From a virus: a DNA stretch of 64,000 bases. The translations under genes and the position numbers were made by a program. The stretch lies in IMG/VR virus record IMGVR_UViG_3300026097_000015, positions 37,545 through 101,544 of that record, one strand, 5' to 3'. The notes below the pieces were generated by a model. It saw only the letters and a list, made by a program, of their open reading frames with translations, made no database searches and was not told the DNA's origin. The stretch's first letter is position 1. Each line of letters starts with the position of its first letter. Shown piece by piece: positions 1 to 64,000 of the stretch.

Positions 1-1
1 C

Positions 2-2817
<2,816 letters not shown>

Positions 2818-2819
2818 CA

Positions 2820-2848
2820 TTGACATCTGAATTAATAAGTTGTACAAT
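2820..2848 (+). promoter_or_regulatory. SigA-type promoter for the tRNA cluster
   Basis: TTGACA-N17-TACAAT, 10 nt upstream of the first tRNA. Confidence 0.8.
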
Positions 2849-2858
2849 GGTATAGTAG

Positions 2859-2930
2859 TCCCCCTTAGCTCAGCGGCAGAGCAGAGAGCTGTTAACTCTA
2901 AGGTCCGTGGTTCGAATCCACGAGGGGGAG
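2859..2930 (+). tRNA. tRNA-Asn(GTT)
   Basis: Acceptor TCCCCCT/AGGGGGA, anticodon loop CT-GTT-AA, GGTTCGAATCC T-arm. Confidence 0.95.
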
Positions 2931-3003
2931 CGGAGACTAAAATCTCCTCTGTACACACTAGCATGACTCATAAGAACCATTCACATAGTCACTGTACAGG
3001 TTT

Positions 3004-3074
3004 GCGACTATTGCATAAGGGTAGTGCGTAACCTTGCCAAGGTTAATGTGCGAGTTCGAGTCTCGCTAGTCGCT
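3004..3074 (+). tRNA. tRNA-Gly(GCC)
   Basis: Acceptor GCGACTA/TAGTCGC, anticodon arm TAACC-TT-GCC-AA-GGTTA, GTTCGAG T-loop. Confidence 0.92.
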
Positions 3075-3078
3075 CAAA

Positions 3079-3152
3079 GGTCTCGTAGCTCAGTTGGTTA
3101 GAGTGCCGCCCTGTCACGGCGGAGGTCGCCAGTTCAAGTCTGGTCGGGATCG
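3079..3152 (+). tRNA. tRNA-Asp(GTC)
   Basis: Acceptor GGTCTCG/CGGGATC, anticodon arm CCGCC-CT-GTC-AC-GGCGG. Confidence 0.95.
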
Positions 3153-3156
3153 CAGT

Positions 3157-3228
3157 GCCCTCTTAGCTCAGTGGTAGAGCAACGCACTTGTAATGCGTAG
3201 GCCATCGGTTCAAATCCGATAGAGGGCT
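3157..3228 (+). tRNA. tRNA-Thr(TGT)
   Basis: Acceptor GCCCTCT/AGAGGGC, anticodon arm ACGCA-CT-TGT-AA-TGCGT. Confidence 0.95.
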
Positions 3229-3254
3229 CTGATATAATAGTCTTAAGGAGAAAA

Positions 3255-4094
3255 ATGAGAAGAAGACTTGATTGGAAGCCAAATTTTGATGAGCGTTCCA
3301 AGGGATTTGGAGTAGGGAGCCTTGTCTCCCAACAGCCAGTAGACATTACTAAGCCAACAATTTGGCAACATGGCACGGTTTTAGATCAAGGTGCCGAGGG
3401 TGCCTGCGTGGGTTTTGCATGGACTGGTGCTACAATTGCTAAACCTATGCCCCCAGAAACACAGCCAGAGTTTGCACAAGGTAATTCATTCGCAATTAAT
3501 CTTTACAAAGAGGCACAAAAGATAGACCCATGGCCAGGGGAAAACTATAGCGGAACATCTGTTCTTGCAGGTGCAAAGATTGCTAAAGAAAAAGGAATCA
3601 TTGATGAATATCGATGGTGTTTTAGTATAGAAGAGTTAAGAGACGCAGTGATTAATGTCGGCCCAGTCGTAATTGGGGTCAATTGGTACAAAGATATGTA
3701 TTCCACTGATAACAACGGAATCGTTAAGGTTGCAGGAGATCACGTAGGTGGTCATGCAATTATGGTTACTGGCTTTATTCCAGATTATAATGTAAATAAC
3801 TTGTCTACACCAGTTTTTGAGTGGGTAAATTCCTGGGGACCTGGATATGGCAAGGGTGGTAGGGGATACATAACCTACAAGGATATGGAAAGACTAATAG
3901 AAGAACGTGCAGAGATGTGCGTTCCTATTAAAAAGAATACTCCAGTATTGTTTGGAACAAACCCAGAGCCAAAAAAGGAACCAAAAAAAGAAAAACAGGA
4001 TACAAAGCCAATCCAGGTAAATCCTAGCCAGATCAATCACTTGATTGCTGGTTTGATTAGAATCATTCAAAACATATTCAAAGGTAAGAGTTAA
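3255..4094 (+). CDS. Papain-like (C1 family) cysteine peptidase
   Basis: DQGxxGACVGFA (catalytic Q/C), GGHAI (His), NSWG (Asn). Confidence 0.85.
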   Translation: MRRRLDWKPNFDERSKGFGVGSLVSQQPVDITKPTIWQHGTVLDQGAEGACVGFAWTGATIAKPMPPETQPEFAQGNSFAINLYKEAQKIDPWPGENYSGTSVLAGAKIAKEKGIIDEYRWCFSIEELRDAVINVGPVVIGVNWYKDMYSTDNNGIVKVAGDHVGGHAIMVTGFIPDYNVNNLSTPVFEWVNSWGPGYGKGGRGYITYKDMERLIEERAEMCVPIKKNTPVLFGTNPEPKKEPKKEKQDTKPIQVNPSQINHLIAGLIRIIQNIFKGKS

Positions 4095-5071
4095 TGTCAA
4101 TTATTTATCCAATAAAGGGTAGTCTTAACCGAAGCTTTAAGATTACGTCCCCTTTCGGACCAAGAGTTCATCCCATTTCAGGAAAACGCAGTAATCATAA
4201 CGGCGTTGATCTAATCAGAAAAGACGGGAAACCTAACGAGCCTATCCTTGCACCAGAGGCTGGAAAAATTTTAACTGCACGTAAGTCAAACCACCCTACA
4301 GGCGGGTACGGATACTACGTAAAGATGCAGGGTAAGAGTGGGGTTGTTCATCTTATGGCACATCTGGTAAAAGGTAGCCTACGGATAAAGAGCGGAGATG
4401 TAGTAGAGCAGGGAGATGTCCTCGGATTGATGGGAACTACTGGCAATTCTACTGGAGTTCACTTGCATTGGGAAGTAAGGATAAACGGTAAGTTCGTAGA
4501 CCCAATTAAATGGATTCAAAATAATGGAGAGCCAGACCTTCCTAACGATTTTGCTGCCTGGACCAAAAAGCAGGGAGACAAGTCGGCATCTGTTCATATC
4601 AAAAATGCACCCAAAGGCTCTAAGGTTGTGGTCAAACATAATGAGGTTACCGTATTTCTTAAAACTGTTAGACTTAAAAAGCATTCTGGTTTGGGGACAA
4701 GCATTGATCTTCAACAAGGCAAGAACGTTATAGAAATTTTTGTAGATGGTTTTAGAGTAAAAAGAACTGCTTACACACGAAAATCAAATTCAGGGGGTAC
4801 TATCATACCACCTAAAGATGACAAAGGCTCCAAGGATGTAGTCTGGGAGCCTGCAACACCTGAATACAGGCACGATAAGATGGAAAGAGAGGGGCAGCTT
4901 CCTAAGGTTAGGAATAGGTCCGATAAAACTCATATCGTTAAGTCAGGAGAAAACTTAACATCTATTGCAAAACAATACAATTCTACTGTGCCTAAAATAA
5001 AAAAGCATAACAATATAAAGAATGCCAATTTAATTAGAATTGGTCAAATCATCAAGATACCACAGGAGTAA
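4094..5071 (+). CDS. Endolysin: M23 peptidase with C-terminal LysM domain
   Basis: HNGVD and HLHWE zinc motifs; HIVKSGENLTSIAKQY...NLIRIGQIIKIP LysM. Confidence 0.9.
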   Translation: MSIIYPIKGSLNRSFKITSPFGPRVHPISGKRSNHNGVDLIRKDGKPNEPILAPEAGKILTARKSNHPTGGYGYYVKMQGKSGVVHLMAHLVKGSLRIKSGDVVEQGDVLGLMGTTGNSTGVHLHWEVRINGKFVDPIKWIQNNGEPDLPNDFAAWTKKQGDKSASVHIKNAPKGSKVVVKHNEVTVFLKTVRLKKHSGLGTSIDLQQGKNVIEIFVDGFRVKRTAYTRKSNSGGTIIPPKDDKGSKDVVWEPATPEYRHDKMEREGQLPKVRNRSDKTHIVKSGENLTSIAKQYNSTVPKIKKHNNIKNANLIRIGQIIKIPQE

Positions 5072-5074
5072 ACG

Positions 5075-5428
5075 ATGGCTAGAAAAAGAAAAAATGAACT
5101 ACAGAAATGGCTAGGCAAATTAAAGGTAGACATAAAGAAACCTTTTGACTGGCTTTTCTTTATGGGTGGCGAGAAGATCCCCGAGGATAGCCCAGGCCCT
5201 TCCTGGAAGTTCCGCAGAAAGCTAATCTTTGGTGCGTACAGACTAAGTGTAGCTATGATTATCTTTGGAGCTGTAACATTTTTCTACGATACTAATGTAT
5301 CAAACAACTTAGTAACTGGTGGAATTGCCATACTGACAATTATTATTGGTGCATACACCGCAACTGCCACATGGCAGGACATTAAGATGTATAATAGTAA
5401 TAAAGATTCATATGAAAATATGGAATAA
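5075..5428 (+). CDS. Two-TM membrane protein in lysis cassette (holin/antiholin-like)
   Basis: Two hydrophobic helices; lies between lysin and holin. Confidence 0.6.
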   Translation: MARKRKNELQKWLGKLKVDIKKPFDWLFFMGGEKIPEDSPGPSWKFRRKLIFGAYRLSVAMIIFGAVTFFYDTNVSNNLVTGGIAILTIIIGAYTATATWQDIKMYNSNKDSYENME

Positions 5429-5447
5429 ATAAAATAAGGAGACATAT

Positions 5448-5693
5448 ATGTTATCAAGTCCGAAATGGTGGGGTCTGGCACTAGAGCGTGCAATCCGTAC
5501 CCTGGCACAAACAGCAATTGCTACCATTACAGCAGGAACAGCTGTAGGAGCTCTACAGGTAGATTGGGTTAATGTTGCTAGCGTAGCTGGTTTAGCAGGT
5601 ATCCTTTCTATCCTTACTTCAATTGCATTCCCCTCAAAGGAAATGAAAGAAGTCAAGATTGAAGCAGCAAAGCTGGAGGCTGAAAAGAAGTAA
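5448..5693 (+). CDS. Holin, r1t-like
   Basis: ERAIRTLAQTAIA...VDW...SILTSIA signature. Confidence 0.85.
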   Translation: MLSSPKWWGLALERAIRTLAQTAIATITAGTAVGALQVDWVNVASVAGLAGILSILTSIAFPSKEMKEVKIEAAKLEAEKK

Positions 5694-5872
5694 TGCCCAC
5701 TTATGAATATAAGTGTTCTACCTGCGATACCCCGTACAACAAAGTACGGGGTATTTCAGAAGCAGAGCCAGAGTACTACTGTGAGACTTGCAATAAACAA
5801 CTTTTGCGTGTATACTCGAAACCTGTTGTTAGTTTTTCAGGCAGCGGATTTTACAGCACAGATAAAAAATAG
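5693..5872 (+). CDS. FmdB-family zinc-ribbon protein (59 aa, missing from ORF track)
   Basis: Manual translation MPTYEYKCSTC...YYCETC...VSFSGSGFYSTDKK. Confidence 0.85.
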   Translation: MPTYEYKCSTCDTPYNKVRGISEAEPEYYCETCNKQLLRVYSKPVVSFSGSGFYSTDKK

Positions 5873-5880
5873 GAGATACC

Positions 5881-6138
5881 TTGGCAAGACCTTTAGCAGG
5901 TAATAAACCAGAAGTAGAGGAGTGGACCCCCAATGCTCTCGATAGATGTGACTATGAGTGTCCAGCTCAGGCCATGGTTAAGGCTACAGGAATGTATGGA
6001 GAGCTAATGTTTTGCCATCATCATTACAATCAAATCTCTAACAGCAACTCTAAAAGCAATAAGCTTAAAGCATTTGCATTTGATGTGCAAGATAAGAGTA
6101 GCGTTCTAGAAGTTAATCGGCTGAAAGAAGATTCATGA
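5881..6138 (+). CDS. Small Cys/His zinc-binding hypothetical protein
   Basis: DRCDYEC...LMFCHHH; AGGAG SD before TTG. Confidence 0.7.
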   Translation: MARPLAGNKPEVEEWTPNALDRCDYECPAQAMVKATGMYGELMFCHHHYNQISNSNSKSNKLKAFAFDVQDKSSVLEVNRLKEDS

Positions 6139-6476
6139 TGAGCGAAAAAGATCCCAAAGAAGAGTGGTTCGAGAACATGATTCTTGAAGGTGTAGTTGAG
6201 TTTTCGGGTATTGACGAAGAAACTGGAGAGATGCTGTATAACTTTTCTCCAGACGTAATAGAGAAGCATCCAGATGTTTTTGAAAGGATGGTAGCTGAAA
6301 TTCAAAAAGAAATATACGTGCTTTGGGAGAAGGGCTTTTTATCCATGAACATAGCGGATGAAAATCCTTTGGTACAAATTACCCCCAAGGCTTTAGACGC
6401 AGATGCAATTAAGATAGAGCTTACACGTGATGAGCAAAGAAGTCTAGAGCTCATAATGATGTACATGTCTACCTAA
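6135..6476 (+). CDS. Hypothetical protein
   Basis: Coupled ORF in operon. Confidence 0.75.
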   Translation: MMSEKDPKEEWFENMILEGVVEFSGIDEETGEMLYNFSPDVIEKHPDVFERMVAEIQKEIYVLWEKGFLSMNIADENPLVQITPKALDADAIKIELTRDEQRSLELIMMYMST

Positions 6477-6502
6477 TGATATAATTGTAGGAGGAGGGCT
6501 TT

Positions 6503-6940
6503 ATGGACTTTTTTGCAGGATCTTTAATAACTTTGTTAGTCTCTGCCGTTGTGTACAGGCTAATAGTTAAAGAACGTAAAAGTCTAAGCTTCTTCGCACC
6601 TAAGTATACCCAAAGTTATAATTATATACTTTTAAAACCCATTCTTGGAGATCACCCTGTCTATGACGTGATTAATGAAAAAATGCGGACACAGGCAACA
6701 GATCATTTTGATTCAAAGCATATCAGGATGGTAATTATGGACGATTACGCTTACTGGATTAGGAACAATGTTTTGGTGTGTGCGGAGCTGAATGAAGAAG
6801 GCTTTGATGAAAAAACTACAAAAGAGGTTGACATAATGGGTATGGATAAGGTAGAATTGAACAAGATGATTACGGTTGTCGATAAGCTGACGGAGGGAAA
6901 CAAACATGATGGTGGGAGTCCAGGGGACAAAAAGTTTTGA
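6503..6940 (+). CDS. Membrane-anchored hypothetical protein
   Basis: N-terminal TM helix; TGATATAAT promoter (6477) and AGGAG SD. Confidence 0.75.
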   Translation: MDFFAGSLITLLVSAVVYRLIVKERKSLSFFAPKYTQSYNYILLKPILGDHPVYDVINEKMRTQATDHFDSKHIRMVIMDDYAYWIRNNVLVCAELNEEGFDEKTTKEVDIMGMDKVELNKMITVVDKLTEGNKHDGGSPGDKKF

Positions 6941-7256
6941 TGACTATCAAATAGTCTTAAGAGCAATGCACACCGCCTTATCTGACAAACCAGAAAGCGA
7001 TTCAGAGTTTTTTGTGTATTCTGCAGGTCCAGCAAACATTAATCAAATGGTAAAAGAATTTGTTAATGTTACGGAGAGAAGTATGAAGGGGTATGGCATT
7101 AAATCCAAGTATACTCTAGTTCCCCCTAGCTGGATAGAAGAAAACATAGTAGATTTTTCTTATATTGTATACCTTTCTAAGCCTGGCGAGAGAACGTCTA
7201 GCTTGGTAGAGGTTGCAGAAGAAAATAACATAGACGTGGGTATATACAGATACTAG
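6906..7256 (+). CDS. SLOG/YspA-like nucleotide-binding fold protein (tentative)
   Basis: N-terminal VGVQGTKSFDDY resembles the SLOG GSR.f.dy start. Confidence 0.45.
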   Translation: MMVGVQGTKSFDDYQIVLRAMHTALSDKPESDSEFFVYSAGPANINQMVKEFVNVTERSMKGYGIKSKYTLVPPSWIEENIVDFSYIVYLSKPGERTSSLVEVAEENNIDVGIYRY

Positions 7257-7265
7257 GAGTTAAAG

Positions 7266-7475
7266 ATGCTAATTAAATCTTTAAACAGCATGGAAAAAAT
7301 AGTTAGTCAAAACAAAGCCCTAGGCTGGGATGGATGGAGTGTTACAGACAGCAAGCCCTCCCCAACAGCTTGGAGATCTAAAGACGGAGTATACGTTAAT
7401 GGTCAGTGGTTCCTCCAGAGAAGGTACGAAATCACTCCTGATGGATGGCATATCCCTCGAAAATTTGTGAGGTAG
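7266..7475 (+). CDS. Hypothetical protein (Trp-rich)
   Basis: ORF with AGGAG SD. Confidence 0.7.
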   Translation: MLIKSLNSMEKIVSQNKALGWDGWSVTDSKPSPTAWRSKDGVYVNGQWFLQRRYEITPDGWHIPRKFVR

Positions 7476-7479
7476 CACA

Positions 7480-7767
7480 TTGGAAAACGAAGACTGGAAG
7501 AGGTCTGCGTCTTGCTTAAACTACGAAACAAATCTATTTTTTGATGAATATGAAGAAAATGAAAACCTTAGACCTGCCATCGATAAGATATGTTCGGACT
7601 GTCCCGTAGCAAGGCAATGCTTTGCTGTAGGGGTTTCCCAAAAAGAGTGGGGAGTTTGGGGAGGAATATTTCTTGAAAATGGCAAAATTAACAGAGAGTT
7701 TAATAGGCACAAAGCAAAGCAAGACTGGGCAAAAACATGGCAGTATTTAACAATTGATAAGAAGTAG
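7480..7767 (+). CDS. whiB: WhiB-family Fe-S transcription factor
   Basis: C...FF...CxxCPV..C and GVWGG motifs. Confidence 0.9.
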   Translation: MENEDWKRSASCLNYETNLFFDEYEENENLRPAIDKICSDCPVARQCFAVGVSQKEWGVWGGIFLENGKINREFNRHKAKQDWAKTWQYLTIDKK

Positions 7768-7868
7768 GGTATGAACGAGATATTTTTTCAGATAGCGGTT
7801 CTAGCAGGTGTTTGGAGTAACGTCACCTTGGGAGTAATTGCTTTGCGTGATAGGAGAAAAAAGAAATA

Positions 7869-8111
7869 ATGTACAATCTTGAAATGAAAAAAGCAGTCCA
7901 TTCTTTGGACACGTACAAGCCAAAAAACTTTGGAGTTGTCATTGTAGATAATGATCAGTTCCTTACCGTAAAAGCACCTGAGAAAAACTTTAATCAGTTG
8001 CTTGACGAAGACAAGCGTCGTGCGGTAGAATATATGGTAAGGGTAAAGTCTGCCCTGGAAGATCTAGGAGCAATAGTTTTGCTCGTAAGGGAAGGTGGCG
8101 AAGATGTCTGA
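7869..8111 (+). CDS. Hypothetical protein
   Basis: ORF in operon. Confidence 0.7.
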   Translation: MYNLEMKKAVHSLDTYKPKNFGVVIVDNDQFLTVKAPEKNFNQLLDEDKRRAVEYMVRVKSALEDLGAIVLLVREGGEDV

Positions 8112-8268
8112 TAGCTTTGAGATTACAGAAGATCAGCGAAAAGTTGCTAACGCATTGATAACCGAGGGTATGAGGATTGAGCGTGAAAGAATTCTTAACG
8201 TTATTAATGCCAACAAAACAAAAACAATATCAATTAGCAAGCTAAACAAACTTATTTCGGAGAACTAA
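8104..8268 (+). CDS. Small hypothetical protein (EGxxxERERI motif; missing from ORF track)
   Basis: Manual translation MSDSFEITEDQ...EGMRIERERILNVIN; fills the gap exactly. Confidence 0.65.
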   Translation: MSDSFEITEDQRKVANALITEGMRIERERILNVINANKTKTISISKLNKLISEN

Positions 8269-8670
8269 TTGTCATTTTTAGAAATACTAGTAGCTGCCCT
8301 AATCGTAATTGCATTTGGGGGCATAGTATCCTATACCGTACATTTAAAGTATAAAAATGTAAAGCTTGCAAGCGGCATGGTCCAAGCCGTTGTGGACAAA
8401 AACACTATTAAGAAACAGCTGGAAGATCTAGTATCTAATAAAACTGTTAAAGATATAGAAGAGACAGATGGGTTCTTAAAGTTTTTGTCAGAGTCAAGAG
8501 ACTCTGCCTTTGAATATATTGAAGACGTACAGAAAACACTCTATTTGTTTAAAGATAATATGGAGCCTATTGTAGAAGCGTATAGAGACTCTGGTACTGC
8601 CCCAGAGCATATGAGGCAGGTCGTAAAGGCTTATGATGAGGTTGTAAGCCTGTTGCCAGCAGACGAATAA
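8269..8670 (+). CDS. Membrane-anchored hypothetical protein
   Basis: N-terminal TM helix followed by coiled coil. Confidence 0.7.
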   Translation: MSFLEILVAALIVIAFGGIVSYTVHLKYKNVKLASGMVQAVVDKNTIKKQLEDLVSNKTVKDIEETDGFLKFLSESRDSAFEYIEDVQKTLYLFKDNMEPIVEAYRDSGTAPEHMRQVVKAYDEVVSLLPADE

Positions 8671-8736
8671 TCTGCTATAATATATTTGCTCGCCTAAATA
8701 GGGGGCATGAAACTCGCTTAACACAAGGAGGAAAAT

Positions 8737-9144
8737 ATGATGATGTCTATTGTAGACCCATTCGAAACATTTGGTCGGGAATTCGACAGAATGTTTCCAA
8801 GTAAAGTAACAGCAACAGCTAAGCCTAGCTACCCACCATACAATCTAATTGAGTGGAGTCCAGAGCAGTTTACCCTGGAATTTGCGGTAGCTGGATTTGA
8901 TCAAGAACAAATTGATATCTCTGTAGAAAAGGGTATCCTAATCGTCAAAGGCGAACAGGAAGAAGAGGCAGGGGAAATCAACTATCTACATAAGGGTATT
9001 GCAGCTCGAAAGTTCGTAAGGAAGTTTGAGCTACCTGAATATGTGGAGGTATCAGAGGCTAGTCTCACTAACGGAATTTTGTCTATTGAATTAGTTAAAG
9101 AAATTCCAGAGGAAGAGAAGCCGAAGAAAATTACAATTAAATAA
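8737..9144 (+). CDS. Small heat-shock protein (Hsp20/IbpA-like)
   Basis: SYPPYN, AVAGF, YLHKGIAARKF, NGILSI. Confidence 0.93.
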   Translation: MMMSIVDPFETFGREFDRMFPSKVTATAKPSYPPYNLIEWSPEQFTLEFAVAGFDQEQIDISVEKGILIVKGEQEEEAGEINYLHKGIAARKFVRKFELPEYVEVSEASLTNGILSIELVKEIPEEEKPKKITIK

Positions 9145-9159
9145 GTTATAATATAGTTA

Positions 9160-9249
9160 GGTCCCCACACGGACTTTAGGATGGAATTAGTTACTCTTTC
9201 TATATACGGCCATCGTGCGGTATTTCGTTGTGTGGGGATCTTTCTTTTT
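9160..9249 (+). ncRNA. Candidate structured small RNA
   Basis: TATAAT at 9147-9152; closing stem GTCCCCACAC/GTGTGGGGAT; inner GATGG/CCATC; T-tract. Confidence 0.5.
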
Positions 9250-9265
9250 ATGATAGAATAGTATT

Positions 9266-10540
9266 ATGCCATATTCAATAGGAGAGCGTGGAAGCTACGG
9301 ATGTAGTGGATACCCAGTAATCAAAGATGATGACAACACCGTGATGGGATGTCACCCAACAATGGCTGAAGCTCGGAATCAAATTACAGCAATCAACATG
9401 AGCGAATCTGAGCAAGGCAAGAAAAGAATTCCGTCAGGAGTAGAAGGTTTTGAATCTGCATCTGCGGAGCCATCAGTGCTTGATAGACAAGCCTACGAGG
9501 AAAAAGAAGTTCTCACGTCAGGCGGAGGGGTAGGAATTAAGAATCCACAAGCCTGGCCAGGAACAGAAATAGAATACAGAAAGCCAAATCTAGTGCATAA
9601 AAATCATATAAAAGAAGGTGACTTCGTAATGGGAATGACCGTAGAGGGAATTGCTCACGGTCGTGTAGAGCATATCATGTGGGAAGGTGGAGTTTTGGGT
9701 GAGCCAGGAACAGAATACGCCTTAGAATCAATGCCTCCAGAAAACCCAGCTATGTCCGTAAGGGTCTATGAGTATGACGAAGACGGATCTTGGGAGGCAA
9801 CCCCATACAGTATTGGAATGATGTTCCAGGATGCACAGATACTAGATAGCTTAGATAATCATGAAATGCCAGAAAGTATGCAAGATGATATGATCGAAAT
9901 GTCTAAGGCAGAAACTTACTCTCCTAACGATGGCATGAAGGCCGCAGCTAGAAGAGCACTAAAGTGGAAAGAAGAAGGAAAGGCCACTGGGGCAGGGACA
10001 CCCGTCGGATGGGGTAGGGCCACAGATATCGTAGCAGGGAGATCCATGTCACTTAGTGTTGTGAAAAGGATGTTTTCGTTTTTTTCTAGACACGAGAAGG
10101 CTTCTAAAGGTGCAGAAGGATTCCGTTCAGGGGAAGAAGGATACCCATCTAATGGTAGAATTATGTGGGACGCATGGGGAGGGGACGCAGGATTTTCTTG
10201 GTCCCGTGCAATAGTAAACAGAGAAAAGGATAAGGCATTGTTCGGAGATATATTTAAAGGGCCTATTGGAAAAATGCCCAGTAGAAATTACGCAGACTGG
10301 TTTATGAAAGCAGAAGAGCCAAAGGTTGGAGACATGGTCTCATGGAATAGTTCTGGGGGTAGAGCTAAGGGAAAGATTACCAGAATCCTTCGCAGTGGAT
10401 CTTACAGCCCTCCAGGGACCGATGTAACCATTACAGCTAGTGAGGAAGAGCCAGCAGCAGTTATTAGATTGTACAATGGGGATGAGCCTACTGATCAAAT
10501 GGTAGGGCACAAGCTTAAGACGCTTCGCCGTCTTCCATAA
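9266..10540 (+). CDS. Multidomain phage protein with C-terminal DUF2945/Tudor-like domain
   Basis: KVGDMVSWNSSGGRAKGKI; central RMFSFFSRHE...WDAWGGDAG domain resembling those attached to head-morphogenesis proteins. Confidence 0.55.
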   Translation: MPYSIGERGSYGCSGYPVIKDDDNTVMGCHPTMAEARNQITAINMSESEQGKKRIPSGVEGFESASAEPSVLDRQAYEEKEVLTSGGGVGIKNPQAWPGTEIEYRKPNLVHKNHIKEGDFVMGMTVEGIAHGRVEHIMWEGGVLGEPGTEYALESMPPENPAMSVRVYEYDEDGSWEATPYSIGMMFQDAQILDSLDNHEMPESMQDDMIEMSKAETYSPNDGMKAAARRALKWKEEGKATGAGTPVGWGRATDIVAGRSMSLSVVKRMFSFFSRHEKASKGAEGFRSGEEGYPSNGRIMWDAWGGDAGFSWSRAIVNREKDKALFGDIFKGPIGKMPSRNYADWFMKAEEPKVGDMVSWNSSGGRAKGKITRILRSGSYSPPGTDVTITASEEEPAAVIRLYNGDEPTDQMVGHKLKTLRRLP

Positions 10541-10676
10541 TAAGAGCTACAATCTCTTCAGTATACTTTTCATAGTCTATTTCTAAGATAAAGTTTTCTT
10601 TATCTATTTTATGTAGCTTAGACTCTTGACCTATAGCAAACAGTATTTCTCGAATGCTGTCTTTTAATTCTTTCAA
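10515..10676 (-). CDS. Small hypothetical protein (53 aa, missing from ORF track)
   Basis: TTG start overlaps the stop of the HNH gene; open frame LKELKDSIREILF... Confidence 0.5.
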   Translation of the reverse strand: MKELKDSIREILFAIGQESKLHKIDKENFILEIDYEKYTEEIVALIMEDGEAS

Positions 10677-10951
10677 GCTGCTTCTTGTTCCCTTTGATAT
10701 GTTCTAATTTTATGACAATTGGCACAAACGACGTCGCACTTTGCAACCTCGGCCCATGCCATCTGCTCTCCGTAATTTCTTAATACCCTGTAGACACCAT
10801 CAAGCTTTTTGAATTCTGGCTTGTGATCAAACTCTAAAACATAATGAGGAAATTTATTTCTGCAGTCTTTGCAGCCAGATTTTTCTTTATAGAAATGTAG
10901 GTCACGCAACACCGCAGCCATGGCTTTACGATGTTTCGCTGTTTTGACCAT
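10673..10951 (-). CDS. Small HNH endonuclease-like protein
   Basis: CxxC...LEFDH...KCDVVCANCH. Confidence 0.75.
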   Translation of the reverse strand: MVKTAKHRKAMAAVLRDLHFYKEKSGCKDCRNKFPHYVLEFDHKPEFKKLDGVYRVLRNYGEQMAWAEVAKCDVVCANCHKIRTYQREQEAA

Positions 10952-11580
10952 TATTCTGCAATAACCTCTTCAGGCTTAACTGCTTTAGCAAACACAACAC
11001 GGCTTGCCATTTTACTAGATGCAATGATAGCCAGAGGAGCTGCTACTCCAAGGATGGTTCCAGCCCACATGCGTGGCTCTGTCCATGCCCAGTTCCAATA
11101 ATCAAAGGTGTGAAACGCATTTGCAACAACTGCTAGGCCACCGAAGGCAATCATTCCTACTAAAGATCCCATAGTTTTTTCGGGCATACCATTTTCAGAA
11201 ACTCTTGAGGCAAGAACGAGGTATGCCACCAAGAAAAGAAGATACATTAATTCAATAAAGAAAAAGAATAGCCCTGCCATCCAGTCTTGAGAAAGCCCTA
11301 CAAAGACAGCAACAGATGTGATGCCATTAAAAGATACAATGGCAGAAGCTACGAAGGCTAGGGCAATTCCTATTAGCCATGACCAAAGAACTATCTTCTG
11401 GTCTACCTGAATCTTAGGAGCTCTCTTTAGCTCTTGAGCCTCATACTTTTCTCTGTTGCTCTTCTCAAGCCTTAGCTTAGACTCCTGCTTCTCAACTTCA
11501 TTGTTTTTAGAAGCATTCTGCTTTTGCCTCTGCTCAATTATTCTCTGTCTGTTAGGGCTAAGCCCTCCTGGATTACTCAT
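10951..11580 (-). CDS. Four-TM membrane protein (DUF2637-like)
   Basis: Four hydrophobic helices, ANAFH and APLAI motifs. Confidence 0.6.
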   Translation of the reverse strand: MSNPGGLSPNRQRIIEQRQKQNASKNNEVEKQESKLRLEKSNREKYEAQELKRAPKIQVDQKIVLWSWLIGIALAFVASAIVSFNGITSVAVFVGLSQDWMAGLFFFFIELMYLLFLVAYLVLASRVSENGMPEKTMGSLVGMIAFGGLAVVANAFHTFDYWNWAWTEPRMWAGTILGVAAPLAIIASSKMASRVVFAKAVKPEEVIAE

Positions 11581-11607
11581 ATTAAATAATTATACCATAA
11601 TTAGGGG

Positions 11608-11868
11608 TTAAGAAGCTGCTTCGTAATGCTCTGCATCTAGCTCTTCTTTTAAAATTGATATGATCTCTTTGATTGTTCTGCGAATAACCGTCTTGTCAGT
11701 TCTACCATCACCAATTTTCCAGGGAATAGAATTAAGTTTATTTTCTAAAAGCTTAACTATTCTTTCTTTTTCTCGTATAGATCCTTCATTCAGAATGTCG
11801 TTTATATCAATTACTTGTTCGTCAATATCTGAGTTACTATGTAGGTCAAGAATATCGTAGTCTTTCAT
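11608..11868 (-). CDS. Hypothetical protein (EGxxxEKERI motif)
   Basis: ORF with GGGAG SD. Confidence 0.7.
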   Translation of the reverse strand: MKDYDILDLHSNSDIDEQVIDINDILNEGSIREKERIVKLLENKLNSIPWKIGDGRTDKTVIRRTIKEIISILKEELDAEHYEAAS

Positions 11869-11980
11869 AACTACTCCCTTCGTATTGAATTATATTAGAA
11901 CAATTATACGCCATAATTGATATCAATGTATAAAAAAGAGCTAGACATATAATGCCTAGCCCTTTAATAATAAAACTATT

Positions 11981-12700
11981 TTAACAGTCTTCGTAAAGCA
12001 AATCAATTGTTTCTGGAAATGCTTGCCTAGTTAGATTAAGAACAGCCTCAGCATATTCTCTAATTTCGCTTTGTGCATCATGAGGCATTCTTTGGTCCAG
12101 AAATGTAAGGACACCTTGCAGAGACACTGTCCACCTGTATCTTACGTACATGCCATACGCAGGTAAGAACAGCCTGGCAATTTCTGGTGCTACACCTTGC
12201 TCCATAGCACTTTGATACGCCTCTTCTCCAAGCCTTACGACCTCTTCTAGTCTGTCTGTAAGCCTCTGGCCAGCACTAGAATCTAATGGTGCTCCAGAAC
12301 CCTGCTTACTATTTTCAGGCTTAGAACGCCACTCAGAGGCTTGTGGGATGTAGAACTCTTCATCTTCTGTAATGTAACGCCTAGATGATTCGTTCCATCC
12401 ATTTTGATCATCAATGTGGGACGAGGCTACAGCATACTTCCACCATTGCCTAGCTACAAAAAGCGGAGCATAAACTTCAAAAGTAAGTGCAGCATGTCTA
12501 AAAGGACTAGTATGCTTTTCACGTAGCAAGAACTTCAACAGCTTTGCATCTTTTTCATCAAATTCATTCTTTTCTTTATCGTAAGATACCCTAGCAGCAT
12601 TCACTACGGCCAAGTCATCGCCTAGCATGTCTACTAGTCTTACGTAGCCCTTGTCTAAGACCTTGATTGGCTCTGGACTTTCCCTAATATAAACTGTCAT
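11981..12700 (-). CDS. thyX: Flavin-dependent thymidylate synthase
   Basis: VNAARVSY, HTSPF, PLFVARQW, WNESSRRY, AQSEIREYA. Confidence 0.95.
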   Translation of the reverse strand: MTVYIRESPEPIKVLDKGYVRLVDMLGDDLAVVNAARVSYDKEKNEFDEKDAKLLKFLLREKHTSPFRHAALTFEVYAPLFVARQWWKYAVASSHIDDQNGWNESSRRYITEDEEFYIPQASEWRSKPENSKQGSGAPLDSSAGQRLTDRLEEVVRLGEEAYQSAMEQGVAPEIARLFLPAYGMYVRYRWTVSLQGVLTFLDQRMPHDAQSEIREYAEAVLNLTRQAFPETIDLLYEDC

Positions 12701-12891
12701 TTGTGTTTGTCCCTATTCCCTGCACCTCTATTTAAGCCATAGATATATCCTGCCTGCCAGACTTTTAGGTCATGCTCTCCAGGAGGGGATTGCAGTCCAG
12801 ACATCCAGTCTTCCATATCCTGCTTTGCTTTTCGAATGGTTGCAGCAGTCTCTTTGTTGTATTTTCTTTGTTGCATTCTACGATTACTCAA
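12697..12891 (-). CDS. Small hypothetical protein (paralogue of 15102..15284)
   Basis: AKQDMEDWM...WQAGYIYGLNRG. Confidence 0.7.
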   Translation of the reverse strand: MSNRRMQQRKYNKETAATIRKAKQDMEDWMSGLQSPPGEHDLKVWQAGYIYGLNRGAGNRDKHK

Positions 12892-13165
12892 CGTCCAACA
12901 CCGCCAATATGTCCTTGTACGGGATTAGAACATAGTCTTCGTAATCTACCCCAGAAAACTTGGAGTACGTCACCTTGTCTCCTGGTTTGAGATCTATCTC
13001 TAGCTTGCTACCATTAGGAAACACCAAGCCAGGACCAACAGCCTCCACAATCGCCTCTGACGGCTTTTCGTCATTCATACCAGTTAGCACTAGGCCAGAG
13101 CTTGAAAGCTGCTCCTCATCCTTAACAGGTTTTAGCAAAACCTTGTCTTCAAATGGCTTAATCAT
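12884..13165 (-). CDS. groES: Co-chaperonin GroES
   Basis: IKPFEDKVL, SSGLVL mobile loop, AVGPG, GDKVTYSKFSG, DILAV. Confidence 0.93.
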   Translation of the reverse strand: MIKPFEDKVLLKPVKDEEQLSSSGLVLTGMNDEKPSEAIVEAVGPGLVFPNGSKLEIDLKPGDKVTYSKFSGVDYEDYVLIPYKDILAVLDVE

Positions 13166-13189
13166 TTTTACCCACCTTATATTGTTTAT

Positions 13190-13411
13190 TTAATTAGCTA
13201 GACCATCTAGCCTATCTGGCTGGAATCCAGACCAGGAATCGTTATCTGTAATGACAACAGGAGCAGCCATAAAACCTAAATTAAGAATCTTATCTAATGC
13301 ATCTGGATTCTTTGATATATCTATCGTATCGTACTCCAGGCCAGCTTTATCTAAATGTCTTTTTGTAGCGTCGCACTGGACGCAGGCAGGCTTTGTGTAT
13401 ACCGTTATCAT
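13190..13411 (-). CDS. nrdH: Glutaredoxin-like NrdH
   Basis: YTKPACVQC, APVV, WSGFQPD. Confidence 0.95.
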   Translation of the reverse strand: MITVYTKPACVQCDATKRHLDKAGLEYDTIDISKNPDALDKILNLGFMAAPVVITDNDSWSGFQPDRLDGLAN

Positions 13412-13441
13412 TTATCTCCTTGTTAAAATATATTAGGGTCA

Positions 13442-13470
13442 ATTATACCGTTTATTGCCTCGGTTGTCAA
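13442..13470 (-). promoter_or_regulatory. Consensus SigA promoter for nrdH-groES-thyX
   Basis: TTGACA-N17-TATAAT on the minus strand. Confidence 0.85.
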
Positions 13471-13472
13471 AA

Positions 13473-14189
13473 CTATATACGCCAACCCATACCAATTAGC
13501 TCTAGCAACAGGTCTGTCTTGTCGTAGCTACCAGCTTTTACACTCTTGAACAGTGCTACCCTATCGGAGCCACCTATAACTACATCAGGGGTCTCCATGT
13601 ACTTCAGCTTCCAGCCTTTTCTTTTAAGCTTATGATCAACATAATAAGACATCCACAAATCTTCTATTTTTAACGCACCTGCGGGGTAGTTGTAAACAAG
13701 ATCATCCTCAAGAAAAAGCTTTGCATCAACCATAGAAATACCAGTTCCACAATACTTAATTTTGTATTTATTGGACCAGACTCTTTCACGATCTCTATAG
13801 TAATTTTTACCGTATAGTCTCCAGGCAAATCCAGATTTATACGTTTTGGGCTCCCATTGAGACAAAACCTTTTCTACGTAGGTTTCGGGGAAGCTAATGT
13901 CATCATCAATAAATAAAATAGCCTTATATTTATGTTTAGCAAGATAACGCCCTATAAATAATCTTCGAAAAGCAAAGTAATCATTGCCATCATGGCTCAC
14001 CCAGATGTTTAACTGACCATTAAAAGATCTAGCCGTTTCTTCAACCTTATTTTTATACTTGTCATTTGAGTTTGAGATATATACATCAAAATTCTGATAA
14101 GTTTGTCTAGAAAGCTTATTCAGGGTATTCCTAAGAGCTGGTATTCTTTGCCAGGTAAGTAAAACCACTGCCACATCTTTCCCCATCAA
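13473..14189 (-). CDS. Glycosyltransferase, GT-A/GT2-like
   Basis: LLTWQR, FIDDD (DxD), IEDLWMS. Confidence 0.85.
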   Translation of the reverse strand: MMGKDVAVVLLTWQRIPALRNTLNKLSRQTYQNFDVYISNSNDKYKNKVEETARSFNGQLNIWVSHDGNDYFAFRRLFIGRYLAKHKYKAILFIDDDISFPETYVEKVLSQWEPKTYKSGFAWRLYGKNYYRDRERVWSNKYKIKYCGTGISMVDAKLFLEDDLVYNYPAGALKIEDLWMSYYVDHKLKRKGWKLKYMETPDVVIGGSDRVALFKSVKAGSYDKTDLLLELIGMGWRI

Positions 14190-14338
14190 AACAGATCTTC
14201 CTCTATATCTTCATTAAACTGTATTACCGATATCCTGTATTCACAGGCTGTGCATTTTTCTATAAAGTTTGTAATGTCTTTGCCAGCTATCTTTGTAACA
14301 AGATCAAAGACTAGCTCAGATTTGCAAACAGGACACAT
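14186..14338 (-). CDS. Small zinc-ribbon protein (50 aa, missing from ORF track)
   Basis: MCPVC...CTAC; TGCTATAAT promoter just upstream. Confidence 0.55.
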   Translation of the reverse strand: MCPVCKSELVFDLVTKIAGKDITNFIEKCTACEYRISVIQFNEDIEEDLF

Positions 14339-14359
14339 CCTTTAATTATAGCATTAACC

Positions 14360-15094
14360 TTAAGCTATGCGTTTGACATCTTTAACATTACCTTCAAAGT
14401 TTTCGTAAAGATCATTGACGCCAGATATCTTGGCCAGCTTTTTACGAGTATTCTTAATATATCTTGCCCTAGCTGCCGAACGCTCAGGTATTTGGACAGT
14501 TAAATTATTCTCATGGATATAGGAAATGCCAAGAACTGTCTTACAATTGCGTGTAGTTAAATCATTTAGTTTATTAAACTCTCGTAATCTTGTCCAGTAC
14601 TCCCAGTCTCCCCCAAACCTCACTTGCTCAAAATATCCTATGCCATCAAACACCTCTTTTTTAAAAAGTGCATGAGCCATTGTGGTTATGTCTGTAATCT
14701 CTTTGCTGTCCGAGAGCCTGGTCCTGGTAAAGGTATCTCCCACACCCACAACGTTTTTATCTAAATACTTTATTAAGGTTGCATAGCGATGTTCGAAAGA
14801 AACATCATCAGCATCGTGTGTTGTGAAGTAGCTCCAACGTTCTTTGCTGCCAATTAAAAGCCCCATGTTCCTGGAGTAATACGCTCCTTGATTTTTTTTA
14901 TTAGAATAAACAGAAACCCTTGAGTCTTTTTTCGCATAACTCTTTGCTATCTTGACGGTCTTGTCCGCAGAGCAATCATCAATAACTATAAGCTTAAGAT
15001 GCCTATAGGTTTGATTTAAGATACTTTCAATAGCCCGTCCAATAGTTTCCTCAGAGTTATATGCTGGCATCACAACAAGGATTGTTTTCTTCAT
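14360..15094 (-). CDS. Glycosyltransferase family 2
   Basis: VMPAYN, IDDCS, GAYYSRN, HDADD, GDWEY. Confidence 0.92.
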   Translation of the reverse strand: MKKTILVVMPAYNSEETIGRAIESILNQTYRHLKLIVIDDCSADKTVKIAKSYAKKDSRVSVYSNKKNQGAYYSRNMGLLIGSKERWSYFTTHDADDVSFEHRYATLIKYLDKNVVGVGDTFTRTRLSDSKEITDITTMAHALFKKEVFDGIGYFEQVRFGGDWEYWTRLREFNKLNDLTTRNCKTVLGISYIHENNLTVQIPERSAARARYIKNTRKKLAKISGVNDLYENFEGNVKDVKRIA

Positions 15095-15101
15095 TAAATA
15101 A

Positions 15102-15284
15102 TTAGACTTCTTCTACTTCTGTTACTACCTTAGACTCGGAGATACCACGCTGAACCCCAGCGATGTATCCTTCTTGCCAGGCCTTGATAGCTTGCTCGTT
15201 AGTGTCACGAGATGCCTGTGCCATCCAAGATTGGAGATCTTGTTGAGCGTGCTCCATTACTCTCTGTGTTTCTTTGTCATGCAT
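15102..15284 (-). CDS. Small hypothetical protein (paralogue of 12697..12891)
   Basis: AQQDLQSWM...WQEGYIAGVQRG. Confidence 0.7.
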   Translation of the reverse strand: MHDKETQRVMEHAQQDLQSWMAQASRDTNEQAIKAWQEGYIAGVQRGISESKVVTEVEEV

Positions 15285-15298
15285 TTTCTCATACCCTT

Positions 15299-15967
15299 CT
15301 AGTATCTTACGTATACTACATTACTATCTTCTATGTTAGCAAACTCTTGTATAGAACGCAACTCTGTGTTTTTCTCAACATTGGCGGTATGCACCATCAG
15401 ACCTCCGCCAACATAAACTCCAATGTGAAAATAGCTAGAGGCACCAAGCTTTTGAAAACCTACTAAGTCTCCTGCAATAGGAGTCTTAACCCTTGTACCA
15501 TTAACAACTTGAGAAGTTGCAGAGTGCTCCACTTCAATTCCCTGTCCCTGCAGATACCACTTAGTAAGTCCAGAGCAATCCCAAATCTCAGGCGTGGCCC
15601 CAAATCCATAGGGAGCAACGCCTACCTGGGCTATTAGTTTTGAAATCTCTCTATCTCTAATTTCCTGTTTAGATATAAACAGATTACTTTCTGCCCATTC
15701 ATTCATCCTGATAGTATTCTGCTTTTCTGCCTCCAAGCGAATTTCCGCTTCTCTAACCTTACGCTCGCCTTCTTTTTCTAGAATAATCTTGTCTAGATCA
15801 TCTAGCTGAGTCCTAATTTCGGGGGATGTAGGCTCAACAAATTCTTTAACATAAACAATGTTTAAGTTATTAGAGTTACCCTGGATTGCATCTGCATTAA
15901 CAGATGACCCAGTAAGCACAAATATGCTGAGCACAGCGGTAAAGTTAAGTATATTTTCTTTAATCAT
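15299..15967 (-). CDS. Secreted NlpC/P60 peptidoglycan peptidase
   Basis: Signal peptide; PYGFG..WDCSGL, GDLV, HIGVYVGGGLMVH. Confidence 0.9.
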   Translation of the reverse strand: MIKENILNFTAVLSIFVLTGSSVNADAIQGNSNNLNIVYVKEFVEPTSPEIRTQLDDLDKIILEKEGERKVREAEIRLEAEKQNTIRMNEWAESNLFISKQEIRDREISKLIAQVGVAPYGFGATPEIWDCSGLTKWYLQGQGIEVEHSATSQVVNGTRVKTPIAGDLVGFQKLGASSYFHIGVYVGGGLMVHTANVEKNTELRSIQEFANIEDSNVVYVRY

Positions 15968-16124
15968 AATAAATTATTTCTGAGTAAACCTGTGTCCAGA
16001 TTGGTGAAGATGAAAGGCTATCCTGGCATCTAGTTCCTGAAAGTTAATCCCTCGAAGAACTTCTCCACAAATACAGGTAACTGACAATGAAAATCTCCTT
16101 AGACTTTATATTTTTTATATTGTA

Positions 16125-16328
16125 CTACAGCTCACGAAGGTCGTCAAGCAAATTATCGTGAGTATTTTCATCAGTGATCTTATTAATAAGGCTTTCTAGA
16201 AATGACTCTCTTCTAAACTGTGCCATAATTTCTTTGCCAGTTACTTTATATTCAAGCTTGCCGTTTTCATCGTCATAAGATAAGGTGTAGACCCTGTCCT
16301 CAAAAATAGGATATTCTTCATTAAACAT
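16125..16328 (-). CDS. Hypothetical protein
   Basis: ATG 8 nt after TATAAT (leaderless-like). Confidence 0.65.
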   Translation of the reverse strand: MFNEEYPIFEDRVYTLSYDDENGKLEYKVTGKEIMAQFRRESFLESLINKITDENTHDNLLDDLREL

Positions 16329-16354
16329 AGACTACTATTATACATCAAAAACGT

Positions 16355-16383
16355 TTGACAATGTGTACAAAATAACATATAAT
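16355..16383 (+). promoter_or_regulatory. Consensus SigA promoter
   Basis: TTGACA-N17-TATAAT; ATG 6 nt downstream. Confidence 0.85.
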
Positions 16384-16389
16384 ATTATT

Positions 16390-16533
16390 ATGCATTCAAC
16401 AGACGATATGGAATCTGCCTATTACGAAGGCGTACAGGCAGAAAGAGAACGTATCCTAGAGCTAATTGAGCTATGGCTTGGAGACGACGGCCTAGAGTTT
16501 GATGACATTCACCCAGAGATATTGAACGGTTAG
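16390..16533 (+). CDS. Small leaderless protein (EGxxxERERI motif; missing from ORF track)
   Basis: MHSTDDMESAYYEGVQAERERILELIE... Confidence 0.65.
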   Translation: MHSTDDMESAYYEGVQAERERILELIELWLGDDGLEFDDIHPEILNG

Positions 16534-16763
16534 AAGATATGGAAAAAGATACTAGCTACCTGGACGAACAGTTGGCAGAAATAAATAAAATTTTAGACGA
16601 AGTAGATAAAGAGCTACAGTTTGTCAGCAGGGGTATCGAAGAAGTAGAGATGAGTACCAAACTACTTAGCGTAGAGATTGATTACAATTTAGACTTTTTA
16701 GAATAAAGACTTGCAATTAGGCTTTGACTTCGATATACTGTATAAAGGTATAGAGAGGCGTAG

Positions 16764-17009
16764 ATGCAGGTGGATTTATTCAACTATTACGGATTAGACT
16801 GGCTGTCCATGCTATTTGGATTTTATGGTATGTGGCTGTTAGGCAAAAAGCGTAAAGTTAGTTTTATTTTTACGGGTATCGGAATGGCTCTAGCACTTAC
16901 TGTTGCTGTGATGGCAAGTCAGTATGGCTTTATGGTTGCCAACTCCATTATGATCGGACTCTCTACAAGAAACTATATACTTTGGTATAAAGAAGACAAG
17001 GTTAACTAG
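16764..17009 (+). CDS. PnuC-like short three-TM membrane protein
   Basis: DWLSMLFGFYGMWLLGKKRKV pattern, three TM helices. Confidence 0.55.
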   Translation: MQVDLFNYYGLDWLSMLFGFYGMWLLGKKRKVSFIFTGIGMALALTVAVMASQYGFMVANSIMIGLSTRNYILWYKEDKVN

Positions 17010-17110
17010 AAGAGGAGCGTAATGTTTCCAGAAATGCAAGCATTGTTAGGAACCGCCTGGGCATATTGGTTGTCCTTTGGGGCACTACTTATTTGGTGGG
17101 GAGCGTATAA

Positions 17111-17359
17111 ATGGCTAAGGAAATAGATTTTGACGAGTGGCTACAGACTGGCTACGACCAAGGCTGGATAGGCCCACCAGTTTGTGAAACTCATGATGGT
17201 CTGCCGATGTCTATAGCAGAGGATTATGCGTTTGAAGAGGGTGAAGACCCTTGCATTCATATCCTGAGGCTATACGAAGACAAAATAGATAAGCAACAAG
17301 TAGAAGATGGCCACTCGCCTTCACAGTGGAGGGCATCCAACATGGGGCTTAAAAAATGA
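17111..17359 (+). CDS. Hypothetical protein
   Basis: PPVCETHDG...DPCIH; GGAG SD. Confidence 0.7.
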   Translation: MAKEIDFDEWLQTGYDQGWIGPPVCETHDGLPMSIAEDYAFEEGEDPCIHILRLYEDKIDKQQVEDGHSPSQWRASNMGLKK

Positions 17360-17571
17360 CATTCTTAATGGCCAACAAAGATACATACATAACAAGTATG
17401 AAGGACGATGACCACGATCTCTTGATTGAAGAGGGTGGCTTCCTATTTCATATTACATCAGATAGGCAAACAAAATATTTAGAGCCTAGAGAGGTAGCTT
17501 TGTACTCTCCTGAGAATAACCTGGGGGTAAGCTACGGTTACGAGGGGGACTGGGATGAGTTTAATCTATAA
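17356..17571 (+). CDS. Hypothetical protein
   Basis: Coupled ORF. Confidence 0.6.
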   Translation: MTFLMANKDTYITSMKDDDHDLLIEEGGFLFHITSDRQTKYLEPREVALYSPENNLGVSYGYEGDWDEFNL

Positions 17572-17642
17572 GATAGAAAGAACTCTATGTCCTAAATGTC
17601 ATAGGCTCATGATAGCCTATGTTGACAGAGAAAATGTAGAAT

Positions 17643-17861
17643 ATGAATGCATATACAAGGAGTGCAAAGATGAATGAACAGCCAATAAACATACATAGAT
17701 ATATTAATTTAGGGTTTAGGTGGTTGCATTATATCCACTATACCCCCAAGTCTTACAGCACGTCTCACTGGGGATGGATGACAACGACGTTCAAAGATCC
17801 ATCAATTGATTTTTATTTTGGTAAGCATGTGTTTGTGTTTACCCTAAGGAAGAAAGATTAG
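17643..17861 (+). CDS. Hypothetical protein (start may be ATG 17670)
   Basis: AGGAG SD precedes the second ATG. Confidence 0.55.
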   Translation: MNAYTRSAKMNEQPINIHRYINLGFRWLHYIHYTPKSYSTSHWGWMTTTFKDPSIDFYFGKHVFVFTLRKKD

Positions 17862-17915
17862 TAACTTATAGGTTACATCTGTTAATGTAACGTATAGGTG
17901 ACATAAAGGACGATA

Positions 17916-18284
17916 ATGCCATTACATGTAGACATTAAGATTAATGAACGCCTAATCAACACAATATATATTGGTCGTATGCGTGGGGGAACAAGGCCAG
18001 ACGATGTCAATGACTACCTTGTTGTTGAAGGGGATAAGCCACTAAGCCTAGAAGACTGGCATAAGAATGGATTCTCATACACTCATCGGTATGGTGATGG
18101 AGCAGAGACATGCGTTCTTAAAGGTTTGCAAGCTTTGGGGTACGATAGTGCTGTCCCAGCGGCCACTGTCCAGGAACACGAACCTACCGACAAAACAGCA
18201 GGGGGATTTTTAAATATCTGCACATGTGGAGAACCTGTAGATGATTACAGAGAACATCTAGCTGAAAAAATTGGGGAGGTCTAG
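17916..18284 (+). CDS. Hypothetical protein
   Basis: AAGGA SD; HRYGDGA motif; C-terminal CxC..H. Confidence 0.7.
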   Translation: MPLHVDIKINERLINTIYIGRMRGGTRPDDVNDYLVVEGDKPLSLEDWHKNGFSYTHRYGDGAETCVLKGLQALGYDSAVPAATVQEHEPTDKTAGGFLNICTCGEPVDDYREHLAEKIGEV

Positions 18285-18285
18285 G

Positions 18286-18465
18286 ATGAGCATTGAACAA
18301 AAATTATATTGGACCAAGGGGTACGAAGCTGGTGTTAAAGATACAGAAGAAAGAACTATAAAACTGTTAGAGGATGAACTTGAACATGATTGGGATGATA
18401 TTACAGTCACAAGAGATGCAATCATCAGGTCACTAATCGCACTAATCAAAGGAGGGCAGAAGTGA
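18286..18465 (+). CDS. Small hypothetical protein
   Basis: GGAGG SD before ATG 18286; KGYEAG..EERTIKLLE. Confidence 0.65.
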   Translation: MSIEQKLYWTKGYEAGVKDTEERTIKLLEDELEHDWDDITVTRDAIIRSLIALIKGGQK

Positions 18466-18800
18466 GCTTTGCAAGATTCAGTAATTCAGATATTTATATG
18501 TTTGAGCATGTAGGTGGCTTTATTGAGTGCTGTGGTTGTTGGTTTGTAGATTGGGATACAGAAATTTATCCTCAGCTAAAAACACCACGGGAAGCTTTGA
18601 CACATCTAGACTCTCACGAAAAAGCAGGGCATGACATAGGGAATGCTCGTAATAGAATTATAGACACGTATGATGATTTAGATATTAAAATAGATCCTTA
18701 CGTGACACCACCAGAAGTTATAGAAAGAGTTAGGCAAAAAATGAGGGCATCTCAAGAACATCCTCCACAACATTTTAGAGATAGGAGCAACGGTGAATGA
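18462..18800 (+). CDS. Hypothetical protein
   Basis: MSFARFS...IECCGC...HLDSH. Confidence 0.7.
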   Translation: MSFARFSNSDIYMFEHVGGFIECCGCWFVDWDTEIYPQLKTPREALTHLDSHEKAGHDIGNARNRIIDTYDDLDIKIDPYVTPPEVIERVRQKMRASQEHPPQHFRDRSNGE

Positions 18801-19008
18801 AAAAGAAAAGTCAATCAAAATACTAGAATCGTATTTTAAATTAATTAAAGAGTCTGAAGATAAGTCTGAAAATCCTGAATGGGATAGAGGATTCCAGGCA
18901 GCAATAGCATTAATAAAGTCGGAATATAATTGGAAGGATTCGTAATGGAGATATTGGCAGTATTGTCTTTAGTTGCCATGCTTTGGATAGCAGTTTGGTT
19001 TACAACTA

Positions 19009-19722
19009 ATGACAGATGATCTTTCAAACGTAGTAGCAGAAGAAGACTTTCAAACTTGGAGGATTTTTCCTAAGTATCGTAATCTTTTTAATAAGATGGA
19101 GATTGCGTTACAACAAGGCTTGAAGGCAGGACCTGCAGCGGTCAACCCTTTGCATGATGGCTACTATATTTCAAGACCTATTTATAATTTATACGGGATG
19201 GGCATAGGTGCCAAAAGGTTTTGGTACAGTGATGACATGTACAACCAATTACTTAACAATGATGTAGTTCCGCCTGGGCACTTCTGGTGTGAGTGGGTTG
19301 AAGGAGATCACCTGAGTATAGACTTTCATCGTGACCCCAAGACTAAGATATTCTACACACGCAGTGTCTGGCAGGGTAAGCATTACACAAGCGATAACCT
19401 AACACAGTTCTCGTCATGGACTAGATTAGATAGTGATATTCATCCTTACGACATTAAACTTAAACTACCCTGGAATGATGAAAAGATTACAGCAATAAAC
19501 TTAGAGTACAAAGGTAAATACGTAATAGAGGCACACCTTAGATTAGGTAATGACCCTTGGGATGACCTAGAGACTGGAACAGTAGTTACACCAGTATGGG
19601 ATGATGCAGAAATAGATCCATCCAAAGAGTTTCGGGGTAACCTTCATCAAGACATGGAAGCTTACAGTGCAAGTGGACACATATCAAATGTAAGAAAAGG
19701 ATACTACATAGATAGACCTTAA
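19009..19722 (+). CDS. ATP-grasp-like protein (tentative)
   Basis: SRPIYNLYGMGIG, WCEWVEGDHLSIDF, INLE, IEAHLR resemble ATP-grasp motifs. Confidence 0.5.
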   Translation: MTDDLSNVVAEEDFQTWRIFPKYRNLFNKMEIALQQGLKAGPAAVNPLHDGYYISRPIYNLYGMGIGAKRFWYSDDMYNQLLNNDVVPPGHFWCEWVEGDHLSIDFHRDPKTKIFYTRSVWQGKHYTSDNLTQFSSWTRLDSDIHPYDIKLKLPWNDEKITAINLEYKGKYVIEAHLRLGNDPWDDLETGTVVTPVWDDAEIDPSKEFRGNLHQDMEAYSASGHISNVRKGYYIDRP

Positions 19723-19730
19723 TTAAACAA

Positions 19731-19804
19731 GGGGTGGTAGCTCAGCTGGTTAGAGCAAACGACTCATAATCGTTCGGTCATGGGTTCAAGTTCCATCCAC
19801 CCCA
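19731..19804 (+). tRNA. tRNA(CAT), elongator Met or Ile2
   Basis: Acceptor GGGGTGG/CCACCCC, anticodon arm AACGA-CT-CAT-AA-TCGTT; no initiator GGG/CCC stem. Confidence 0.93.
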
Positions 19805-19837
19805 CTAAAACTGTAAAAGTGATACAATAGATAACTA

Positions 19838-20392
19838 ATGTATGAAATATCAATGCCAAGGTTTGAGGCAATCGTAATAAAAGATCTCATTTCAACAGCA
19901 ACAAACATTTTAGAGTATGGTTCTGGCGGTACAACTTATTACGCTTATCAAAATAATAAAACAGTAACTACAGTTGAAACAGACAAAAACTATTTAAATA
20001 ATCTTTTAGATACATGCAATCATTCAGATCTGATTAAGCCTATCCATGTAGACGTGGGGGAAACGACTGACTGGGGGTACTCTTTGGGATTGCCAGAAGG
20101 CTTCAACACAATCAGGCAATACATAAGAGTACCATGGGACATAGATGATTTTAATCTTGTCATTGTTGACGGTAGGTTTAGGGCAGCAACATTTATGTAT
20201 AGCTGGAACATGGCCAAGCCAGGGACTACCTTCTTCTGGGACGACTTCGTAAACAGAAACCACTACAAAGAAGTGCTACAGCATATTAACCCTGATGCAT
20301 ATGTTGGCAGGGCAGCTATATTCGTAAAAGAAGATAATTACTTTAAGTTCAGCGACGAAATGATTCATAAATACGTTAGTGATCAGCGTTAA
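19838..20392 (+). CDS. Class I SAM-dependent methyltransferase-like protein (glycan O-methyltransferase type)
   Basis: ILEYGSGGTT, TVETD, LVIVDGRFR, FWDD. Confidence 0.7.
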   Translation: MYEISMPRFEAIVIKDLISTATNILEYGSGGTTYYAYQNNKTVTTVETDKNYLNNLLDTCNHSDLIKPIHVDVGETTDWGYSLGLPEGFNTIRQYIRVPWDIDDFNLVIVDGRFRAATFMYSWNMAKPGTTFFWDDFVNRNHYKEVLQHINPDAYVGRAAIFVKEDNYFKFSDEMIHKYVSDQR

Positions 20393-20424
20393 AGCGAAGC
20401 GATAAAGTTCGGCGGTAAATAGAG
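20392..20424 (+). repeat. Left arm of 34-bp imperfect inverted repeat (partner 36085-36118)
   Basis: AAGCGAAGCGATAAAGTTCGGCGGT-AAATAGAG; 28/34 identical to the reverse complement of the partner. Confidence 0.7.
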
Positions 20425-20443
20425 TGCAATACAATCGAAACGA

Positions 20444-20472
20444 TTGACAAACTCTAATATCAGATGTATAAT
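20444..20472 (+). promoter_or_regulatory. Consensus SigA promoter
   Basis: TTGACA-N17-TATAAT. Confidence 0.85.
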
Positions 20473-20477
20473 ATATT

Positions 20478-20550
20478 CAGCATAGGCAATAGCTGAGCTA
20501 GAGGCCCTAGGGGAGTTTCGGACGAAGCTCTTCTAGGGTTCTCGTTATTT
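20478..20550 (+). ncRNA. Candidate two-hairpin small RNA or leader
   Basis: TCAGC/GCTGA hairpin, then ~18-bp stem with five G-U pairs. Confidence 0.45.
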
Positions 20551-20570
20551 AGATTTAGAAACGGTATAAA

Positions 20571-20765
20571 ATGGAAACAGCAATAACCACAGATGTAGAC
20601 ACAACAGTCTTCTATACAAAAGAAGATGTACAAGGATGGACTGTAGTAAAGAAATGTACAGAATGTAAGTTTGCAGTTTTCACTGGCAAGTCACAAGATG
20701 TAGATAAGTCTACTAAAACTATCAATGATATATTTGATAAAGGTCACAACTGCATAATTTTTTGA
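20571..20765 (+). CDS. Hypothetical protein (CxxC...HxC)
   Basis: ORF track. Confidence 0.55.
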   Translation: METAITTDVDTTVFYTKEDVQGWTVVKKCTECKFAVFTGKSQDVDKSTKTINDIFDKGHNCIIF

Positions 20766-21090
20766 GGGTCTACAACATAAGCATAGACAAATTCATACTC
20801 AATTGATGTATAGCAAGAATACCTATAAGAACACCAACTAATCTAAACCAAAAAAGAAATACGGGATTGGCCCTAATCTTTTCTTCTAGGTTTATATAGG
20901 AATATAGAAAACCTAAGATCAAACCTAATAGTGCAAATTCTGTCATATTCTAGTGTAACACACATAAATCTTTTGAAGGCTACGCCTTTATACCAAGATG
21001 ATTTGTTACCCTCGCAGAATTGATTCTATGGCTTCTGAGAGCTATTTTATAGCCATCGTAATGAAATAATATCTTACTGATTATAAAGCT

Positions 21091-21130
21091 ATGTGGAGGG
21101 AAGTGGAGTTATGTGGAGATATATGGATAA
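21091..21130 (+). repeat. Four 10-bp phased units (aTGTGGAG-like)
   Basis: atgtggaggg aagtggagtt atgtggagat atatggataa in AT-rich non-coding DNA. Confidence 0.6.
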
Positions 21131-21738
21131 TGGAACACATAGTTATAAAACCGTAATCAAAATTTTATATCTCCATAGCCCCATATCCTATATAATGCTA
21201 AAACAGTCTGGGATTTCAAAAGCTTCATCGTAATGTCTTTTTGGGAGATAGTGTTTATATATAGGGGGATAATTACCAAGATAGGTAAATTTTATACCCT
21301 CAAAAAATATAAATAAATCTAATAAAATAAACAAAAATAAATAAAAATAGATCAAAATGTTTTAAAAATAAAGAAAATGTTTTATTCTCTTATAGGGGGT
21401 ATTAACGTATAATGGTTAACCAATATATGATATACATACCTAGTGTAAGTACTATACCTTCCAGCATTTTATACCCTCCTTCGTAATAAATAATAAATTA
21501 ATTAATAATGCCTACGGCATCTGTTATAAAATTTGGGGTATACCAACAGATAACCCATTAAGTGTTAATATACCTATACATATAATACATATACTAGATT
21601 AAGATCATATACCCTGGATGTTACATACATGTTAAATAGTTTTATTATAGATATACTAAAACAACCAGCGATTTCAAAAGGTCCATCGTAATACTTTTTA
21701 AACTAAATAGTTTTTAATATAGGTCATGCTCGATGCAT

Positions 21739-21814
21739 AAAAAAAAGAAGCTGGATAGCTAGTTCATAGCCACATCGCAATGACGTTAGCTAGCTTGCAC
21801 CTATCCAACTTCTA
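21739..21814 (-). ncRNA. Candidate small RNA with own promoter and terminator
   Basis: TTGACA-N17-TATAAT at 21849-21821; stem AGAAGTTGGATAG/CTATCCAGCTTCT followed by a T-tract. Confidence 0.6.
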
Positions 21815-21992
21815 TACATAATTATATCCTATATAGCCCAGGATGTCAAGTTGATCATCGTAATACCCTCAAAACAACCCACGATTTTATATGATCCATC
21901 GTAAAGGTTTTTATATATGGGATATGGTAACATTTTGATAACTTTGGGTCGATCACAGAATACCCCCTTTTGTCAAGGGGGTATAAACTTTA

Positions 21993-22271
21993 CTAGTCTG
22001 TGTCAGTGATATCTAGATACTTGTTGTGAAGATTGAGAATACCTGATAACTCGTTATCTGTTAGAGAGTCTAATGTCATTTTCTCTAGGGCAATAAAAAA
22101 GCATAGGCTAGTGTATAGGTTGTTCTCATAGAGAAATGTCCTATACACATCTGGCGTATAAACAACTTCCTCGTCACCCCAAAACTGTTCTTCAAGGTCA
22201 AGTGTAAATCTGTTTAGAGTGTCTGCTATATCGTATAACTCGGACATTTCTTCTTCGGTGTATTTTGTCAT
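21993..22271 (-). CDS. Hypothetical acidic protein (leaderless start MTKY)
   Basis: ATG 7 nt after the -10 of an AAATGTCC promoter. Confidence 0.65.
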   Translation of the reverse strand: MTKYTEEEMSELYDIADTLNRFTLDLEEQFWGDEEVVYTPDVYRTFLYENNLYTSLCFFIALEKMTLDSLTDNELSGILNLHNKYLDITDTD

Positions 22272-22301
22272 ATCTAAAACCCTATCATATCCTATGGACA
22301 T

Positions 22302-22586
22302 TTATTCCATACTCCTAGCTAGTAGGTCATCAAGCACATCATACCCTTCATCCTCTAGACCTAATGCAGCCAACAGCAGGTCAAAGGTTTCATCAATAAA
22401 GGTATTTGCTTCTTTGTTTCCTGAAACAATCTTTTCACTTAGTAAATATGCAAGGGGTAGCCCTAAGTCATTGTATTCAATAAAGTCTGAAAAATCAGCG
22501 TCTGCCCGATAATTCATCCATAGGTCTGCTAGGATGCCGCACTTGTCATTGAAAGTCGTCTGTCCTGTATTGTCTGAACCGCTCAT
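22302..22586 (-). CDS. Hypothetical protein
   Basis: ILADLW...DFIEYNDLGLPLAY. Confidence 0.7.
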   Translation of the reverse strand: MSGSDNTGQTTFNDKCGILADLWMNYRADADFSDFIEYNDLGLPLAYLLSEKIVSGNKEANTFIDETFDLLLAALGLEDEGYDVLDDLLARSME

Positions 22587-22791
22587 CTATATCATCACTC
22601 AATTCTTCTCTTGCTGTTTCTTGGTTTGTCTTTGCGTAGTAGGCACTATCCGCTATTTCCTGTAACCTGTTGTAGTTTATAGTTGGCTTATGCCTAGCTA
22701 TATAAACTCCTACTTGGTCTAGGTCTAATCGCAAATCAGAAAGCATATCAGCCATTTTGCCTGCTACCTGTTCTTCTCTGCTTTTTCTCAT
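22546..22791 (-). CDS. Hypothetical protein
   Basis: GGAGG SD; LSDLRLDLDQVG. Confidence 0.7.
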   Translation of the reverse strand: MRKSREEQVAGKMADMLSDLRLDLDQVGVYIARHKPTINYNRLQEIADSAYYAKTNQETAREELSDDIDERFRQYRTDDFQ

Positions 22792-22815
22792 ATACCTCCG
22801 TATTCTATTATCTCA

Positions 22816-22866
22816 TAAAAAGGTGATGGGGGCAAGGGGAAAGTAGGAATACCCTCAACCCCACCA
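22816..22866 (-). terminator. Intrinsic terminator with loop UAUUCCUACUUUC
   Basis: 15-bp GC-rich stem plus T-tract just after the stop at 22870. Confidence 0.75.
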
Positions 22867-22869
22867 ACT

Positions 22870-23301
22870 CTAATAGACCATTCTGGGGTCTAAATCTTCA
22901 ATGTACTTGGGAAGCGTCTCTAGGAATTCTAGTATCCTAAGTGACAAACGGTCTTTATAATTTGCCATGAACGTATCTAAATCAATAAAGCCATCTAGTC
23001 CAAAGTCAAGCCAACCGTCCATGCTTATTTGTTCTAACATACTGTGGTTCTTGGGGTCCTGTGTTTTCTTTGCCCAGTCAACTAGGCCAATTGCCTCAGC
23101 TTCCTTTGTAAGAAGAGTAATTGTATAATCAGTATCCATTATAGGAAGAGGTGACTGTTGCCATACACGTGCATTAATCATCCACAGGTCCTGGTCCCAG
23201 AATGTATCCTCACCATACCATTGCTCAGGACACCATACATTAAGGTCCCAGTCAATCTTTGTTTTAGTTTTGTTCTTGTTACGAATCATTGTTGCTGTCA
23301 T
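22870..23301 (-). CDS. Hypothetical protein
   Basis: ATG overlapping the upstream stop, GGAGGG SD. Confidence 0.65.
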   Translation of the reverse strand: MTATMIRNKNKTKTKIDWDLNVWCPEQWYGEDTFWDQDLWMINARVWQQSPLPIMDTDYTITLLTKEAEAIGLVDWAKKTQDPKNHSMLEQISMDGWLDFGLDGFIDLDTFMANYKDRLSLRILEFLETLPKYIEDLDPRMVY

Positions 23302-23489
23302 TTCTTTCCCTCCAAGGTAGGCTCTTCTTCTTCTGGTAGCCAGAAAACTTCTTCTGTCCATCCCCACTTCACTATGCCATCTATATATACAGCATCATAT
23401 GCTTTGGCCTTAGCTTCTTCGGGGGAGTCTGCTTCAACCTCAGTCATCCCCCACTCAATACGTTTTACATATACTTCATATGTACTCAT
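23298..23489 (-). CDS. Small protein with VEADSxEEA motif
   Basis: AAGGAG SD. Confidence 0.7.
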   Translation of the reverse strand: MSTYEVYVKRIEWGMTEVEADSPEEAKAKAYDAVYIDGIVKWGWTEEVFWLPEEEEPTLEGKK

Positions 23490-23640
23490 GATGTCTCCTT
23501 TGCATATTCAAGCAACAACCTGATGTGATGCACTATTTGTTCTGGGGATAGGTCTTCTCTCTCAATGTATTCGTATACACGGTCAAGCACCTCTCCATCT
23601 GTCGTTTCGCTATTCATTGTAAAAATATCTGCGTAATTCA

Positions 23641-24087
23641 TTATGCATTCTCCTCTGCATATAGTTTTGCTTCAGGGTCTTCTGGTGATACAGGTCGCAA
23701 CCCATACCCCTCACAATCTGAACAGTCAGGGTCACCTTCGTCATTGCTTTCATCAAAGCAGTGGCACTCAATGTCTAATGACAATACCACAACCTCGCTA
23801 GAATCTTTCCACGGTATCTCACAGACATAGTAACCTAGTCTATCTACAATACCAATACCTGGAACCAATAGCAAGGACATCTCTCCCTGAACCATTGTCC
23901 AAACATAGTGGTTGTCTTTAGATAAGACATAGTCTAATTCTTCACCATAGGTTTCAAACATTAGTTCATTGCCTGTAACAAGGTGGTTCTCTTGTGGCTT
24001 GAACCGCTCTTCCCATTCGCTCTGAGTCATCTCATATGCATCTAGATTGATGACATCGTCCATATCCCAATTGCCATTGTCATTCAT
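23641..24087 (-). CDS. Hypothetical protein with FETYGEE motif and C-terminal Cys cluster
   Basis: GAAAGTAGG SD. Confidence 0.75.
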   Translation of the reverse strand: MNDNGNWDMDDVINLDAYEMTQSEWEERFKPQENHLVTGNELMFETYGEELDYVLSKDNHYVWTMVQGEMSLLLVPGIGIVDRLGYYVCEIPWKDSSEVVVLSLDIECHCFDESNDEGDPDCSDCEGYGLRPVSPEDPEAKLYAEENA

Positions 24088-24203
24088 TATTTACCTACTT
24101 TCTTCTTTACATACTTCACAATGATAGTTATCTGTTTGGGGGTAGTAGTCTAACACTCTATCCTCCATACAGCAATCACAAACATCTAATATCATACCCA
24201 CTC

Positions 24204-24734
24204 CTAGTGATGAAAGTCTACAGGAACAATGTACCAGTTGTCAACACCAGCCTCAATGCTTTCACGAACAACTGAGGGGTAAGTTATCTCATTGATGATA
24301 TCAAAGAAAAAACTGTGATAGTTCCAGCTAGCTCCTGCTATGTTTGCTAATTTAGTTAGGGGGTATAAAGCAATACTAGAATGGTAATCAGGATACAATC
24401 CTTCTTTATTATTCTCTATATTATCTAATATCTGAGGTAAGTCTATCTCCCTAGATTGGTCTAATGCTCGTCCCAGCTCTGCTAAGTGATACTCATGAGC
24501 CTTGATTAGATACTCATGAAACTTGGGGTCGTCTTGATGTGCTACATCACCAACATACTTACTGTCGTAAGGCTTATCACTACTACTCCAGCGTCCACCA
24601 CCTGTAACAAACCAGTCATACCATGTATTGATGATTTCACTGTCGCCCATTTGCATATTGAGAAATGCTTCAACATCTCCATGTGCCTCCTCTGCACTGT
24701 CAGCCTGTGTGGCTACATATTGAATTACGTGCAT
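24204..24734 (-). CDS. Hypothetical protein (WYDWFVTGGGRW, VPVDFH motifs)
   Basis: GAAAGTAGG SD. Confidence 0.75.
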   Translation of the reverse strand: MHVIQYVATQADSAEEAHGDVEAFLNMQMGDSEIINTWYDWFVTGGGRWSSSDKPYDSKYVGDVAHQDDPKFHEYLIKAHEYHLAELGRALDQSREIDLPQILDNIENNKEGLYPDYHSSIALYPLTKLANIAGASWNYHSFFFDIINEITYPSVVRESIEAGVDNWYIVPVDFHH

Positions 24735-24774
24735 AGATTTCCTACTTTCTATTTGTTGTCAGCCTACCAGTTAT

Positions 24775-25119
24775 TTATACGTTTGTCAAGCTGTTTGCGT
24801 ATTCTTCTACAAAATGCTCAAAGTCAAAAACGATACTGTGATATGTAACAGTATTATTAGTGAAGTCAGCTGACAAGGTGTCATAGCTTTCTTCTCCAGC
24901 CTGATAGCTGGTTAGTCCAAAACCTGTTTCACTAGTCCACTCATTACCAATCAGCTGCGAGACTACGATACGGATTGCATAGGGAACATCTCCCCAACGT
25001 GGCTCTGCTTTTTGCAGGGCATATGCAAAGTCTCTAACCTTACTATCCCCACCCCAGTGTGAGTATAGCCATACGCTACCTTTTTCATCTTTCAATTCAA
25101 AATTAGTTCTTGCTCCCAT
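24775..25119 (-). CDS. Hypothetical protein (MGAR...LYSHWGG motif)
   Basis: GAAAGTAGG SD. Confidence 0.75.
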   Translation of the reverse strand: MGARTNFELKDEKGSVWLYSHWGGDSKVRDFAYALQKAEPRWGDVPYAIRIVVSQLIGNEWTSETGFGLTSYQAGEESYDTLSADFTNNTVTYHSIVFDFEHFVEEYANSLTNV

Positions 25120-25131
25120 GATTCCTACTTT

Positions 25132-25314
25132 CTATTTGTCTTCTACATATCCTAGTGCAACTCCACAGGAATTGCAAGTCTCAGGGGTATAAAGTTCAAC
25201 AGCTCCATACCATCCATTATAGTAATCAGAGTCCTTCGCACAAAAATCTGAACAATAGTATTCATAGTCTAATACGTCACCCTGTTTATCTTCAATCAAT
25301 GCTATATGAGCCAT
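25132..25314 (-). CDS. Small zinc-finger-like protein
   Basis: YCSDFC...CNSC; first gene after a promoter. Confidence 0.7.
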   Translation of the reverse strand: MAHIALIEDKQGDVLDYEYYCSDFCAKDSDYYNGWYGAVELYTPETCNSCGVALGYVEDK

Positions 25315-25665
25315 ACCTCTACCTTTCTCTGATACTCAGAGCCTATCACATGGTATGGACATTTACAAGTAGAAGTCCAGGATTTTCCAGGATTTTTCTT
25401 AATGCTTCGTAAATGTTTATTTATCTTTATATATATATGAATAAATTTGGGGTCGATCCCAGAAAAAGAAAAAGGAGGCCGAAGCCTCCCCTTTCCCATC
25501 AACCAACCTTATTTATCCTTATACTTCTCATACTGCCTTTTACGCAATTCGTTTTGAATTTTGATATCCCTGAATGTTTCAGATGCCTTGGCAAATTGAG
25601 ATGCCCCAATCGCAAACATTATCAAAGGTGCAAATATAAATAGCAATATAATTAGAAACTCCATA

Positions 25666-25959
25666 TTACGCCTCTACCCTATCCAAAATCTCAACTTCTA
25701 GGGTAGGTCTAATATCACTAACCATATAGTCAAGAATGTCATCAACAGCTTTGTCTAGGAAGTATTCTTCCAACATAGACCTAGTTAGTTCATGACCATT
25801 AGCTAATACAGTTTTGATATGCTCATCATCATCTATGTAGTATTCTAATGCTAGGTTTACCTTTGCTACCCTTTCGGTTCTAAACATCTCCAAAAGATTC
25901 CTCCCTAATGTTGCTTGCGGTTTTGGTATCGCCATCAAGGATAGCTGATACATAGTCAT
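25666..25959 (-). CDS. Hypothetical protein (true start probably downstream)
   Basis: ORF track; overlaps upstream gene. Confidence 0.5.
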   Translation of the reverse strand: MTMYQLSLMAIPKPQATLGRNLLEMFRTERVAKVNLALEYYIDDDEHIKTVLANGHELTRSMLEEYFLDKAVDDILDYMVSDIRPTLEVEILDRVEA

Positions 25960-26230
25960 ATCTATTGTTTTCGTGCATATTTACAATATCATCCCATTGG
26001 TCAGCTGTCAAGTTATCAGGCTCAAATTGTCTGACATCCCCTTGACCATAGTCACCATCAGCGGTAACCCAAGCATTGCTTTTGATAGCAACTTCTAGCA
26101 AATGTTCGTGAGCGTCTATGATACCCTCCAGATAATTCTCGTGAGAAGCGTCTGTTGTGTTATCAAGCTCATTCTTGAAATCTCTTAGTCTGTTGTTTAT
26201 ATATTGAATCATTTGTGTGCCTCTTTCCAT
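25880..26230 (-). CDS. Hypothetical protein (start probably 26212)
   Basis: GAAAGAGG SD before MIQY. Confidence 0.65.
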   Translation of the reverse strand: MERGTQMIQYINNRLRDFKNELDNTTDASHENYLEGIIDAHEHLLEVAIKSNAWVTADGDYGQGDVRQFEPDNLTADQWDDIVNMHENNRYDYVSAILDGDTKTASNIREESFGDV

Positions 26231-26345
26231 ACATCTGTCTTTTGGACTGCCTCTTCTCCAAATACCTCTGATAGCTCTCTCAGGGCATCTTGGAATCCGT
26301 GGAAGTATCCTCTGTCATATAGTTCTTCTAGTATTTCAAGCTTAG

Positions 26346-26534
26346 TCATCTTGCGTTCACTCCATATTTCTGTGTAAGCGTTGTCTTTATTTGTTCCATC
26401 CTACCAGTTAGCACGGACACTGAATGCATACTTAGGTCTTTGATACAACTTACATCATTGTGCAAGGTTATGTATTCAAGCCTTAGACTTTTGATTGCTT
26501 CTTCTTTAGTCACAGTCAAACCCCTCTGCCTCAA
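26346..26534 (-). CDS. Hypothetical protein
   Basis: ORF track. Confidence 0.5.
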   Translation of the reverse strand: MRQRGLTVTKEEAIKSLRLEYITLHNDVSCIKDLSMHSVSVLTGRMEQIKTTLTQKYGVNAR

Positions 26535-26615
26535 AGATAGCCTCTATCTCTGTTAGTTGTTCTTCTGTCAAGTGGTCTACCTGAACGGCATCTGCAAACA
26601 TCTTTCCAAAATCCA

Positions 26616-26924
26616 TTACAATACCTCACATATACTTTCACCTTGTGCAACGAGGGAATAGAACTCATCTGACCCCTCGTCATTTGTATATACTACATCA
26701 ATAAACTTTAGATAGCAACTATTTTCGTACCAACTTCTTGCGGTATTTAGTAAGTCATATGGATTGCTATCTTTAGCTTTAATTAAATAATCATACTCAT
26801 AGTCAATCATTTGTTGGGTTTGCTTTTCATCCATCAGGATATAAACCTTGTGGCAACCCTCCCAAGCGATTGAGTCAGCTTCGTTGATTATGTTTTCCAT
26901 ACCCCACATCTCGTACTTACTCAT
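26616..26924 (-). CDS. Hypothetical protein (AWEGCHKVY, WYENSC.LKFI)
   Basis: GAGGAGG SD before MSKY. Confidence 0.7.
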   Translation of the reverse strand: MSKYEMWGMENIINEADSIAWEGCHKVYILMDEKQTQQMIDYEYDYLIKAKDSNPYDLLNTARSWYENSCYLKFIDVVYTNDEGSDEFYSLVAQGESICEVL

Positions 26925-27004
26925 CTTCTTCCTCCTCATACATGTCATAACAGCGTTTACATTCACCAAACCAAATGTCTGGTATTTGGGTTACCCCACA
27001 GGTT

Positions 27005-27211
27005 TTACAGGTAGTTAGAAGACTGCTCATCTTCTTCGTCCTTTAGCATTTCATCGTGTTCTGCATTTTGGTATGTTTCAAAACTAAATAAGTCTTCATC
27101 ACATTCAGGGCATTGAGCATAGTATCCCTCTGATACATCCTCAAAGGAAGTGGGAGCTCCACAACGAGCGTGTCTAAGCTTAGGTTCAGTCTTCATCATC
27201 ATCTGATTCAA
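27005..27211 (-). CDS. Small zinc-ribbon protein
   Basis: HARCG...CPECDEDL. Confidence 0.6.
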   Translation of the reverse strand: MNQMMMKTEPKLRHARCGAPTSFEDVSEGYYAQCPECDEDLFSFETYQNAEHDEMLKDEEDEQSSNYL

Positions 27212-27350
27212 TCTCCTCTACCTGAATGTCGTCAACACCTACATACATACAGTTCTGGTCATAGATTGCCAACTGCTCTGCTTCTTCTGCGGAATCAGCC
27301 TCAATCTCTCCAGAGAACTCTACCGTCATATTCACTATAAATCTAGCCAT
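27186..27350 (-). CDS. Small protein with IEADSAEEA motif (missing from ORF track)
   Basis: Promoter plus GAAAGTAGG SD; MARFIVNMTVEFSGEIEADSAEEAEQLA. Confidence 0.7.
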   Translation of the reverse strand: MARFIVNMTVEFSGEIEADSAEEAEQLAIYDQNCMYVGVDDIQVEEIESDDDED

Positions 27351-27390
27351 TAGACTTCCTACTTTCTTGTTGGTTGATTGTAGCCTAGCA

Positions 27391-27747
27391 CTAAGCTAGG
27401 ACATTTTGTTCAATACCCTCTACCTGATTTTGCCATAGTGACAAGTTTGCACGGTAACGGTCATTGTAAGTACCAATAAGGTTTTCAAGTGTAATAGTAT
27501 TCTCAGAGATACAACGCTTTGCTTGTTCTAGTGTGATATCTCTTGAAAGATATGTAAACCCATTGTCTAGCATTACATTAGACTTATTCTCGTATTCATC
27601 TTCATCAAAGAACCAGCCTACACCCTCATCCATAACAAGGGCAGGGCCTCTGCCTGTGATAAGAAAAGCGGTAGGGACAAGAGTCAACTCATCATCTAAC
27701 CCTAGTTCAATCTTTACAAGCTCTGAATCTAACATTGGAAATTCCAT
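27391..27747 (-). CDS. Hypothetical protein
   Basis: Promoter plus AGGAGG SD. Confidence 0.75.
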   Translation of the reverse strand: MEFPMLDSELVKIELGLDDELTLVPTAFLITGRGPALVMDEGVGWFFDEDEYENKSNVMLDNGFTYLSRDITLEQAKRCISENTITLENLIGTYNDRYRANLSLWQNQVEGIEQNVLA

Positions 27748-27904
27748 TTATTCCTCCTTGGTTGATATGATTACACTACCATAGGGCATGGACATTTAAG
27801 TTCAAAACTCCAGGATTTCAAAATCTTCTTCGTAAAGAACAAATAATGTTTAACTAACTAAAAAGTTTGGTCGACCCCAGTATTCCAGATCAGGAATATG
27901 GGAA

Positions 27905-27932
27905 GGGCAGTTTATTCTCATGCCCAGGAGAA
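27905..27932 (-). other. 3'-UTR H-type pseudoknot, copy 1
   Basis: UUCUC-CU-GGGCA-U-GAGAA-UAAAC-UGCCC. Confidence 0.65.
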
Positions 27933-27937
27933 GTAGG

Positions 27938-28945
27938 TTATACGCCTACTGTTTCCCTAACAATCGCCATTAGACGATTCTTTTCTGCATTCACCATTGG
28001 GTCAAACCCTGATGCTGATGCATAGATTGATTCGCTGTTACCACCACGTGCTTTGCGGTACCAGTCTAGACGCTCAGTCATACCGTTCAACGCACCCCAA
28101 GCTGTTCCAGCAATGGTGTTGTTATATTCTCCAGTATAGATAGACTGTAGCATGTCAACTTTGGTTGTGTGCTTTTTGATGGACCCCTTGGAGTCTTTCT
28201 CTGGAGCAGGGTATGCCTTAGCTACAATCTGGTCAAAGGTATTCTTGCTAATCTCAGTTTCAATTAGTTTCTGAGCAAGCAATTGGAATTCGTCAATGTA
28301 GGCATTGGCTAGGCCTAGGGCTTCACGAGCTGCTTGCACCTTACCCTGAGCGGTTTGAGTGTGACGAATCTTGAATGACTGCTTGACACCTTTACGACCT
28401 TTACCAAGTACCAAGTTCAAAGTGTTAGCACAAACAACACGTACAGGAGTAACGGATGCCTGAATAGCAACTGAGCCATCGTGGCTAGTGTTTACTAGTA
28501 GATAGTTGTTGACCTTGTCAGATACGCCATTAGGGTCCAGAACCGTTTCACGCTCTAGGGCTAGTGAACCAAACACCTGACGTCCGCCCTTGATGGAGCC
28601 AGCAGTTTCCCAACGTCCTCCATCCAGCATGGCATCGCCAAATTCAAACAGGTCTTCATTCTGCAATGGAACATAACGCTCACCAACAACACCTAGGATG
28701 TCGTTCTGGCTACGGTCAAATGGGTTAGTACGTGTAACAAAGGAGTAACCCTTGTCAGATGAAAAGTTTTCGGGTACAGGAACTTCTTCCAAGCGGACGT
28801 TCCAGTCATTTAGGTTAGCAAGCTTTAGCATCTCTGCTGTAGACACTTCTTCATTGAACACTGTACCAAGCTTGTGCCAGGCAGGCTCTCTGAATGATGC
28901 AAAGGTAGCTTCGCCAGTTTCTGATAATTCTAATTCGTGGGCCAT
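27938..28945 (-). CDS. DUF932 / TIGR03299 phage-plasmid protein
   Basis: MAHELE..WHKLG, LGVVGERYVPLQN, WETAGS..GGR, NTSHDGS, TPVRVVCANTL, IRHT. Confidence 0.88.
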   Translation of the reverse strand: MAHELELSETGEATFASFREPAWHKLGTVFNEEVSTAEMLKLANLNDWNVRLEEVPVPENFSSDKGYSFVTRTNPFDRSQNDILGVVGERYVPLQNEDLFEFGDAMLDGGRWETAGSIKGGRQVFGSLALERETVLDPNGVSDKVNNYLLVNTSHDGSVAIQASVTPVRVVCANTLNLVLGKGRKGVKQSFKIRHTQTAQGKVQAAREALGLANAYIDEFQLLAQKLIETEISKNTFDQIVAKAYPAPEKDSKGSIKKHTTKVDMLQSIYTGEYNNTIAGTAWGALNGMTERLDWYRKARGGNSESIYASASGFDPMVNAEKNRLMAIVRETVGV

Positions 28946-29168
28946 GAGGTCCTTCTTTCTGCTAGGGGATGTTTACATGTATAATCTAACACAGGGGTAG
29001 GACATTTTGCAAGGTCTTCGTAAGACTTTCTTAAAGTATTTTATTACAAATTGGTAACAGCGGGTCGACCCTAGATTGATCCAAATGTCAAGGATAAAGC
29101 AAACCCCCTAGACTACACTTGGTCAGAAAAGCTTTCCATAGCTTCCCTTTTTCATCTAGGGGGTAGGC

Positions 29169-29195
29169 GGGTAGTTTAGAGAGATACCCAGCTCC
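29169..29195 (-). other. 3'-UTR H-type pseudoknot, copy 2
   Basis: GGAG-CU-GGGUA-U-CUCU-CUAAAC-UACCC. Confidence 0.65.
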
Positions 29196-29200
29196 AGTCA

Positions 29201-29650
29201 TTACAGAATTTCCATAATTGCCCCATAGGTGGAGGCACTTACTTCTTCCTGTGAAGTCATTTTGAGAATGTTTAGGTTCTTCTCAAGCAGTGACTTTCTA
29301 GTAGTGTAGTCACGACCAAAATGAGATTTCTGGTTTGGTCGCTCTGGCTCGTTTGGCTCTCTAGGAAAGTCCTCAATGTAATCAACATCAAAGGATACCT
29401 CAAACCTGTTGCCATAGTGACGGGACAAACGAATTGGGTCAGTATATTCATAGCCAATGCCGTTGCTGTTTGTCTTTAGATAGTTAGACACAAACGCAAT
29501 TACATCTTTCTTGTATTGCTCTTTCTCTGCCTCATACTGCTTACGCTTGGCAGGGTATTCAGCCTCTGCCTTTTCAATCTCAGCAATCTTGCTTTCAATC
29601 TCAGCAATTAGTTTTGCTACTGGAACTTTTACGCTAATGTTTCTTGCCAT
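29201..29650 (-). CDS. Hypothetical coiled-coil protein
   Basis: GAAAGTAGG SD. Confidence 0.8.
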   Translation of the reverse strand: MARNISVKVPVAKLIAEIESKIAEIEKAEAEYPAKRKQYEAEKEQYKKDVIAFVSNYLKTNSNGIGYEYTDPIRLSRHYGNRFEVSFDVDYIEDFPREPNEPERPNQKSHFGRDYTTRKSLLEKNLNILKMTSQEEVSASTYGAIMEIL

Positions 29651-29773
29651 TATGAAATCCTACTTTCATTATTAGTTTTGTTTTTGATTGTTAGGGGGTG
29701 AACTAGGGGAAAGCGTTCATTTCGGCTACCTCTACTATGGGCTTTCATTAAGGATAGCGAACCTAGTTCTAGT

Positions 29774-29802
29774 GGGGCAGTTTTGTGTGATACCCCAGCA
29801 CA
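29774..29802 (-). other. 3'-UTR H-type pseudoknot, copy 3
   Basis: UGUG-CU-GGGGUA-U-CACA-CAAAAC-UGCCCC. Confidence 0.65.
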
Positions 29803-29812
29803 ATAGGTTAGA

Positions 29813-29968
29813 CTACTTTTTGATAACAGTAGTCCAGCGAGGCTCGCCATTTACATCTAGGCGAACTCTGAATGTTCCATTTTTGTTGGCAACTACTTCT
29901 TGAATAGTGCCTGTAACACCACTCTTAGCGGTGGTGAACTGTGAGCCAACAGTTAGTGTGTTTTCCAT
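29813..29968 (-). CDS. Small SH3/KOW-like beta protein (51 aa, missing from ORF track)
   Basis: MENTLTVGSQFTTAKSGVTGTIQEVV...RVRLDVNGEPRWTTV; promoter plus AAGGA SD. Confidence 0.7.
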   Translation of the reverse strand: MENTLTVGSQFTTAKSGVTGTIQEVVANKNGTFRVRLDVNGEPRWTTVIKK

Positions 29969-30089
29969 TTTGCTTCCTTACACCTGCTCTACGACAGGAT
30001 TTGTTTCTGGTTTATCTTGTAGTCGTTTTTGCTACAAGAGTTATCTTAGCACAGGCTATGGACATTTATCAAGCCTGTTTAGTAACAAA

Positions 30090-30353
30090 TTAGTAACGCT
30101 CTATAAACGCTTCTAAGTTGTATGCGTCAATTATTTCTAGGACAGTAGCATAGCCTCTGCCTCTAAAAGATACGCCATCAGGCAAGCCAATTTTGCTTTC
30201 CTCGTCATAGGCGTTGCAAAGTTCAATAGCTCTCTTTATACTATCAAACATCATATCTGGAATTGGGGGGTAGGAATTTGCTTTCATATGCCACTGAATA
30301 GCATTGTCAATATCTGTATGCTCCAACATATCTACTGCTGATAGGTATCCCAT
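30090..30353 (-). CDS. Hypothetical protein (WHxxxNxYPP motif)
   Basis: Own promoter and SD. Confidence 0.75.
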   Translation of the reverse strand: MGYLSAVDMLEHTDIDNAIQWHMKANSYPPIPDMMFDSIKRAIELCNAYDEESKIGLPDGVSFRGRGYATVLEIIDAYNLEAFIERY

Positions 30354-30404
30354 TACTTCCCGCTTTCGTTTGTTGTGATTAGCTTAGCATATGGTATGGA
30401 CATT

Positions 30405-30563
30405 TTAGGCTTCTTCTGCCTCGCCAATATACCATTCGCCTTCTTCGCCATCATTGATTAGATTAGCTCTGCTTAGATATTTATTGGCTTTGGCATATGC
30501 CTCTTCCTCGTTGTTTGCTAAAATGCTAACGAATCCGTCATAGTTGATGGTATATCTAGTCAT
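30405..30563 (-). CDS. Small protein with ANNEEEA motif (missing from ORF track)
   Basis: Own promoter plus GAAAGTAGG SD. Confidence 0.7.
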   Translation of the reverse strand: MTRYTINYDGFVSILANNEEEAYAKANKYLSRANLINDGEEGEWYIGEAEEA

Positions 30564-30607
30564 TACTCCTACTTTCTTTTTTGTAGCCTATCATATGGGG
30601 TGGACAT

Positions 30608-30802
30608 TTATAGAAACTCAAAAGGGTCTCTATCTTGAAAAATTTCTTCCCACGCCTCTAGGTTATAGTTTTGTGGATTCTGATAGTATTCGCCAAGTGC
30701 TTCTTTGATTTCTTCTGCTTGCTCATCCATCATTTCTACTTTCTCTAATAGCCTTATTATTGTTAGACTGCCTTGTGCCTTTATACTTCTTGGGAGTTTC
30801 AA
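30608..30802 (-). CDS. Small acidic protein (true start probably at MMDEQ)
   Basis: GAAAAGTAG SD before the internal ATG. Confidence 0.5.
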   Translation of the reverse strand: MKLPRSIKAQGSLTIIRLLEKVEMMDEQAEEIKEALGEYYQNPQNYNLEAWEEIFQDRDPFEFL

Positions 30803-31021
30803 CCTTATGCTTGGCTTTCAACATATTATGGAATAGCTCTTTGGCTTCCGCTTTTCTTCTAGCTTCGTTTCGCTTGCCTAGCATTTGGTTTCTCCCTTCT
30901 TGTTTATACTGTTACCCTATCACACCCTATGGACATTTATGAGGGCATCCAAGCAAAATCTTCTAACATTATTTCTGCCATATATATTGTTTCTTCTAAT
31001 TCTATTTCATCCATTGCTGAC

Positions 31022-31294
31022 TCATAAGACATTTATTGCCTCTTGCCTCTCGTTATCCCAAATTGCTATTTGGTTGTGCAGCTTAGCAAAAGATAAAGCC
31101 TTTGTCAAGTCAGCGAATAAAATTGACTTATCATAATAGGTTTTATTTGTCTTAGGGTCAGTCCATACTCCTAAATATTCACCTTCCCCAATTTCTTGAG
31201 GGGTAGTTTCCTCAAAAGCAACCCAATACCCTTTACTAGTCTGAACAGGAAAAAACCCTGCCTCTGCGTCTGCTTTATATGTTCCATCTCTCAT
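31022..31294 (-). CDS. Hypothetical protein (LGVWTD...YYD.S, A..FA...NQIAIWD)
   Basis: Leaderless start after an AAATGTCC promoter. Confidence 0.75.
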   Translation of the reverse strand: MRDGTYKADAEAGFFPVQTSKGYWVAFEETTPQEIGEGEYLGVWTDPKTNKTYYDKSILFADLTKALSFAKLHNQIAIWDNERQEAINVL

Positions 31295-31566
31295 AGGTAT
31301 AACCTATCACATACCTAGGACATTTTGCAAGATTTTTCCACGATTTCGTAAAACGTTTCGTAAAAGATATACATGGGCCGATATGGATCGACCCCCACAT
31401 TCCAGATCTGGCATAGACAGCCCCTCCCTAAAAGGGAGGAGTGTCACCAGGGCTATACATCTTCAGCCTATCATTCTCATCTTGGAGTTTTAGATTCCAA
31501 AAAGCTAATACCATAGTTGTGAAGCTCATTATGCCAAGGGCAATAAAGGCAAACATCAAAAGGTTC

Positions 31567-31752
31567 TCAAGCATCTACATTCTCCTCTGCGAATACTGCT
31601 TTCCAAAAGCGTGACTTGTCAAAGCGTGGGTTATCTTTCAACATCATATCCTGAAAGTCCATAACCATAAACGCCGCTTTTTCGTGGGGTAGCTCACTCT
31701 TGTATTGTCTCAAAATACTAGCTACTTCAATATAGTCTTTTCTTGTCATCAT
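31567..31752 (-). CDS. Small protein (MTRKDY...DNPRFD..RF motif)
   Basis: Coupled ORF; motif familiar from phage early genes. Confidence 0.75.
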   Translation of the reverse strand: MMTRKDYIEVASILRQYKSELPHEKAAFMVMDFQDMMLKDNPRFDKSRFWKAVFAEENVDA

Positions 31753-32039
31753 TAGATTAGTTCCTGTTCTTTAGCTTCGGTTGTATCCATCATTCCATCA
31801 TATTCAAAACACTCAGGGCATACAGTGGTTCCCTTTGGGTAGTATCCATAGCAATATACGCATACAGCCCCGTTCTCCTCATCTTCCCTGATTTTCTCAA
31901 GGGCTTCAAAATAAAACCTGCTTAGGGTTTCATCAGGAACGTGAGCATAGAGCTTGCCTAGTAGGTGATGAATACCCATATTCCCATAGGCTTCCTCATA
32001 GATTTTACGAGCCTCGGTTACTGTTGGAATTGTTGACAT
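31752..32039 (-). CDS. Hypothetical zinc-ribbon protein
   Basis: CVYC...CPEC; own promoter. Confidence 0.7.
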   Translation of the reverse strand: MSTIPTVTEARKIYEEAYGNMGIHHLLGKLYAHVPDETLSRFYFEALEKIREDEENGAVCVYCYGYYPKGTTVCPECFEYDGMMDTTEAKEQELI

Positions 32040-32092
32040 ATTAGTTTTCCTTTCTTGTTTATATAGTTAGACTAGCATAGGGGGTGGACATT

Positions 32093-32242
32093 TTAGTCCG
32101 ATAAAATCCAGTTCATATAGTCCATTGGTGACAGACTTTCCAGGTAGCACTTACGGCAAGCTGGATTAGAGCCAATAACTCTCATTGAAGCAATAGAGAC
32201 GCTGACACGGCAGACTGAGCAAGAGGTGTAGTGTTTGGTCAT
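32093..32242 (-). CDS. Small zinc-finger protein
   Basis: CSVC...CRKC; AGAAAGG SD. Confidence 0.65.
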   Translation of the reverse strand: MTKHYTSCSVCRVSVSIASMRVIGSNPACRKCYLESLSPMDYMNWILSD

Positions 32243-32399
32243 TAGTTGGCCTTTCTTGGTTGATGGCTTTAGCCTAACACAGGGGTAGGACATTTATCCA
32301 GGATTTCGTAAACCACTTCGTAAATAAAATGTAACGGTTTGATAACAGCGGGTCGACCACAGAACCTCACCCCTGTCAAGGGGTGGGGCTGCTAAGGGG

Positions 32400-32648
32400 C
32401 TATGCCCTAATCTCGTCTAGGATTTGCTGGATAGCCTTCTCCCTAGGGGTGTAGAAAGGGACCTCACTTTTGCCATCTGCTGACCAGATGACCTCCTCAG
32501 TGTCATCTTGAACAATGAACTTGGGGTCCTCGTTGAAGTGGCGGAACACGTTGATAATCTCAGTGGTAAGCTCGTTGCCATCAAAGGTCCTGGTGTCAAT
32601 GGTGTCGCCATATAGGTCCAAAGCTCTAAAAGTGTAATCGTTGTTCAT
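32400..32648 (-). CDS. Hypothetical protein
   Basis: Own promoter, GGAGG SD. Confidence 0.75.
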   Translation of the reverse strand: MNNDYTFRALDLYGDTIDTRTFDGNELTTEIINVFRHFNEDPKFIVQDDTEEVIWSADGKSEVPFYTPREKAIQQILDEIRA

Positions 32649-32814
32649 AGGTTTTCCCTCCGTTGGTTGACAGCTTCAGCTTAGCATATACCCTGGACAT
32701 TTATCCACGATTTCATAAACTTCTTCGTAAATTGTTTGTTGTGATCCAAATGTTATATTCGGGAGTCGATGCATATTCCAGGGAGGGAATACAAGCCCCC
32801 TCCCCAAGAATACA

Positions 32815-33333
32815 TCAGTAGGCAGAACCCCTGAACACTATCCAGATAAGGGCTTGAGCTACTCTAGGTGTTAGACCGTGTTCATTGCCTGCTTCGGTTA
32901 CGGCGTTAGCCATCTGAGCATACTGAGACTGAGTAGGTGTTTTACCTTCTATGCCTAATGCTCTCATCATCCAAACATCTATCACAACCGCATTAGCGTC
33001 ACCAGCAATAGCTTTAGCAAAGGCATTAGTCTTCAATCCCTTGAGGGCGTCAAACCCTAGCTCTAGGGAGTTGTTAGCCATTCGCAAGTTGTTACCTAGA
33101 CCCCTGACCTCTTTGCCTAGTGAGAATGCGATAGACTTCTCAACGTTAGTTGACCAACGCTCTCTAGGTGAGAATGAGGAGACTACGCTTGCCCCAACTT
33201 CCAGGGTAGTGTCTAGGTTGTCTGCCACCTTGTTAGCAATCTTCTCAGCGTCAAGATACCAAGTAGCTGCTTGCTCCACTTGACCAAGGGTAGCCCTAGC
33301 AATTATCTCTGAGTAAGTTTCTTTATAGTTCAT
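32815..33333 (-). CDS. Helical protein resembling the HhH DNA-glycosylase superfamily (tentative)
   Basis: WY...SP...W..N, GLKT..F, VVIDVWM.R, QALIW. Confidence 0.5.
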   Translation of the reverse strand: MNYKETYSEIIARATLGQVEQAATWYLDAEKIANKVADNLDTTLEVGASVVSSFSPRERWSTNVEKSIAFSLGKEVRGLGNNLRMANNSLELGFDALKGLKTNAFAKAIAGDANAVVIDVWMMRALGIEGKTPTQSQYAQMANAVTEAGNEHGLTPRVAQALIWIVFRGSAY

Positions 33334-33482
33334 TAGTTGACCTTTCTTATTTATACAATCTAACATATGCTATGGACATTTATCGTAAAAAGTCCACGAT
33401 TTTTTCCACGATTTCTTAATTATCATCGTAACGTTTTATGATCGTTGCCACCGACTTTTGATAGTCTGAAGTCGGTAGCCAG

Positions 33483-33515
33483 TTATCCACAGGCTGTGTA
33501 TAACCTTGTGGATAA
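33483..33515. promoter_or_regulatory. Three DnaA boxes
   Basis: TTATCCACA (33483), TGTGTATAA (33495), TGTGGATAA (33507). Confidence 0.75.
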
Positions 33516-33523
33516 CTAGGTAG

Positions 33524-33637
33524 CTACTTGATGAGTAGCCAAAAGGAATAGGCAAGTATTCCAAACATTCCAAATACCAAAACAACATCTGGCAAACCTG
33601 GAATTATGTATTGAGCGTTTTCTGGAATGATGGTCAT
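33524..33637 (-). CDS. 37-aa membrane peptide (missing from ORF track)
   Basis: Promoter variant plus GAAAGTAGG SD; single TM helix. Confidence 0.55.
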   Translation of the reverse strand: MTIIPENAQYIIPGLPDVVLVFGMFGILAYSFWLLIK

Positions 33638-34374
33638 TAGTGATACCTACTTTCTACTTGATACAAGAACACTATCACAACCCCTAGACATTATGGCAGA
33701 CACGCCCGCAAAAAAAAATAAAAAAAGTTTATTTATTTTAGTAAAAATGCCGTTAAATGTCCTACCCCTATGCTAGTATCTAAGTATAGATAAAAGAAAG
33801 GAGTTCAAATGATGAACTTACTAATTGGAAATGATTACGGATACTGCGAGATTTGTGATAACCACACGCCTCGCACAACAGCAGAAGGTGAAATCTGCTG
33901 TGAGTATTGCTGGGATGCTTATGGTGAAATAAACTAAGCGTTACCATTCCGTTATAAAAATCGGGAATAAAAATAACTAAAAATTTGTTGTACTAAGTAA
34001 GAACTAAAAAAGAAAGTAGGTATAAATATGAAATTCAATTTCAGTTGTAGAATTTGCGGTTTAGGATACAGCCAAGTATCTGAAACTGGCTATAAAGCTA
34101 ATTGCCAATGTAGGCGTGTTAGCTAAATAAATGTCCAGGGTATGTGTTAGTATCTAATTAGAAATAGAAAGTAGGAATTATGACAATCGCATTCATCAAG
34201 ACTTCAGACAAGACAGTAACTCACTACGCCTCTTTTGACGCTGAAACGCCAATTGAAGCTAAGAAGATTACTGATTACTATTGGGCAGAAGTTCGCAAGG
34301 GTAACATCTATGGTTTCTCAGTTATCTGAGAATTCCATAACACGAATAGCTAATAAATAGAAAGTAGGAAATAT

Positions 34375-34629
34375 ATGAGAAAAATTGAGTTCAAAGTTAC
34401 TGAGAATGGTTGGATTACTAGCAACGCTGAGCGAGCTAGGTCAATACCAGCCTCAAGAACTGAATGTAAAAAGTGTGGCTATGTTCTAAAAGCTATACTT
34501 CCATCAGACTTATGGAATAGATACTGGAAAGAAAATCACAATTGCCAAAGTAGGCAAGCTAGCCGTCAGGCATTTGACGGTATGCTAGGTAGCCCTATGG
34601 ATACCCTAGCTAACCTAAGTATTCGCTAA
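34375..34629 (+). CDS. Hypothetical protein (CxxC...HxC)
   Basis: GAAAGTAGG SD; followed by a terminator. Confidence 0.7.
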   Translation: MRKIEFKVTENGWITSNAERARSIPASRTECKKCGYVLKAILPSDLWNRYWKENHNCQSRQASRQAFDGMLGSPMDTLANLSIR

Positions 34630-34633
34630 TAGG

Positions 34634-34662
34634 AATGCCACCCACTAGGGTGGCATTTTTTT
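34634..34662 (+). terminator. Intrinsic terminator
   Basis: AATGCCACCC-acta-GGGTGGCATT plus T-tract. Confidence 0.85.
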
Positions 34663-34917
34663 AGCGGTATGGCGTACGGGTAACTAGTAAAAACAAATAG
34701 ACTTTGGGCATACGGGTTAGGCGGTATATTCCAAAAAGATGCCACTATGCCATAGGGTCATCATAAACATATATCAGACCTGGCATACGTGCTCACTGAT
34801 TTTTTCTTTTTATATTCTATATTTAGTGCATCATACACGATCAAACATTTCTGTAATTATGTCAAAACTGTATCTGAATTTTTTATAGTATCTGAAATTT
34901 TATGTTAAAATAGTTTT

Positions 34918-35445
34918 ATGAAATATTGCACAAAATGTGAAGTCACAAAAGAATATTCAGAGTTTCATAAATTATCAAAGTCTCCTGATGGATATAAAAC
35001 ATATTGTAAAAATTGTGTGAAAGAATATGACACAAAAAGATATGATGAAAATCGGGTATATCCTAAAAAACAACAAGACGGACTAATCCATTGTCGTAAA
35101 TGTGAGAAATATCTAGATAAGTCAAAATTTTGGGGTCACTTGTCATACTGTAGAGAATGTTCTAAGTTAGTCGGACACTCGCACAATATTAAAAAATTTG
35201 GGCTTTCTATAGAAGACTACATAGATCTTGAAAAGTCGCAAAACGGTCTATGTGCTATCTGTAATAATCCAGAAACTAAGAAAAGACGATTGTCAGTAGA
35301 TCATGACCATTCTTGTTGCTCAGGAGCATATTCGTGTGGCAAATGCATTAGAGGTCTTTTATGTTCAGGGTGCAACACTTTTCTTGGTAATGCAAAAGAC
35401 GACATTAATATTTTGCAATCTGCAATAGCTTACTTACAAAAATAA
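34918..35445 (+). CDS. Endonuclease VII-type HNH nuclease with N-terminal zinc fingers
   Basis: QNGLCAIC...LSVDHDH..IRGLLCSGCNTFLG. Confidence 0.88.
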   Translation: MKYCTKCEVTKEYSEFHKLSKSPDGYKTYCKNCVKEYDTKRYDENRVYPKKQQDGLIHCRKCEKYLDKSKFWGHLSYCRECSKLVGHSHNIKKFGLSIEDYIDLEKSQNGLCAICNNPETKKRRLSVDHDHSCCSGAYSCGKCIRGLLCSGCNTFLGNAKDDINILQSAIAYLQK

Positions 35446-35505
35446 TTTTTCAGATCAGCAAGATATATAGCTGAACATCATTTTCAATAGTGATTTATGG
35501 GCAAT

Positions 35506-35679
35506 TTAGGTATTATCACTTTGCAATGCTACAGAATCTAGCAAGGTAACTTCTCTATCACTAATAAATCCACCTTTTTCATCTAATTTTGCTCTAGCCT
35601 CTTCTTCGCTGGTAGCTAGAACTTGCAAAACCATACTTACTTGGTATGTATATGCATGTGTAGTTGGTTTTTCTGACAT
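35506..35679 (-). CDS. Small protein with LATSEEEA motif
   Basis: AGGAGA SD before MSEK. Confidence 0.65.
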   Translation of the reverse strand: MSEKPTTHAYTYQVSMVLQVLATSEEEARAKLDEKGGFISDREVTLLDSVALQSDNT

Positions 35680-36084
35680 GTCTCTCCTTATGTTAGCAAA
35701 TAGCATACTACAAAACCAAGAAATAAGCAAATTCGGATCCTGAATTGCTTGTCTTAATAAATTTTCGAGGGAATAACAAGATTTCTCTTGGTTCGTGTAT
35801 AAAAACTATTAATTACATAGTATCACACGTACACTAATAAAGCAAATACATTCTTTGGGAAATATCCAGATATCTTTCTTGGTCATATACTGTAACAAAA
35901 ACGTTATATATTTGTTATTAAATTGTTATTTTTATGTGCTATTATGCAAAAGCCGATATCTATTTGTAAATATTTACAATTATATATGAATAAACTGTAA
36001 TATCTTACAATTTGCTATATTTACATCTATTGCACATGTTAACCAAGATTGTTAGGTTGTTATTGTGCATATGTGTAGGGGGAT

Positions 36085-36118
36085 CTCTATATCACCGACG
36101 AACTTTACCGCCTTGCTT
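36085..36118 (-). repeat. Right arm of 34-bp imperfect inverted repeat (partner 20392-20424)
   Basis: Reverse complement reads AAGCAAGGCGGTAAAGTTCGTCGGTGATATAGAG. Confidence 0.7.
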
Positions 36119-36192
36119 AAAAGTGTACTTTATCTCGAAACTTTACCCCGCCAAAAGGCCTTAATTTAATAAATTTTAATATAATTATATAT

Positions 36193-36483
36193 ATGACTTT
36201 TACTGAGTGGTTGCAAACCTATGTCCCGATTATTTTAGGTATTCTCTCAATTTTGGGAATCGTATTTGGCTTTATTAGACACATATCCAAGAAAGCTGAA
36301 GGCTTCGTTAAAAATGAAGTACAAGAAGTTATCAAAGAGCTTCGACCAAATGGTGGAGGAAGTTTACGTGATCAAGTAAATCGCTTAGAGGCTTCTCATT
36401 CAAAATTAGAAGAAGGTCATGAAAAGCTCGATAGCAAAGTAGACACTTTAATAAATTTTATTATTAATAAAGATAATAAGTAA
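36193..36483 (+). CDS. Single-TM coiled-coil protein (PNGG.SLRD motif)
   Basis: N-terminal TM helix; ELRPNGGGSLRDQVNRLE. Confidence 0.7.
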   Translation: MTFTEWLQTYVPIILGILSILGIVFGFIRHISKKAEGFVKNEVQEVIKELRPNGGGSLRDQVNRLEASHSKLEEGHEKLDSKVDTLINFIINKDNK

Positions 36484-36745
36484 TATATATAGTATATTAA
36501 TATATAAGATATATATAAGTATATTCAATAAACTCTATAAGAGTTAATATGAATAATATATATAATAATCAATCAACCCTTTTATATAGTACAGCATTTC
36601 TTGGTCTTGTCAAGTACTTTTTTGATAACGTTTTTATAACTTTAATATATATAAGTATTTTTTCTTGGTTAATAAAACTTGTTAATATAACATCAATTTA
36701 TCGTAAAGTCAATATTCGTTACAATTCTGTGATAAAATTGTATAC

Positions 36746-36810
36746 AGGCTGGTGTCTAGTCCGTCTCTCATACCCACCGCAGCTAGGCATCAGCCCCTTT
36801 TTTATTTTTC
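36746..36810 (+). ncRNA. Candidate single-hairpin small RNA
   Basis: TGATAAAAT at 36730; stem GGCTGGTGTCTAG/CTAGGCATCAGCC; C/U-rich loop; T-tract. Confidence 0.45.
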
Positions 36811-36827
36811 AATGGTATAATTTTTAC

Positions 36828-37211
36828 ATGAATCTATGCGGTCCCGAATCCTTTGGTGCTGACCCTGTTAACGTACAATGGCAGGTTGTCAGAGGTGATA
36901 CAGCTACCATGCGTGTTGAGTTTTTAGACGATGACGGAGAGACAGCTTTTGATGTTTCTAACTGGACATTCTCTGCAAGCAGCTATGACCCAAGAAGCGA
37001 TGTAATTGATGAGCTACAGGTTATTGCGGGAAACGGCTATGTAGACATTACAGCACCCACAGAAATTACATCCTTGTGGGGTGGGGGATACCGCTCAGTG
37101 AGTGCAGAACTTACTTTTGACGTGCAGGCAGTTATTGACTCCAGCACTACATGGACACCAGTTATTGGAACTATTAAAGTATTATCAGACGTTAGTGGGA
37201 GTACGCTTTAA
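36828..37211 (+). CDS. Virion adaptor, Ig-like (BppU-like) protein
   Basis: ATG 6 nt after TGGTATAAT; VRGDTA motif; paralogous to 38068 and 41263. Confidence 0.7.
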   Translation: MNLCGPESFGADPVNVQWQVVRGDTATMRVEFLDDDGETAFDVSNWTFSASSYDPRSDVIDELQVIAGNGYVDITAPTEITSLWGGGYRSVSAELTFDVQAVIDSSTTWTPVIGTIKVLSDVSGSTL

Positions 37212-37305
37212 TGGCAGTTATTAAAGTTTCTACCCCTGCTCCACAAATTTCGCCAAAGATTAAGGTTAATGGCAAAGTTTATAAAACTTACAAGTAAGGT
37301 TCGTA

Positions 37306-38037
37306 ATGGCAATTAGCAAAAATATGGATTTTCCTAAAAGAAAGGCTAATTATGCAGACAAGGTTGCTCAGCAATCCATTACAAACACAGAAGCAGACTC
37401 TGGCAACTTTTTGCCAGTACCAGGTCCCCAGGGGCCAATGGGTCCAAAAGGAGACCGTGGACCAAAGGGTGAGCCAGGACAAAAAGGTCCAAAAGGTGAC
37501 AGCGGTGCTCCAGGTAAAAACGGTAAAGATGGCAAAGACGCAGATGACTTTGCACCTGTTTACGGACAGAAACCAGGCTGGGCAAAATACGTAAACGCTG
37601 CTCCAGATGACATTAAGCTAGGTGCCTCTCAAGGTGAAGACGGCTGGGTAAGTTTTTATATTGACCAACTTGATAAAAAAGAGACAACTGAAGAGTTCTT
37701 GCCAGAAAATGCAAATAGTTTGTACGGCACAAGTATTCGTAAGATTAACTTGCGAGAACTCAAGGTCGGTAGCCAGATTAGAATTAGCTATAATTTTGAA
37801 ATAACAACATTTGCAAACAATACCGAGATTTGGGCAAGATCTTTTTTTAAACAAACTGATAAAGAAATTGTAAGCTTTGTCGCAAATCTTAAATATCAAC
37901 ACACATACGACCTAACAGTTACACAAGATATTTATCTTGAAAGTGAAAAAGATCGGGGCACAGGATTAGTACCCCAGCTTCGTTCAGACATGGACGCATA
38001 TGCAAATCTTAAATCTATTACAATTTCAATTGTGTAA
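37306..38037 (+). CDS. Collagen-repeat virion protein
   Basis: (Gly-X-Y)n stretch GPQGPMGPKGDRGPKGE... Confidence 0.85.
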   Translation: MAISKNMDFPKRKANYADKVAQQSITNTEADSGNFLPVPGPQGPMGPKGDRGPKGEPGQKGPKGDSGAPGKNGKDGKDADDFAPVYGQKPGWAKYVNAAPDDIKLGASQGEDGWVSFYIDQLDKKETTEEFLPENANSLYGTSIRKINLRELKVGSQIRISYNFEITTFANNTEIWARSFFKQTDKEIVSFVANLKYQHTYDLTVTQDIYLESEKDRGTGLVPQLRSDMDAYANLKSITISIV

Positions 38038-38067
38038 CGTGCTATAATAATAGACGGAGGATAAAAA

Positions 38068-38430
38068 ATGAGCTTCCCAGCTACTTATAACTTTTCATAC
38101 TACAAGGGAGATACCTATAGCTTTTTGATCTATCCCAAAGATGCTAGTGGTGCGGCGTTTATTCTTTCGGGATATACCGCTGAATTTACGATTGCAGAAT
38201 CAAGGGGTAGTGACGGCGTTTCTTCCCAAATAGAAGCTTATTCAAACATTCCTACTGGAGAAAATTACATTGAATGCGTGATTAGGCCAACTGATGGTGC
38301 CCAGCTAGACCCTGACAAAGATTACGTATATGACGTAGAGATATTAAAAACTGGAGACAGCTTTAATTCTGTTTATACAGTGTTAACAGGAAATATCTCA
38401 ATTACCGATCAGGTGACAGGAGCCACATAA
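38068..38430 (+). CDS. Virion adaptor, Ig-like protein
   Basis: YKGDTY...YVYDVEI...VLTGNI. Confidence 0.7.
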   Translation: MSFPATYNFSYYKGDTYSFLIYPKDASGAAFILSGYTAEFTIAESRGSDGVSSQIEAYSNIPTGENYIECVIRPTDGAQLDPDKDYVYDVEILKTGDSFNSVYTVLTGNISITDQVTGAT

Positions 38431-39035
38431 TGGCTGATGTTCTTTTATCTACCGATGAAGTAACAGTTCTTGGCTCCCCCGCCTCACGAGATGTTGTTGA
38501 TAATAATGGGGTAATCCAAAATGCAGCAGAGCTAACCGTCGGTCCCCCAGGAAATAGGGGAAGTCGTATATTTGTTGGAGAAGGAAATCCAAACTTAGTA
38601 GATGTTGGTCAGGAGATTCTTCCATTTGATTTATACATTAATCTGCTTGCATCTGATTTAGAATACCTATACTTATATCAGTATTTTAATAGTGACGGTC
38701 AGCTTCAATGGAATAGAATTCTAAGACTAATCCCAAACACTTTTTTAACAACTCAGACCAAAGAATTTACTAACGGTCAGACTGTATTTTTTGTTCCTGT
38801 CGTAAATGTTGTACCGCTTTCAGAAATCGGCAATATCACAGAACAAAACTTTAATATTCAGCATACGGTTTTAAATGACAAACCAGTTGCATCTTCTATC
38901 ACAGCAGGAACACTTATAGTCCAAGAGGATCAGCTTGTATTGCCAATAACAATTAATGCTGCAGAGTTTGACGGCACTAGTTGGGCCTATTTATCATCTT
39001 TTAAAGCTGTTCAGCTATTCGTTACGATTGCATAG
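38430..39035 (+). CDS. Virion structural protein (paralogue of 39043)
   Basis: GPPGNRGSRIFVGEGNPN...RLIPN. Confidence 0.7.
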   Translation: MADVLLSTDEVTVLGSPASRDVVDNNGVIQNAAELTVGPPGNRGSRIFVGEGNPNLVDVGQEILPFDLYINLLASDLEYLYLYQYFNSDGQLQWNRILRLIPNTFLTTQTKEFTNGQTVFFVPVVNVVPLSEIGNITEQNFNIQHTVLNDKPVASSITAGTLIVQEDQLVLPITINAAEFDGTSWAYLSSFKAVQLFVTIA

Positions 39036-39042
39036 GTAAAAC

Positions 39043-39648
39043 ATGACTACTCCAGAATTTTATGGACCCAGCTCCACCTCTGTGGTGGTGGATAAGGGAA
39101 TAAGCGGAGTAAGAGGGAATAACGTTTTTGTCTCCCAGGGAGAACCAAACTCAAACCTATCAGGAGATTTTGTAGAAGGCGACTTGGCAATTGATATCTC
39201 CACTTCTAGTCCAACGTATCTGTTTGTATATAGATATGAAACTAGAATTGTAAATGAAAATGCCCTAACGGCATGGTACCTAAATTTGATAGATGATTCT
39301 GCCCAATCTATTGTAAGATTGATTCCTAATTCTGCAAGTCGCAATGCCAACACAACTTTCGTACAGGGACAGGCGTCGGTAACCGTGCAGATTGCTATAC
39401 CAGCAGCTTTTAGCAACGGTGGAAGTTTGACTGAAAGTTTAGATATTCAATACAGCATTGTAAATAATACAACTCAGTCTACAGATATTCAAAATCCTAT
39501 ATCTTCATTCTTTGCAGTTACAAACTCTACTATCGTAAATAACGTAGCAACTCTTGAGCTAGCCTTTTCTGCGGTAGAGCTAGATAGCGGACTTTGGATA
39601 CCATTGCAGGGACAAAAAACTATCCATTTAGTAATTACTGTGGTATAA
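39043..39648 (+). CDS. Virion structural protein (paralogue of 38430)
   Basis: GVRGNNVFVSQGEPN...RLIPN; same length (201 aa). Confidence 0.7.
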   Translation: MTTPEFYGPSSTSVVVDKGISGVRGNNVFVSQGEPNSNLSGDFVEGDLAIDISTSSPTYLFVYRYETRIVNENALTAWYLNLIDDSAQSIVRLIPNSASRNANTTFVQGQASVTVQIAIPAAFSNGGSLTESLDIQYSIVNNTTQSTDIQNPISSFFAVTNSTIVNNVATLELAFSAVELDSGLWIPLQGQKTIHLVITVV

Positions 39649-39667
39649 TCGAACTTGGTGATATTTT

Positions 39668-40294
39668 ATGGCTGCAGATGACATTGGTACGATTTATAAT
39701 ACGAAGATTCCAGGATTAGAGGATGTTGCTGATATTCAAGAGGCTCTGACCCTATATCATTATGGCTCCCTGACCTATAATACTGCTAATTCGGATGTAA
39801 ATCAGCTTCCAAACCCATCTCTTGCAAGACATATTAGCAATATACAGAGTCAAATAAACACTCTCGATCAAAAAAGAACGGCAGGGGATTTTTTACCCAC
39901 AGAGCCATCTGGAGTAGACGACGGGTACGTCTGGGTAGATTCTGACTCTGCTGGACCAGCAAACATAGTTTACTCAACAGCAGTTTATTCGAACACCCAG
40001 CCAACTGAAAATCTGGTAGACGGAGTTATTTGGATAGATAAATCCGAAACAGACAAAAAAAGTTATGTTTGGGATGCTGGATTAAATGATTGGGTAAGGA
40101 TTGATAGTTTTAACTCTGTAGTAACCACAAAGGGAGACCTTATAGCTACTGATGCCAATGGAGAACTCCAAAGGCTACCAGTTGGACAAGACGGGTTAGT
40201 TTTAACCGCAGATAGTACTGCAACAGATGGGATCTCCTGGTCTCAGCCATCAGGGGAAGCTCAGGAAATTTTAAATATTATGGGAGTATACTGA
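39668..40294 (+). CDS. Tail-fibre-like protein
   Basis: P..G..W.D repeats; TTKGDLI...RLPVG.DG.VLTADS...GISW module. Confidence 0.75.
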   Translation: MAADDIGTIYNTKIPGLEDVADIQEALTLYHYGSLTYNTANSDVNQLPNPSLARHISNIQSQINTLDQKRTAGDFLPTEPSGVDDGYVWVDSDSAGPANIVYSTAVYSNTQPTENLVDGVIWIDKSETDKKSYVWDAGLNDWVRIDSFNSVVTTKGDLIATDANGELQRLPVGQDGLVLTADSTATDGISWSQPSGEAQEILNIMGVY

Positions 40295-40312
40295 ACCGAG
40301 GTGAATAAATAA

Positions 40313-40615
40313 TTGGCTACTCAACAAAAGGTTTTATTTAGAGGAAATGTTCCACAAACTAACACCTCCGTATACTCTGTACCATCTTCAACTTCTGCAG
40401 TCGTAACACAAATAGTTATTTCCAATGGTACATCTGCAAGTGTTGCAGCTACCGTAAAATTAGGTGGATTTTCAGTTATTGATGGAACAGATTTAACATC
40501 AAACGATGCCTTTATATTAAATTTAAAACAGGTCATGAACGAGTTTGATGCAATTGAAATATCCGCAGCTCAAGCAGGACTTGAAATACACATAAGCGGT
40601 GTGGAGATTTCTTAA
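40313..40615 (+). CDS. Small beta-sandwich virion protein
   Basis: YSVPSS..AVV..I.ISN...HISGVEIS; homologous to the termini of 46074 and 47309. Confidence 0.7.
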   Translation: MATQQKVLFRGNVPQTNTSVYSVPSSTSAVVTQIVISNGTSASVAATVKLGGFSVIDGTDLTSNDAFILNLKQVMNEFDAIEISAAQAGLEIHISGVEIS

Positions 40616-41244
40616 TGGCTACCATCGACAACACGGGCAAGGTTGCCTATATGTATGATGAGCAAACGGATACATGGTACAGTTTGGCGGGTGTAGCAAA
40701 TCCTGCTGTTTCATACACATGGACTGGAACCAACACTTTTTCCAATACAGTTATATTTGAAGATGTTGTTAGATCCGAGGCGGGCATTAATAATTTTCAA
40801 AACCCATCCGCCAGAGATACGGCACTGCCCTCTCCAATTAATGGAATAGTTTGTTTTGTAAGACAAGATGCTCAGGGCTCTCAAATAAATCAGCTTCAAT
40901 ATTATTTTAACGGAGCGTGGAGGAATGCTTTTAGCAACATAGGGCTGTCGACTCAAACTTCAAACTATACGCTAGCTCAAAAAGATGCTGGAAGATCAGT
41001 AGTTATGAATATGTCGGTTCCAAATACAGTGACTATTCCTAACTTTACAGATGTACCCTTTTCCATAGGAGAGACCATAAATATAATTCAGCAGGGAATT
41101 GGACAAACAGAAATTGTAGCGGCGTCAGGAGTAACATTAAATAGTAGAAATGACAACAAAAAGCTTAACGCACAGTATAGTGCGGCAACTGTCGTAAATG
41201 TAGCTCAAAATAACTGGATTCTGATTGGGGACATCACTTTTTAG
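40615..41244 (+). CDS. Tail-fibre-like protein
   Basis: YTL...DAG...VTIP...F.IG..I.I.Q.G.G..QYS.AT...W.L.GD domain. Confidence 0.75.
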   Translation: MATIDNTGKVAYMYDEQTDTWYSLAGVANPAVSYTWTGTNTFSNTVIFEDVVRSEAGINNFQNPSARDTALPSPINGIVCFVRQDAQGSQINQLQYYFNGAWRNAFSNIGLSTQTSNYTLAQKDAGRSVVMNMSVPNTVTIPNFTDVPFSIGETINIIQQGIGQTEIVAASGVTLNSRNDNKKLNAQYSAATVVNVAQNNWILIGDITF

Positions 41245-41262
41245 TTGTGATATAATTTTAAT

Positions 41263-41673
41263 ATGGCAACCCTAAGAGGAAATTCTAGTTCTTATGATAT
41301 AGGAAATAATCCACCAGAGGTAAGATGGACCTTTGTTCGTGGAGATACCGCTGCATTCAGGGTATATGTGACAGACGACGAGCGTCAACCACTTACAATT
41401 TCTGATTGGAATATCCAGATGAAAATTAAACGTCCAATTATTGCTCAGGAAGACTTTACAATTACAGATGCTGCAACAACAATTTTAACTCTTAATCCAG
41501 AAGCAGATGAAAATGACGAAGCTGGAGAGTTTACGGTAAAAATTTCAGCAACTCAGTCAAAAATATTAGAAACTGGGGATATTTTTGATATTGAGCTGTC
41601 TTTGCCACAAGATCAGATTGTTTGGACAGTTGCCCAGGGTAGGGTGAGCGTTCTTGAGGACGTAACTGACTAA
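41263..41673 (+). CDS. Virion adaptor, Ig-like protein
   Basis: FVRGDTA...FDIEL...WTVAQG...EDVT. Confidence 0.7.
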   Translation: MATLRGNSSSYDIGNNPPEVRWTFVRGDTAAFRVYVTDDERQPLTISDWNIQMKIKRPIIAQEDFTITDAATTILTLNPEADENDEAGEFTVKISATQSKILETGDIFDIELSLPQDQIVWTVAQGRVSVLEDVTD

Positions 41674-41897
41674 TGGCAAGTGTAAGACTATCTAATAAAA
41701 ATCTTGTACAAACATCTTTAATTGCCAACAAAGCCTTTTCAATTACAAGGATTGAAGACAAATCTCCCAGGGTAGCTATTGAAGAAACAATACCCTTTAG
41801 AATTAAATTAACGAACATCACCGTTCCAGGCTATAGCTCCGCAAACATTCCAGGTATAGGCATACAGGTAATTGGCTTCAGCAATTATATTTTATAA
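41673..41897 (+). CDS. Small structural-module protein
   Basis: Coupled ORF. Confidence 0.65.
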   Translation: MASVRLSNKNLVQTSLIANKAFSITRIEDKSPRVAIEETIPFRIKLTNITVPGYSSANIPGIGIQVIGFSNYIL

Positions 41898-41928
41898 ATT
41901 TATTTAAAACTATCTTTATAATAGATAT

Positions 41929-42375
41929 ATGGCTAGAACAACTATACCTCTCGTAAAATCTTATTTTGAAACTGGTGATCGTCCTACTCAGGATGAATAC
42001 GCAGAACTCATTGACACTACCGCCGCTCAGTCTACAGACCTAGGCACCTTTGGTAATAATGAGAATACAATCACTGGCATTGAAAATGCCACGGTAGTTG
42101 ACAACTTCTCCGCTTCAGACTGGAGAATGGTTAAATACATTGTATCCCTATCTAAAACAAGCAATGGAGATAACAAATTCTACGCTACAGAGTTAACCAT
42201 ACTGGTTGATGGAACAGACATTTCTGTTTCTGAGTATGGAACAATAGACAACGATGGGAATATGGGCACCATTAGCGTCTCAGAGGCTGGAGGAACTGTT
42301 GCTTTGACAGTTACCCCAGATTCATTGATTAAGCCAATTACCGTGCGATACGCTCGCATCGGTTTGAAGGCCTAG
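41929..42375 (+). CDS. Virion protein; domain shared with C-terminus of 42399
   Basis: FETGDRPT..Y.ELID; KYIV...E...SEYG. Confidence 0.7.
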   Translation: MARTTIPLVKSYFETGDRPTQDEYAELIDTTAAQSTDLGTFGNNENTITGIENATVVDNFSASDWRMVKYIVSLSKTSNGDNKFYATELTILVDGTDISVSEYGTIDNDGNMGTISVSEAGGTVALTVTPDSLIKPITVRYARIGLKA

Positions 42376-42398
42376 ATATCTATAAGGAGATGAAATAA

Positions 42399-44054
42399 AT
42401 GGCAACAGTCAATAAAGACTTTAAGGTCAAGAATGGTCTAGTCGTTGAGGGTGCAAACGCATCTGTTAACGGATTTGACATTCTAACCAAAGCCACAGAT
42501 GACCAGAACTACATCATTGGATTGATTGGTGGTTCTGCTACATCTGCAAACACAGCTGACTCAGTTGTGCTTCGTGATGCAAATGGAGACTTTGCTGGTG
42601 GGACCATTACCGCAGAAACAGGCTTCACAGGAGACCTGACAGGAAACGTAACTGGTAACGTAACAGGAAACGTAACAGGCGACTTGACAGGTGATGTTAC
42701 AGGCAATGTAACAGGTAACCTAACAGGCAATGTAACTGGAAATGTGACTGGAGATGTTACAGGTGACGTAACAGGTAATCTAACTGGAAATCTTACAGGT
42801 GATGTTACAGGAGATGTAACTGGAACAGTTTCAGACATTTCTAATCACGACACAGGTGACCTGGCAGAAGGCACTAACCTTTACTTTACAGATCAAAGGG
42901 CTCTAGACGCTACTAACGCCGCTTATGACGCAGCTGGTTCAGCATCTACCGCAGAATCAAACGCTAACACCTACACCGATAACCTAATTGGTGACGGTAC
43001 AGTAGATGGAACAGCTGGAAACACTGTTAAGGATCGTATTGACACAGCAGTAGCTAATCTGGTTGACACAGCACCAACTGCTCTTGATACCCTTAACGAA
43101 TTAGCCGCAGCTCTAGGCGATGACGCAGACTTTGCCACTACCGTGTCTAACAACATTGGAACTAAGGTAAGTAAGGATGGCGATACCATGACTGGTTTGT
43201 TGACCCTGTCAGGTGCTCCATCAGATGATCTACACGCTGCAACTAAAAAGTATGTAGATGATGCAGTTTCGGGAGGAGTTGGAAGCATTGATTCAGATGA
43301 TGTGCCAGAAGGTACCAATAATCTTTACTTCACTGACGAGCGTGCACAGGATGCTCTAGCAGCCGCCATTGCAGCAGGTACACACGAGAACATCGTAATT
43401 ACCTATGATGACAATGCAAACTCAATTAGCTTTGTTGCTGAAAACGGTGTAGACGACTCAACCACTACAGATCTTGCTGAAGGAACAAACTTGTACTTCA
43501 CAGACGAAAGAGCACAGGATGCTATTGCAGCTGCTATTTCAGCGGGTACACAGACAAACATTGTAATTACATACAATGACGCAACCAACTCATTTGACTT
43601 TGTTGCTGAAAATGGTGTAGATGATTCAGACACTGACGATCTAACCGAAGGTAGCTCAAACCTATACTTCACAGACGCTCGTGCAGTATCTGCTCTTGAG
43701 GCTGTAGTTCCTAACTTTACCGAGGTAGACATCAATTCAGTTGCAACTCAGGTTGCTGCTACAGTTAACGTACCTACCGCTGGTATTGCAAACGCACACC
43801 AATTCACTCGTGCAGACTACGATTCAGCAGAGTACATCGTAAAGGTTGATGATGGAACACACACAGAGGTTTCGAAGATTCTTTTGACTCTTGACTCTTC
43901 AGACAACATCTCAATCACAGAGTACGGTATCGTAGGAACCAACGGTACATTAGGTACAGTTTCAGCTACTACAGATGGAACTAATGTAACTCTACAGGTA
44001 ACAACTGCAAACAATAACTCAGATGTTACTGTTGCAGGAACACTAATTAAATAA
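42399..44054 (+). CDS. Long fibre protein with G(N/D)(V/L)T tetrapeptide repeats and EGTNLYFTD repeats
   Basis: 12-bp tandem repeat at ~42630-42825; LDTLNELAAAL; internal ~55-aa duplication. Confidence 0.85.
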   Translation: MATVNKDFKVKNGLVVEGANASVNGFDILTKATDDQNYIIGLIGGSATSANTADSVVLRDANGDFAGGTITAETGFTGDLTGNVTGNVTGNVTGDLTGDVTGNVTGNLTGNVTGNVTGDVTGDVTGNLTGNLTGDVTGDVTGTVSDISNHDTGDLAEGTNLYFTDQRALDATNAAYDAAGSASTAESNANTYTDNLIGDGTVDGTAGNTVKDRIDTAVANLVDTAPTALDTLNELAAALGDDADFATTVSNNIGTKVSKDGDTMTGLLTLSGAPSDDLHAATKKYVDDAVSGGVGSIDSDDVPEGTNNLYFTDERAQDALAAAIAAGTHENIVITYDDNANSISFVAENGVDDSTTTDLAEGTNLYFTDERAQDAIAAAISAGTQTNIVITYNDATNSFDFVAENGVDDSDTDDLTEGSSNLYFTDARAVSALEAVVPNFTEVDINSVATQVAATVNVPTAGIANAHQFTRADYDSAEYIVKVDDGTHTEVSKILLTLDSSDNISITEYGIVGTNGTLGTVSATTDGTNVTLQVTTANNNSDVTVAGTLIK

Positions 44055-44082
44055 GACTATCAAGAAGAAGGAGCAGTAAGTA

Positions 44083-44541
44083 ATGGCAACATCAAACAAA
44101 GACTTTAAAGTCAAGAACGGGATACAGGTAGCTGGGGACGGTTCATTTGGAGGAACCCTTACCGCTGCTGCTCCTACTTCTGATAATCACTTAACAACTA
44201 AATCTTACGTCGACAACATCCTGGGCAGCCTGACTGTTCCAGTTGGCACAGCACCAGAAAGTCCAGAAGAGGGTCAGATATATTTTGATATATCAAGCGG
44301 CAGGCTTGCAGTATATTACAACTCCGCATGGATCGCAATTGCCACCGTAGCAGATGCAGAAGAGCTTCCAGATCACATTCACGATACCTCAATTGACGGC
44401 AACGGTCTGATAGTAACACGCTTTTATGATGCGGGCACAGCAGGAGATACTATAGCCGATTACGCAGACGCTGGCCTTGTATCAACTACCACCTGGGAAG
44501 CCACCTGGGATGGCGGAATAGCTACAGATAACTTTAACTAA
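44083..44541 (+). CDS. Short fibre-like protein
   Basis: Shares MATxNKDFKVKNG N-terminus with 42399. Confidence 0.7.
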   Translation: MATSNKDFKVKNGIQVAGDGSFGGTLTAAAPTSDNHLTTKSYVDNILGSLTVPVGTAPESPEEGQIYFDISSGRLAVYYNSAWIAIATVADAEELPDHIHDTSIDGNGLIVTRFYDAGTAGDTIADYADAGLVSTTTWEATWDGGIATDNFN

Positions 44542-44688
44542 AAGTATTTTTACAAAAATAATAAAAAACATAAAATTGTATCTCGCACTAACTAAAGCGA
44601 TCAAGTGTTATAATGTATTTATAGTCTAAATCCGAGGCAGGATTAGTCTGTTTATATTTATAAGTTTTTTGATTGGAGAGATTAGTCA

Positions 44689-45486
44689 GTGACACCATCT
44701 ATTAATTTGGGGATTTTATCTTCAGGTGCAAGATTTTTATTTACACCTCCAGAATACCAGTACACCAATCATATCTATACGACTGGAGCCAATTCGTCAG
44801 CTCAAACATTTTTGAGCAATCAAGGTTTAAACGGTGAAGATGCGGTAGTTAGATTAAATGAAACACCATACGTTGATGAAAGTCAGTCGCCGACAATAAA
44901 TCAATACAGTGAATTTTCTTTATCTGAAAATCAAGATGCATTGTTTCCATTACGTGATGATCATATAGCAAGTTGGACAATGTCTATTTGGGCCTCTAGG
45001 CCAGAAGTTGTTACAGATCCACTTTTCGACAAAGCAAGCTATGCATTTTATGCGACAGACCCTCACCCAGACTTTTCAGATTACATGCATGTCGGCCTGT
45101 TGTCAGCTTTAGATTCAAGCGGTCGTCACGTAGTTGGATTTGCACAGTTTAATACTCTTATCCCCTCAAATCCTTCATTTTGGCTCCCCCGAGGGCCCTA
45201 CTCAGCTAGCCTTTCATTTATACCTCAAGAACTTGACCGTTTATTCCAGCACCTTGTTATAACTTTTGATGAATCGTCTCTAGAACTGAAATTTTACCTT
45301 AACGGCCAACTTAGAACAACCCGTTCTGGAACTAATATAAGAATTAGTCAGGACGCAGACATAATTATAAACTCTGCCAACGGTCAAAGATCTGTAAAGG
45401 ATGCCAGACTATATCAAACCGTTTTAGATCAAGCTGAGATTGAAGCAATATATAATGACGGATACATCTCTCCACGCTATGATTGA
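44689..45486 (+). CDS. LamG/concanavalin-A-like domain protein
   Basis: WTMSIW, QHLVITFD...FYLNG, RLY..VL..AEI..IY. Confidence 0.75.
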   Translation: MTPSINLGILSSGARFLFTPPEYQYTNHIYTTGANSSAQTFLSNQGLNGEDAVVRLNETPYVDESQSPTINQYSEFSLSENQDALFPLRDDHIASWTMSIWASRPEVVTDPLFDKASYAFYATDPHPDFSDYMHVGLLSALDSSGRHVVGFAQFNTLIPSNPSFWLPRGPYSASLSFIPQELDRLFQHLVITFDESSLELKFYLNGQLRTTRSGTNIRISQDADIIINSANGQRSVKDARLYQTVLDQAEIEAIYNDGYISPRYD

Positions 45487-45637
45487 TGAATCATAAAAGC
45501 AAGAATATGCTCACGTCCAAAAATATTCTTTTGTAATAGATTGTGGCAACAAAAAATAATTTAATGCCAGAGTTTCATTAAAAACCTTATAGTAAAAAAA
45601 CCAGTTATAATATATTAAACACTTTTCAAGGAGCACA

Positions 45638-46072
45638 ATGGCAACCAGAATGCAACAAAGAAGGGGCACAGCCTCTCAATGGAATAACGCAGACCCAGTA
45701 TTAGCGGCTGGCGAAATTGGATTTGAAATTGATACCGTCAAATTTAAGATTGGTGACGGAATCAATGAGTGGTCATTGCTTGACTACTTCTCAGCTACCC
45801 CAGATTTGACAGGGTATGCTACCGAAACATACGTAGACAACGCTATAAATGGAGTGCTAGACAGTGCACCCGCCGCTCTTGATACCCTCAATGAGCTCGC
45901 TGCAGCACTGGGGGATGATGCAGATTTTAGCACTACTATTACTAATAGTATTGCAGCAAAAGCACCTCTAGATTCCCCCTCATTTACTGGAACAGTAAAT
46001 TTCTCAAATTCAACGGTACAGGGTATTGAAATCCCACAACCAATTCACCCATTCGTAATGTTAGGAGCATAA
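45638..46072 (+). CDS. Fibre protein with Mtd/hyaluronidase-type N-terminal domain
   Basis: MQQRRGTASQW...VLAAGEIGFE.DT.KFKIGDG; LDTLNELAAAL. Confidence 0.8.
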   Translation: MATRMQQRRGTASQWNNADPVLAAGEIGFEIDTVKFKIGDGINEWSLLDYFSATPDLTGYATETYVDNAINGVLDSAPAALDTLNELAAALGDDADFSTTITNSIAAKAPLDSPSFTGTVNFSNSTVQGIEIPQPIHPFVMLGA

Positions 46073-46073
46073 G

Positions 46074-47309
46074 GTGGCAGATAGTTATAAAATTTTAGCA
46101 CAAGATGTTGCATTGGGTTCAGCAGCTCAAAATAGATACCTCGCATTTGTGGATCAGAGCTCTTTCCCAGTCGTTGCGTACTCAACAAATTTGATTGAAT
46201 GGTCTATTTCATCTCTACCAGTATCCGCACACTGGGACAATACACTTTTTGTAGAAGGAAATTTTTACGCAATAGGAATTCAGGGTAGTGGTCAAGGGCC
46301 TGCCTCAATATATTCAACAGACGGAGTCAATTGGACACAGGGCAATATACCTTCTTCATCAATAGGGCAAGGTCTTGCGTATGGAAGCGGAAAGTTTGTC
46401 ACAACAGGTTATTACAATACTAACTTTGCATACTCTACAGATTTTATTACTTGGACTACAGGCACCATGCCATCGGTCACAGGCTCCCCAAACTGGCCAA
46501 CGATAATCTATGGTGAGGATAAGTTTGTTGCTATAAAAGAAAGTCAGACTACCTATTCCACGGATGGAATAAGCTGGAGCTCTAATGCAAGCTTGCCAGC
46601 CAGCATGCTTGACGTTGTGTATGGAGCAAATAATTTTGTTGCAGTGGGATCCACAAATGCAGCTTATTCTACTGACGGAATAAGCTGGTCTAACTCAACA
46701 ATTCCCGTAAGTGTAAGTTCCGTTACTTATGGTAATGAAAGGTTTGTTGCGATTGGTTCGGGCACCCTAGCCGCCTACTCCACAGACGGAGCAACCTGGG
46801 TCTCATCCTCTATACCAAATCAATCATGGGAAGACATTTCTTTTGGAGATGGCAAGTTTTTTGCAGTTTCTGAGCCCAATTTTAATTTAGAATACGCTGT
46901 TATTGCCTACTCAACTGACGGAATTACATGGACAGAGCAAGCCTTGCCAGCAGAAGAAAGCTTCTTTTCCAATTACTATTATCGAAATGTGGCTTATGGA
47001 AATCCAGTACTGCCTACTGCACAAACACAATATACAGTTCCATCATCAAATCAAGCCGCAATTTCTGCAATCTCTGTTATTAATAATGATACTACTTCCC
47101 ACACTTATTCTGTAGGGATTGTAAAGGCGTCAGATACTGGAACGCTTGGCATCTCAAATACTCAAACAATTATCCCAACTAAAACAATAGCTGCTGGAGA
47201 AATTGATGAAATTGTCGGGGGTATTACATTATCAGCAGGAGATCAAATTAGAACAAATTCTGATTCTACTGACTTAACAGTACACATTTACGGAACGGAG
47301 ATATCATAA
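46074..47309 (+). CDS. Seven-bladed Asp-box/BNR beta-propeller inside a beta-sandwich carrier
   Basis: Seven YSTDG.xW repeats. Confidence 0.8.
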   Translation: MADSYKILAQDVALGSAAQNRYLAFVDQSSFPVVAYSTNLIEWSISSLPVSAHWDNTLFVEGNFYAIGIQGSGQGPASIYSTDGVNWTQGNIPSSSIGQGLAYGSGKFVTTGYYNTNFAYSTDFITWTTGTMPSVTGSPNWPTIIYGEDKFVAIKESQTTYSTDGISWSSNASLPASMLDVVYGANNFVAVGSTNAAYSTDGISWSNSTIPVSVSSVTYGNERFVAIGSGTLAAYSTDGATWVSSSIPNQSWEDISFGDGKFFAVSEPNFNLEYAVIAYSTDGITWTEQALPAEESFFSNYYYRNVAYGNPVLPTAQTQYTVPSSNQAAISAISVINNDTTSHTYSVGIVKASDTGTLGISNTQTIIPTKTIAAGEIDEIVGGITLSAGDQIRTNSDSTDLTVHIYGTEIS

Positions 47310-48559
47310 TGAGTTTAGATTATAAGAATTTGGGGCAAAGTGGTGTTGCTGGTGAAGGATTAGAGAATTATTATGTATCAGTAGCTGGAGGCCCTGGAGG
47401 CAACTCTACTACTACCGCCGCCTACTCCACAGACGGAATCACCTGGGCAGAGTCAACCATGCCAGTAAGTGCAAGGTGGACATCAGTAACCTATGGAGAA
47501 GGCAAATTTATAGCAGCACCCTACTACTCCGATAACGCATTTTACTCTACCGATGGCATAACCTGGACACAAGCTACTATAGGGTTAAACTTTTACCTGT
47601 CAGCTGTAGGCTATGGAGACGGCAAGTTTGTAGCCCTAAGCCCAGCAGCCTCAACCAACGCCGCCTACTCCACCGATGGCATCACTTGGATAGCCACCAC
47701 TAAGCCAGTCTCGTACTCTAATGAGTGGTACTCTATAACATATGGAAACGGAAAGTTTTTGTCAGTAAATCAGTCGAATATTAATGGGCAGCAGCTGGGT
47801 TTCACCCTTATTTCTACAGACGGAATAACATGGACAGAATCTTCAACTAATCTACCATCAGATTTTGTATGGATAGGCGAAGCAGCTTATGGAGATGGTA
47901 AGTTCGTAACAGTAGCTACCTTTTCCTCCACTGCCGCCTACTCCACAGACGGAATTACCTGGACACAGTCCACCATGCCTACAGGTTCAGGATGGTCCTC
48001 AGTAACCTACGGAGATGGAAAATTTGTAGCAGTGGCAGGCTCCTACACCACTGCCGCCTACTCAACCGACGGTATTACATGGACACAGTCCACCCTCCCA
48101 GCAAGCGACCCATGGAAATCAGTAACCTATGGAGGCGATAAATTTGTAACAGTAGCTGGAGGAAGCGGCACCTCCACCGCCGCCGCTTACTCAACCGACG
48201 GTATTACATGGACACAGTCCACCCTCCCAGCAACTGAAAATTGGTTTTCAGTAATCCACGGAGAAAACCTTTTTAAATTATCCGAAAACAATCAATACAC
48301 AGTACCATCTACAAAAGAAGCTATCATTTCATCTATTTACATAGCAAATAATGAAACAACTTCTCAGACCTATTCTGTGGCGGTAGTTCCAAATGGTGAA
48401 ACACTATCAAACATTCACTACATTAGAAAAGATATTTCAATTGATGGAAATGACTTCCATACTATTGGTACTAAGATTACCCTTGCAGAAGGGGATCAGA
48501 TAATTACCGAGGGTACATCACTAAATGTATCTGTCAACATCTTTGGATTGGAGAAATAG
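47309..48559 (+). CDS. Seven-bladed Asp-box/BNR beta-propeller inside a beta-sandwich carrier
   Basis: Seven STDGITW repeats. Confidence 0.8.
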   Translation: MSLDYKNLGQSGVAGEGLENYYVSVAGGPGGNSTTTAAYSTDGITWAESTMPVSARWTSVTYGEGKFIAAPYYSDNAFYSTDGITWTQATIGLNFYLSAVGYGDGKFVALSPAASTNAAYSTDGITWIATTKPVSYSNEWYSITYGNGKFLSVNQSNINGQQLGFTLISTDGITWTESSTNLPSDFVWIGEAAYGDGKFVTVATFSSTAAYSTDGITWTQSTMPTGSGWSSVTYGDGKFVAVAGSYTTAAYSTDGITWTQSTLPASDPWKSVTYGGDKFVTVAGGSGTSTAAAYSTDGITWTQSTLPATENWFSVIHGENLFKLSENNQYTVPSTKEAIISSIYIANNETTSQTYSVAVVPNGETLSNIHYIRKDISIDGNDFHTIGTKITLAEGDQIITEGTSLNVSVNIFGLEK

Positions 48560-49545
48560 TGGGTTTCAAAACTTATAAGAACGGTGAAGAGGTAGGTATT
48601 TTTGATACCGCTGATATTTCCAATGTAAGTGTAGATGACTTAGAGGTTAGGGATGTTGTTAGTAATATTTTTGTTGCAGTAGCTAATGCCTCCACCGACG
48701 CCGCTTACTCCACCGACGGAATCACCTGGACAGCCATCACCATGCCAACATCTCCAGATTGGTCCTCAGTAACCTATGGAAATGGAAAGTTTGTAGCAGT
48801 ATCTACTAACGATTTTGACATCGCCGCTTACTCCACCGACGGAATCACCTGGACACAGACCACTATGCCTACAAGCAACAACTGGCAATCAGTGACCTAC
48901 GGAGATGGAAAGTTTGTGGCAGTAGTCAACTCTTACCCTTCCTCCACCGCCGCTTACTCCACCGACGGAATTACCTGGGCACAAGCTACTTTGCCAACAA
49001 GCAATGGCTGGTACTCAGTAACCTATGGAGATGGCAAGTTTGTAGCAATAGCCACCTACGGCACCGCCGCCGCCTACTCAACCGATGGCATTACCTGGAC
49101 ACAGTCTACCCTCCCAGCAAATGGATTCTGGTATTCAGTAACCCACGGAGACAATAAGTTTGTAGCAGTAGCCGAAGGCACCGCCGCTTACTCCACAGAC
49201 GGAATAACTTGGACGGGGACTACAACTACAGCAGGGGTCTGGGATTCGATAACTCACGGAAATGATAGATTTTTAGCAGTTGGGTACAACTCTTCTGCCG
49301 CATCATACTCTGATGACGGCATTACTTGGACTCAGGCAACATTGCCAGCCTCTAGAACATGGCGAGTAACCTTTGGTAATGGAAGGTATATAGCAGTTTC
49401 AGACTCTTTTTCCAGCTCCACCACCGCAGCCTACTCCACAGACGGCATTACCTGGACACAGTCCACCTTGCCATCAGGTGCAAATTGGACATCAGTAACC
49501 CACGGAGCACCATTATTAACTAAATCAATCAGAAATCTGTTTTAA
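48559..49545 (+). CDS. Seven-bladed Asp-box/BNR beta-propeller protein
   Basis: Seven YSxDGITW repeats; FKTYKNG...TKSIRNLF ends. Confidence 0.8.
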   Translation: MGFKTYKNGEEVGIFDTADISNVSVDDLEVRDVVSNIFVAVANASTDAAYSTDGITWTAITMPTSPDWSSVTYGNGKFVAVSTNDFDIAAYSTDGITWTQTTMPTSNNWQSVTYGDGKFVAVVNSYPSSTAAYSTDGITWAQATLPTSNGWYSVTYGDGKFVAIATYGTAAAYSTDGITWTQSTLPANGFWYSVTHGDNKFVAVAEGTAAYSTDGITWTGTTTTAGVWDSITHGNDRFLAVGYNSSAASYSDDGITWTQATLPASRTWRVTFGNGRYIAVSDSFSSSTTAAYSTDGITWTQSTLPSGANWTSVTHGAPLLTKSIRNLF

Positions 49546-49556
49546 CTGGGGGAATA

Positions 49557-50564
49557 TTGGTATTTAGAACTTATAAAAACGGAACAAGGCTAGCAAACTT
49601 TGATTCTTTAGAAATTGAAGATAAGCTAAGCTTAGATGATTTGCAGGTTAATGATGTTGCTACTGATATTTTTGTTGCAGTAGCCGATGCCTCTTCCACC
49701 GCCGCCTACTCCACAGATGGTATCACCTGGACACAGTCCACCCTGCCAGCAAGTACTGCCTGGAACTCAGTAACTTATGGCGACGGAAAATTTGTAGCAG
49801 TAGCGGGAGACAACTATTCCTCCGACACAGCAGCCTACTCAACCGACGCCATAACCTGGACACAGTCCACCCTCCCAGCAAGCGATAGCTTGTTCAGACT
49901 AACTTATGGAGACGGTAAATTTGTAGCAATAGCTAATGCCTCCACCGACGCCGCCTACTCCACAGACGGCATTACCTGGACACAGTCTACTCTCCCAAAT
50001 AACGGGATCTGGCATTCAGTAACTTATGGCGACGGAAAATTTGTAGCAGTAGCTGATTATCCCGCCATTGCAGCCTACTCAACAGACGGAATCACCTGGA
50101 CACAGTCCACCTTGCCAAGTTTTGGTTTTACAGCAGTAACTTATGGAGACGGTAAATTTGCAGCATTGACTACTTTTGGTTCTACCAACACCGCAGCCTA
50201 CTCCACCGACGGTATTACTTGGACACAAACTACTCTGGCAGGGGAGGTGTGGGCTTCAGTAACCTATGGAGACGGTAAGTTTGTAGCAGTATCGGGATTA
50301 AGTAGCACCTCGTCCACCGCCGCCTACTCCACAGATGGTATCACCTGGACACAAACCACTCTACCAGCAAGTGAGAGCTGGTACTCAGTAATCTATGGAA
50401 CCGACAGGTTTGTAGCAGTAGCCAGTAACGCACTTTACGCCAACGCCGCCTACTCTACCGATGGCATCACTTGGACACAGTCTACTTCGACCCCAAGTGC
50501 TGCCTGGCGATCAGTAACTTACGGGTCATCACTATTCACTAAATCAATCAGAGAACTATTCTAA
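49557..50564 (+). CDS. Seven-bladed Asp-box/BNR beta-propeller protein
   Basis: Seven YSTDxITW repeats; FRTYKNG...TKSIRELF ends. Confidence 0.8.
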   Translation: MVFRTYKNGTRLANFDSLEIEDKLSLDDLQVNDVATDIFVAVADASSTAAYSTDGITWTQSTLPASTAWNSVTYGDGKFVAVAGDNYSSDTAAYSTDAITWTQSTLPASDSLFRLTYGDGKFVAIANASTDAAYSTDGITWTQSTLPNNGIWHSVTYGDGKFVAVADYPAIAAYSTDGITWTQSTLPSFGFTAVTYGDGKFAALTTFGSTNTAAYSTDGITWTQTTLAGEVWASVTYGDGKFVAVSGLSSTSSTAAYSTDGITWTQTTLPASESWYSVIYGTDRFVAVASNALYANAAYSTDGITWTQSTSTPSAAWRSVTYGSSLFTKSIRELF

Positions 50565-50593
50565 TCTGATATAATTAAACAAAAGGAGAGAAT

Positions 50594-50920
50594 ATGTATA
50601 CATACACAGTAAATGATGCAAATACAGTAGAAGTATTTGCTGAAGGTCAGGAAGCACCAATGCTTCGTCAGCCACACTATCCAAACCAGGACGCTTTTGA
50701 CACAAAGGCAGAAGCAGAAGAATGGGCACAGCTATTCATTGCATCAATGGAAGATGAAGCTGCACCATATGCCCCAATTGGCAAGGGTATTGCTGGTGAG
50801 CCAAAGCCAACTAAAGAAGATATGCTTGCAAGGCTAAAAGAGCAAGCAGAGCAGTACGGAGATGACGTACCAGCTCGTCTATCAGAAAGAATTGCTGAAC
50901 TAGAAGCAGAGCTTTCTTAA
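50594..50920 (+). CDS. Hypothetical protein, possibly fibre assembly
   Basis: Own promoter and AGGAG SD; QPHYPN...AEAEEWA. Confidence 0.65.
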   Translation: MYTYTVNDANTVEVFAEGQEAPMLRQPHYPNQDAFDTKAEAEEWAQLFIASMEDEAAPYAPIGKGIAGEPKPTKEDMLARLKEQAEQYGDDVPARLSERIAELEAELS

Positions 50921-50998
50921 TTTAATTAAATCAGTTTACGGAGTCACTAGACAGTGACTCCGTTTTCTGTTATAATAAATGTAAAAGATTGGCAGGGT

Positions 50999-51658
50999 AT
51001 GGAACATTACGATGTATTAATAGCTACCCCTGGGCACAGCCTAGAGGCACAGTATGTACAAAGTTTATTAGAAACAACAGCAGAATTAAATAATCAAGGT
51101 ATATCTTATAAATGGCTAAACGCCTATTCTTCTCTAGTTCATAATGCAAGAGAAATGACAGCTACTGGCGGTATTGATAGAAATCTTAATCCCCTAGATG
51201 CAGGACCCCTAGGAGATAAAGTAACATACAATAAAATATTTTGGATTGATTCAGATATTTCCTGGACCCCAGAAGATTTTATAAAGCTGTATGAATCAGA
51301 ATATGATGTCGTAACAGGTGCATACCTTTTGGCTGATGGAACTACTACATCAGTTCATGAATGGGGTGTTGTTGGCGGTATGCCAAAAGAAAGAATCATG
51401 TCCTTAGAAGAGCCTCTTAAAATTCAAAGTATGGGATTTGGATTTGCCGCCATAAAAGCAGGGGTATTTGAAAAGCTAGAAAGACCATGGTTTGGTCACT
51501 ATACACAACAAATACAATTGCCAAATGGCAAAATTATGGACACATATCTAGGAGAAGACATCTCTTGGTGTGTCAATGCATATAAAGCGGGTATTGAAAT
51601 TTATCTAGACCCAACAGTATTAGTAGGACATATGAAGAAGGTAAAAATCGAATGGTAG
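50999..51658 (+). CDS. Glycosyltransferase, GT-A fold
   Basis: LIATPG, SLVHNARE, FWIDSDI, GFGF..IK.GVFE, GEDISWC, DPTV.VGH.K. Confidence 0.85.
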   Translation: MEHYDVLIATPGHSLEAQYVQSLLETTAELNNQGISYKWLNAYSSLVHNAREMTATGGIDRNLNPLDAGPLGDKVTYNKIFWIDSDISWTPEDFIKLYESEYDVVTGAYLLADGTTTSVHEWGVVGGMPKERIMSLEEPLKIQSMGFGFAAIKAGVFEKLERPWFGHYTQQIQLPNGKIMDTYLGEDISWCVNAYKAGIEIYLDPTVLVGHMKKVKIEW

Positions 51659-52473
51659 ACAAAAAATATTATTTTATGGGAGGATTGCCAAGATCTGGTA
51701 GCACTCTTTTGGCATCAATCTTAAATCAAAATCCAGATATTTATGTATCTGCTCAATCACCTCTGCCCAATATGTTGGGGGCAGCGTATAATCAATATCA
51801 AAGTAAAGAAAATCTAGACTCAAGTAGATTTGATGATATCTATAATGTAGTAGATAACGTTATACCGCTTTTCTATGAGAAGCACCCAGAGAAATACATT
51901 ATTGACAAAAACTTTTCTTGGCTAGAGCCACACCCATATGTAATTCTAGAGAATCATCTTAAAAATGATATTCGTGTTATCTGTCCAGTTCGTAATGTGA
52001 TGGATATTCTAGCTTCTTGGAATAGGCTTTGTGAGGCAGACCCAAATAATGAATATGACAAAATTATCATAAAGGGAGATAAGAGTAAAAGAGCAATTGC
52101 TGATAAAAGGGCAGACTTTTTTATGAATATGAATAATGAAGAAATGACGGGTATTCTAAACGGCATTGAAAATCTTAAAAGAATTCTATACCCACAATTT
52201 AAAGACAACATCATGCTTGTAGATTATGATGACTTAATGTCAGACACCCCAGGTACAATCAAAAAGGTATACGACTTTTTAGGCATTGAACACTTTGACC
52301 ACACCTTTGAAAACATGAAAACAACTCACGAATATAAAGATATCTGGGGTGTAAAAGGTCACCACGAAATTAAGCCCACTATTCAAAAAGAAGAATATGA
52401 CCTAGAGTCAATCTTCTCTAAGCAAACAATTGAAAAGTATTCAGGTCTAGAATTTTGGAAGGGTATTAAATGA
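51652..52473 (+). CDS. Sulfotransferase
   Basis: 5'-PSB loop GLPRSGSTLL..ILNQNP; 3'-PB VRN..DILAS; YDDL...P. Confidence 0.9.
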   Translation: MVDKKYYFMGGLPRSGSTLLASILNQNPDIYVSAQSPLPNMLGAAYNQYQSKENLDSSRFDDIYNVVDNVIPLFYEKHPEKYIIDKNFSWLEPHPYVILENHLKNDIRVICPVRNVMDILASWNRLCEADPNNEYDKIIIKGDKSKRAIADKRADFFMNMNNEEMTGILNGIENLKRILYPQFKDNIMLVDYDDLMSDTPGTIKKVYDFLGIEHFDHTFENMKTTHEYKDIWGVKGHHEIKPTIQKEEYDLESIFSKQTIEKYSGLEFWKGIK

Positions 52474-53219
52474 TTATCCAAATCATAGGACTACCAGGTA
52501 CAGGTAAGACTGCCTTAGCAAAAGAGCTATGCAGAAGAACAGATGCTATTCATTTGAATGCAGATGATGTGCGTGCTGATTTAAATAAAGACCTTGGATT
52601 TTCTGTAGAGGACAGGGTAGAGCAGGCTAGAAGAATGGGGGCATTATCTAGACTTCTATCTAATCAAGGGAAGCTTGTGGTTGTAGACTTTGTAAATCCA
52701 ACACAAGAAACCAGGGAAGCCTTTGGTAATGCAGATAGAATTATCTGGGTTAACAGAATTGAAAGCGGTAGGTTTGAAGATACAAACAATCTATGGGAAG
52801 ACCCAAAGCGTCACGACCTTCAAATCTTTGCTGGTTTAACTATTGAAGAAGAAGCAATGGAAGTCTTAAAAGCTTTTAACATTCATGATTGGACTGAGCC
52901 AACTACCTTGCAATTAGGCAGGTATCAGCCATGGCATGAGGGTCATAGTGCACTGTATGATGCAGGACTAGAAAGAACTTCACAGGTTTTAGTAGGTGTA
53001 CGTAATACCGAGGGCACATCAGAAAAGGACCCAATGGGATATTCAGAAGTAGAGTCTTACATTCGTAAAGATAGGCCAAATGCTCTAATTATGAAACTAC
53101 CAAATATCACAAATATTATCTATGGACGTGATGTGGGATATAAGATTGAAAAGGTAGAACTATCTCAAGAACTACAATCTATTTCAGCTACACAAAAGCG
53201 TAAAGAGATGGGTATTTAG
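52470..53219 (+). CDS. cysC: APS kinase-like domain fused to HxGH nucleotidyltransferase domain
   Basis: GLPGTGKT, NADDVR..LNKDLGFS.EDRVEQARR; C-terminal GRYQPWHEGH and ISATQKR. Confidence 0.75.
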   Translation: MIIQIIGLPGTGKTALAKELCRRTDAIHLNADDVRADLNKDLGFSVEDRVEQARRMGALSRLLSNQGKLVVVDFVNPTQETREAFGNADRIIWVNRIESGRFEDTNNLWEDPKRHDLQIFAGLTIEEEAMEVLKAFNIHDWTEPTTLQLGRYQPWHEGHSALYDAGLERTSQVLVGVRNTEGTSEKDPMGYSEVESYIRKDRPNALIMKLPNITNIIYGRDVGYKIEKVELSQELQSISATQKRKEMGI

Positions 53220-53425
53220 TGGAAGCGACAAAATCTAGAAGTGCTGCAAAAGCCATTACCTGGAGAATAACAGGAACCCTAGATACCTTTTTGATTGCTT
53301 GGCTAATTACCAGAGAACCATTAATTGCAAGTAGTATTGCTGTTTTAGAAGTAATAACTAAAACAGTTTTGTATTATTTGCACGAAAGAGGATGGAATAG
53401 AATTTCCTGGGGTAGGGAAAAATAA
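53219..53425 (+). CDS. DUF2061-like small membrane protein
   Basis: RS.AKAITWR..GT.DT...K.VLYYLHERGW. Confidence 0.85.
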   Translation: MEATKSRSAAKAITWRITGTLDTFLIAWLITREPLIASSIAVLEVITKTVLYYLHERGWNRISWGREK

Positions 53426-53439
53426 AAAAGGAGAGACAA

Positions 53440-53826
53440 ATGAGCAACCCAAACATTACAATTACAGGTAGACTAGCTGCAGATCCAGAATATAGAGATT
53501 TTGGCTCAAACAATGTTGCTAAGTTTAGAGTTATAACATCAGACCGTCGTAGAAAAGACGATGGTACATGGGAAGATATCAATACATCTGGCTGGAAAAT
53601 TTCTGCATGGAATAATCTAGCAACATCTTGTAAAAATATTTTGCAAAAGGGACAAGAGGTTATCGTAACTGGGGTAATCAATGAAGATTCCTGGGAAGAC
53701 AAAGAGGGTAACTCTAGAAAATCGGTAGAAGTAAAGGCATCTATGATTGCTGTATCTACATATGCAATTCAAAAATCAGCTTCAAGAAGTCAAGACACCA
53801 CCTTTGACCCAGAAGAAGTTTTTTAA
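53440..53826 (+). CDS. ssb: Single-stranded DNA-binding protein
   Basis: ITGRL.ADPE, W..LA....L.KGQ.V.V.G, WEDKEG..R. Confidence 0.9.
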   Translation: MSNPNITITGRLAADPEYRDFGSNNVAKFRVITSDRRRKDDGTWEDINTSGWKISAWNNLATSCKNILQKGQEVIVTGVINEDSWEDKEGNSRKSVEVKASMIAVSTYAIQKSASRSQDTTFDPEEVF

Positions 53827-53861
53827 AGCACTTATTATGCTAAAATAGACATGGAGAAACT

Positions 53862-56800
53862 ATGTCTAACCCTTCTAATCTATATGCAGAAAAAGTTTTT
53901 GCTGAACATCCTCTCGCCCTTTGGGCACTAGATGATCAGTCGGATTATATTTCCCTAATTTCTGAAGCCCAAAGAGATTACACAACCTGGTCTATTTCTG
54001 GCGGAACTATCTCCGAAGAAGTGCAGCCAGTCGATGCTCCCTTTACAGATAGTTTTGTGGCAAAGGCGTTGGGAGACGTAGAGCCATCTCCAGGGTATGG
54101 GCAGATAGTCTTAACTAGCCCAAACATAATAAATATTAACGAATTAAACTCAACCTATGAAACATTCTCGATAGGTGCATACTTTTATTCCGATAATGCT
54201 CTAATATCTTCTTTGCAAGTAGGTTATCAATATTATGACCCTGAGCTAGAGCAGTATGTGCTTATAGATGATACTGTGGAAAACAGGGCAGCTGGAATTG
54301 ACCCAACAATGAAGATTTCTAATATTTCTGTTGGAAACGCCTGGGTCTTTATTTCTGAAACGTTTACCGCACCAGTAGAATCTGGAAGCATACAACTTGT
54401 ACTCAAGATAGACTATTTGGGCGGAGCCTCGTCGTCAGAAGAAAATAGGTTCTACATTAACGGTGTCAGCTTTGGGCAATGGTCAGAGGAGTTTTCGGCC
54501 ACATCTTTAGGACAAGAGCCTATAGACTTGCCGTCAGATATTGCATTGCCAGAATCAAAGGTGGTAAAAGCCGATGCGTATGGACTTCAAGAAAATCCAG
54601 GCTACTACTTCGTAAAAGATAATTTCTTTATGGCAAGGAACGCAGGTATACCTCTTGTTTATGGTGCCCCTAGCGTAACAACCATATTTGACAATGACGA
54701 CCTTCCATCACTTATTATACCTGGGCTAGGCATGCTAAACGAGGTGGGTAGATTTAAAGAATACACCCTAGAGATGTGGCTAAGGGTAAACCCAGAAACA
54801 ACAGAGTATAGGCGTATTTTCGGCCCTATCGCATCTGAGGATGGTCTGTATGTAAACGGCCCCTTCTTAACATTAAAAGTGGGGGATAACATCGCATCTC
54901 ATTATGTGGGGGAATGGTTTAGACCAATGCTTTTGCATATTGAAGTAATCCAAGATTCTGTAAGTATGCTCGTAAATGGAGAGCAGGTATTTTCTACAGA
55001 AATTGATACAGCAAGTCTTGACTTACCCTCTGAGTTTAACGGCGAAGGCAAGAATCAGGACTGGCTAGGTTTCTACGGACATAGCGACGTATATCCAATA
55101 GACATTGAGTCTATAGCAATCTACCCATATCAAGTGCCCTCTATACTAGCAAAGAGAAGATGGGTGTTTGGACAAGGTGTAGAATTCCCAGAAAACATCA
55201 ACTCTTCTTATAGTGGAACATCTGTTTTGATAGACTATCCATTTGCTAATTATGCAAACAACTACAACTATCCAGATCTGGGTAGATGGGAACAGGGCGT
55301 GGTAGAAAACTTAGATACAGATGGCGATAGACTATCATCTCCAGAATATGATTTACCAGAAATTGTTTTTGACAATAAGATATCAGAAGAATGGTTTTCT
55401 GATATTGAAGCAGTTCAAGATGAAAATGATGCCTTCATAACATTATTTCCAAATAATGGCTGGGACAATACAAACGGATACCTATTTCTTAATAATTTTA
55501 ACTTTTTGCTTAATGGAACTAGAGCATTTTACTCTACTTTTAAAGAAGAAAGTGTTGCTGAATGGGAAAGTCAAAATCCAGAATCAGGAGAATATCCCTA
55601 TAACCTACAAACATTAATATATATACAGGATAAGCTCACAAATAACTTTTTTGAAACAAGGATAAATATATCCACAAATAGCATTGAGTATTGCATTGGG
55701 TATGATGGAGAGATCGAGGTGATTCATACAACCCCCAGACAAACTGCTGAAGAAGATTTTGTTACAGGTTTAGATGTAAGAAAAGCTTCAGATTTTTTTG
55801 GAGGAAGGCTGGCCGCTCTTTTTGGAAAAGTATCTTCACTTTCTATGTATCTTGGAGGTAGGCCAGATTTTACTCAAACATTTAGAGGTAAGATATATAA
55901 TTTGGGGCTTGCAACTGAGAAAAACATTCAGACAATTCTAAATATTTTTGACGAGTCTGGAATTCCTCTAAACTCCGAAGATGTTTTTGAGCTGTTCCAG
56001 CAACAAGATACTGTTGAGTATGACGGAGGAGATAGCTATTTCGGGAATAACCCTTCATTCTTTGATGTCATTATTGACGGGGGAGACCCACAAACCTTAA
56101 CAGCCTCTACCCCAGTCTCAAAGATCTCAGCTCATCTAGCAAGTTATTTGTTTATGCCAAGATTCCACTTTGGAAAATATAAATTTGATGTCAATATACA
56201 GTCTTCTTGGGAAGATTATGTGCCACTCTCTTATTTTGGGAAGTATGTTGTAGATGAGCAAGGGTTAAGCTATTATGATCTTGACTTTATCCAATTCAAC
56301 GTAGACTATCCATTTTTTGAGATAGTTTCTGGAGACAATTATGATACTTCTAATAATAATGTGCGAACATATATCTCTTTTCAATACCTTGCAAATGGAG
56401 CGAATGCAACTCTAGGTAGCCTTAAAAATTTTTATGGTGCCCCTGAAAGCGGAATTATACAGCCAGGACCAGATTGGATGAACGCCAGATACGAGGTTGT
56501 TGACGGAACAGTTCTATACCTTCCCAAGGGCGTATCCTTTGATGATCTAGCACTTGTAGTTTACTTAGAAATGGGTGTAGAGGGTGCGTCTAACACGCCA
56601 ATATCAATTAGATCATTAAAACTTAGCTCTCAGTCTCTAAGCACATCTTCTCCAACACCAATAGGAAGCAGGTTCGGAGTTCCCATCTACCCCTTTAAAA
56701 AATCGGGAGTATACTTTAATTACAAGTCTCAAAACCCATACGCTATTTATAAAGATAGCACTCCATACTTGTATTTAACTCGGAATAGTGGAATTCAGGT

Positions 56801-57518
56801 CAAGGGTGATTTTGATGAAAATATTAGTCGTGGATTATCAATTCCAGTAAATCAGGGTCTTTCTGGAGATTATAGGGTGATTGCTGCACAAATGTCTATG
56901 AGATATGATAAGGATCAGTTTCCATCAGAAAAAACCGAATTATTTGAAATACAAAGTAATAACCAGTATATTAAATTTTATATTGAGCCAGTTGGGTCAA
57001 GCAGAAAAAGAGCAAAAATAATTGCCTTTAATGCAACTACAAACTCTCTAGAAAGAGGAATATCCTTTTACTGGAACGGAAAACTTGTTCGTAATCCAGT
57101 ATTAACCGCAAAGGAGTGGGGAATGCTAGGTATAGGATTTGCTAAAACTCTTAACTTTGATAATTTTGCAGGAGCAATTAGACTAACTGGGCCAGTAGTG
57201 TTTAATAATATATCTCACTACCAATCAACAAATTTGCAAGAAGTTCAAAATATTGCCACTAGATCATGGCTAAGAGTAAAATATCTAGGAGTTTCAGAAT
57301 TAGACTGGGGATTCTGGGAATCAGCTTATACATGGGAGGATGTCTTAGTCGTTGCATCTACGAGCTACTATGGCGTAGATCCTGGAGATATTTATGAAAC
57401 ATATACAGGCACAAACAAGTTTATAATTGATGATTCTAGAAAATTTAGACTAAGCGAGTACGAATATACATATAGAAACGACATTGTTGTACAGAGCCGT
57501 ACCATAACACCAGTTTGA
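53862..57518 (+). CDS. Large virion structural protein (1218 aa) with LamG-like segments
   Basis: HPLALWALDD, YTLEMW, LVNGE; acidic and beta-rich; upstream of portal. Confidence 0.7.
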   Translation: MSNPSNLYAEKVFAEHPLALWALDDQSDYISLISEAQRDYTTWSISGGTISEEVQPVDAPFTDSFVAKALGDVEPSPGYGQIVLTSPNIININELNSTYETFSIGAYFYSDNALISSLQVGYQYYDPELEQYVLIDDTVENRAAGIDPTMKISNISVGNAWVFISETFTAPVESGSIQLVLKIDYLGGASSSEENRFYINGVSFGQWSEEFSATSLGQEPIDLPSDIALPESKVVKADAYGLQENPGYYFVKDNFFMARNAGIPLVYGAPSVTTIFDNDDLPSLIIPGLGMLNEVGRFKEYTLEMWLRVNPETTEYRRIFGPIASEDGLYVNGPFLTLKVGDNIASHYVGEWFRPMLLHIEVIQDSVSMLVNGEQVFSTEIDTASLDLPSEFNGEGKNQDWLGFYGHSDVYPIDIESIAIYPYQVPSILAKRRWVFGQGVEFPENINSSYSGTSVLIDYPFANYANNYNYPDLGRWEQGVVENLDTDGDRLSSPEYDLPEIVFDNKISEEWFSDIEAVQDENDAFITLFPNNGWDNTNGYLFLNNFNFLLNGTRAFYSTFKEESVAEWESQNPESGEYPYNLQTLIYIQDKLTNNFFETRINISTNSIEYCIGYDGEIEVIHTTPRQTAEEDFVTGLDVRKASDFFGGRLAALFGKVSSLSMYLGGRPDFTQTFRGKIYNLGLATEKNIQTILNIFDESGIPLNSEDVFELFQQQDTVEYDGGDSYFGNNPSFFDVIIDGGDPQTLTASTPVSKISAHLASYLFMPRFHFGKYKFDVNIQSSWEDYVPLSYFGKYVVDEQGLSYYDLDFIQFNVDYPFFEIVSGDNYDTSNNNVRTYISFQYLANGANATLGSLKNFYGAPESGIIQPGPDWMNARYEVVDGTVLYLPKGVSFDDLALVVYLEMGVEGASNTPISIRSLKLSSQSLSTSSPTPIGSRFGVPIYPFKKSGVYFNYKSQNPYAIYKDSTPYLYLTRNSGIQVKGDFDENISRGLSIPVNQGLSGDYRVIAAQMSMRYDKDQFPSEKTELFEIQSNNQYIKFYIEPVGSSRKRAKIIAFNATTNSLERGISFYWNGKLVRNPVLTAKEWGMLGIGFAKTLNFDNFAGAIRLTGPVVFNNISHYQSTNLQEVQNIATRSWLRVKYLGVSELDWGFWESAYTWEDVLVVASTSYYGVDPGDIYETYTGTNKFIIDDSRKFRLSEYEYTYRNDIVVQSRTITPV

Positions 57519-57536
57519 TGTGGTATAATGGTTACC

Positions 57537-57926
57537 ATGAGTAACAAATCCAAAAAACTAAAAGGTCAAAGAATGCCTGGACAGGTTGGCGATGCCACCA
57601 TAACTATGATGGATAAGCAGTACACATGGGGTGTATATGTTTGGATTAAGTCAAATGGCAAACCATTTACAGACGGGAATCAGAACGTACTGAACATCCC
57701 CTCGCACAGAGGTGACCAAGTTCAGATTGAGAAACTCCGCAAAGAGGCAGAGTATTTAGGAGAAGGCGACGGTAGGGCAGAATTCTATGCTGGTGTCGCA
57801 AGAGTAAGTGATGAAGAATACTCAGAGCAGGTAGACAGAATGAAAAATGGAGAATTGCTCCTTAACGACCTCGGTGCAGTAATTGATGCAAAGAAAACTT
57901 TTGACAAATATGGGAGCGATGAGTAA
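57537..57926 (+). CDS. Hypothetical protein preceding portal
   Basis: ATG 7 nt after TGGTATAAT. Confidence 0.75.
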   Translation: MSNKSKKLKGQRMPGQVGDATITMMDKQYTWGVYVWIKSNGKPFTDGNQNVLNIPSHRGDQVQIEKLRKEAEYLGEGDGRAEFYAGVARVSDEEYSEQVDRMKNGELLLNDLGAVIDAKKTFDKYGSDE

Positions 57927-59551
57927 TGTCAGATAATCAAAGAATATTCGTAAAGACGGATGACCTGCTGCCAGAAGATACAACGTTTAAACAGCAAGAT
58001 CCATTTAATAAAAGCTGGGACAACCTTAAAGTTTTGTCTGGCCTAGATTCAAATTTTAAACGTAGAACAACTCGCATGATTAAAAATTATAACGAGTCAA
58101 CCACTACAGCGGCTGGCGTAGACACCAATAATAGACAGTACCTAGAAAGTGCTTCTGCAGTAAGCACTGGTCGTGACGGAACACATTCTAAAGAAATTAA
58201 TCCAGGAGATGTATATCGTAATGGGTATGGCTTGTTTGACGTAATCACCCCTCCTTGGAATCTTTACGAGTTGGCTAATTTTTACGACACCTCGTTTGCA
58301 AATCACGCAGCCATTGACGCAAAGGTAGAAAACATTGTAGGTCTTGGTTATGACTTTGAAACAGCTCAGAGCACAATGCTTAGGCTGGAAACGGCAATGA
58401 ATGCAGATCAACAAGACAGGGCTCGTAATAGGATTGAAAGAGCAAGAATTGAGCTTAGGTCCTGGTTAGAAAGTCTTAATGACGACGACTCTTTTACAAA
58501 TACAATGATGAAGTTTTATACTGATGTGCAGGCAACTGGAAACGGATACCTTGAAATAGGAAGAACTACTAGCGGAGAAATTGGGTATGTAGGACACATT
58601 CCTTCAACCACAATGCGTGTCAGAAGAAAACGAGATGGTTATGTACAGATTATAGGAAACAAGGTAGTTTACTTCCGTAACTTTGGGGCAAAGAATCAGA
58701 ACCCAGTTACAACTGACCCCAGACCAAACGAAATTATTCATTTTAAAGAGTATTCTCCTCTGAACACTTTTTATGGTATTCCAGACATTATGTCAGCCAT
58801 TACCTCTTTGCAGGGAGACCAGCTGGCCTCTCAATACAACATTGACTACTTTGGAAATAAAGCAGTTCCAAGGTATGTCGTGACGGTAAAGGGTGCAAAG
58901 CTTACAGAAGAGGCTGAGGACAAGCTATTTAGGTTCTTGCAGACTAGCCTTAAAGGACAGTCACACAGAACTCTCTACATTCCTCTGCCTGGAGATACTG
59001 AAAATAATAAAGTTGAATTTAAGATGGAGCCTATTGAAAGCGGCATTCAAGAGGCATCTTTTAAAGAGTATCGTAAGCAGAACCGTGATGATATTCTTAT
59101 TGCACACCAGGTACCCTTGTCAAAGATCGGTGGTGGAGACTCTTCCAATATTGCCTCTGCACTTGCTCAAGACCGTACCTTTAAAGAGCAGGTAGCTAGA
59201 CCATCTCAAAAGAATCTAGAAAAGATGATCAACAAGATCGTTACAGAAAAAACCGATATCTTGGAATTTAAGTTTAAAGAGCTAACACTTACAGATGAGA
59301 TAGCACAGTCTCAGATACTTGAGCGTTATGTTAAGAATCAAATTATGGTTCCTAATGAAGCAAGACAAGCTCTTGGCCTGCCTCAAAGAAATGATGGAGA
59401 TACTCCTTTTACAATGGGTGCTCGACAGGCAGCAGACTCCAGGGCAAATGGAAACAGGCAGCGAGATGCCGAAAGAAATAATTCTCAGTCAGATGGGTCC
59501 GCAACTTTGAGTGGTAGGAATCCACAAGGAGAGGGCAGGTCTTCAGAGTAA
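57926..59551 (+). CDS. Portal protein (PBSX/HK97-like)
   Basis: TGNGYLE, EIIHFK, YGIP, YF.N.AVP, ILIAHQVP, PNEAR..LGLP. Confidence 0.93.
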   Translation: MSDNQRIFVKTDDLLPEDTTFKQQDPFNKSWDNLKVLSGLDSNFKRRTTRMIKNYNESTTTAAGVDTNNRQYLESASAVSTGRDGTHSKEINPGDVYRNGYGLFDVITPPWNLYELANFYDTSFANHAAIDAKVENIVGLGYDFETAQSTMLRLETAMNADQQDRARNRIERARIELRSWLESLNDDDSFTNTMMKFYTDVQATGNGYLEIGRTTSGEIGYVGHIPSTTMRVRRKRDGYVQIIGNKVVYFRNFGAKNQNPVTTDPRPNEIIHFKEYSPLNTFYGIPDIMSAITSLQGDQLASQYNIDYFGNKAVPRYVVTVKGAKLTEEAEDKLFRFLQTSLKGQSHRTLYIPLPGDTENNKVEFKMEPIESGIQEASFKEYRKQNRDDILIAHQVPLSKIGGGDSSNIASALAQDRTFKEQVARPSQKNLEKMINKIVTEKTDILEFKFKELTLTDEIAQSQILERYVKNQIMVPNEARQALGLPQRNDGDTPFTMGARQAADSRANGNRQRDAERNNSQSDGSATLSGRNPQGEGRSSE

Positions 59552-59572
59552 AACATGGTATAATTAAACATT

Positions 59573-60145
59573 ATGTCATGTATTGTAGAGGGTTGCGAAA
59601 GTAATAAGATTGTAGCAAAATCTCTATGCTCTAAGCATTATCATAGACAGCATCGATACGGCAGTACGGCCTTTGTTAAACAAAACAAAACTCCACCAAA
59701 ATTTTGTACGGTAGATAACTGCGAAAGAAAGCCAAAAGCTAGATCACTATGCGAAGCACATTATGCCAGGTTTAAAAGGCAGGGGGACAGTTTTGACAAA
59801 ACACCCATCAGATCTAATAGCTACTATACAGCTACCGATGTGTGCATGATTCCCAGATGTCAAGAGCAGCCTCATTCTAAAAAAATGTGCAGAAGTCATT
59901 ATGCCCAACAAAATAAACACAAAATAAACTTTGAGGATATTCTAGATCTTTTTTCAGAAGGCTGTCAGACTTGCGGTAGTTTTGATGCCCTTACCATCGA
60001 TCACGACTACAAGGTATGCTCTGAATCCTTTGCTTGTGAAAAATGCTTTAGGGGAGTTATTTGTGGTCCATGTAACAGGGTGCTAGGCCTCGTAAAAGAT
60101 AATTCAACAATTTTAAAAAATATGATAAATTACATTCAAAAATGA
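59573..60145 (+). CDS. Endonuclease VII-like homing endonuclease with three Cys/His zinc repeats
   Basis: C.V.GC....LC.KHY repeats; IDHD...RGVIC..CN..LG. Confidence 0.8.
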   Translation: MSCIVEGCESNKIVAKSLCSKHYHRQHRYGSTAFVKQNKTPPKFCTVDNCERKPKARSLCEAHYARFKRQGDSFDKTPIRSNSYYTATDVCMIPRCQEQPHSKKMCRSHYAQQNKHKINFEDILDLFSEGCQTCGSFDALTIDHDYKVCSESFACEKCFRGVICGPCNRVLGLVKDNSTILKNMINYIQK

Positions 60146-60179
60146 AATTGTAATAAAACTGTGATATAATTAATTTGCT

Positions 60180-61556
60180 ATGAATATTTCTAAGGCTGCT
60201 CTGACCACCGAAGGCTCTTCGATCCACTTCGCTTTGCCTATCTCAAAGGTTGACAAAGAGCGAAGGATTGTTTCTGGATTCGCAACAACAGATGCACTAG
60301 ATAAGCAAGGGGACGTGGTTACCCAAGAAGCTTCCATGCAAGCATTTTCTAAATTTAACAAAAACATCAGAGAAATGCATCAGCCAGTAGCAGTTGGCAA
60401 AATGATAGATTTTAAAGAAGATAAGTATTTTGATGCAGAAACAAAAAAGTTTTATAGCGGAGTTTACGTATCAGCCTACATATCAAAAGGTGCCCAGAAC
60501 ACCTGGGAAAAGGTTTTAGATGGAACTCTTTCAGGTTTTTCCATCGGGGGTAGGATGAATAAGTGGGATGATGCCTACGATGAGAAGTCAGATGCTCAGG
60601 TTCGTATTATTAAGGACTACGATCTCGTAGAGTTGTCTTTGGTAGACAACCCTGCAAATCAGTTTGCTAGCATTATGTCTATAGAAAAAAATGCAGACGG
60701 TCAAGATGTCATCACAGGCGATGTAGCAGAAACCACACTAGAAAATGTTTTCTGGGATAAAGATTCAGGCATCGTAATTCTTTCAGAGGAAAGCTCTGCA
60801 GAAAGCCCAGTAAGTGGCAAGCAGATGGAAAATATAGGTTTCGTTGAAAAACTAGATGACGAAAAGACAGAAATGATAAAATTCTTAGTTGATAGTGCTA
60901 AGGGCATTGACACTAAGATTAACAAGGAGGTAAGTCCTATGACTGAAAACACAGAAGCAGTAGTTGAAGAGACCGCTGTAGAAAAATCAGAAGAGGTCGC
61001 TCCAGAGGCAGATACCACCATCGAAGCCAATACCGAAAAGGCCGAGCACATGGACGAAGAGAAAAAGTCTATGAACGAGGATGAGGAAAAAATGGAGAAC
61101 GGTGAAGAGGAAGAAGAGATGAAGGGCTACAAAGACAAGGCAAAGGCAGAAAAAGCTGACGCCGACATCGATGAGCCAGTCGCTGAGAAGTCCGATGAGC
61201 CAGAGGTATCTAAGTCAGATGAGGTTGCTGCACAGGTAGCAGATATTAAAGACAGCCTCACCACAGCCTTTAGCGATCTTTCAGTTGTTGTTAAATCCCT
61301 TAATGAGGAGATTGCAGAGCTGAAGAAGTCACTTGGAGACGCAACTAATAATTTGACAGAGCAGCTAGAAACTGTTAAGTCAGATGTTGCAGAAACTAAG
61401 AACGAGTTTGGAAAGAGGGTTGATGCTGTAGAGGCAGACACCGCTTTCCGTAAATCTGGCGATCTTGGCGAGATCGTTCAGGAAGCTCAGATAGAAAAAT
61501 CTGAGCAATCCCTATGGGGCGGTCGTTTCCTCAAAACTGCCGACTTATTTAAGTAA
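60180..61556 (+). CDS. Prohead protease fused to acidic scaffolding domain
   Basis: KVDKERRIVSGFA..D.QGD, IREMH, GFSIGG, ELSLVDNPAN; E/K-rich coiled coil. Confidence 0.9.
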   Translation: MNISKAALTTEGSSIHFALPISKVDKERRIVSGFATTDALDKQGDVVTQEASMQAFSKFNKNIREMHQPVAVGKMIDFKEDKYFDAETKKFYSGVYVSAYISKGAQNTWEKVLDGTLSGFSIGGRMNKWDDAYDEKSDAQVRIIKDYDLVELSLVDNPANQFASIMSIEKNADGQDVITGDVAETTLENVFWDKDSGIVILSEESSAESPVSGKQMENIGFVEKLDDEKTEMIKFLVDSAKGIDTKINKEVSPMTENTEAVVEETAVEKSEEVAPEADTTIEANTEKAEHMDEEKKSMNEDEEKMENGEEEEEMKGYKDKAKAEKADADIDEPVAEKSDEPEVSKSDEVAAQVADIKDSLTTAFSDLSVVVKSLNEEIAELKKSLGDATNNLTEQLETVKSDVAETKNEFGKRVDAVEADTAFRKSGDLGEIVQEAQIEKSEQSLWGGRFLKTADLFK

Positions 61557-61578
61557 ACAATCACTTAGGAGGTGAAAA

Positions 61579-62694
61579 ATGTCGGAAGAGATTAATAAAA
61601 ACTATCCAGGAGCAGGTTCTAACGAGGTTAACTCGGAAGGTGCCTTTGCATCTGGTGGAATTGGCGGAGTAACAGATCCAGGTGCAGACACACTTGGAAA
61701 TATTCCTACCGCTGAATTTGGCGTTACAAGTGGTCCTAATGCCGTAAATCCTTCGGGTGATGCTGGCAGCGGTATTCTCCGTCCAGAGCAAGCACGTCGT
61801 TTTATCGACTATGTTTGGGACGGTACAGTTCTCGCCAAGGATGGTCGTAGAGTTACCATGCGTGCAAACACAATGGAGCTTGAGAAGGTTAACGTTGGAG
61901 AGCGTGTTATTCGTGCTGCTAGTCAGGGCGATGCTACCTACACCAACGCAGGAGCTCAGTTCACAAAGGTAGAGTTAACAACCAAAAAGATCCGTTTGGA
62001 CTGGGAGGTTTCAGCTGAGGCACTCGAAGATAACATCGAAGGTGCAGCACTAGAAGATCACCTAGTTCGACTAATGACTAACGCATTCGCAAATGACATT
62101 GAGGACCTGGCCATTAATGGTACAGCGGACTCAGGTGATGGCGACTTCTTGAGCATCATGAAAGGTTTCGTTCCTAACGTAACCACTAACGGTGATGCAC
62201 ACGAAGCTGTTGTAACAGTCACAGACGATGCCTGGACTCCAGAGGTAATGCAGGAAATTATTCTTGCAATGCCACGTAAGTACCGTGCACTAAAGAACAA
62301 CCTAAAGTTCTATGCAGGTACAGACGCATTCCAGGGAATCGTAAAGAACAATGGAACCCTTGCTGACGCAATTGCTGAGGCATTTGCAGGTACCCCAGCT
62401 GGTACCGAGCAGAACCGCCAGCAGTATCTAGACGGTGTAGGCCAGACCTTTGGTGCTACACGCACAACACGTGTTCTAGGTATCGACGTAATGGAGGTTC
62501 CTTACTACCCATCAGGTTACGTTGACCTAACATTCCCAAGCAACCGCATCTGGGGATTCCAGCGTGACATCACTGTAAACCGTGAGTATGTGCCCAAGAA
62601 GGACACAGTCGAGTACACCGTATTCGTTCGCTTCGGTATTCAGTGGGAGGAAGAGGATGCAGTAGCATATGCAGACGCAGCTGCTGACAGCTAA
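61579..62694 (+). CDS. Major capsid protein (HK97 fold)
   Basis: GILRPEQARRF, EALEDNIEG, DIEDLAINGT; follows the protease; followed by a terminator. Confidence 0.93.
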   Translation: MSEEINKNYPGAGSNEVNSEGAFASGGIGGVTDPGADTLGNIPTAEFGVTSGPNAVNPSGDAGSGILRPEQARRFIDYVWDGTVLAKDGRRVTMRANTMELEKVNVGERVIRAASQGDATYTNAGAQFTKVELTTKKIRLDWEVSAEALEDNIEGAALEDHLVRLMTNAFANDIEDLAINGTADSGDGDFLSIMKGFVPNVTTNGDAHEAVVTVTDDAWTPEVMQEIILAMPRKYRALKNNLKFYAGTDAFQGIVKNNGTLADAIAEAFAGTPAGTEQNRQQYLDGVGQTFGATRTTRVLGIDVMEVPYYPSGYVDLTFPSNRIWGFQRDITVNREYVPKKDTVEYTVFVRFGIQWEEEDAVAYADAAADS

Positions 62695-62712
62695 TCCCTG
62701 ATCACATGTATT

Positions 62713-62746
62713 AGAGGGGCAGGGCATCTTAGCCCTGTCCCTCTTT
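62713..62746 (+). terminator. Intrinsic terminator after capsid gene
   Basis: GAGGGGCAGGGC...GCCCTGTCCCTC-TTT. Confidence 0.8.
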
Positions 62747-62780
62747 ACATATCTGGTATAATTTAATAAGGAGGATTACT

Positions 62781-63194
62781 ATGGCAGAAACAAGCAAAAG
62801 CAAAAAGACAAGCAATAGCAAAAAGGCTAAGCCTGCGGAGACAAAGACTACTGAGTCACAGCCAGAAGATAGCTTAATTACAGCCGCTTCAAAAAGAAAA
62901 ACGCCTAAGACACAAAGAGAAGTAATTGGACAAACAAAAAATGGGGCAATTGGAGTTGAATCGGTATCCATAAAGCCAAAGAAAGTTGCATCTAGCGAAG
63001 GAAAGTCAGTTGCAAAAAAGAAAAAAGAAACTGTAGCTATTTATTCTAATAGAAATGTTAGCTGGAGTGCAGTAGGAAAAGTTTATAGGGGTTACAATAT
63101 AGTGACTCAAGAGCAAGCAGACAAGTGGTTGACTAGAAGTCACTGTCGCTTGGCTACCCCAGAAGAGGTGGCACAGGAGTTTGGAAAAGGTTAA
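62781..63194 (+). CDS. Basic hypothetical protein
   Basis: TGGTATAAT promoter plus AGGAGG SD; RLATPEEVA. Confidence 0.75.
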   Translation: MAETSKSKKTSNSKKAKPAETKTTESQPEDSLITAASKRKTPKTQREVIGQTKNGAIGVESVSIKPKKVASSEGKSVAKKKKETVAIYSNRNVSWSAVGKVYRGYNIVTQEQADKWLTRSHCRLATPEEVAQEFGKG

Positions 63195-63198
63195 TTAA

Positions 63199-64000
63199 AT
63201 GCAGCTACTTAGAGTCGCACCTTATGATTTATCTGTAACTTTAGAAGTAACATCTCCAGTTACAGAGTATGAGTATATTATTACTGACTTGTCTGATCAG
63301 TCAAGTCTGGTTTTAAATGTTACATCAAATGCAGACTCTCAAGTTGAGATACCGCTTTCAGCAGAGTTTGACACAAGCTATCTTATTGAAATTGACGGGG
63401 AAGATGCAGAGGTAGAGGTTGTTAGGCCTTATGTAAACCCCAACAATATGGCGACTTCTATTGAAGATATAAATCTATACGCAAAACATGAAGAGCTTGC
63501 AAGAGCTGTAATTGACTCTATTATTACAGAGGGCTTTTACTATAAAAAGCACGTATTGCAGACCTCTGGGCTAGGGGCTGACTATCTACCTCTTTGGTCG
63601 AATGCTAAAAAAGTTCTAAGGGTATACGAAAACAATATTCTTATATTTGACGCAACTGATCCAGATAATTATGAAAGATCTTTTGAAATTACCAAGGATA
63701 AGAGCGCTATTACCGAATCTGCTCCAGGACTTAAGAATAGGCTAGAAGGTGCAGCCGTCCAGTTGCCCTCAGCAGGATCTGACTGGCTGGACGTAAAGTA
63801 TGAATTTAAAGGATTTCCTAAAACTTTTGATTACACCATCATCTTTGAAGAAGGTTACAGAAATGTTCCATCAGATATTAAAAGAGCAGCAGAGCTTCTA
63901 GTCGAGGACATATCGTGTGGCAAACTTGATTATTTTAAAAGATATGTCACTCAATATGATAATGATCAATTTAAAATTAAGTTTGACGACAAAACTTTTG
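63199..64000 (+). CDS. Head-completion/adaptor protein (3'-truncated by window edge)
   Basis: Open frame MQLLRVAPY...ARAVIDSI...GY..VPSDIKRA. Confidence 0.65.
   Translation, partial: MQLLRVAPYDLSVTLEVTSPVTEYEYIITDLSDQSSLVLNVTSNADSQVEIPLSAEFDTSYLIEIDGEDAEVEVVRPYVNPNNMATSIEDINLYAKHEELARAVIDSIITEGFYYKKHVLQTSGLGADYLPLWSNAKKVLRVYENNILIFDATDPDNYERSFEITKDKSAITESAPGLKNRLEGAAVQLPSAGSDWLDVKYEFKGFPKTFDYTIIFEEGYRNVPSDIKRAAELLVEDISCGKLDYFKRYVTQYDNDQFKIKFDDKTF

Follow-up and report, generated by a model that had tools for sequence, protein, structure and literature searches.

Conserved inverted box-hairpin-promoter modules bracket the early-gene block of an uncultivated phage and may delimit a long terminal repeat

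In K-like (Twort-like) Staphylococcus phages, the boundaries between non-redundant DNA and the long terminal repeats are marked by 12-bp inverted repeats, TAAGTACCTGGG and its complement (PMC7596081, PMC6022877, PMC4111496). The left terminal repeat of phage T5 contains an injection-stop region rich in repeats, inverted repeats, and DnaA boxes, elements that lie inside the repeat and whose proposed role is to stop injection (bioRxiv 10.1101/866236). Among Streptomyces phages of the family Stanwilliamsviridae, Samisti12 (Boydwoodruffvirinae) has an exact direct terminal repeat (DTR) of 10,666 bp that comprises 20 leftward small genes, among them a DUF932 homologue, together with a non-coding stretch and a rightward HNH gene; in Samisti12-type phages the DUF932 homologue lies inside the terminal repeat and is found twice per record. 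Repeat length varies within this family, the terminal repeat of Faust being merely 772 bp. To our knowledge, how repeat borders are recognized and more than 10 kb duplicated during packaging is still unsolved for T5, SPO1, K-like, and Samisti-type phages alike.

Here, we analyze two inverted sites in a window of 64 kb, the whole stretch of DNA under study, which forms part of a 101,544-bp viral record. An earlier note on the window had described a 34-bp inverted pair in GC-rich islands with a partial extra copy nearby, and all of these features are present. Site A (20392–20424, + strand) and site B (36085–36118, − strand) have a G+C content of 45–47% as against 31–32% in the spacers around them, and local alignment of 20389–20424 with the reverse complement of 36085–36121 gives 30/37 matches with one gap (23/28 without gaps). 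Each box contains a tandem pair of CGGCGGTAAA-like half-sites spaced 13 nt apart; the B side has further copies, among them the extra partial half-site at 36139–36152 (− strand). The conserved 21-nt core of site A occupies 20404–20424 and is preceded by a degenerate second half-site; the site as a whole begins at the last base of the stop codon (20390–20392) of the + strand ORF 19838–20392, while site B lies within a gene-free stretch ahead of the first virion-module gene at 36193.

The boxes bracket a 15.7-kb block (about 20425–36084) of early genes, most of it a leftward run of small genes (20770–33947, − strand) that includes a DUF932 gene (27938–28945) and in which each gene stands behind a repeated phage-specific promoter cassette. 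A rightward endonuclease VII gene (34918–35445, + strand) lies near the right border. The large terminase is 50–53% identical over its full length to those of Stanwilliamsviridae, whose terminase, portal, protease, and capsid module is homologous to the one here at 45–53% identity; in Samisti12-type phages the portal is about 45% and the DUF932 protein about 55% identical. Samisti12 also shares the layout: leftward small genes and a rightward HNH-type nuclease gene are flanked by a rightward small-gene block on one side and the virion module on the other, and the ends of its repeat lie in the two gaps equivalent in position to sites A and B. Its HNH endonuclease gene takes the position of the endonuclease VII gene here, though homology between the two is not detectable. 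By this comparison, the block between the sites resembles a long DTR and may be its counterpart; because repeat length is not fixed in the family, as Faust illustrates, the argument for a long repeat here is one of synteny. In Samisti12 and Faust, whose repeat borders are known, no convincing inverted or direct motifs were found at those borders, and the right-border sequence conserved between those two phages is absent from this genome.

To gauge how often such pairs arise by chance, we ran eight second-order Markov simulations of the window, which gave 0–3 (mean 1.1) inverted pairs of at least 23/28. The real window has 10–11, several of which are other functional repeats. With about one comparable pair per shuffled window, the site A/site B pair is on its own only modestly unusual and marginally significant. 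We consider uniqueness and conservation, as judged by sequence comparison, to be the decisive evidence that the pair is real. Many scattered copies of the motif, which the earlier note had named as grounds for doubt, are not seen: in a fuzzy search, the 21-nt core occurs exactly twice in the 101,544-bp record, and an nhmmer profile of the box finds the same two places only. As with the bracketing repeats of K-like phages, there are thus exactly two box copies, in inverted orientation, per non-redundant genome.

Conservation in relatives, to which the earlier note had looked for support, is pronounced. In about 25 IMG/VR relatives, one of them a circularly closed assembly, the inverted pair is found at the two corresponding positions, with 14–17 kb between the boxes. 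The core is carried by more than 119 IMG/VR contigs and forms the sole conserved island within otherwise unalignable spacers, with 13 box columns invariant across 20 sequences while the flanks do not align. Each complete relative genome has one exact A core, and the B side, also conserved in position and strand, has 1–3 box copies. Among cultured phages, we found neither the module nor any nucleotide-level relative of this genome, and searches with the proteins adjoining each site (184 and 220 aa) found no close relatives. The core gave 117 matches in 596 Gb of bacterial genomes, where about 140 were calculated for chance, and these matches fall within coding genes such as trpB; by both measures, the box is not a host motif. 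An apparent enrichment in Nostoc reflects a conserved trpB codon string, and two Nostoc contigs of about 132 kb are unrelated. A search of 20000–36400 against Rfam gave no match at the gathering score and only one chance-level miRNA match.

The earlier note did not pick up the larger structure around each site. Both sites are the upstream box of a module of about 100 bp, in which the box is followed by a short spacer, a 6–7-bp hairpin or palindrome over the −35 position, and an inward promoter. Sequence comparison indicates that the modules at the two borders are homologous and oriented as mirror images, and their boxes are candidate protein-binding sites. In the A module, a perfect 6-bp palindrome with a 3-nt loop (20432–20446, + strand) begins 7 nt past the box, and its 3′ arm provides the first three bases of the −35 hexamer of promoter P_A (20444–20472, + strand), which matches the sigma-70 consensus at 12/12 positions, has a 17-nt spacer, and reads rightward into the block. 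The hairpin is found in 20/20 A-type modules, always 6–7 nt past the box, and its arms covary: 91% of cells are paired, with 34 cells changed on both sides, a level reached by 0/500 shuffles, and slid controls are only 21–34% paired. P_A likewise keeps a fixed distance from the box in relatives, where it drives leaderless, variable ORFs. Just downstream of P_A in the window lies a terminator-like hairpin (20503–20550, + strand) of 17 pairs and a T tract, with a folding energy of −34 kcal/mol (z = −4.8), implying a putative RNA of about 70 nt or an attenuator ahead of a 64-aa ORF (20571–20765). A third perfect consensus promoter, at 21849–21821, has no box.

In the window's B module, the arms of the hairpin (36031–36036 and 36064–36069; 36031–36069 overall, − strand) are separated by a 27-nt insert, and a leftward promoter may lie just inside it, with a candidate −10 at 36002–36007. 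The B modules of relatives have covarying 5–7-bp hairpins 15–28 nt past the box, followed by an inward extended −10. On the outer side, the virion module opens with an outward promoter and its first gene (36180–36483, + strand), consisting of a −10 hexamer at 36180–36185 with no recognizable −35 and a conserved 96-aa membrane-like protein with a leaderless start at 36193; the −10 hexamer with an ATG 7–10 nt further on is conserved in about 10 genomes (the window and nine relatives).

Several familiar elements were considered for the modules and set aside. The hairpin does not read as an intrinsic terminator, with stems of just 6–7 bp and no T tract on either strand. An N4-type hairpin promoter for a virion RNA polymerase was rejected because the start site is accounted for by the consensus promoter and a leaderless ATG 7 nt past the −10; no giant polymerase gene was seen. 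A sigma-28-like reading of the tandem half-sites fails on spacing, as judged by eye. The promoter-early stem-loop (PeSL) cassettes of T4-type phages similarly join a stem-loop to a host-type early promoter by variable small early genes. PeSLs occur between early genes in many direct copies and have a terminator stem-loop upstream of the promoter. Here only two copies exist; they are inverted and carry a unique GC-rich box, and their stem overlaps the −35 with no T tract after it.

We tentatively favor, at somewhat short of even confidence, the reading that the boxes are end-formation signals at DTR borders, by analogy with the 12-bp inverted repeats of Staphylococcus phage K. On this model, packaged DNA would have the block between the boxes as a long direct terminal repeat, like that of Samisti12-type relatives, and the boxes would stand at the ends of the non-redundant part, where the packaging enzyme or a nuclease associated with it would recognize them. 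Two cuts made in the concatemer at the boxes, on opposite strands, would define the repeat and lead to its duplication, and the mirror symmetry of the boxes would follow from the need to treat both borders symmetrically. As a by-product, each injected DNA end would start with a host-type promoter reading inward. Terminase-binding sites such as lambda cosB and SPP1 pac typically show tandem GC-rich half-sites set in AT-rich DNA, in copy numbers that differ between the two sides, and the box may have a similar binding-site character. The K-like arrangement is alike in that two inverted copies bracket a block of several kilobases (7.6–8.5 kb there) in a large virulent phage, but sequence and lineage are unrelated and the 12-mer is not shared, making it an analogue and not a homologue. 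The element described here is also longer (a 21–34-nt box with tandem half-sites) and belongs to a box-hairpin-promoter module, and its coincidence with physical ends is putative.

Contig ends in the assemblies add little to the case for end formation. Near box A, 5/120 contig ends fall 47–108 nt inside the box and none outside, an excess that is weak and for which the change there from conserved to variable sequence is an equally good explanation. One relative's contig (G004, 124.5 kb) has a perfect 8,517-bp terminal overlap, which was considered as an assembled terminal repeat; because its edges sit inside ORFs and away from the boxes, it is an assembler overlap and neutral evidence. The apparent terminal repeat of a second (G005) is a 127-bp k-mer overlap, and both assemblies are collapsed circles. 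The fixed distance between box, hairpin, and promoter in 20/20 A-type modules counts against end formation, as a cutting signal would not require such spacing, which points to a transcriptional unit. The variable repeat length in the Streptomyces phage family, and the lack of an inverted border motif in its members with known ends, count against it as well. We consider a more specific proposal possible but unlikely: the box-hairpin modules would be cis-acting sites for a nuclease, specific for both sequence and structure, that nicks opposite strands at the two borders of a concatemer, a terminal repeat of about 15.7 kb would arise by strand displacement, and immediate-early promoters would be placed at both injected ends. 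We know of no phage for which such a combined end-formation and early-transcription element has been described.

The module structure also opens a purely transcriptional reading, to which we give serious though lesser credence. Under it, the box would bind a host or phage regulator or act as a roadblock, the −35 hairpin would tune two inward host-type immediate-early promoters, and the position of the modules at the borders would reflect operon layout, with the genome ends elsewhere. The constant start of the A hairpin 6–7 nt past the box, the overlap of its 3′ arm with the −35, and the perfect consensus of P_A all fit this well, as do the common orientation and similar distance (roughly −60 to −85) of both boxes relative to their inward promoters; B-side boxes additionally cover, or lie just ahead of, the −35 position of the outward promoter that lacks a −35 element. 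Against this reading, there are two sites only in about 100 kb, and the perfect consensus promoter at 21849–21821 does without a box; 60–85 nt upstream is a poor place for a repressor, and a phage activator would be absent at time zero unless injected. No host regulon is visible, the box not being enriched in bacterial genomes. Nor is the box an autoregulatory operator, since the gene that follows P_A varies from one relative to another.

A role in replication or DNA entry, with the modules as transcription-activated origins or as a T5-like injection-stop or membrane-anchoring region, seems to us improbable. The combination of iteron-like box, hairpin, and strong promoter beside AT-rich, gene-free DNA does make an origin-like layout, and exact DnaA boxes are paired inside the block in many relatives, often about 0.9–1.7 kb inside box A; one relative (L015) has 9 exact DnaA boxes in 19.4 kb; in the window there is a single inverted pair, at 33483/33507. 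T5 again offers a likeness, with conserved non-coding repeats and inverted repeats, and DnaA boxes in its injection-stop region, around the first-expressed early block, but it has no sequence relation to this genome and its elements lie inside the repeat (bioRxiv 10.1101/866236). The DnaA boxes here, however, are outside the modules, hundreds of bases to kilobases away, and there is no obvious rationale for two facing origins 15.7 kb apart.

Two unique, inverted sites on either side of a gene block could also be the recombination sites of an invertible segment, an alternative the earlier note had raised, or the terminal inverted repeats of a mobile element, but this idea is already largely refuted and we regard it as very unlikely. 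In about 20 relatives, the block and its two flanks always have the same relative orientation, and neither a Resolvase nor a Phage_integrase domain (serine or tyrosine recombinase) was found anywhere in the genome. The outer flanks of sites A and B differ, leaving no target-site duplication at their outer edges; no empty-site relative was seen, and no transposase was found among the ORFs scanned, which covered part of the small ORFs. Chance similarity of two spacers might be argued from the simulations, in which a shuffled 64-kb window yields about one pair of at least 23/28, but it is refuted by the comparative data, with position, strand, and sequence conserved in about 25 relatives whose flanks do not align.

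In conclusion, this clade offers a sharply defined, unique, and strongly conserved pair of candidate border elements in more than 100 uncultivated genomes, with an unusual anatomy in which tandem half-sites are combined with leaderless first genes and with a hairpin over the −35 whose arms covary. If the genome ends lie at the boxes, as in the end-formation reading that we favor, the modules would provide a tractable system for the cutting and duplication step and would help in practice to predict terminal repeats from collapsed metagenomic assemblies. Ends located elsewhere would make the modules a promoter architecture of a new type, with selection acting on DNA secondary structure at the −35.

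The earlier note had described a 34-bp inverted match at the borders of the small-gene region, with both copies forming GC-rich islands in AT-rich DNA and a partial extra copy nearby, and the sequence bears this out. Site A (20392-20424, plus strand) and the reverse complement of site B (36085-36118, inverted relative to A) are identical at 30/37 positions with one gap in a local alignment (23/28 ungapped), the sites have 45-47% G+C compared with 31-32% in the surrounding spacers, and a partial third box copy is found at 36139-36152. Site A overlaps by a single base the stop codon (20390-20392) that closes a plus-strand ORF at 19838-20392, and site B lies in a gene-free stretch ahead of the first virion-module gene (36193). 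Taken alone, the A/B pair is weak evidence, because windows simulated with a second-order Markov model contain 0-3 inverted pairs of the same quality (mean 1.1); 10-11 such pairs are observed in the window, several of them other functional repeats. The window is the final 64 kb of a linear 101,544-bp record that is 93% complete, and across this whole record A and B are the only matches, with no copies of the motif scattered genome-wide, whether the search is a fuzzy one for the 21-nt core AAAGTTCGGCGGTAAATAGAG or uses an nhmmer box profile.

Using as query the protein of the DUF932 gene inside the block (27938-28945, minus strand), we retrieved 32 IMG/VR loci, ~28 of them at 69-75% identity. 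Nearly all loci reaching far enough have one box 8-10 kb upstream of the DUF932 gene, on its strand, and a second 5-8.5 kb downstream on the opposite strand, with box-to-box distances of 14-17 kb. The inverted pair is present at 16.6 kb spacing in a circularly closed 92.8-kb assembly, and three relatives rated complete each have a single exact A-type core and no more. Thirteen columns of the box are invariant among 20 sequences, and the spacer DNA around the boxes is unalignable between relatives. An exact scan found the A core in >119 IMG/VR contigs. In 596 Gb of bacterial genomes, matches occur at about the number calculated for chance and are located in coding genes such as trpB; the core is therefore neither a host regulatory word nor a prophage element in the bacterial genomes sampled. 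The site pair is a real feature.

Each site is just the beginning of a larger module; the two modules are homologous and both face inward, with the boxes outermost. Downstream of the box in the A-type module, after 6-7 nt, comes a perfect palindrome of 6-7 bp whose loop is 2-4 nt long (20432-20446 in the window). The -35 hexamer begins within the 3' arm of this palindrome, except in two relatives, where it occupies the 5' arm and the loop. Inner stem positions vary among relatives yet stay complementary, with 91% of cells paired (21-34% in slid controls), 34 cells changed on both sides, and 0/500 shuffles as good. The promoter itself, P_A (20444-20472, TTGACA-17-TATAAT), matches the consensus at 12/12 positions. 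Most relatives have an ATG ~7 nt past the -10, which implies leaderless mRNAs, and the first gene after the promoter varies in identity. In the window, by contrast, P_A is followed by a terminator-like hairpin of 17 pairs (20503-20540, -34 kcal/mol, z = -4.8) and then by a 64-aa ORF; because this very stable hairpin comes directly after it, P_A may yield a ~70-nt RNA (20479-20552). A further 12/12 consensus promoter on the minus strand (21849-21821), with neither a box nor an ORF behind it, converges with P_A across an AT-rich gene-free kilobase.

The B-type module consists of 1-3 box copies, a 15-28-nt spacer, a 5-7-bp covarying hairpin and, beyond the hairpin, an extended -10 promoter directed into the block. 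The window's copy has a 27-nt insert between its hairpin arms (36031-36036 and 36064-36069) and a predicted inward promoter; a perfect 16-bp AT-rich palindrome directly downstream of that putative leftward promoter (35964-35979) looks like an operator. Outside the B boxes lies a -10 hexamer that has no -35, and 7-10 nt beyond it comes the start codon (ATG) for a conserved small membrane-like protein (36180-36195 in the window, with ~ten relatives alike).

Between the sites, the gene-free kilobase is accompanied by ~13 kb of leftward small genes and two rightward genes, one encoding endonuclease VII. A phage-specific promoter cassette recurs ahead of each small gene (21800-33700, minus strand, e.g. 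22255-22303, 25316-25364, 30890-30938, and 32045-32093). On the sense strand, its extended -10 is preceded at ~10 nt by a AAATGTCCA-type word, with TTACGAA-type boxes farther upstream, a layout that resembles activator-dependent middle promoters of the T4 MotA type, unlike host consensus promoters. Both flanks are transcribed rightwards, the left one containing small genes and a tRNA-Met and the right one the virion module. The latter includes four consecutive ORFs (46074-50564, 328-416 aa) assembled from a ~120-nt repeat present 24 times; they probably encode fibre or propeller proteins with repeat domains. Genes for a sulfotransferase and an APS-kinase-like protein (51652-53219) also belong to this module. 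Directly upstream of the portal, a 1218-aa ORF (53862-57518) has no PHROG or Pfam match and no similarity to the Samisti12 gene at the same position.

Among cultured phages, the closest are Streptomyces phages in the family Stanwilliamsviridae: their large terminase shows 50-53% full-length identity, their portal is ~45% identical, and a Streptomyces-phage DUF932 homologue is ~55% identical. As in that family, the large terminase gene (contig G000 35061-36845; locus L041 17061-18845) is located in the replication module, by ribonucleotide reductase and far from the portal. Samisti12-type records contain two DUF932 homologue copies each, within a direct terminal repeat (10,666 bp, exact). Besides a non-coding stretch, this repeat contains 20 small genes read leftwards and a single HNH gene read rightwards, and the borders of the Samisti12 repeat fall in two gaps equivalent to those occupied by sites A and B. 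The terminal repeat of Faust, in contrast, is 772 bp, so repeat length varies within the family. No inverted motif was found at the Samisti12 and Faust repeat borders, and no cultured phage carries the box-hairpin-promoter module. Directly outside the right border, a 30-nt sequence is conserved between Samisti12 and Faust (23/30), as is a GC-rich word ~35-45 nt inside that border; the right-border sequence common to the two phages was not found in this genome. Three DnaA-box-like words also lie 60-100 nt outside the left start of the Samisti12 repeat (L037 ~4925-5045).

A long terminal repeat spanning roughly 20.4-36.1 kb is plausible from these comparisons, and our leading, if tentative, reading is that the sites serve in end formation. 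The packaging enzyme, or a nuclease working with it, would recognise the boxes, and symmetrical cuts on opposite strands would define and duplicate the repeat. We favor this reading because there are just two box copies per genome, placed exactly in the two predicted border gaps, because box conservation is very high, and because the boxes have tandem half-sites, with a copy number that differs between the two sides. Assemblies collapse long terminal repeats into circles. Contig ends are weakly enriched directly inside box A; both IMG/VR terminal overlaps that were examined do not correspond to physical ends.

The main rival, that the modules are purely transcriptional, strikes us as possible though somewhat unlikely. 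The fixed box-hairpin-promoter spacing and the selection on the hairpin over the -35 suit a promoter device, and cutting needs neither; however, it would be odd for a regulator to have just two sites and to act from 60-85 nt upstream, the third perfect promoter (21849-21821) has no box, and the downstream gene is variable between relatives. This reading and end formation are compatible with each other. An origin or injection-stop role, like that of the T5 untranslated repeat region (bioRxiv 10.1101/866236), seems improbable, even with exact DnaA boxes (TTATCCACA) frequently paired inside the block of relatives: pairs 12-24 nt apart occur far above chance in the blocks of loci L015, L010, L011, L021, L024, and L026-L029, L015 has 9 exact boxes in 19.4 kb, and the window has one inverted pair at 33483/33507 (33483-33515). 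The alternative raised in the earlier note, that the sites are the ends of an invertible segment, is essentially excluded, as is a transposon, by the constant flank orientation among relatives, a search of the genome that found no recombinase domain, and the absence of a target duplication.

Short inverted repeats are found at the long-terminal-repeat borders of K-like staphylococcal phages (PMC7596081, PMC6022877, PMC4111496), and the arrangement described here is analogous to these and to the elements of the T5 repeat region. What sets it apart is the uncultivated clade in which it occurs, the unrelated sequence, and the composite box-hairpin-promoter design.

Follow-up and report, generated by a model that had tools for sequence, protein, structure and literature searches.

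Why would an uncultured phage carry, between two genes of its early-type region, an RNA hairpin whose open loop is the exact complement of an unusual ribosome-binding sequence used by ten of its own genes? The preliminary description of this locus reported a minus-strand terminator with a 15-bp stem and a 13-nt loop antisense to a private ribosome-binding site (RBS) of ten genes, and it inferred that a 3'-end RNA pairing in trans with this shared site might shut off a whole class of early genes while being mismatched to ordinary sites. We examined a window of 64,000 nt, which is part of a 101,544-bp IMG/VR phage record (IMGVR_UViG_3300026097_000015) of about 40% G+C with five tRNA genes. The observation proved to be real. 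In the 78-nt gap between two minus-strand genes, the minus strand folds into 8 bp, a 1x1 U.C mismatch and 6 bp, i. e. 14 pairs over 15 positions rather than 15 bp, that close the 13-nt loop UAUUCCUACUUUC and are followed by CC and five U. Three of the pairs are G.U, so the hairpin is better on this strand than on the other, and the same hairpin was found independently in a hairpin scan. The complement of the loop, GAAAGTAGG, occurs 11 times in the window against 0.64 expected, and none of 100 shuffles reached 11. These are the only copies in the whole genome and all of them lie within 12 kb; ten are followed by an ATG after 4-8 nt (T-type RBSs), and the eleventh is the loop itself. The longer matches of 11-12 nt that had been claimed for five of the sites (24741, 25124, 27358, 34167 and 34360) are correct. 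The motif is, however, not strictly private, as a subset of related phages shares it. The positions of all features are listed in the table.

Positions of the hairpin, of the T-type RBSs and of further features in the window and in related IMG/VR loci (L numbers)
Position	Strand	Feature	Details
22824..22866	-	Hairpin HP3	5' arm 22866-22852, 13-nt loop 22851-22839, 3' arm 22838-24
22839..22851	-	Loop UAUUCCUACUUUC	Reverse complement of GAAAGTAGGAATA, that is, the SD variant plus the first spacer bases
22814..22823	-	Tail CCUUUUUAUG after the stem	Weak U-tract; terminator function plausible but not shown
22807..22835	-	Promoter-like site for the downstream 81-aa gene	TTGCCC inside the 3' arm, 17-nt spacer, then TG-n-GATAAT
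22870..23301	-	Upstream gene, 143 aa, no known family	Stop codon 3 nt before the hairpin
22546..22791	-	Downstream conserved 81-aa gene	Ordinary GGAGG RBS, not a match to the loop
24094..24102	-	T-type RBS (GAAAGTAGG) of gene 23641-24087	6 nt before the ATG
24741..24749	-	T-type RBS of gene 24204-24734	Behind TTGACA-17-TAGGCT; matches the loop over 11 nt
25124..25132	-	T-type RBS of gene 24775-25119	Matches the loop over 12 nt
27358..27366	-	T-type RBS of gene 27186-27350	Behind an AATGTCY-N11-TAKNNT cassette
29659..29667	-	T-type RBS of gene 29201-29650	
30568..30576	-	T-type RBS of gene 30405-30563	Behind a promoter cassette
33646..33654	-	T-type RBS of gene 33524-33637	Behind a promoter cassette
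34012..34020	+	T-type RBS before the ATG at 34028 (32-aa ORF)	On the divergent plus-strand unit
34167..34175	+	T-type RBS of gene 34180-34329	Matches the loop over 12 nt; behind a promoter cassette
34360..34368	+	T-type RBS of gene 34375-34629	Matches the loop over 11 nt
22279-34153	-, +	14 promoter-like cassettes AATGTCY-N11-TAKNNT	12 on the minus strand, 2 on the plus strand at the divergence point near 33.7 kb
27938-28945	-	phrog_1221 gene	335-aa protein
20947-21992		1-kb non-coding stretch where transcription converges	Perfect TTGACA-17-TATAAT promoters at 21849-21821 (-) and nearby at 20444-20472 (+); long predicted structures
11580 (-), 41263 (+), 41929 (+), 60180 (+)		Examples of gene starts	TATAAT-like hexamer 6-8 nt before the ATG and no SD
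L029:8069-8138, L011:14831-14906 and the same place in about 17 relatives		Hairpins HP1 and HP2	Absent from the window
L004:8372-8405, L005:8529-8562, L011:8406-8441, L015:7609-7648; L010:742-782, L023:642-680, L029:297-337 and 2148-2190; L018:9779-9816, L019:5548-5583		Further hairpin families with the same pyrimidine loop (for example TTCTTATCCTTTCTT or CTTACTTCCTTTCT)	Quite different stems; each just upstream of a promoter module
L007:229-278, L011:448-494, L018:1835-1887, L021:1296-1348 (minus strand); window about 36.6 kb		Second conserved terminator-like hairpin	Fixed loop CTCTCATACCC, long U-run; stem varies among relatives
L035:5913-5999 (= L031:9913-9999)	-	Candidate stand-alone RNA of about 60 nt	TTGACA-18-TATCAT, 11-bp hairpin with an 18-nt anti-RBS loop, then a U-run; antisense to the end of one gene and to the RBS region of the phrog_1221 gene

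The setting of the hairpin is a 12-kb stretch of small genes without known families, and neither PHROGs nor Pfam gave a function for the flanking or target genes. The genes are divided by modules that contain a hairpin and the promoter-like cassette AATGTCY-N11-TAKNNT, with TG before the -10-like part, which is found in 14 copies against 0.26 expected. Four T-type RBSs follow such a cassette and one follows TTGACA-17-TAGGCT. Predicted duplexes of the loop with the T-type leaders have a mean energy of -14.6 kcal/mol, against -5.8 for the other 44 called genes, whereas a canonical 16S tail still binds the T-type leaders at about -10.5; gene starts were taken from a crude caller of our own. The other intergenic hairpins of the region have ordinary loops, and none of the other early-region terminators in the window carries an anti-RBS loop, although the window also contains five or six GAAAGG-type early RBSs for which no matching loop was found. 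Three simple alternatives could be ruled out. First, the preliminary description had conceded that its reading would fall if the motif were the RBS of a translated plus-strand mini-ORF, but no ATG, GTG or TTG at RBS distance follows the plus-strand motif, either here or in relatives. Second, a CsrA-type GGA-loop decoy on the plus strand was rejected since GGA is not conserved, several loops reading GGT, and since the G.U pairs favour the other strand. Finally, a cis block of the next gene's RBS on read-through RNA was rejected because the downstream RBS is GGAGG here and does not match in relatives.

Is the hairpin an ordinary intrinsic terminator? The stem is G+C-rich, with 8 of its 14 pairs being G-C, but the loop of 13 nt exceeds the 3-8 nt that are usual for such terminators, and a consensus scan with a loop limit of 8 did not list it. 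The five U that follow after a 2-nt gap form only a short tract, many homologous hairpins have none, and U-less terminators are reported for Actinobacteria, to which the host may belong, so that this feature does not decide the matter in either direction. A link to actinobacteria is suggested by homologues of the phrog_1221 protein with 55% identity in the terminal repeats of Streptomyces BE-cluster phages (Samisti12 and others) and in many Mycobacterium phages, and by many genes here that look leaderless, a trait common in Actinobacteria. Samisti12 shares the phrog_1221 gene and a modular early region but has no anti-RBS loops, and a search of the isolate phage collection returned no close relative. 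The 86-nt fold is not exceptional against shuffles (z = -1.7). Thus, the weight of the case comes from the comparison with relatives and not from the folding energy.

Pattern searches with the two flanking proteins gave no direct relatives, and relatives were therefore reached through the phrog_1221 protein 5 kb upstream, which gave 32 IMG/VR loci. In these loci the same gene order holds: a 175-aa gene, a 140-aa gene, a 125-aa gene, the hairpin, the promoter and then a conserved 80-aa gene, and a hairpin sits at the same place in 20 or more of them. The stem differs between lineages but stays paired: Eleven of 16 predicted pairs show compensatory changes, every hairpin has 1-6 G.U pairs on the mRNA strand, where alone they occur, and none of the non-paired positions is A.C. 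It is therefore a sense-strand RNA structure, and selected as such. As an alignment of the hairpins alone with MAFFT misaligned the 3' arms, the pairs were counted with a script. Between the window and L029 the hairpin is 34/38 identical and the loop 13/13, while the flanking genes are 57-60% identical at the DNA level. In relatives, two more conserved hairpins, HP1 and HP2, precede the anti-RBS hairpin in the 3' UTR. The HP1 stem co-varies, whereas the HP2 loop TAAGGGGTTG is nearly invariant and its complement (AACCCC/ACCCCT) is enriched 5.6-fold in the 30 nt before gene starts in those phages; the window has neither HP2 nor such leaders.

If the loop acts by pairing with the RBSs, the two should change together in related phages, and this had been put forward beforehand as the decisive test of the idea. 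The test was passed. Three loop classes occur at this site: (i) The T class, CTACTTTC, is found in the window, L029, L010 and L030, and L016 and L017 carry the same loop on a hairpin at another position. (ii) The G class, CCTTTCTT, is found in ten loci. (iii) Eight relatives carry unrelated loops, i. e. L007/8/9/28, L012, L018/19/21, and L015 and L025/26. GAAAGTAG RBSs occur almost only in the phages with CTACTTTC loops, whereas orthologous genes in G-class phages carry GAAAGA/GAAAGG-type sites. T loops find a complement of 8 nt or more in 11% of genes in T loci against 1.7% in G loci, G loops match 12.7% against 6.5%, and the loop of the distant phage L031 matches 16.7% against 1.5-6%. When loops were permuted among 11 representative phages, the observed fit was reached in 18 of 20,000 trials for matches of 8 nt or more and in 2 of 20,000 for 9 nt or more. 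The phages are related and mosaic, which the test does not fully remove, so that these figures are not true probabilities, and part of the complementarity is of low complexity, with purine-rich RBSs facing pyrimidine-rich loops. On a protein tree the T class appears in three places, and L010 carries a T loop on a stem close to that of its G-loop neighbours. A relaxed census revealed further hairpins with anti-RBS loops on unrelated stems, some of them in phages whose hairpin at this site has an unrelated loop; these are always on the mRNA strand and always 3' of the RBS-bearing genes. L007/8/9/28 and L012, however, show no other anti-RBS hairpin in the sampled 16-21 kb, indicating that the element is dispensable or replaced outside the sampled DNA.

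To test the association out of sample, we searched all IMG/VR contigs for the loop 15-mer and obtained 62 loci. In six of these it lies in a hairpin loop: two known contigs (L072 and L107), the new pair L075/L097 with a new stem, and L094 at a contig end. Further copies of GAAAGTAGG in those loci number 8 (L075), 8 (L097), 4 (L072), 2 (L107) and 0 (L094), whereas the 56 other loci hold none, or rarely one or two. L075 has seven T-type RBSs before ATGs on one strand and, downstream on that strand, two anti-RBS hairpins, the second with a 24-nt loop and two G.U pairs. These data bear on the possibility that the hairpin is just a terminator or 3' stabiliser and the match is due to chance or to pyrimidine-rich loops facing purine-rich RBSs. 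The chance expectation for the 9-mer, the weak fold score and the unrelated loops, which show that the hairpin works without the match, would be compatible with this view, but an identical 13-nt loop sits on different stems in at least four lineages (L029, L016, L075/L097 and L094), the loop variants track their own RBSs, the out-of-sample prediction held, and a loop of 13-18 nt is unusually large for a terminator. We therefore regard this explanation as already disfavoured and very unlikely.

A distant case provides further evidence. L031/L035, with 35% protein identity to the phrog_1221 protein of the window, uses AAAGGGTAGC(AA) before five or six genes and has one hairpin whose 18-nt loop is the complement of that sequence, GCTACCCTTT being paired with AAAGGGTAGC. 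This hairpin lies on the strand opposite to the genes, behind a promoter of its own with 11 of 12 matches and a TG, is followed by a U-run and has a fold z-score of -4.4, so that it looks like a stand-alone RNA. Its 81%-identical relative L036 has neither the RBS class nor the hairpin. The variation of the loops also argues against the idea that the loop mimics the 3' tail of 16S rRNA as a decoy for a factor that binds or cuts the anti-SD. G-class loops (CCUUUCUU) do resemble the CCUCCUUUCU tail, although the rRNA of the host is not known, but T-class and L031 loops depart from it at exactly the positions where the phage's own RBS departs, for which a mimic of an invariant host sequence would have no reason. 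This reading is thus very unlikely as well.

The position of the loop next to a promoter points to another possibility, namely that the motif is a double-stranded DNA site (duplex GAAAGTAGGAAT) for a phage regulator: copies just downstream of early promoters would repress them, the inverted copy upstream of the -35 of the next promoter would activate or repress that promoter, and loop and RBS would co-vary because both follow the specificity of the protein. Indeed, the loop lies at about -38 to -50 of a promoter whose -35 is in the 3' arm and whose layout, TTGNNN-17-TGnTAnAAT, occurs in 17 of 21 relatives. Moreover, other anti-RBS hairpins also sit directly upstream of promoters, several T-type sites follow promoter cassettes, and the orientation relative to the genes differs between this group and L031. 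On the other hand, the motif keeps 4-8 nt from the ATG but 7-16 nt from the -10, it is a normal SD relative, and no copy exists outside RBSs and the loop. It is displayed in the loop of at least five unrelated stems whose G.U pairs work only on the strand that carries the anti-RBS, and in L031 that strand has its own promoter and U-run. The DNA-level reading is not excluded, but we consider it unlikely.

The simplest account is that the loop is kept complementary to a class of RBSs because the two pair as RNA. We suggest that the hairpin is an RNA element on the mRNA strand, at the 3' end of an early-type operon and directly against the next promoter, and that its oversized loop works as an antisense seed: it would base-pair over 9-12 nt with the shared SD-plus-spacer sequence GAAAGUAGG(AAU) of about ten promoter-proximal small genes, cover the Shine-Dalgarno site, keep the 30S subunit off and possibly create an RNase III substrate, as expected by analogy with icaR, RsaE/RNAIII and P1 c4. 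Since the hairpin lies 3' of its targets, it would be made with or after them, and translation of this gene class would fall in a delayed or feedback manner as the hairpin-bearing RNA, or its stable 3' fragment, accumulates. In this view, the G-to-U change in the RBS acts as a barcode: the sites still pair with the 16S tail but become the only good partners of the loop, so that ordinary AGGAG/GGAGG sites of other phage genes are spared and leaders carrying GAAAGTAGG rather than GAAAGGAGG would be repressed. The structure, the complementarity, the stem covariation, the strand asymmetry and the co-variation of loop and RBS across phages are established by our analysis, whereas it is inferred that the RNA exists as a stable species, that pairing happens in the cell, that it acts in trans and that the effect is repression, as well as that the genes are early and that the hairpin terminates transcription; there are no transcript, 3'-end or abundance data, block of initiation-complex formation was not assayed, and no experiment has tested the idea. 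The interpretation offered in the preliminary description is thus supported in part, and we consider an RNA brake on these genes to be the probable, though by no means certain, explanation.

It is also conceivable that the pairing is real but that its outcome or geometry differs from repression in trans, as in a cis 5'-3' interaction within the operon mRNA, protection or processing of the mRNA, or an action of leader RNAs on the hairpin that changes termination or read-through into the next gene. In line with this, the hairpins of the group lie 3' of, and on the same strand as, the RBS-bearing genes, and the transcript that ends at this hairpin probably starts at the TTGACA-17-TAGGCT promoter and would carry the two T-type RBSs at 24741 and 24094. 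For these two sites an interaction within one transcript is possible, but it is impossible for the three plus-strand sites, so that the location of motif and target speaks neither clearly for nor clearly against such a mechanism at this locus. The L031 hairpin, which is on the opposite strand to all its targets, cannot act in cis either. In addition, the RBS of the orthologous first gene does not match the loop in several relatives, and pairing over the SD is hard to reconcile with activation. We regard these alternatives as unlikely.

If the pairing is real, a phage can time the translation of a whole gene class with about 45 nt of RNA and a one-base change in the ribosome-binding sites, without a dedicated protein such as T4 RegA or RegB. 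This would also explain why some phage gene blocks carry odd, uniform SD variants, it would give gene finders and phage engineers a readable mark of co-regulated early genes, and it would offer a natural, orthogonal RBS/antisense pair for synthetic control of translation. It is tempting to speculate, although we regard this as somewhat less likely than not, that phages of this group, and perhaps many others, use private Shine-Dalgarno barcodes on a class of early genes together with co-evolving hairpin loops that read them, which would give an RNA-only, class-specific translational switch. With different stems at different genome positions displaying the same loop, and one distant phage having turned the hairpin into a stand-alone 60-nt sRNA gene, this would be a modular and widespread regulatory device that no RNA-family catalogue lists.

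Base-pairing RNAs that occlude ribosome-binding sites are known, but no description of this element was found in the literature searched, and comparison with Rfam 15 gave no meaningful match, to P1/P7 c4 RNA or to any other family, in window 19000-37000 or at the L029 element, the best hits being chance miRNA models far below threshold. In the icaR mRNA of S. aureus, a UCCCCUG motif in the 3' UTR pairs with the SD region, which blocks the initiation complex and creates an RNase III substrate (PMC3868564). As here, a pyrimidine-rich motif in a 3' untranslated region is complementary to a Shine-Dalgarno region, but icaR is one mRNA acting on itself, whereas here one loop matches about ten genes, three of them on the other strand, and the matched SD is a non-canonical variant that co-evolves with the loop across phages. 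The UCCC-loop sRNAs of Staphylococcus, RsaE and the RNAIII hairpin loops, share with our element an unpaired C/U-rich loop motif that is conserved while the helices vary and that is complementary to the SD region of several mRNAs; in their case, binding prevents formation of the initiation complex (PMC2790875). Those are host sRNAs aimed at canonical SDs, whereas this is a phage 3'-end hairpin aimed at a barcoded SD variant of the phage's own genes, without any sequence or Rfam relationship. T4 RegB and RegA achieve a class-wide shut-off of early-gene translation at the SD or initiation region, but both are proteins, a nuclease and a repressor, respectively, whereas the effector proposed here is an RNA loop. 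Finally, the c4 antisense RNA of phages P1/P7 is a phage RNA with short loop sequences complementary to the ribosome-binding region of a phage mRNA, and loop-target pairs differ between related phages (reviewed in PMC12197685). While c4 controls a single target, ant, for immunity in temperate phages, the element described here would act on a whole class of genes in a lytic-type early region.

Follow-up and report, generated by a model that had tools for sequence, protein, structure and literature searches.

What structure recurs at the ends of three unrelated genes in one phage genome, and what might it do there? In the window, a 64,000-nucleotide stretch of viral DNA analysed at its full length, the first-pass annotation had described three minus-strand pseudoknots lying just after stop codons, and all three are found where it placed them. 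They share the layout S1-CU-S2-U-S1'-N(1-2)-AAAC-S2', in which S1 pairs with S1' (stem 1) and S2 with S2' (stem 2). Copy A (28 nt, minus strand, 27905-27932) reads UUCUC-CU-GGGCA-U-GAGAA-U-AAAC-UGCCC, with S1 at 27928-27932, loop 1 (L1, CU) at 27926-27927, S2 at 27921-27925, the junction U at 27920, S1' at 27915-27919, loop 3 (L3, UAAAC) at 27910-27914 and S2' at 27905-27909. Copy B (27 nt, minus strand, 29169-29195) reads GGAG-CU-GGGUA-U-CUCU-CU-AAAC-UACCC, comprising S1 GGAG (29192-29195), CU (29190-29191), S2 GGGUA (29185-29189), U (29184), S1' CUCU (29180-29183), L3 CUAAAC (29174-29179) and S2' UACCC (29169-29173). Copy C (29 nt, minus strand, 29774-29802) reads UGUG-CU-GGGGUA-U-CACA-CA-AAAC-UGCCCC and is built from S1 UGUG (29799-29802), CU (29797-29798), S2 GGGGUA (29791-29796), U (29790), S1' CACA (29786-29789), L3 CAAAAC (29780-29785) and S2' UGCCCC (29774-29779), its stem 2 including one U.G pair.

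The three genes that precede the knots are indeed unrelated. Copy A begins 5 nt past the TAA (27938-27940) of a gene for a 335-aa DUF932/phrog_1221 protein (27938..28945, minus strand; Pfam E = 1.8e-49, PHROG E = 2.7e-98). Copy B begins 5 nt past the TAA (29201-29203) of a 149-aa ORF (29201..29650, minus strand), and copy C begins 10 nt past the TAG (29813-29815) of a 51-aa ORF (29813..29968, minus strand); Pfam/PHROG-type family searches matched neither ORF to a family. A scan of the window with the pattern CTGGG-N6-20-AAACYRCCC gave three matches against 0.04 expected, a number reached in 0 of 100 shuffles, and the whole 101.5-kb phage genome contains the same three minus-strand copies and no further ones. 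We built a covariance model from the copies of other phages together with window copies A and B; it scored these two at 42.5 bits (E = 2e-9) and 36.8 bits respectively and recovered copy C, absent from its training set, at 29.8 bits (E = 4e-6), while nothing else in the window scored better than E = 0.25.

We conclude with high confidence that the three sites belong to a large family, as yet uncatalogued, of compact H-type RNA pseudoknots found on the sense strand just past a stop codon, so that the selected structure first proposed from three copies now has support far beyond them. Family-wide, S1 is 3-5 bp of free sequence whose closing pair is always C-G or G-C, L1 is CU, S2 is 5-6 bp in which NNNYA pairs with URNNN, and L3 consists of 0-3 free bases followed by AAAC. 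The linkers CU, U and AAAC, initially taken to be invariant, are constant within the window, but the one-base junction varies across the family (U 76%, A 22%, C 2%).

Both stems are supported by covariation. S1 pairs in 113 of 124 viral pattern matches, although the pattern does not demand it, and among 109 distinct viral sequences (alignment A2, pattern-selected with stem 1 unconstrained) the inner three S1 pairs are formed in 94-96% of cases and comprise 2-6 pair types; sliding the partners lowers pairing to 24-48%. S1 covariation in these sequences is 0.435 versus 0.147 in shuffles, none of 500 of which reach it. With S2 left free, the descriptor found 194 matches versus 2 on reversed sequence, and stem 2 variants include GGGCA/UGCCC, GAGCA/UGCUC, AGGCA/UGCCU, GGACA/UGUCC, GGCCA/UGGCC and AAGCA/UGCUU. 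Behind the DUF932 gene, related phages show compensatory changes in both stems at the orthologous site. AAAC-U-R-C is invariant in the pattern-selected sequences of alignment A2, and AAAC is also prominent in an unconstrained knot scan. U.G pairs occupy S2 position 4 in 30 of the 109 sequences and would read A.C on the opposite strand, which means that the fold can function only in the sense strand. We therefore give hardly any credence to chance or DNA-level repeats: the shuffles, the reversed-sequence descriptor and S1 covariation exclude chance, and a double-stranded-DNA site would neither covary nor tolerate G.U on one strand only.

We found the knot on more than 120 viral contigs and more than 120 bacterial or MAG contigs. 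In cultured phages the copies come from phages of Actinobacteria, Firmicutes and Cyanobacteria, which account for most of the clear full-length intergenic matches, an example being Corynebacterium glutamicum phage phi673 (MG324353, 30551-30579). BLAST with 32-nt queries retrieves near-identical copies only. Rfam 15, which includes preQ1-I, STAXI, tmRNA and pistol, gave no match at the three window sites at either the gathering threshold or E <= 10, and no Rfam family was matched at the bacterial copies; no description of the knot turned up in the literature, searched by topic and by the letters of the motif. It is thus a tiny, strongly covarying fold that is widespread among phage lineages and bacterial phyla but missing from both Rfam and the literature searched, and a well-defined, readily testable unknown of prokaryotic RNA biology.

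The bacterial copies have a partner of their own. Of 130 knots at bacterial or MAG loci, 69-74 are attached, in a fixed register, to a conserved Cys/His ORF of 18-25 codons, whose peptide matched no family in Pfam or NCBIfam. This micro-ORF ends in one of three ways: with its stop codon 4-5 nt ahead of S1, with the stop overlapping S1, or with a UGA made of the junction U and the GA of S1'; in 42 of 69 bacterial micro-ORFs the stop falls inside the knot. Metal and redox genes lie near the bacterial knots (Rrf2 in 10 of 61, along with YHS, ferritin, hemerythrin and CopA), and on viral-classed contigs the knot follows peroxidase, AhpD-like and Hsp20 genes.

Placement ties the knot to the gene before it. 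In 86 of 151 cases the copy begins 3-15 nt past the stop codon of an ORF encoding 50 aa or more, mostly at 4-7 nt with a mode of 5 nt and none at 0-2 nt; by the same measure random positions give 4.6% and the opposite strand 5 of 148. A tail of 32 copies lies at 16-60 nt. Spacing to the next start codon varies widely (median 105 nt, 5th-95th percentile 14-447 nt), which again ties the knot to the upstream gene. Elsewhere, too, the gene preceding the knot belongs to DUF932 more often than to any other family (9 of 67), and arrays occur in which a knot follows each of several successive operon genes (locus L209). TGA is scarce among the adjacent stops (8 of 90 versus 344 of 1126; Fisher p = 3e-6, uncorrected for kinship or gene class). 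At the other flank, 8 of 158 copies end 3-18 nt before the 5' end of a tRNA, seven of them at 3-9 nt, so that, once RNase P had cut, only a very short tail would remain beyond the knot on the upstream RNA.

Each window copy is also followed by a hairpin in RNAfold predictions, all on the minus strand: one at 27875..27903, 1 nt past copy A; a long one at 29103..29164, 5 nt past copy B and followed by the terminator-like UUUGCUUUAU; and a long-range stem at 29700..29769, about 4 nt past copy C, with no Rfam match. These belong to a separate cassette-boundary module and are not a family-wide motif; the module also occurs knot-free at 32340-32400, and a relative (L004), judged by eye, apparently keeps a similar hairpin without the knot. 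With no preferred downstream hairpin or terminator across the family, the earlier proposal that the knot releases structured RNAs downstream lacks support as a general feature. A termination or antitermination signal read by RNA polymerase would fit the gene-end position of the family and, in the window, the cassette boundaries just before hairpins and promoters. However, a canonical hairpin plus U-tract lies within 90 nt of only 7% of knots versus 7.6% after control stops, no U-tract follows the knot itself, and 32% of knots have a Shine-Dalgarno sequence and co-directional start codon within 60 nt. An intrinsic terminator, as a GC-rich hairpin followed by a U-tract, fails on the same 7% versus 7.6% comparison, and we regard the wider putative termination reading as very improbable.

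The reading we find most likely, and hold tentatively, close to the nuclease roadblock or mRNA stabiliser raised in the first-pass annotation, is that the knot serves as a putative 3'-end cap and insulator of the upstream cistron. Judged from its fold and position, it would form on emerging from the polymerase and stay folded beside a ribosome halted at the stop codon, because such a ribosome extends only about 4-5 nt beyond the codon. It would then act as a self-contained cap that requires no protein. Once the transcript had gained a new 3' end downstream, whether through endonuclease cleavage, through RNase P processing of a tRNA that comes next or through termination at a hairpin there, 3'-to-5' exonucleases would trim as far as the knot and halt, preserving the stop codon and the ORF; the knot would also keep the upstream ribosome off the element that comes after it, be it a promoter, a tRNA or the next ribosome-binding site. 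REP hairpins and terminator hairpins are familiar intercistronic and 3'-terminal mRNA stabilisers in bacteria and phages. The knot shares their gene-end site, and some relatives appear to carry a plain GC hairpin in its place at the orthologous DUF932 site, which suggests that hairpin and knot are interchangeable gene-end structures; it differs in being a conserved pseudoknot with invariant loop bases as opposed to a generic hairpin. Several observations sit uneasily with capping. The hairpin within 1-5 nt of each window knot would itself cap the 3' end, making the knot look redundant, and a pure 3' cap does not explain either the depletion of TGA or the bacterial micro-ORFs whose stop lies inside the knot. 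The closest characterised RNAs, coremin and xrRNA-WCC, moreover block 5'-to-3' machines and not 3'-to-5' ones (PMC10520033, PMC10321173).

That last point leads to a main rival, which we consider unlikely: a predicted mechanical roadblock acting 5' to 3', the prokaryotic counterpart of exoribonuclease-resistant RNAs. Such an element would halt RNase J, RNase E scanning from the 5' end, Rho or readthrough ribosomes, and the RNA downstream would be shielded or insulated. Actinobacteria, Firmicutes and Cyanobacteria, whose phages hold most of the clear cultured-phage matches, possess RNase J, and flaviviral xrRNAs have reportedly also been examined with bacterial RNase J1. Against this, a strict sub-pattern was absent from all 400 other Bacilli genomes searched and present in 3 of 400 other Gammaproteobacteria, and rarity in both groups suggests that the distribution does not simply track RNase J. 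The position of the knot is fixed to the upstream stop and not to the downstream start, and a 5' shield ahead of a tRNA would serve no purpose because RNase P strips the leader anyway.

The case for a roadblock draws on the core of the knot, which is nearly that of coremin. Coremin (xrRNA-C) and its Watson-Crick variant xrRNA-WCC occur in plant, fungal and picorna-like RNA viruses (PMC6546385, PMC10520033, PMC10321173), and coremin-type RNAs stall Xrn1 and scanning ribosomes and give 20-30% -1 frameshifting in vitro (PMC10520033, PMC10321173). Coremin reads GUC-CGAA-GAC-GUUAAACUAC (PMC10520033), and phage copies such as that of L056 read GUC-CUGGGUAU-GAC-GUUAAACUAC-CC. Both have a short first stem, 3-4 bp in coremin and 3-5 bp in the knot, most often GUC/GAC (G-C, U-A and C-G pairs at 61, 63 and 76 of the 109 viral sequences), and both are compact, stand-alone and of similar size, with a loop that starts with a pyrimidine. 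The 3' segment N-UUAAAC-UAC is common to both and nearly letter-perfect: the conserved spacer ...UUAAACUAC follows the hairpin, with the full GUUAAACUAC in some phage copies. In each, the hairpin loop pairs with bases past AAAC, and the 3-bp loop-spacer stem of xrRNA-WCC resembles S2 of the knot (PMC10321173). The differences are also clear. The phage loop is an 8-nt CUGGGYAU that gives a 5-6 bp S2 and has U, not G, as its second base, and it does not fit the coremin loop consensus YGAD (4 nt) or YGNNAD (6 nt) (PMC10520033). The downstream hairpin hp2, which coremin needs for Xrn1 resistance, is absent as a family feature: the 28 nt downstream of knots fold at -2.46 kcal/mol versus -2.0 for shuffled and -2.3 for control sequences family-wide, the window hairpins notwithstanding. 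The hosts of the knot are DNA phages or bacteria, its site is a gene end just past a stop, and nuclease resistance, a feature of coremin, would be a prediction for the knot.

A second main rival, which we rate as distinctly unlikely, is a putative element acting on the terminating ribosome that tunes termination, recycling, re-initiation or coupling to the next cistron, and that at the bacterial micro-ORFs would be a translation-linked switch. The 4-7 nt spacing corresponds to the distance from the A-site codon to the mRNA entrance, and frameshift and readthrough pseudoknots use the same 4-7 nt spacer. The scarcity of TGA beside the knot points the same way, subject to sequence relatedness and gene class, as do the fixed register with the Cys/His micro-ORF and the arrays after successive operon genes. 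This reading fares poorly with the long distance tail and with knots that lie directly before tRNAs or promoters and have no downstream cistron to couple. The -1 frameshift pseudoknots of luteoviruses and enamoviruses, for example that of beet western yellows virus, are also H-type. The knot resembles them in its 1-2 nt L1 containing C, its one-base junction, its A-rich L3 in the S1 minor groove and its site 5-9 nt downstream of the A-site codon. These knots are discussed in PMC10321173 as well. Here, however, S2 has 5-6 bp versus 3, and a stop codon takes the place of the slippery heptamer. We rejected a frameshift or readthrough signal at the window copies: no slippery heptamer precedes them, their in-frame and -1 extensions are too short to be useful or end at once, and copy B is followed directly by a second stop.

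A putative aptamer for a conserved host protein or a small ligand, working like a riboswitch, is improbable. The unpaired CU, junction base and AAAC and the A-U pair of S2 are invariant as a binding site might be, but these are the bases expected to form loop-groove triples in a closed knot, and with a single base joining the two stems no pocket is apparent. Among known RNAs, tmRNA PK1 and the preQ1-I aptamers are likewise small H-type knots whose third loop is rich in A, the latter comparable to the knot in size and layout. The knot has no sequence match to either, the window gave no Rfam tmRNA or preQ1 match, no Rfam riboswitch was matched, and no queuosine genes lie near the knots. The metal and redox genes around the bacterial knots and the peroxidase, AhpD-like and Hsp20 genes on viral-classed contigs would suit a sensor; the phage neighbours, however, are mutually unrelated, which makes the ligand aptamer suggested at first unlikely, and the knot sits behind genes, not ahead of them.

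The first-pass annotation had also raised an antitoxin-like decoy RNA. Type III antitoxins (ToxI-like) are small pseudoknots, arranged as tandem repeats of about 36 nt beside an endoribonuclease toxin gene. The window copies are instead dispersed, about 0.6 and 1.3 kb apart, each behind a different gene, and no toxin gene or toxin family adjoins them. This anatomy effectively refutes the decoy, to which, as to chance or DNA-level repeats, we assign a negligible probability.

A broader proposal, somewhat unlikely in our judgement, is that the knot is the first prokaryotic counterpart of the coremin resistant RNAs: a protein-independent roadblock module of about 28 nt in phages, mobile elements and some bacteria, which would be placed in register with stop codons to set the halt points of ribosomes and RNases and, fused in bacteria to the conserved Cys/His micro-gene, would form a translation-linked stress or metal sensor. 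Should the knot cap or block, it would offer a transferable 28-nt element with which cistrons could be stabilised or insulated, and a natural bridge from bacterial mRNA decay to the exonuclease-resistant RNAs of eukaryotic viruses. Because the knot keeps a fixed register with stop codons, and with the bacterial micro-gene, it offers a direct experimental handle on how a terminating ribosome and RNA structure downstream affect each other.

Two smaller observations concern the edges of the family. A tRNA-like 3' end, with ACCA after S2', was considered and rejected, as ACC occurs in 17 of 153 copies, not above the prediction from single-base frequencies; the A often seen at +1 after S2' is explained more simply as lengthening S2 through a pair with the L1 U. 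In one crAss-like phage, a copy sits within an annotated permuted tmRNA gene.

Re-reading of the minus strand of the window confirmed three H-type RNA pseudoknots (hereafter knots) with the architecture S1-CU-S2-U-S1'-N(1-2)-AAAC-S2' shortly past stop codons, as the first-pass annotation had reported. Copy A (27905-27932, minus strand; UUCUC-CU-GGGCA-U-GAGAA-U-AAAC-UGCCC) begins 5 nt past the TAA of a 335-aa DUF932 gene, copy B (29169-29195, minus strand; GGAG-CU-GGGUA-U-CUCU-CU-AAAC-UACCC) 5 nt past the TAA of a 149-aa ORF, and copy C (29774-29802, minus strand; UGUG-CU-GGGGUA-U-CACA-CA-AAAC-UGCCCC) 10 nt past the TAG of a 51-aa ORF. The proteins encoded by these consecutive genes show no relation to one another, as had also been claimed. 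A loose pattern matched the window at these three sites only (0.04 matches expected), and we found no further copy in the whole 101.5-kb viral contig. The covariance model that the annotation had suggested was trained on copies from other phages together with A and B; it recovered copy C, left out of training, at 29.8 bits, and the rest of the window held no match better than E = 0.25.

The data show an RNA pseudoknot that is under selection and is tied to the 3' end of the ORF preceding it. Scanning IMG/VR with CTGGGYAT-N5-8-AAACTRCCC, a pattern that leaves stem 1 unconstrained, yielded at least 120 loci, and among the matches listed at least 3 bp of stem 1 flank the loop in 113 of 124, in quite different sequences. 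Among 109 distinct sequences from the matches listed, the inner three S1 pairs form in 94-96% with 2-6 pair types, as opposed to only 24-48% when partners are slid by 1-3 columns, and S1 covariation is 0.435 versus 0.147 in shuffled alignments (0 of 500 shuffles as high). With only CU and AAAC fixed, a descriptor matched 194 times in 1.3 Mb of viral loci and twice on the reversed sequence. Stem 2 covaries too, alternating between GGGCA/UGCCC, GAGCA/UGCUC, AGGCA/UGCCU, GGACA/UGUCC, GGCCA/UGGCC and AAGCA/UGCUU, its final pair being A-U in each. Position 4 of S2 is U.G in 30 of the 109 distinct sequences; as this would be A.C on the opposite strand, the structure exists in the sense strand only, that is, as RNA. 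The knot is sterically ordinary, with an L1 of 1-2 nt across a 5-6 bp S2, a one-base junction, and an L3 (ending in AAAC) of 4-7 nt across a 3-5 bp S1. In 54% of copies S2' is followed by an A, which can pair with the U of L1. The five bases 3' of the knot are nearly G-free (1-8% in the viral loci L004-L155).

The cleanest test of the fold came from the sites behind DUF932 in related phages, retrieved through the protein rather than the RNA. By eye, about two thirds carry a knot with both stems altered in a compensatory way, and the remainder have a plain GC hairpin at the same place. The earlier claim that stems 1 and 2 covary as a selected RNA structure was thus borne out both across viral copies and at orthologous sites. 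At one such site (L008:4027-4053 and the bases that follow) 5 nt separate the DUF932 stop from the knot and 4 nt separate the knot from a tRNA-Gln, so that after RNase P cleavage the DUF932 mRNA would end 4 nt past the knot.

We observed that 86 of 151 viral copies begin 3-15 nt past the stop codon of a same-strand ORF encoding 50 aa or more, compared with 4.6% of random positions and 5/148 on the opposite strand; the modal distance is 5 nt and none of the 151 lies at 0-2 nt. At this distance the knot lies just beyond the reach of a ribosome positioned on the stop codon. The spacing to the following start codon varies widely (median 105 nt), which assigns the knot to the gene upstream, and roughly one copy in three has the Shine-Dalgarno sequence and start codon of the following gene within 60 nt downstream. 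Eight copies end 3-18 nt ahead of the 5' end of a tRNA, the gap being 3-9 nt in seven. Because the knot is anchored to the stop, the gap to following tRNAs is very short, and a plain hairpin replaces it in relatives, we rank first, though tentatively, a role as a 3'-end cap and insulator that would protect the message of the upstream cistron. Canonical terminators occur 3' of the knot at 7%, versus 7.6% for other stops. A transcription signal, an aptamer and an antitoxin decoy are less likely than any of the readings that we rank. An effect on the ribosome during termination, which we rank third and consider improbable, would fit the frameshift-like spacing and the depletion of TGA beside the knot. 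Adjoining stops are TAA 52, TAG 30 and TGA 8, versus 534, 248 and 344 for other same-strand ORFs (TGA 8/90 versus 344/1126, p = 3e-6 with relatedness ignored; viral loci L004-L155). Luteoviral frameshift knots share the architecture, but the phage knot has neither a slippery site nor a -1 frame.

No Rfam family matches the knot, and we found no description of it in the literature searched. It is a real, well-supported RNA family of compact H-type pseudoknots and, as far as we could tell, undescribed. The closest characterized RNA is coremin, a resistant-RNA motif found in RNA viruses of plants and fungi. Its sequence is GUC-CGAA-GAC-GUUAAACUAC, with a second hairpin behind it; it arrests Xrn1 as well as scanning ribosomes and stimulates -1 frameshifting, and the loop of a Watson-Crick variant base-pairs with the residues 3' of AAAC (PMC6546385, PMC10520033, PMC10321173). 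Phage copies share a GUC/GAC preference and a nearly identical (N)UUAAAC-UAC segment, and by this analogy the knot may fold and work like coremin. In contrast, the phage loop is 8 nt, giving a 5-6 bp S2, departs from both YGAD and YGNNAD, and is not generally followed by the second hairpin, so the knot resembles coremin without being a member by coremin's own criteria. A coremin-like 5'-to-3' roadblock ranks second, and we regard it as rather unlikely.

Among cultured phages, BLAST with 32-nt knot copies found intergenic same-strand copies in phages of Moorella, Corynebacterium (phi673, phi674), Nostoc, Lactobacillus, Cellulosimicrobium, Microbacterium and Streptomyces, in Synechococcus phages S-EIVl, S-CRM01, S-RIM4 and ACG-2014j, in a rodent-gut microvirus, and in crAss-like phages. 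Matches in enterobacteria and Pseudomonas phages were partial or within genes and are probably chance. In the crAss-like phage cr7_1 (L279:1199-1227, plus strand; NC_055895.1 ~20756-20784), a knot (ACAAC-CU-AGGCA-U-GUUGU-AAAAC-UGCCU) is embedded in what both the annotation and ARAGORN identify as a permuted tmRNA gene, about 38 nt past the tRNA-like T-arm and acceptor end.

A prokaryote scan (one genome per species, GUC/GAC form only) gave at least 120 loci; among the matches listed are MAGs of many phyla, some on megabase-sized contigs. Per genome the strict sub-pattern is rare (3/400 other Gammaproteobacteria, 0/400 other Bacilli). Arrays of knots stand behind successive genes of one operon in a Bacteroidetes MAG (G005:C392:12713-17480), in L209 (four copies) and in the Saccharibacteria locus L210 (three copies in 2.1 kb); one array packs six copies into 5 kb, with stem 1 identical in five of them. 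Among the bacterial and MAG matches listed (L156-L275), 69-74 of 130 knots end a conserved 18-25-codon Cys/His micro-ORF (L158:4607-4681, minus strand; L185:4028-4093, minus; L169:4899-4973, plus), with consensus roughly M-K/T-R-F-M-I/V-P-R-V-A-H-C-x-E/D-G-C/H, core R-V-A-H-C-x-E/D-G-C/H, and sequence differences that fall mainly at third codon positions. The knot at these micro-ORFs and the one behind phage genes are a single RNA motif. The micro-ORF stop lies 4-5 nt ahead of S1, is a TAG overlapping S1, or is a UGA inside the knot; in 42 of 69 the UGA combines the junction U with GA of S1', a biased figure because the search pattern itself fixed that UGA. The register of micro-ORF with knot is a further point for action on the terminating ribosome. 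The peptide matched no Pfam or NCBIfam family, and the micro-ORF/knot region no Rfam family. Rrf2 regulators are frequent among the downstream genes (10/61), alongside YHS, hemerythrin, ferritin and CopA-type genes.

The commonest families upstream of viral copies are DUF932/phrog_1221 (9/67), peroxidase (3) and HTH_39 (3), with ssDNA-binding and AhpD-like proteins also present. On contigs classed as viral, peroxidase genes of ~680-700 aa (L059:10621-12666, plus strand; L102:5306-7408, minus; L155:5758-7836, minus) stop 13 nt before the knot in L059 and within 15 nt in the other two, and AhpD-like (CMD) and Hsp20 genes likewise precede it. Together, the peroxidase, AhpD-like, Hsp20 and Rrf2 contexts hint at a link to oxidative stress.

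Copies A, B and C each have a hairpin 1-5 nt downstream, a feature not found family-wide. These hairpins are part of a separate repeated cassette-boundary module, ordered on the minus strand as hairpin, GGTCGACC(CGCTGTTAYCAA) core (27869-27877, 29062-29071 and 32350-32358), TTACGAAGA-type box (27827-27835, 29015-29023, 32315-32323 and 32722-32730) and promoter-like sequence. The module accompanies the knot at two sites and stands without it at 32300-32400; GGGNCGRCC occurs 4 times versus 0.5 expected, and the TTACGAAGA-type box 39 times versus 14.6. Elsewhere on the minus strand, a 117-aa ORF (26616-26969) has a sub-threshold Pfam match to XRN_N, the N-terminal domain of 5'-3' exonuclease (E = 0.0024; 17.8 bits, cut-off 22.9), and the neighboring 68-aa ORF (27005-27211) aligns with the first part of a 323-position PHROG profile; the two may together represent a split gene for a FEN-like or 5'-3' exonuclease-like protein.

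Follow-up and report, generated by a model that had tools for sequence, protein, structure and literature searches.

Four overlapping genes on the (+) strand, at 50999-53425 of the viral DNA analyzed here (the window, 64,000 nucleotides), may form a self-contained module that supplies PAPS and feeds phage sulfation. They encode a GT-A-like protein, a sulfotransferase (ST), a fusion of an APS kinase with an HxGH nucleotidyltransferase (KNT) and a DUF2061 protein. This reading of the sequence and of its gene contexts is given a probability of about 0.55.

In the proposed mechanism, the four genes would be transcribed together, as a single unit of the late region, and would provide the phage with a sulfation pathway of its own. 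The 105-residue HxGH domain of KNT would adenylylate sulfate (ATP + sulfate -> APS), and the fused kinase, which is homologous to APS kinases and is predicted to act as one, would phosphorylate the 3'-OH of APS to yield PAPS. The kinase step would pull the unfavourable adenylylation of sulfate, as it does in metazoan PAPS synthase. DUF2061 may cooperate with KNT at the membrane, either by anchoring or in sulfate entry. ST would consume the PAPS, and the GT-A-like protein, together with a GT-B protein in sibling phages, suggests that the acceptor may be a glycan, carried by either the virion or the host envelope. KNT and DUF2061 would then be a separable cassette that boosts or replaces the PAPS supply of the host, and ST would not be absolutely dependent on it. 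A literature search found no study of a KNT-DUF2061-ST module.

The four-gene unit and its setting

The four ORFs overlap by 7, 4 and 1 nt, which points to translational coupling, as the first-pass annotation had proposed. Its placement of the genes in a virion module also holds: tail-fibre PHROG matches and propeller-like genes lie upstream and the portal gene downstream (Table 1). The longest ORF of the first gene begins with a GTG, and the ATG at 50999 is its residue 16. The ATG is preferred as the start because the GTG sits within the terminator hairpin that closes the preceding unit. Transcription of the four genes would start from the promoter-like site listed in Table 1, which is a consensus match only. 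The phage encodes WhiB and its host is therefore an actinobacterium. A nucleotide search with 50900-53900 against reference phages gave nothing beyond a 100-nt match.

Table 1. Features of the four-gene unit and of the genes around it (positions in the window).
Feature	Position	Strand	Details
Tail-fibre PHROG matches	42399-44054 and 45638-46072		upstream of unit
Four propeller-like genes	46074-50564		upstream of unit
Terminator-like hairpin, closes upstream orf108 unit	50938-50972	+	11-bp stem (50938-50963), 6 G-C pairs, then T tract
Promoter-like site	50948-50976	+	TAGACA-17-TATAAT, TG upstream; 11/12 matches; consensus match only
GT-A-like protein	50954/50999-51658	+	234 aa from GTG, 219 aa from ATG
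PAPS-dependent sulfotransferase (ST)	51652-52473	+	273 aa; PF00685, PF13469
KNT fusion	52470-53219	+	249 aa
KNT residues 1-139, APS-kinase-like P-loop domain, shortened lid	52470-52886	+	PF01583, CysC alignment, 4rfv
KNT residues 140-249, minimal HxGH nucleotidyltransferase domain (NT), proposed ATP sulfurylase	52887-53219	+	conservation, fold, profile, operon context
DUF2061, two-helix predicted membrane protein	53219-53425	+	68 aa; PF09834; start overlaps KNT stop by 1 nt
SSB gene	53440-53826		directly after DUF2061
Portal	57926-59551		downstream of unit
Protease	60180-61556		downstream of unit
Structural protein	61579-62694		downstream of unit

The family call is weakest for the first gene, the product of which is probably a glycosyltransferase. 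Its best Pfam match is to Glycos_transf_2 at E 0.22 and no Pfam assignment is made. Among the PHROGs, it matches phrog_1574, a family of unknown function, at 6.5e-53 and phrog_34859, named 'glycosyltransferase', at 5e-6. Its look-alike clusters in the Atlas are partly named glycosyltransferase, and a DxD-like motif, IDSDI, is visible by eye. For the second gene the call is firm. ST scores above the Pfam cut-offs for PF00685 (6e-15; 55.8 bits against 22) and PF13469 (8e-15; 56.1 bits against 27), and it has both a 5'-phosphosulfate-binding (PSB) loop, GGLPRSGST, and by eye the R-x7-S motif for the 3'-phosphate, RNVMDILAS. Profile, PSB loop and 3'-phosphate motif are together those of a PAPS-dependent sulfotransferase. 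Residues R14, S15, G16 and T18 of the loop, as well as R114 and S122, are invariant in A3. A resemblance to tyrosylprotein sulfotransferases (E 2e-4) is located in the N-terminal loop region.

The kinase-nucleotidyltransferase fusion

The N-terminal half of KNT matches PF01583 (APS_kinase) over residues 2-85 at E 7e-17 and covers profile positions 4-92 of 152; it scores 62.3 bits, where the cut-off is 21.1. The equivalog model TIGR00455 gives 62 bits, which is under its cut-off of 138.7, and KNT is therefore regarded as a member of the APS-kinase family and not as an equivalog. Aligned with M. tuberculosis CysC, KNT proves to have retained the P-loop, the catalytic Asp in the DGD motif, the Arg/Phe/Arg of the LGFS..DR..RR segment and the FxxxD/NxxW/YExP segment. 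The Arg/Phe/Arg and Phe positions are the APS-binding ones of CysC. The DGD motif itself reads N-A-D, the first Asp being replaced by Asn. Within the KNT family G7, G12, K13 and R35 are invariant and D32, F44 and R49 are conserved in at least 90% of members. After residue 85 the match adds only 4 bits and KNT is ~25 residues shorter than CysC, which indicates that the lid of the kinase is reduced. The AF2 model has a pLDDT of 96, and its best structural match is again M. tuberculosis CysC (4rfv; Z 19.2, rmsd 1.6 Å, 127 residues, 32% identity), with the next family at Z 15.8.

Searches with the whole KNT model, by Foldseek and VIA-align, returned kinases only, after which the C-terminal domain was folded separately (pLDDT 96). 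This domain, NT, carries the motifs GRYQPWHEGH, YGRDVGY and ISATQKR. Relatives down to ~31% identity show no variation, or almost none, at the HxGH, GRD-x-G and ISxT..R positions, and PNITN and YGRDVGY are invariant motifs specific to NT. Residues 150-186 give a sub-threshold match to PF01467.

What does this second domain do? The gene neighbourhoods described below suggest that it is an unrecognised minimal ATP sulfurylase that is shared with some marine bacteria. The sequence itself does not resemble Sat. There was no match to PF01747 (Sat) in the Pfam scan, and no ATP sulfurylase up to E 10 when the NT profile was run against the PDB. An hhalign comparison of the NT profile with two near-identical Sat sequences gave a probability of 0.4, from a sampling that is uninformative. 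QxRNP (in full QxRNPxHxxH) is a Sat motif and is also visible in the Sat sequences compared; in NT the Sat-type QxRN is replaced by GRYQ, of the NMNAT type 'GRxQP', while HxGH is present. The invariant GRD-x-G of NT may correspond to the GRDHAG motif of Sat. Structure prediction, which the first-pass annotation had proposed as a check against Sat and cytidylyltransferases, does not discriminate among the candidates. The fold search amounts to a tie: NMNAT and PPAT are at Z 9.8, Thermus Sat 1v47 is at Z 8.4 (19% identity and an rmsd of 2.8 Å over 106 residues), cytidylyltransferases and HldC are at Z 7-8 and other Sats are at Z 5-6. Foldseek with the C-terminal domain alone found nothing at E <= 0.001.

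It is possible, though considered unlikely, that KNT is an APS kinase only, acting on APS made by the host, and that its C-terminal domain is an adenylyltransferase for NMN, NaMN or another substrate, or a non-sulfate nucleotidyltransferase with an unrelated or regulatory role. The only significant relatives of the NT profile in the PDB are indeed NadM and archaeal NMN adenylyltransferases (E 1.2e-7 to 1e-5), with which NT shares the HxGH Rossmann core, GRxQPxHxGH (an NMNAT-type motif) and ISxT..R, and which are its best matches in both sequence and fold. However, the match is confined to the first ~60 residues. NT has ~105 residues against ~170 in NMNATs, some 60 fewer, and is not a full-length NMNAT; the second half, which it lacks, is the NMN-binding part. 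The NCBIfam NMNAT models match KNT weakly, at 16-22 bits, and every one of these scores is under its cut-off (127-409). PNITN and YGRDVGY further set NT apart from NMNATs. Xylella phage Sano has a NADAR-domain gene immediately upstream of its KNT, but this neighbour is the one exception among the loci examined, in which NT otherwise stands outside NAD contexts. The conserved contexts (DUF2061, cys operons and sulfotransferases) all belong to sulfur metabolism and none to NAD metabolism. In addition, a kinase-only KNT would be without a substrate in those genomes that have KNT and lack both Sat and CysD. The idea that the 249-aa fusion is a minimal PAPS synthase, which came from the first-pass annotation, is thus favoured by comparative gene context in phages and in cells, and is not helped by the sequence of the HxGH domain, which is not Sat-like.

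If KNT is a PAPS synthase, it resembles metazoan PAPSS1/2 in having the APS kinase N-terminal and the sulfate-adenylylating domain C-terminal, with homologous kinases and the same proposed chemistry. Unlike in PAPSS1/2, the C-terminal part of KNT is ~105 residues as compared with a catalytic domain of ~400, lacks PF01747 and is nearer to NMNATs in sequence, the lid of the kinase is shortened and the protein is paired with DUF2061. The bacterial CysD-CysN/CysC system (NodP-NodQ), known from nod and sulfolipid clusters, feeds sulfotransferases, as is proposed for KNT. CysD is a PP-loop protein driven by the GTPase CysN, whereas KNT has neither and is ~250 residues long against ~900.

Gene neighbourhoods in viruses and bacteria

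The tightest partner of KNT is DUF2061, a relationship that the first-pass annotation overlooked. The protein matches PF09834 over profile positions 2-52 of 52 at E 5e-23 (81.7 bits; cut-off 23.1). In 71 of 80 related viral loci the gene that immediately follows KNT encodes DUF2061, and in P0473 a KNT-type kinase domain is fused to DUF2061. Bacterial DUF2061 sits in sulfate-assimilation operons. Upstream of 78 bacterial copies are sulfite reductase (21), APS kinase (8), CysQ-like (8), CysK-like (7) and TusA (5) genes, and downstream of 71 copies are PAPS_reduct (18), siroheme-synthase domain (14) and APS kinase (5) genes. A nod locus of Mesorhizobium carries a DUF2061 gene together with nodH-nodPQ (bioRxiv 10.1101/2022.04.26.489235).

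Few sulfur auxiliary genes are reported from marine and freshwater viromes as often as phage 'cysC', and passages of PMC10914622 and bioRxiv 10.1101/2021.01.05.425418 read it as a booster of cysteine synthesis. It belongs to the same family as KNT, which matches PHROG 10255 ('kinase') end to end (3.9e-59) and is 38% identical to gp35 of Xylella phage Sano over 99% of its length. In those passages cysC is counted as an assimilatory gene with a single function, and the second domain, DUF2061 and the linkage to ST are absent from them. On the published reading, KNT would be a classical auxiliary gene that boosts assimilatory sulfate reduction of the host toward cysteine, and its adjacency to ST would be incidental. 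DUF2061 and a split kinase-NT pair do occur in true assimilatory operons of bacteria. The viral loci, however, make this reading improbable. None of the 80 has a cysH at a distance of 10 kb or less from KNT, and this phage's own genome lacks the gene, whereas ST-like genes with a PSB loop are present at 33 of the 80 loci and lie at most 1.6 kb from KNT in 25 of them; 19 of the KNT loci with ST-like genes belong to Pfam-supported clusters. KNT also overlaps ST here in a unit within the structural block. Co-occurrence across phages, with sulfotransferases and never with cysH, supports the earlier view that cysC is part of a modification pathway and not of assimilation. KNT is found in another setting in Xylella, Xanthomonas and Stenotrophomonas phages, where it is located among early or nucleotide-metabolism genes, beside a NADAR domain and without DUF2061.

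Activation of a sugar or polyol by KNT for the neighbouring glycosyltransferase, by the logic of HldE or TagD, is very improbable: glycosyltransferases recur near KNT-type kinases, an APS-kinase-like gene of Ralstonia phage RSL1 heads a cluster of glucosyltransferase and NDP-sugar pyrophosphorylase-like genes, and HldC and cytidylyltransferases are among the fold matches of NT, but the kinase is far closer to APS kinases than to any sugar kinase and keeps the APS-binding residues of CysC, and the DUF2061 and cys-operon contexts are unconnected to sugar activation.

Sulfate activation by KNT is the role that fits three contexts in cellular genomes. In L195, from the Nanopelagicaceae, the gene order is ST-CysD-CysN/CysC-DUF2061-GT2, so that CysD-CysN/CysC fills the slot between ST and DUF2061 that KNT occupies in the phage; the two DUF2061 proteins are 56% identical. 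A small order of Alphaproteobacteria has the operon CysI-CysH-DUF2061-kinase-NT. Of the 11 genomes of this order (MAGs of unknown completeness), 10 have the NT gene, one has Sat and none has CysD; 10 lack both Sat and CysD. CysH in this operon belongs to the Fe-S type of APS reductase, and the kinase is therefore not strictly required there. In G179, a contig of 2.06 Mb in which neither Sat nor CysD was found, the neighbour of KNT is a Sulfotransfer_3 protein (E 1.7e-18). Operon logic is relied on here because the profile of NT presence with Sat and CysD absence is weak at the level of the class: about two-thirds of 201 sampled Alphaproteobacteria are without a CysD or Sat at cut-off level and about one-third have one, and there are besides many partial matches to TIGR02039 (positions 1-205, ~210 bits).

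A broader proposal is made tentatively, at somewhat less than an even chance. ATP sulfurylases may have a third class, a minimal one, represented by the HxGH domain of KNT. This class would have arisen from an NMNAT-like ancestor and would always act next to a lid-less APS kinase or as part of the same protein, and DUF2061 may be an unrecognised membrane part of sulfate activation. Together they would make up the smallest known system for producing PAPS or APS. Thousands of aquatic phages would sulfate glycans or other acceptors with it, and for streamlined marine Alphaproteobacteria it would be the sole route of sulfate activation. Should KNT be a PAPS synthase that is complete in itself and linked to sulfotransferases, the ecological role of phage cysC would shift from assimilation to the sulfation, in the course of infection, of surfaces or metabolites. 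A sulfate adenylyltransferase of 105 residues would solve a thermodynamically difficult reaction in a new way, and NT would account for the sulfate-activation step that seems to be missing from some streamlined bacteria. DUF2061, a family without a function, would gain a testable role.

The sulfotransferase and its acceptor

Homologues of ST are scarce and occur in 10 of 50,697 reference phage records. A search of viral contigs with the single sequence yielded 2 loci and was redone with an alignment as the query. Five sibling contigs (15-41% complete) have ST without KNT, and three phages of 32-35 kb, which are 92-100% complete, have an ST that is 36-37% identical and no APS kinase. The possibility that ST requires KNT was rejected on the basis of these cases, which the first-pass annotation had missed.

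The first-pass annotation had suggested that the cluster may build a sulfated glycan on Ser/Thr-rich virion proteins or on the host surface. The gene order in the sibling L094 is GT-A, ST, GT-B, and an ST flanked by two glycosyltransferases fits a sulfated glycan. The family of the GT-A-like protein is also frequent in cyanomyoviruses.

Reading of the fusion protein and layout of its unit

The gene for a 249-aa fusion of an APS kinase with an HxGH nucleotidyltransferase (KNT) has been read as an assimilatory cysC in published work (PMC10914622; bioRxiv 10.1101/2021.01.05.425418), whose passages on cysC make no mention of the second domain, a DUF2061 partner or a link to a sulfotransferase (ST). 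The best-supported reading, with a probability of roughly 0.55, is that KNT acts as a minimal PAPS synthase for a modification pathway and not for sulfur assimilation. The first-pass annotation had proposed the same; support for it lies in gene neighbourhoods conserved across phages and cells, not in a likeness of the HxGH domain to known ATP sulfurylases. The acceptor of sulfation may be a glycan of the virion or cell surface, as the flanking glycosyltransferases and the location in the structural gene block suggest.

The annotation was correct that four coupled genes (50999-53425) follow the fibre and propeller genes. They lie on one strand, and successive reading frames overlap by 7, 4 and 1 nt. 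The first gene is probably a glycosyltransferase. GTG 50954, the start of its longest ORF, falls within a strong terminator hairpin and ATG 50999 is therefore the likelier start. The hairpin overlaps a promoter-like TAGACA-17-TATAAT with an upstream TG, an extended -10-type match. Because both precede the first gene, the four genes look like a separate transcription unit. The ST exceeds the Pfam cut-offs for PF00685 and PF13469 (E about 1e-14), and its homologues show no variation at R14, S15, G16 and T18 of the 5'-phosphosulfate-binding (PSB) loop or at R114 and S122. The DUF2061 protein is a clear member of PF09834.

Features of the four-gene unit and its flanks
Feature	Coordinates	Strand	Remarks
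Tail-fibre and propeller genes	42399-50564		upstream flank
Terminator hairpin	50938-50963		11-bp stem plus T tract; 3' of upstream 108-aa gene
Promoter-like site	50948-50976		
GT-A-like first gene	50954/50999-51658	+	probable glycosyltransferase
ST	51652-52473	+	
KNT	52470-53219	+	
DUF2061	53219-53425	+	
SSB gene	53440-53826		PF00436, 5.7e-21; directly 3' of DUF2061, inside structural block
1218-aa gene, portal, protease, structural gene	53862-62694		downstream flank; 1218-aa gene at 53862-57518

The position of the SSB gene is kept in the sibling phages L093 and L094. The 1218-aa protein has no match in Pfam or PHROG, is conserved in related phage contigs (29-40% identity), and its gene is separated from the portal gene by a 132-aa gene. 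The source IMG/VR virus record is 101.5 kb long and 93% complete; the phage encodes WhiB and is therefore an actinophage.

The two domains of KNT

Residues 1-139 are APS-kinase-like (PF01583, 7e-17). In the alignment to CysC they keep the P-loop and the APS-binding Arg/Phe/Arg segment. KNT was modelled with AF2 at a pLDDT of 96, and its kinase matches M. tuberculosis CysC with Z 19.2 versus 15.8 for the next family; the lid is shortened.

A minimal HxGH nucleotidyltransferase (NT; pLDDT 96 when modelled alone) makes up residues 140-249, with the motifs GRYQPWHEGH, PNITN, YGRDVGY and ISAT..R kept across homologues to ~31% identity. The structure comparison that the annotation called for did find an ATP sulfurylase, that of Thermus (Z 8.4, 106 residues, 19% identity), but archaeal NMNAT and PPAT score higher (Z 9.8); NadM reaches 9.5 and other sulfurylases 5-6. 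A sequence-profile search gives significant matches to NadM and archaeal NMNATs alone, over the first ~60 residues (E 1e-7 to 1e-5). These matches place the domain in the HxGH superfamily with NMNATs closest. About a third of the NMNAT fold is missing from it. Its second substrate is not readable from the modelled structure. The main alternative, in which this domain acts on some other substrate and the kinase relies on APS from the host, is less likely.

KNT and ST in viruses

The KNT family is large (4711 matches). The window's KNT matches PHROG 10255 'kinase' over its full length, and relatives at ~38% identity occur in cultured Xylella, Xanthomonas and Stenotrophomonas phages. Co-occurrence across phages agrees with a PAPS synthase for modification: DUF2061 lies directly 3' of KNT in 71 of 80 related IMG/VR loci, often with overlapping or nearly abutting codons, and cysH is found in none of the 80. 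An iterative profile search found ST-like genes with a PSB loop in 33, at <=1.6 kb from KNT in 25 and in clusters with Pfam support in 19. No Sat, CysD or CysH was found in the genome of the window's phage. One 210-aa protein (P0473) joins a KNT-type kinase domain to DUF2061.

Other arrangements were also seen. A 175-aa protein (P0474) joins DUF2061 to a SurE nucleotidase domain (PF01975); such fusions are rare, and longer DUF2061 proteins are mostly tandem duplications (~143 aa). A few of these arrangements concern the KNT loci L004-L083, some of which carry a tandem pair of DUF2061 copies. Across these loci KNT-DUF2061 sits in islands where 2OG-Fe(II) oxygenases abound; they make up the largest cluster of neighbours (116 proteins, 47 loci, the window's included). 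Glycosyltransferases, WhiB, Hsp20 and homologues of tryptophan halogenase (the last in 18 loci) are plentiful there as well. In Xylella phage Sano (L002:4957-5996) KNT lacks DUF2061 and adjoins a NADAR-domain gene (6e-26) directly 5'; the gene before that has a sub-threshold Sulfotransfer_4 match (4e-4). Ralstonia phage RSL1 (L244:4989-10348) has a 231-aa APS-kinase-like gene, matched by KNT in tblastn over only the first ~112 residues, followed by glucosyltransferase and NDP-sugar pyrophosphorylase-like genes.

Among 50,697 reference phage records, only 10 have a homologue of the window's ST. Among 12 close relatives, all from one phage group, KNT-DUF2061 adjoins the ST in seven and is absent from the contig in five. 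One of these five, L094, has a GT-B glycosyltransferase in the KNT slot (order GT-A, ST, GT-B, SSB). An APS kinase is lacking from phages whose ST is only distantly related, among them three that are 92-100% complete. Since the ST is found without KNT or APS kinase, it can presumably draw on the host's PAPS, with KNT-DUF2061 as an add-on, a separable cassette.

Cellular counterparts

In a sample of 80 bacterial DUF2061 loci, the 5' neighbours of 78 copies include sulfite reductase (21), APS kinase (8), a CysQ-like phosphatase (8), a CysK-like enzyme (7) and TusA (5); the 3' neighbours of 71 copies include PAPS_reduct (18), a siroheme-synthase domain (14) and APS kinase (5). A Mesorhizobium nod locus contains nodH, nodPQ and a DUF2061 gene (bioRxiv 10.1101/2022.04.26.489235). 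Gene sets for sulfate activation and sulfate reduction thus include DUF2061 as a conserved member; the papers found to name it do not study its function.

A Ca. Nanopelagicaceae MAG (L195:6057-12022), from Actinobacteria, the phylum indicated by the phage WhiB, carries sulfotransferase, CysD, CysN/CysC and DUF2061, with a GT2 on the opposite strand. The phage cluster is equivalent, with KNT replacing CysD and CysNC, and the DUF2061 proteins are 56% identical. The MAG cluster suggests that freshwater acI Actinobacteria have a sulfated-glycan pathway of their own.

A small order of marine Alphaproteobacteria, sampled as 11 MAGs of 0.6-1.2 Mb that may be incomplete (L198:1660-5994, L250-L259), has an operon of siroheme methylase, CysI, CysH of the Fe-S APS-reductase type, DUF2061, kinase and NT, the last two 42-46% identical to the respective KNT halves. 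CysH-DUF2061-kinase-NT is kept in 9 of 10 loci although CysH diverges to 61% identity. CysH is present in all 11 MAGs, kinase and NT in 10 each and Sat in one; CysD was found in none, which leaves 10 in which neither Sat nor CysD was found. ATP sulfurylase is the sole step lacking from this operon and NT the sole enzyme without an assigned role. A 2.06-Mb single-contig genome (G179), in which no Sat or CysD was found, has a fused KNT with a Sulfotransfer_3 protein immediately 3'. These absences carry a caveat, as Sat and CysD are often missing from the class at large: of 201 Alphaproteobacteria genomes sampled, 46 pass the CysD cut-off and 26 that of Sat. About 57 of the 201 have 267-300-aa proteins whose match to the CysD model is confined to positions 1-205 (~210 bits, below cut-off) and which may represent a separate CysD- or CysH-like subfamily.
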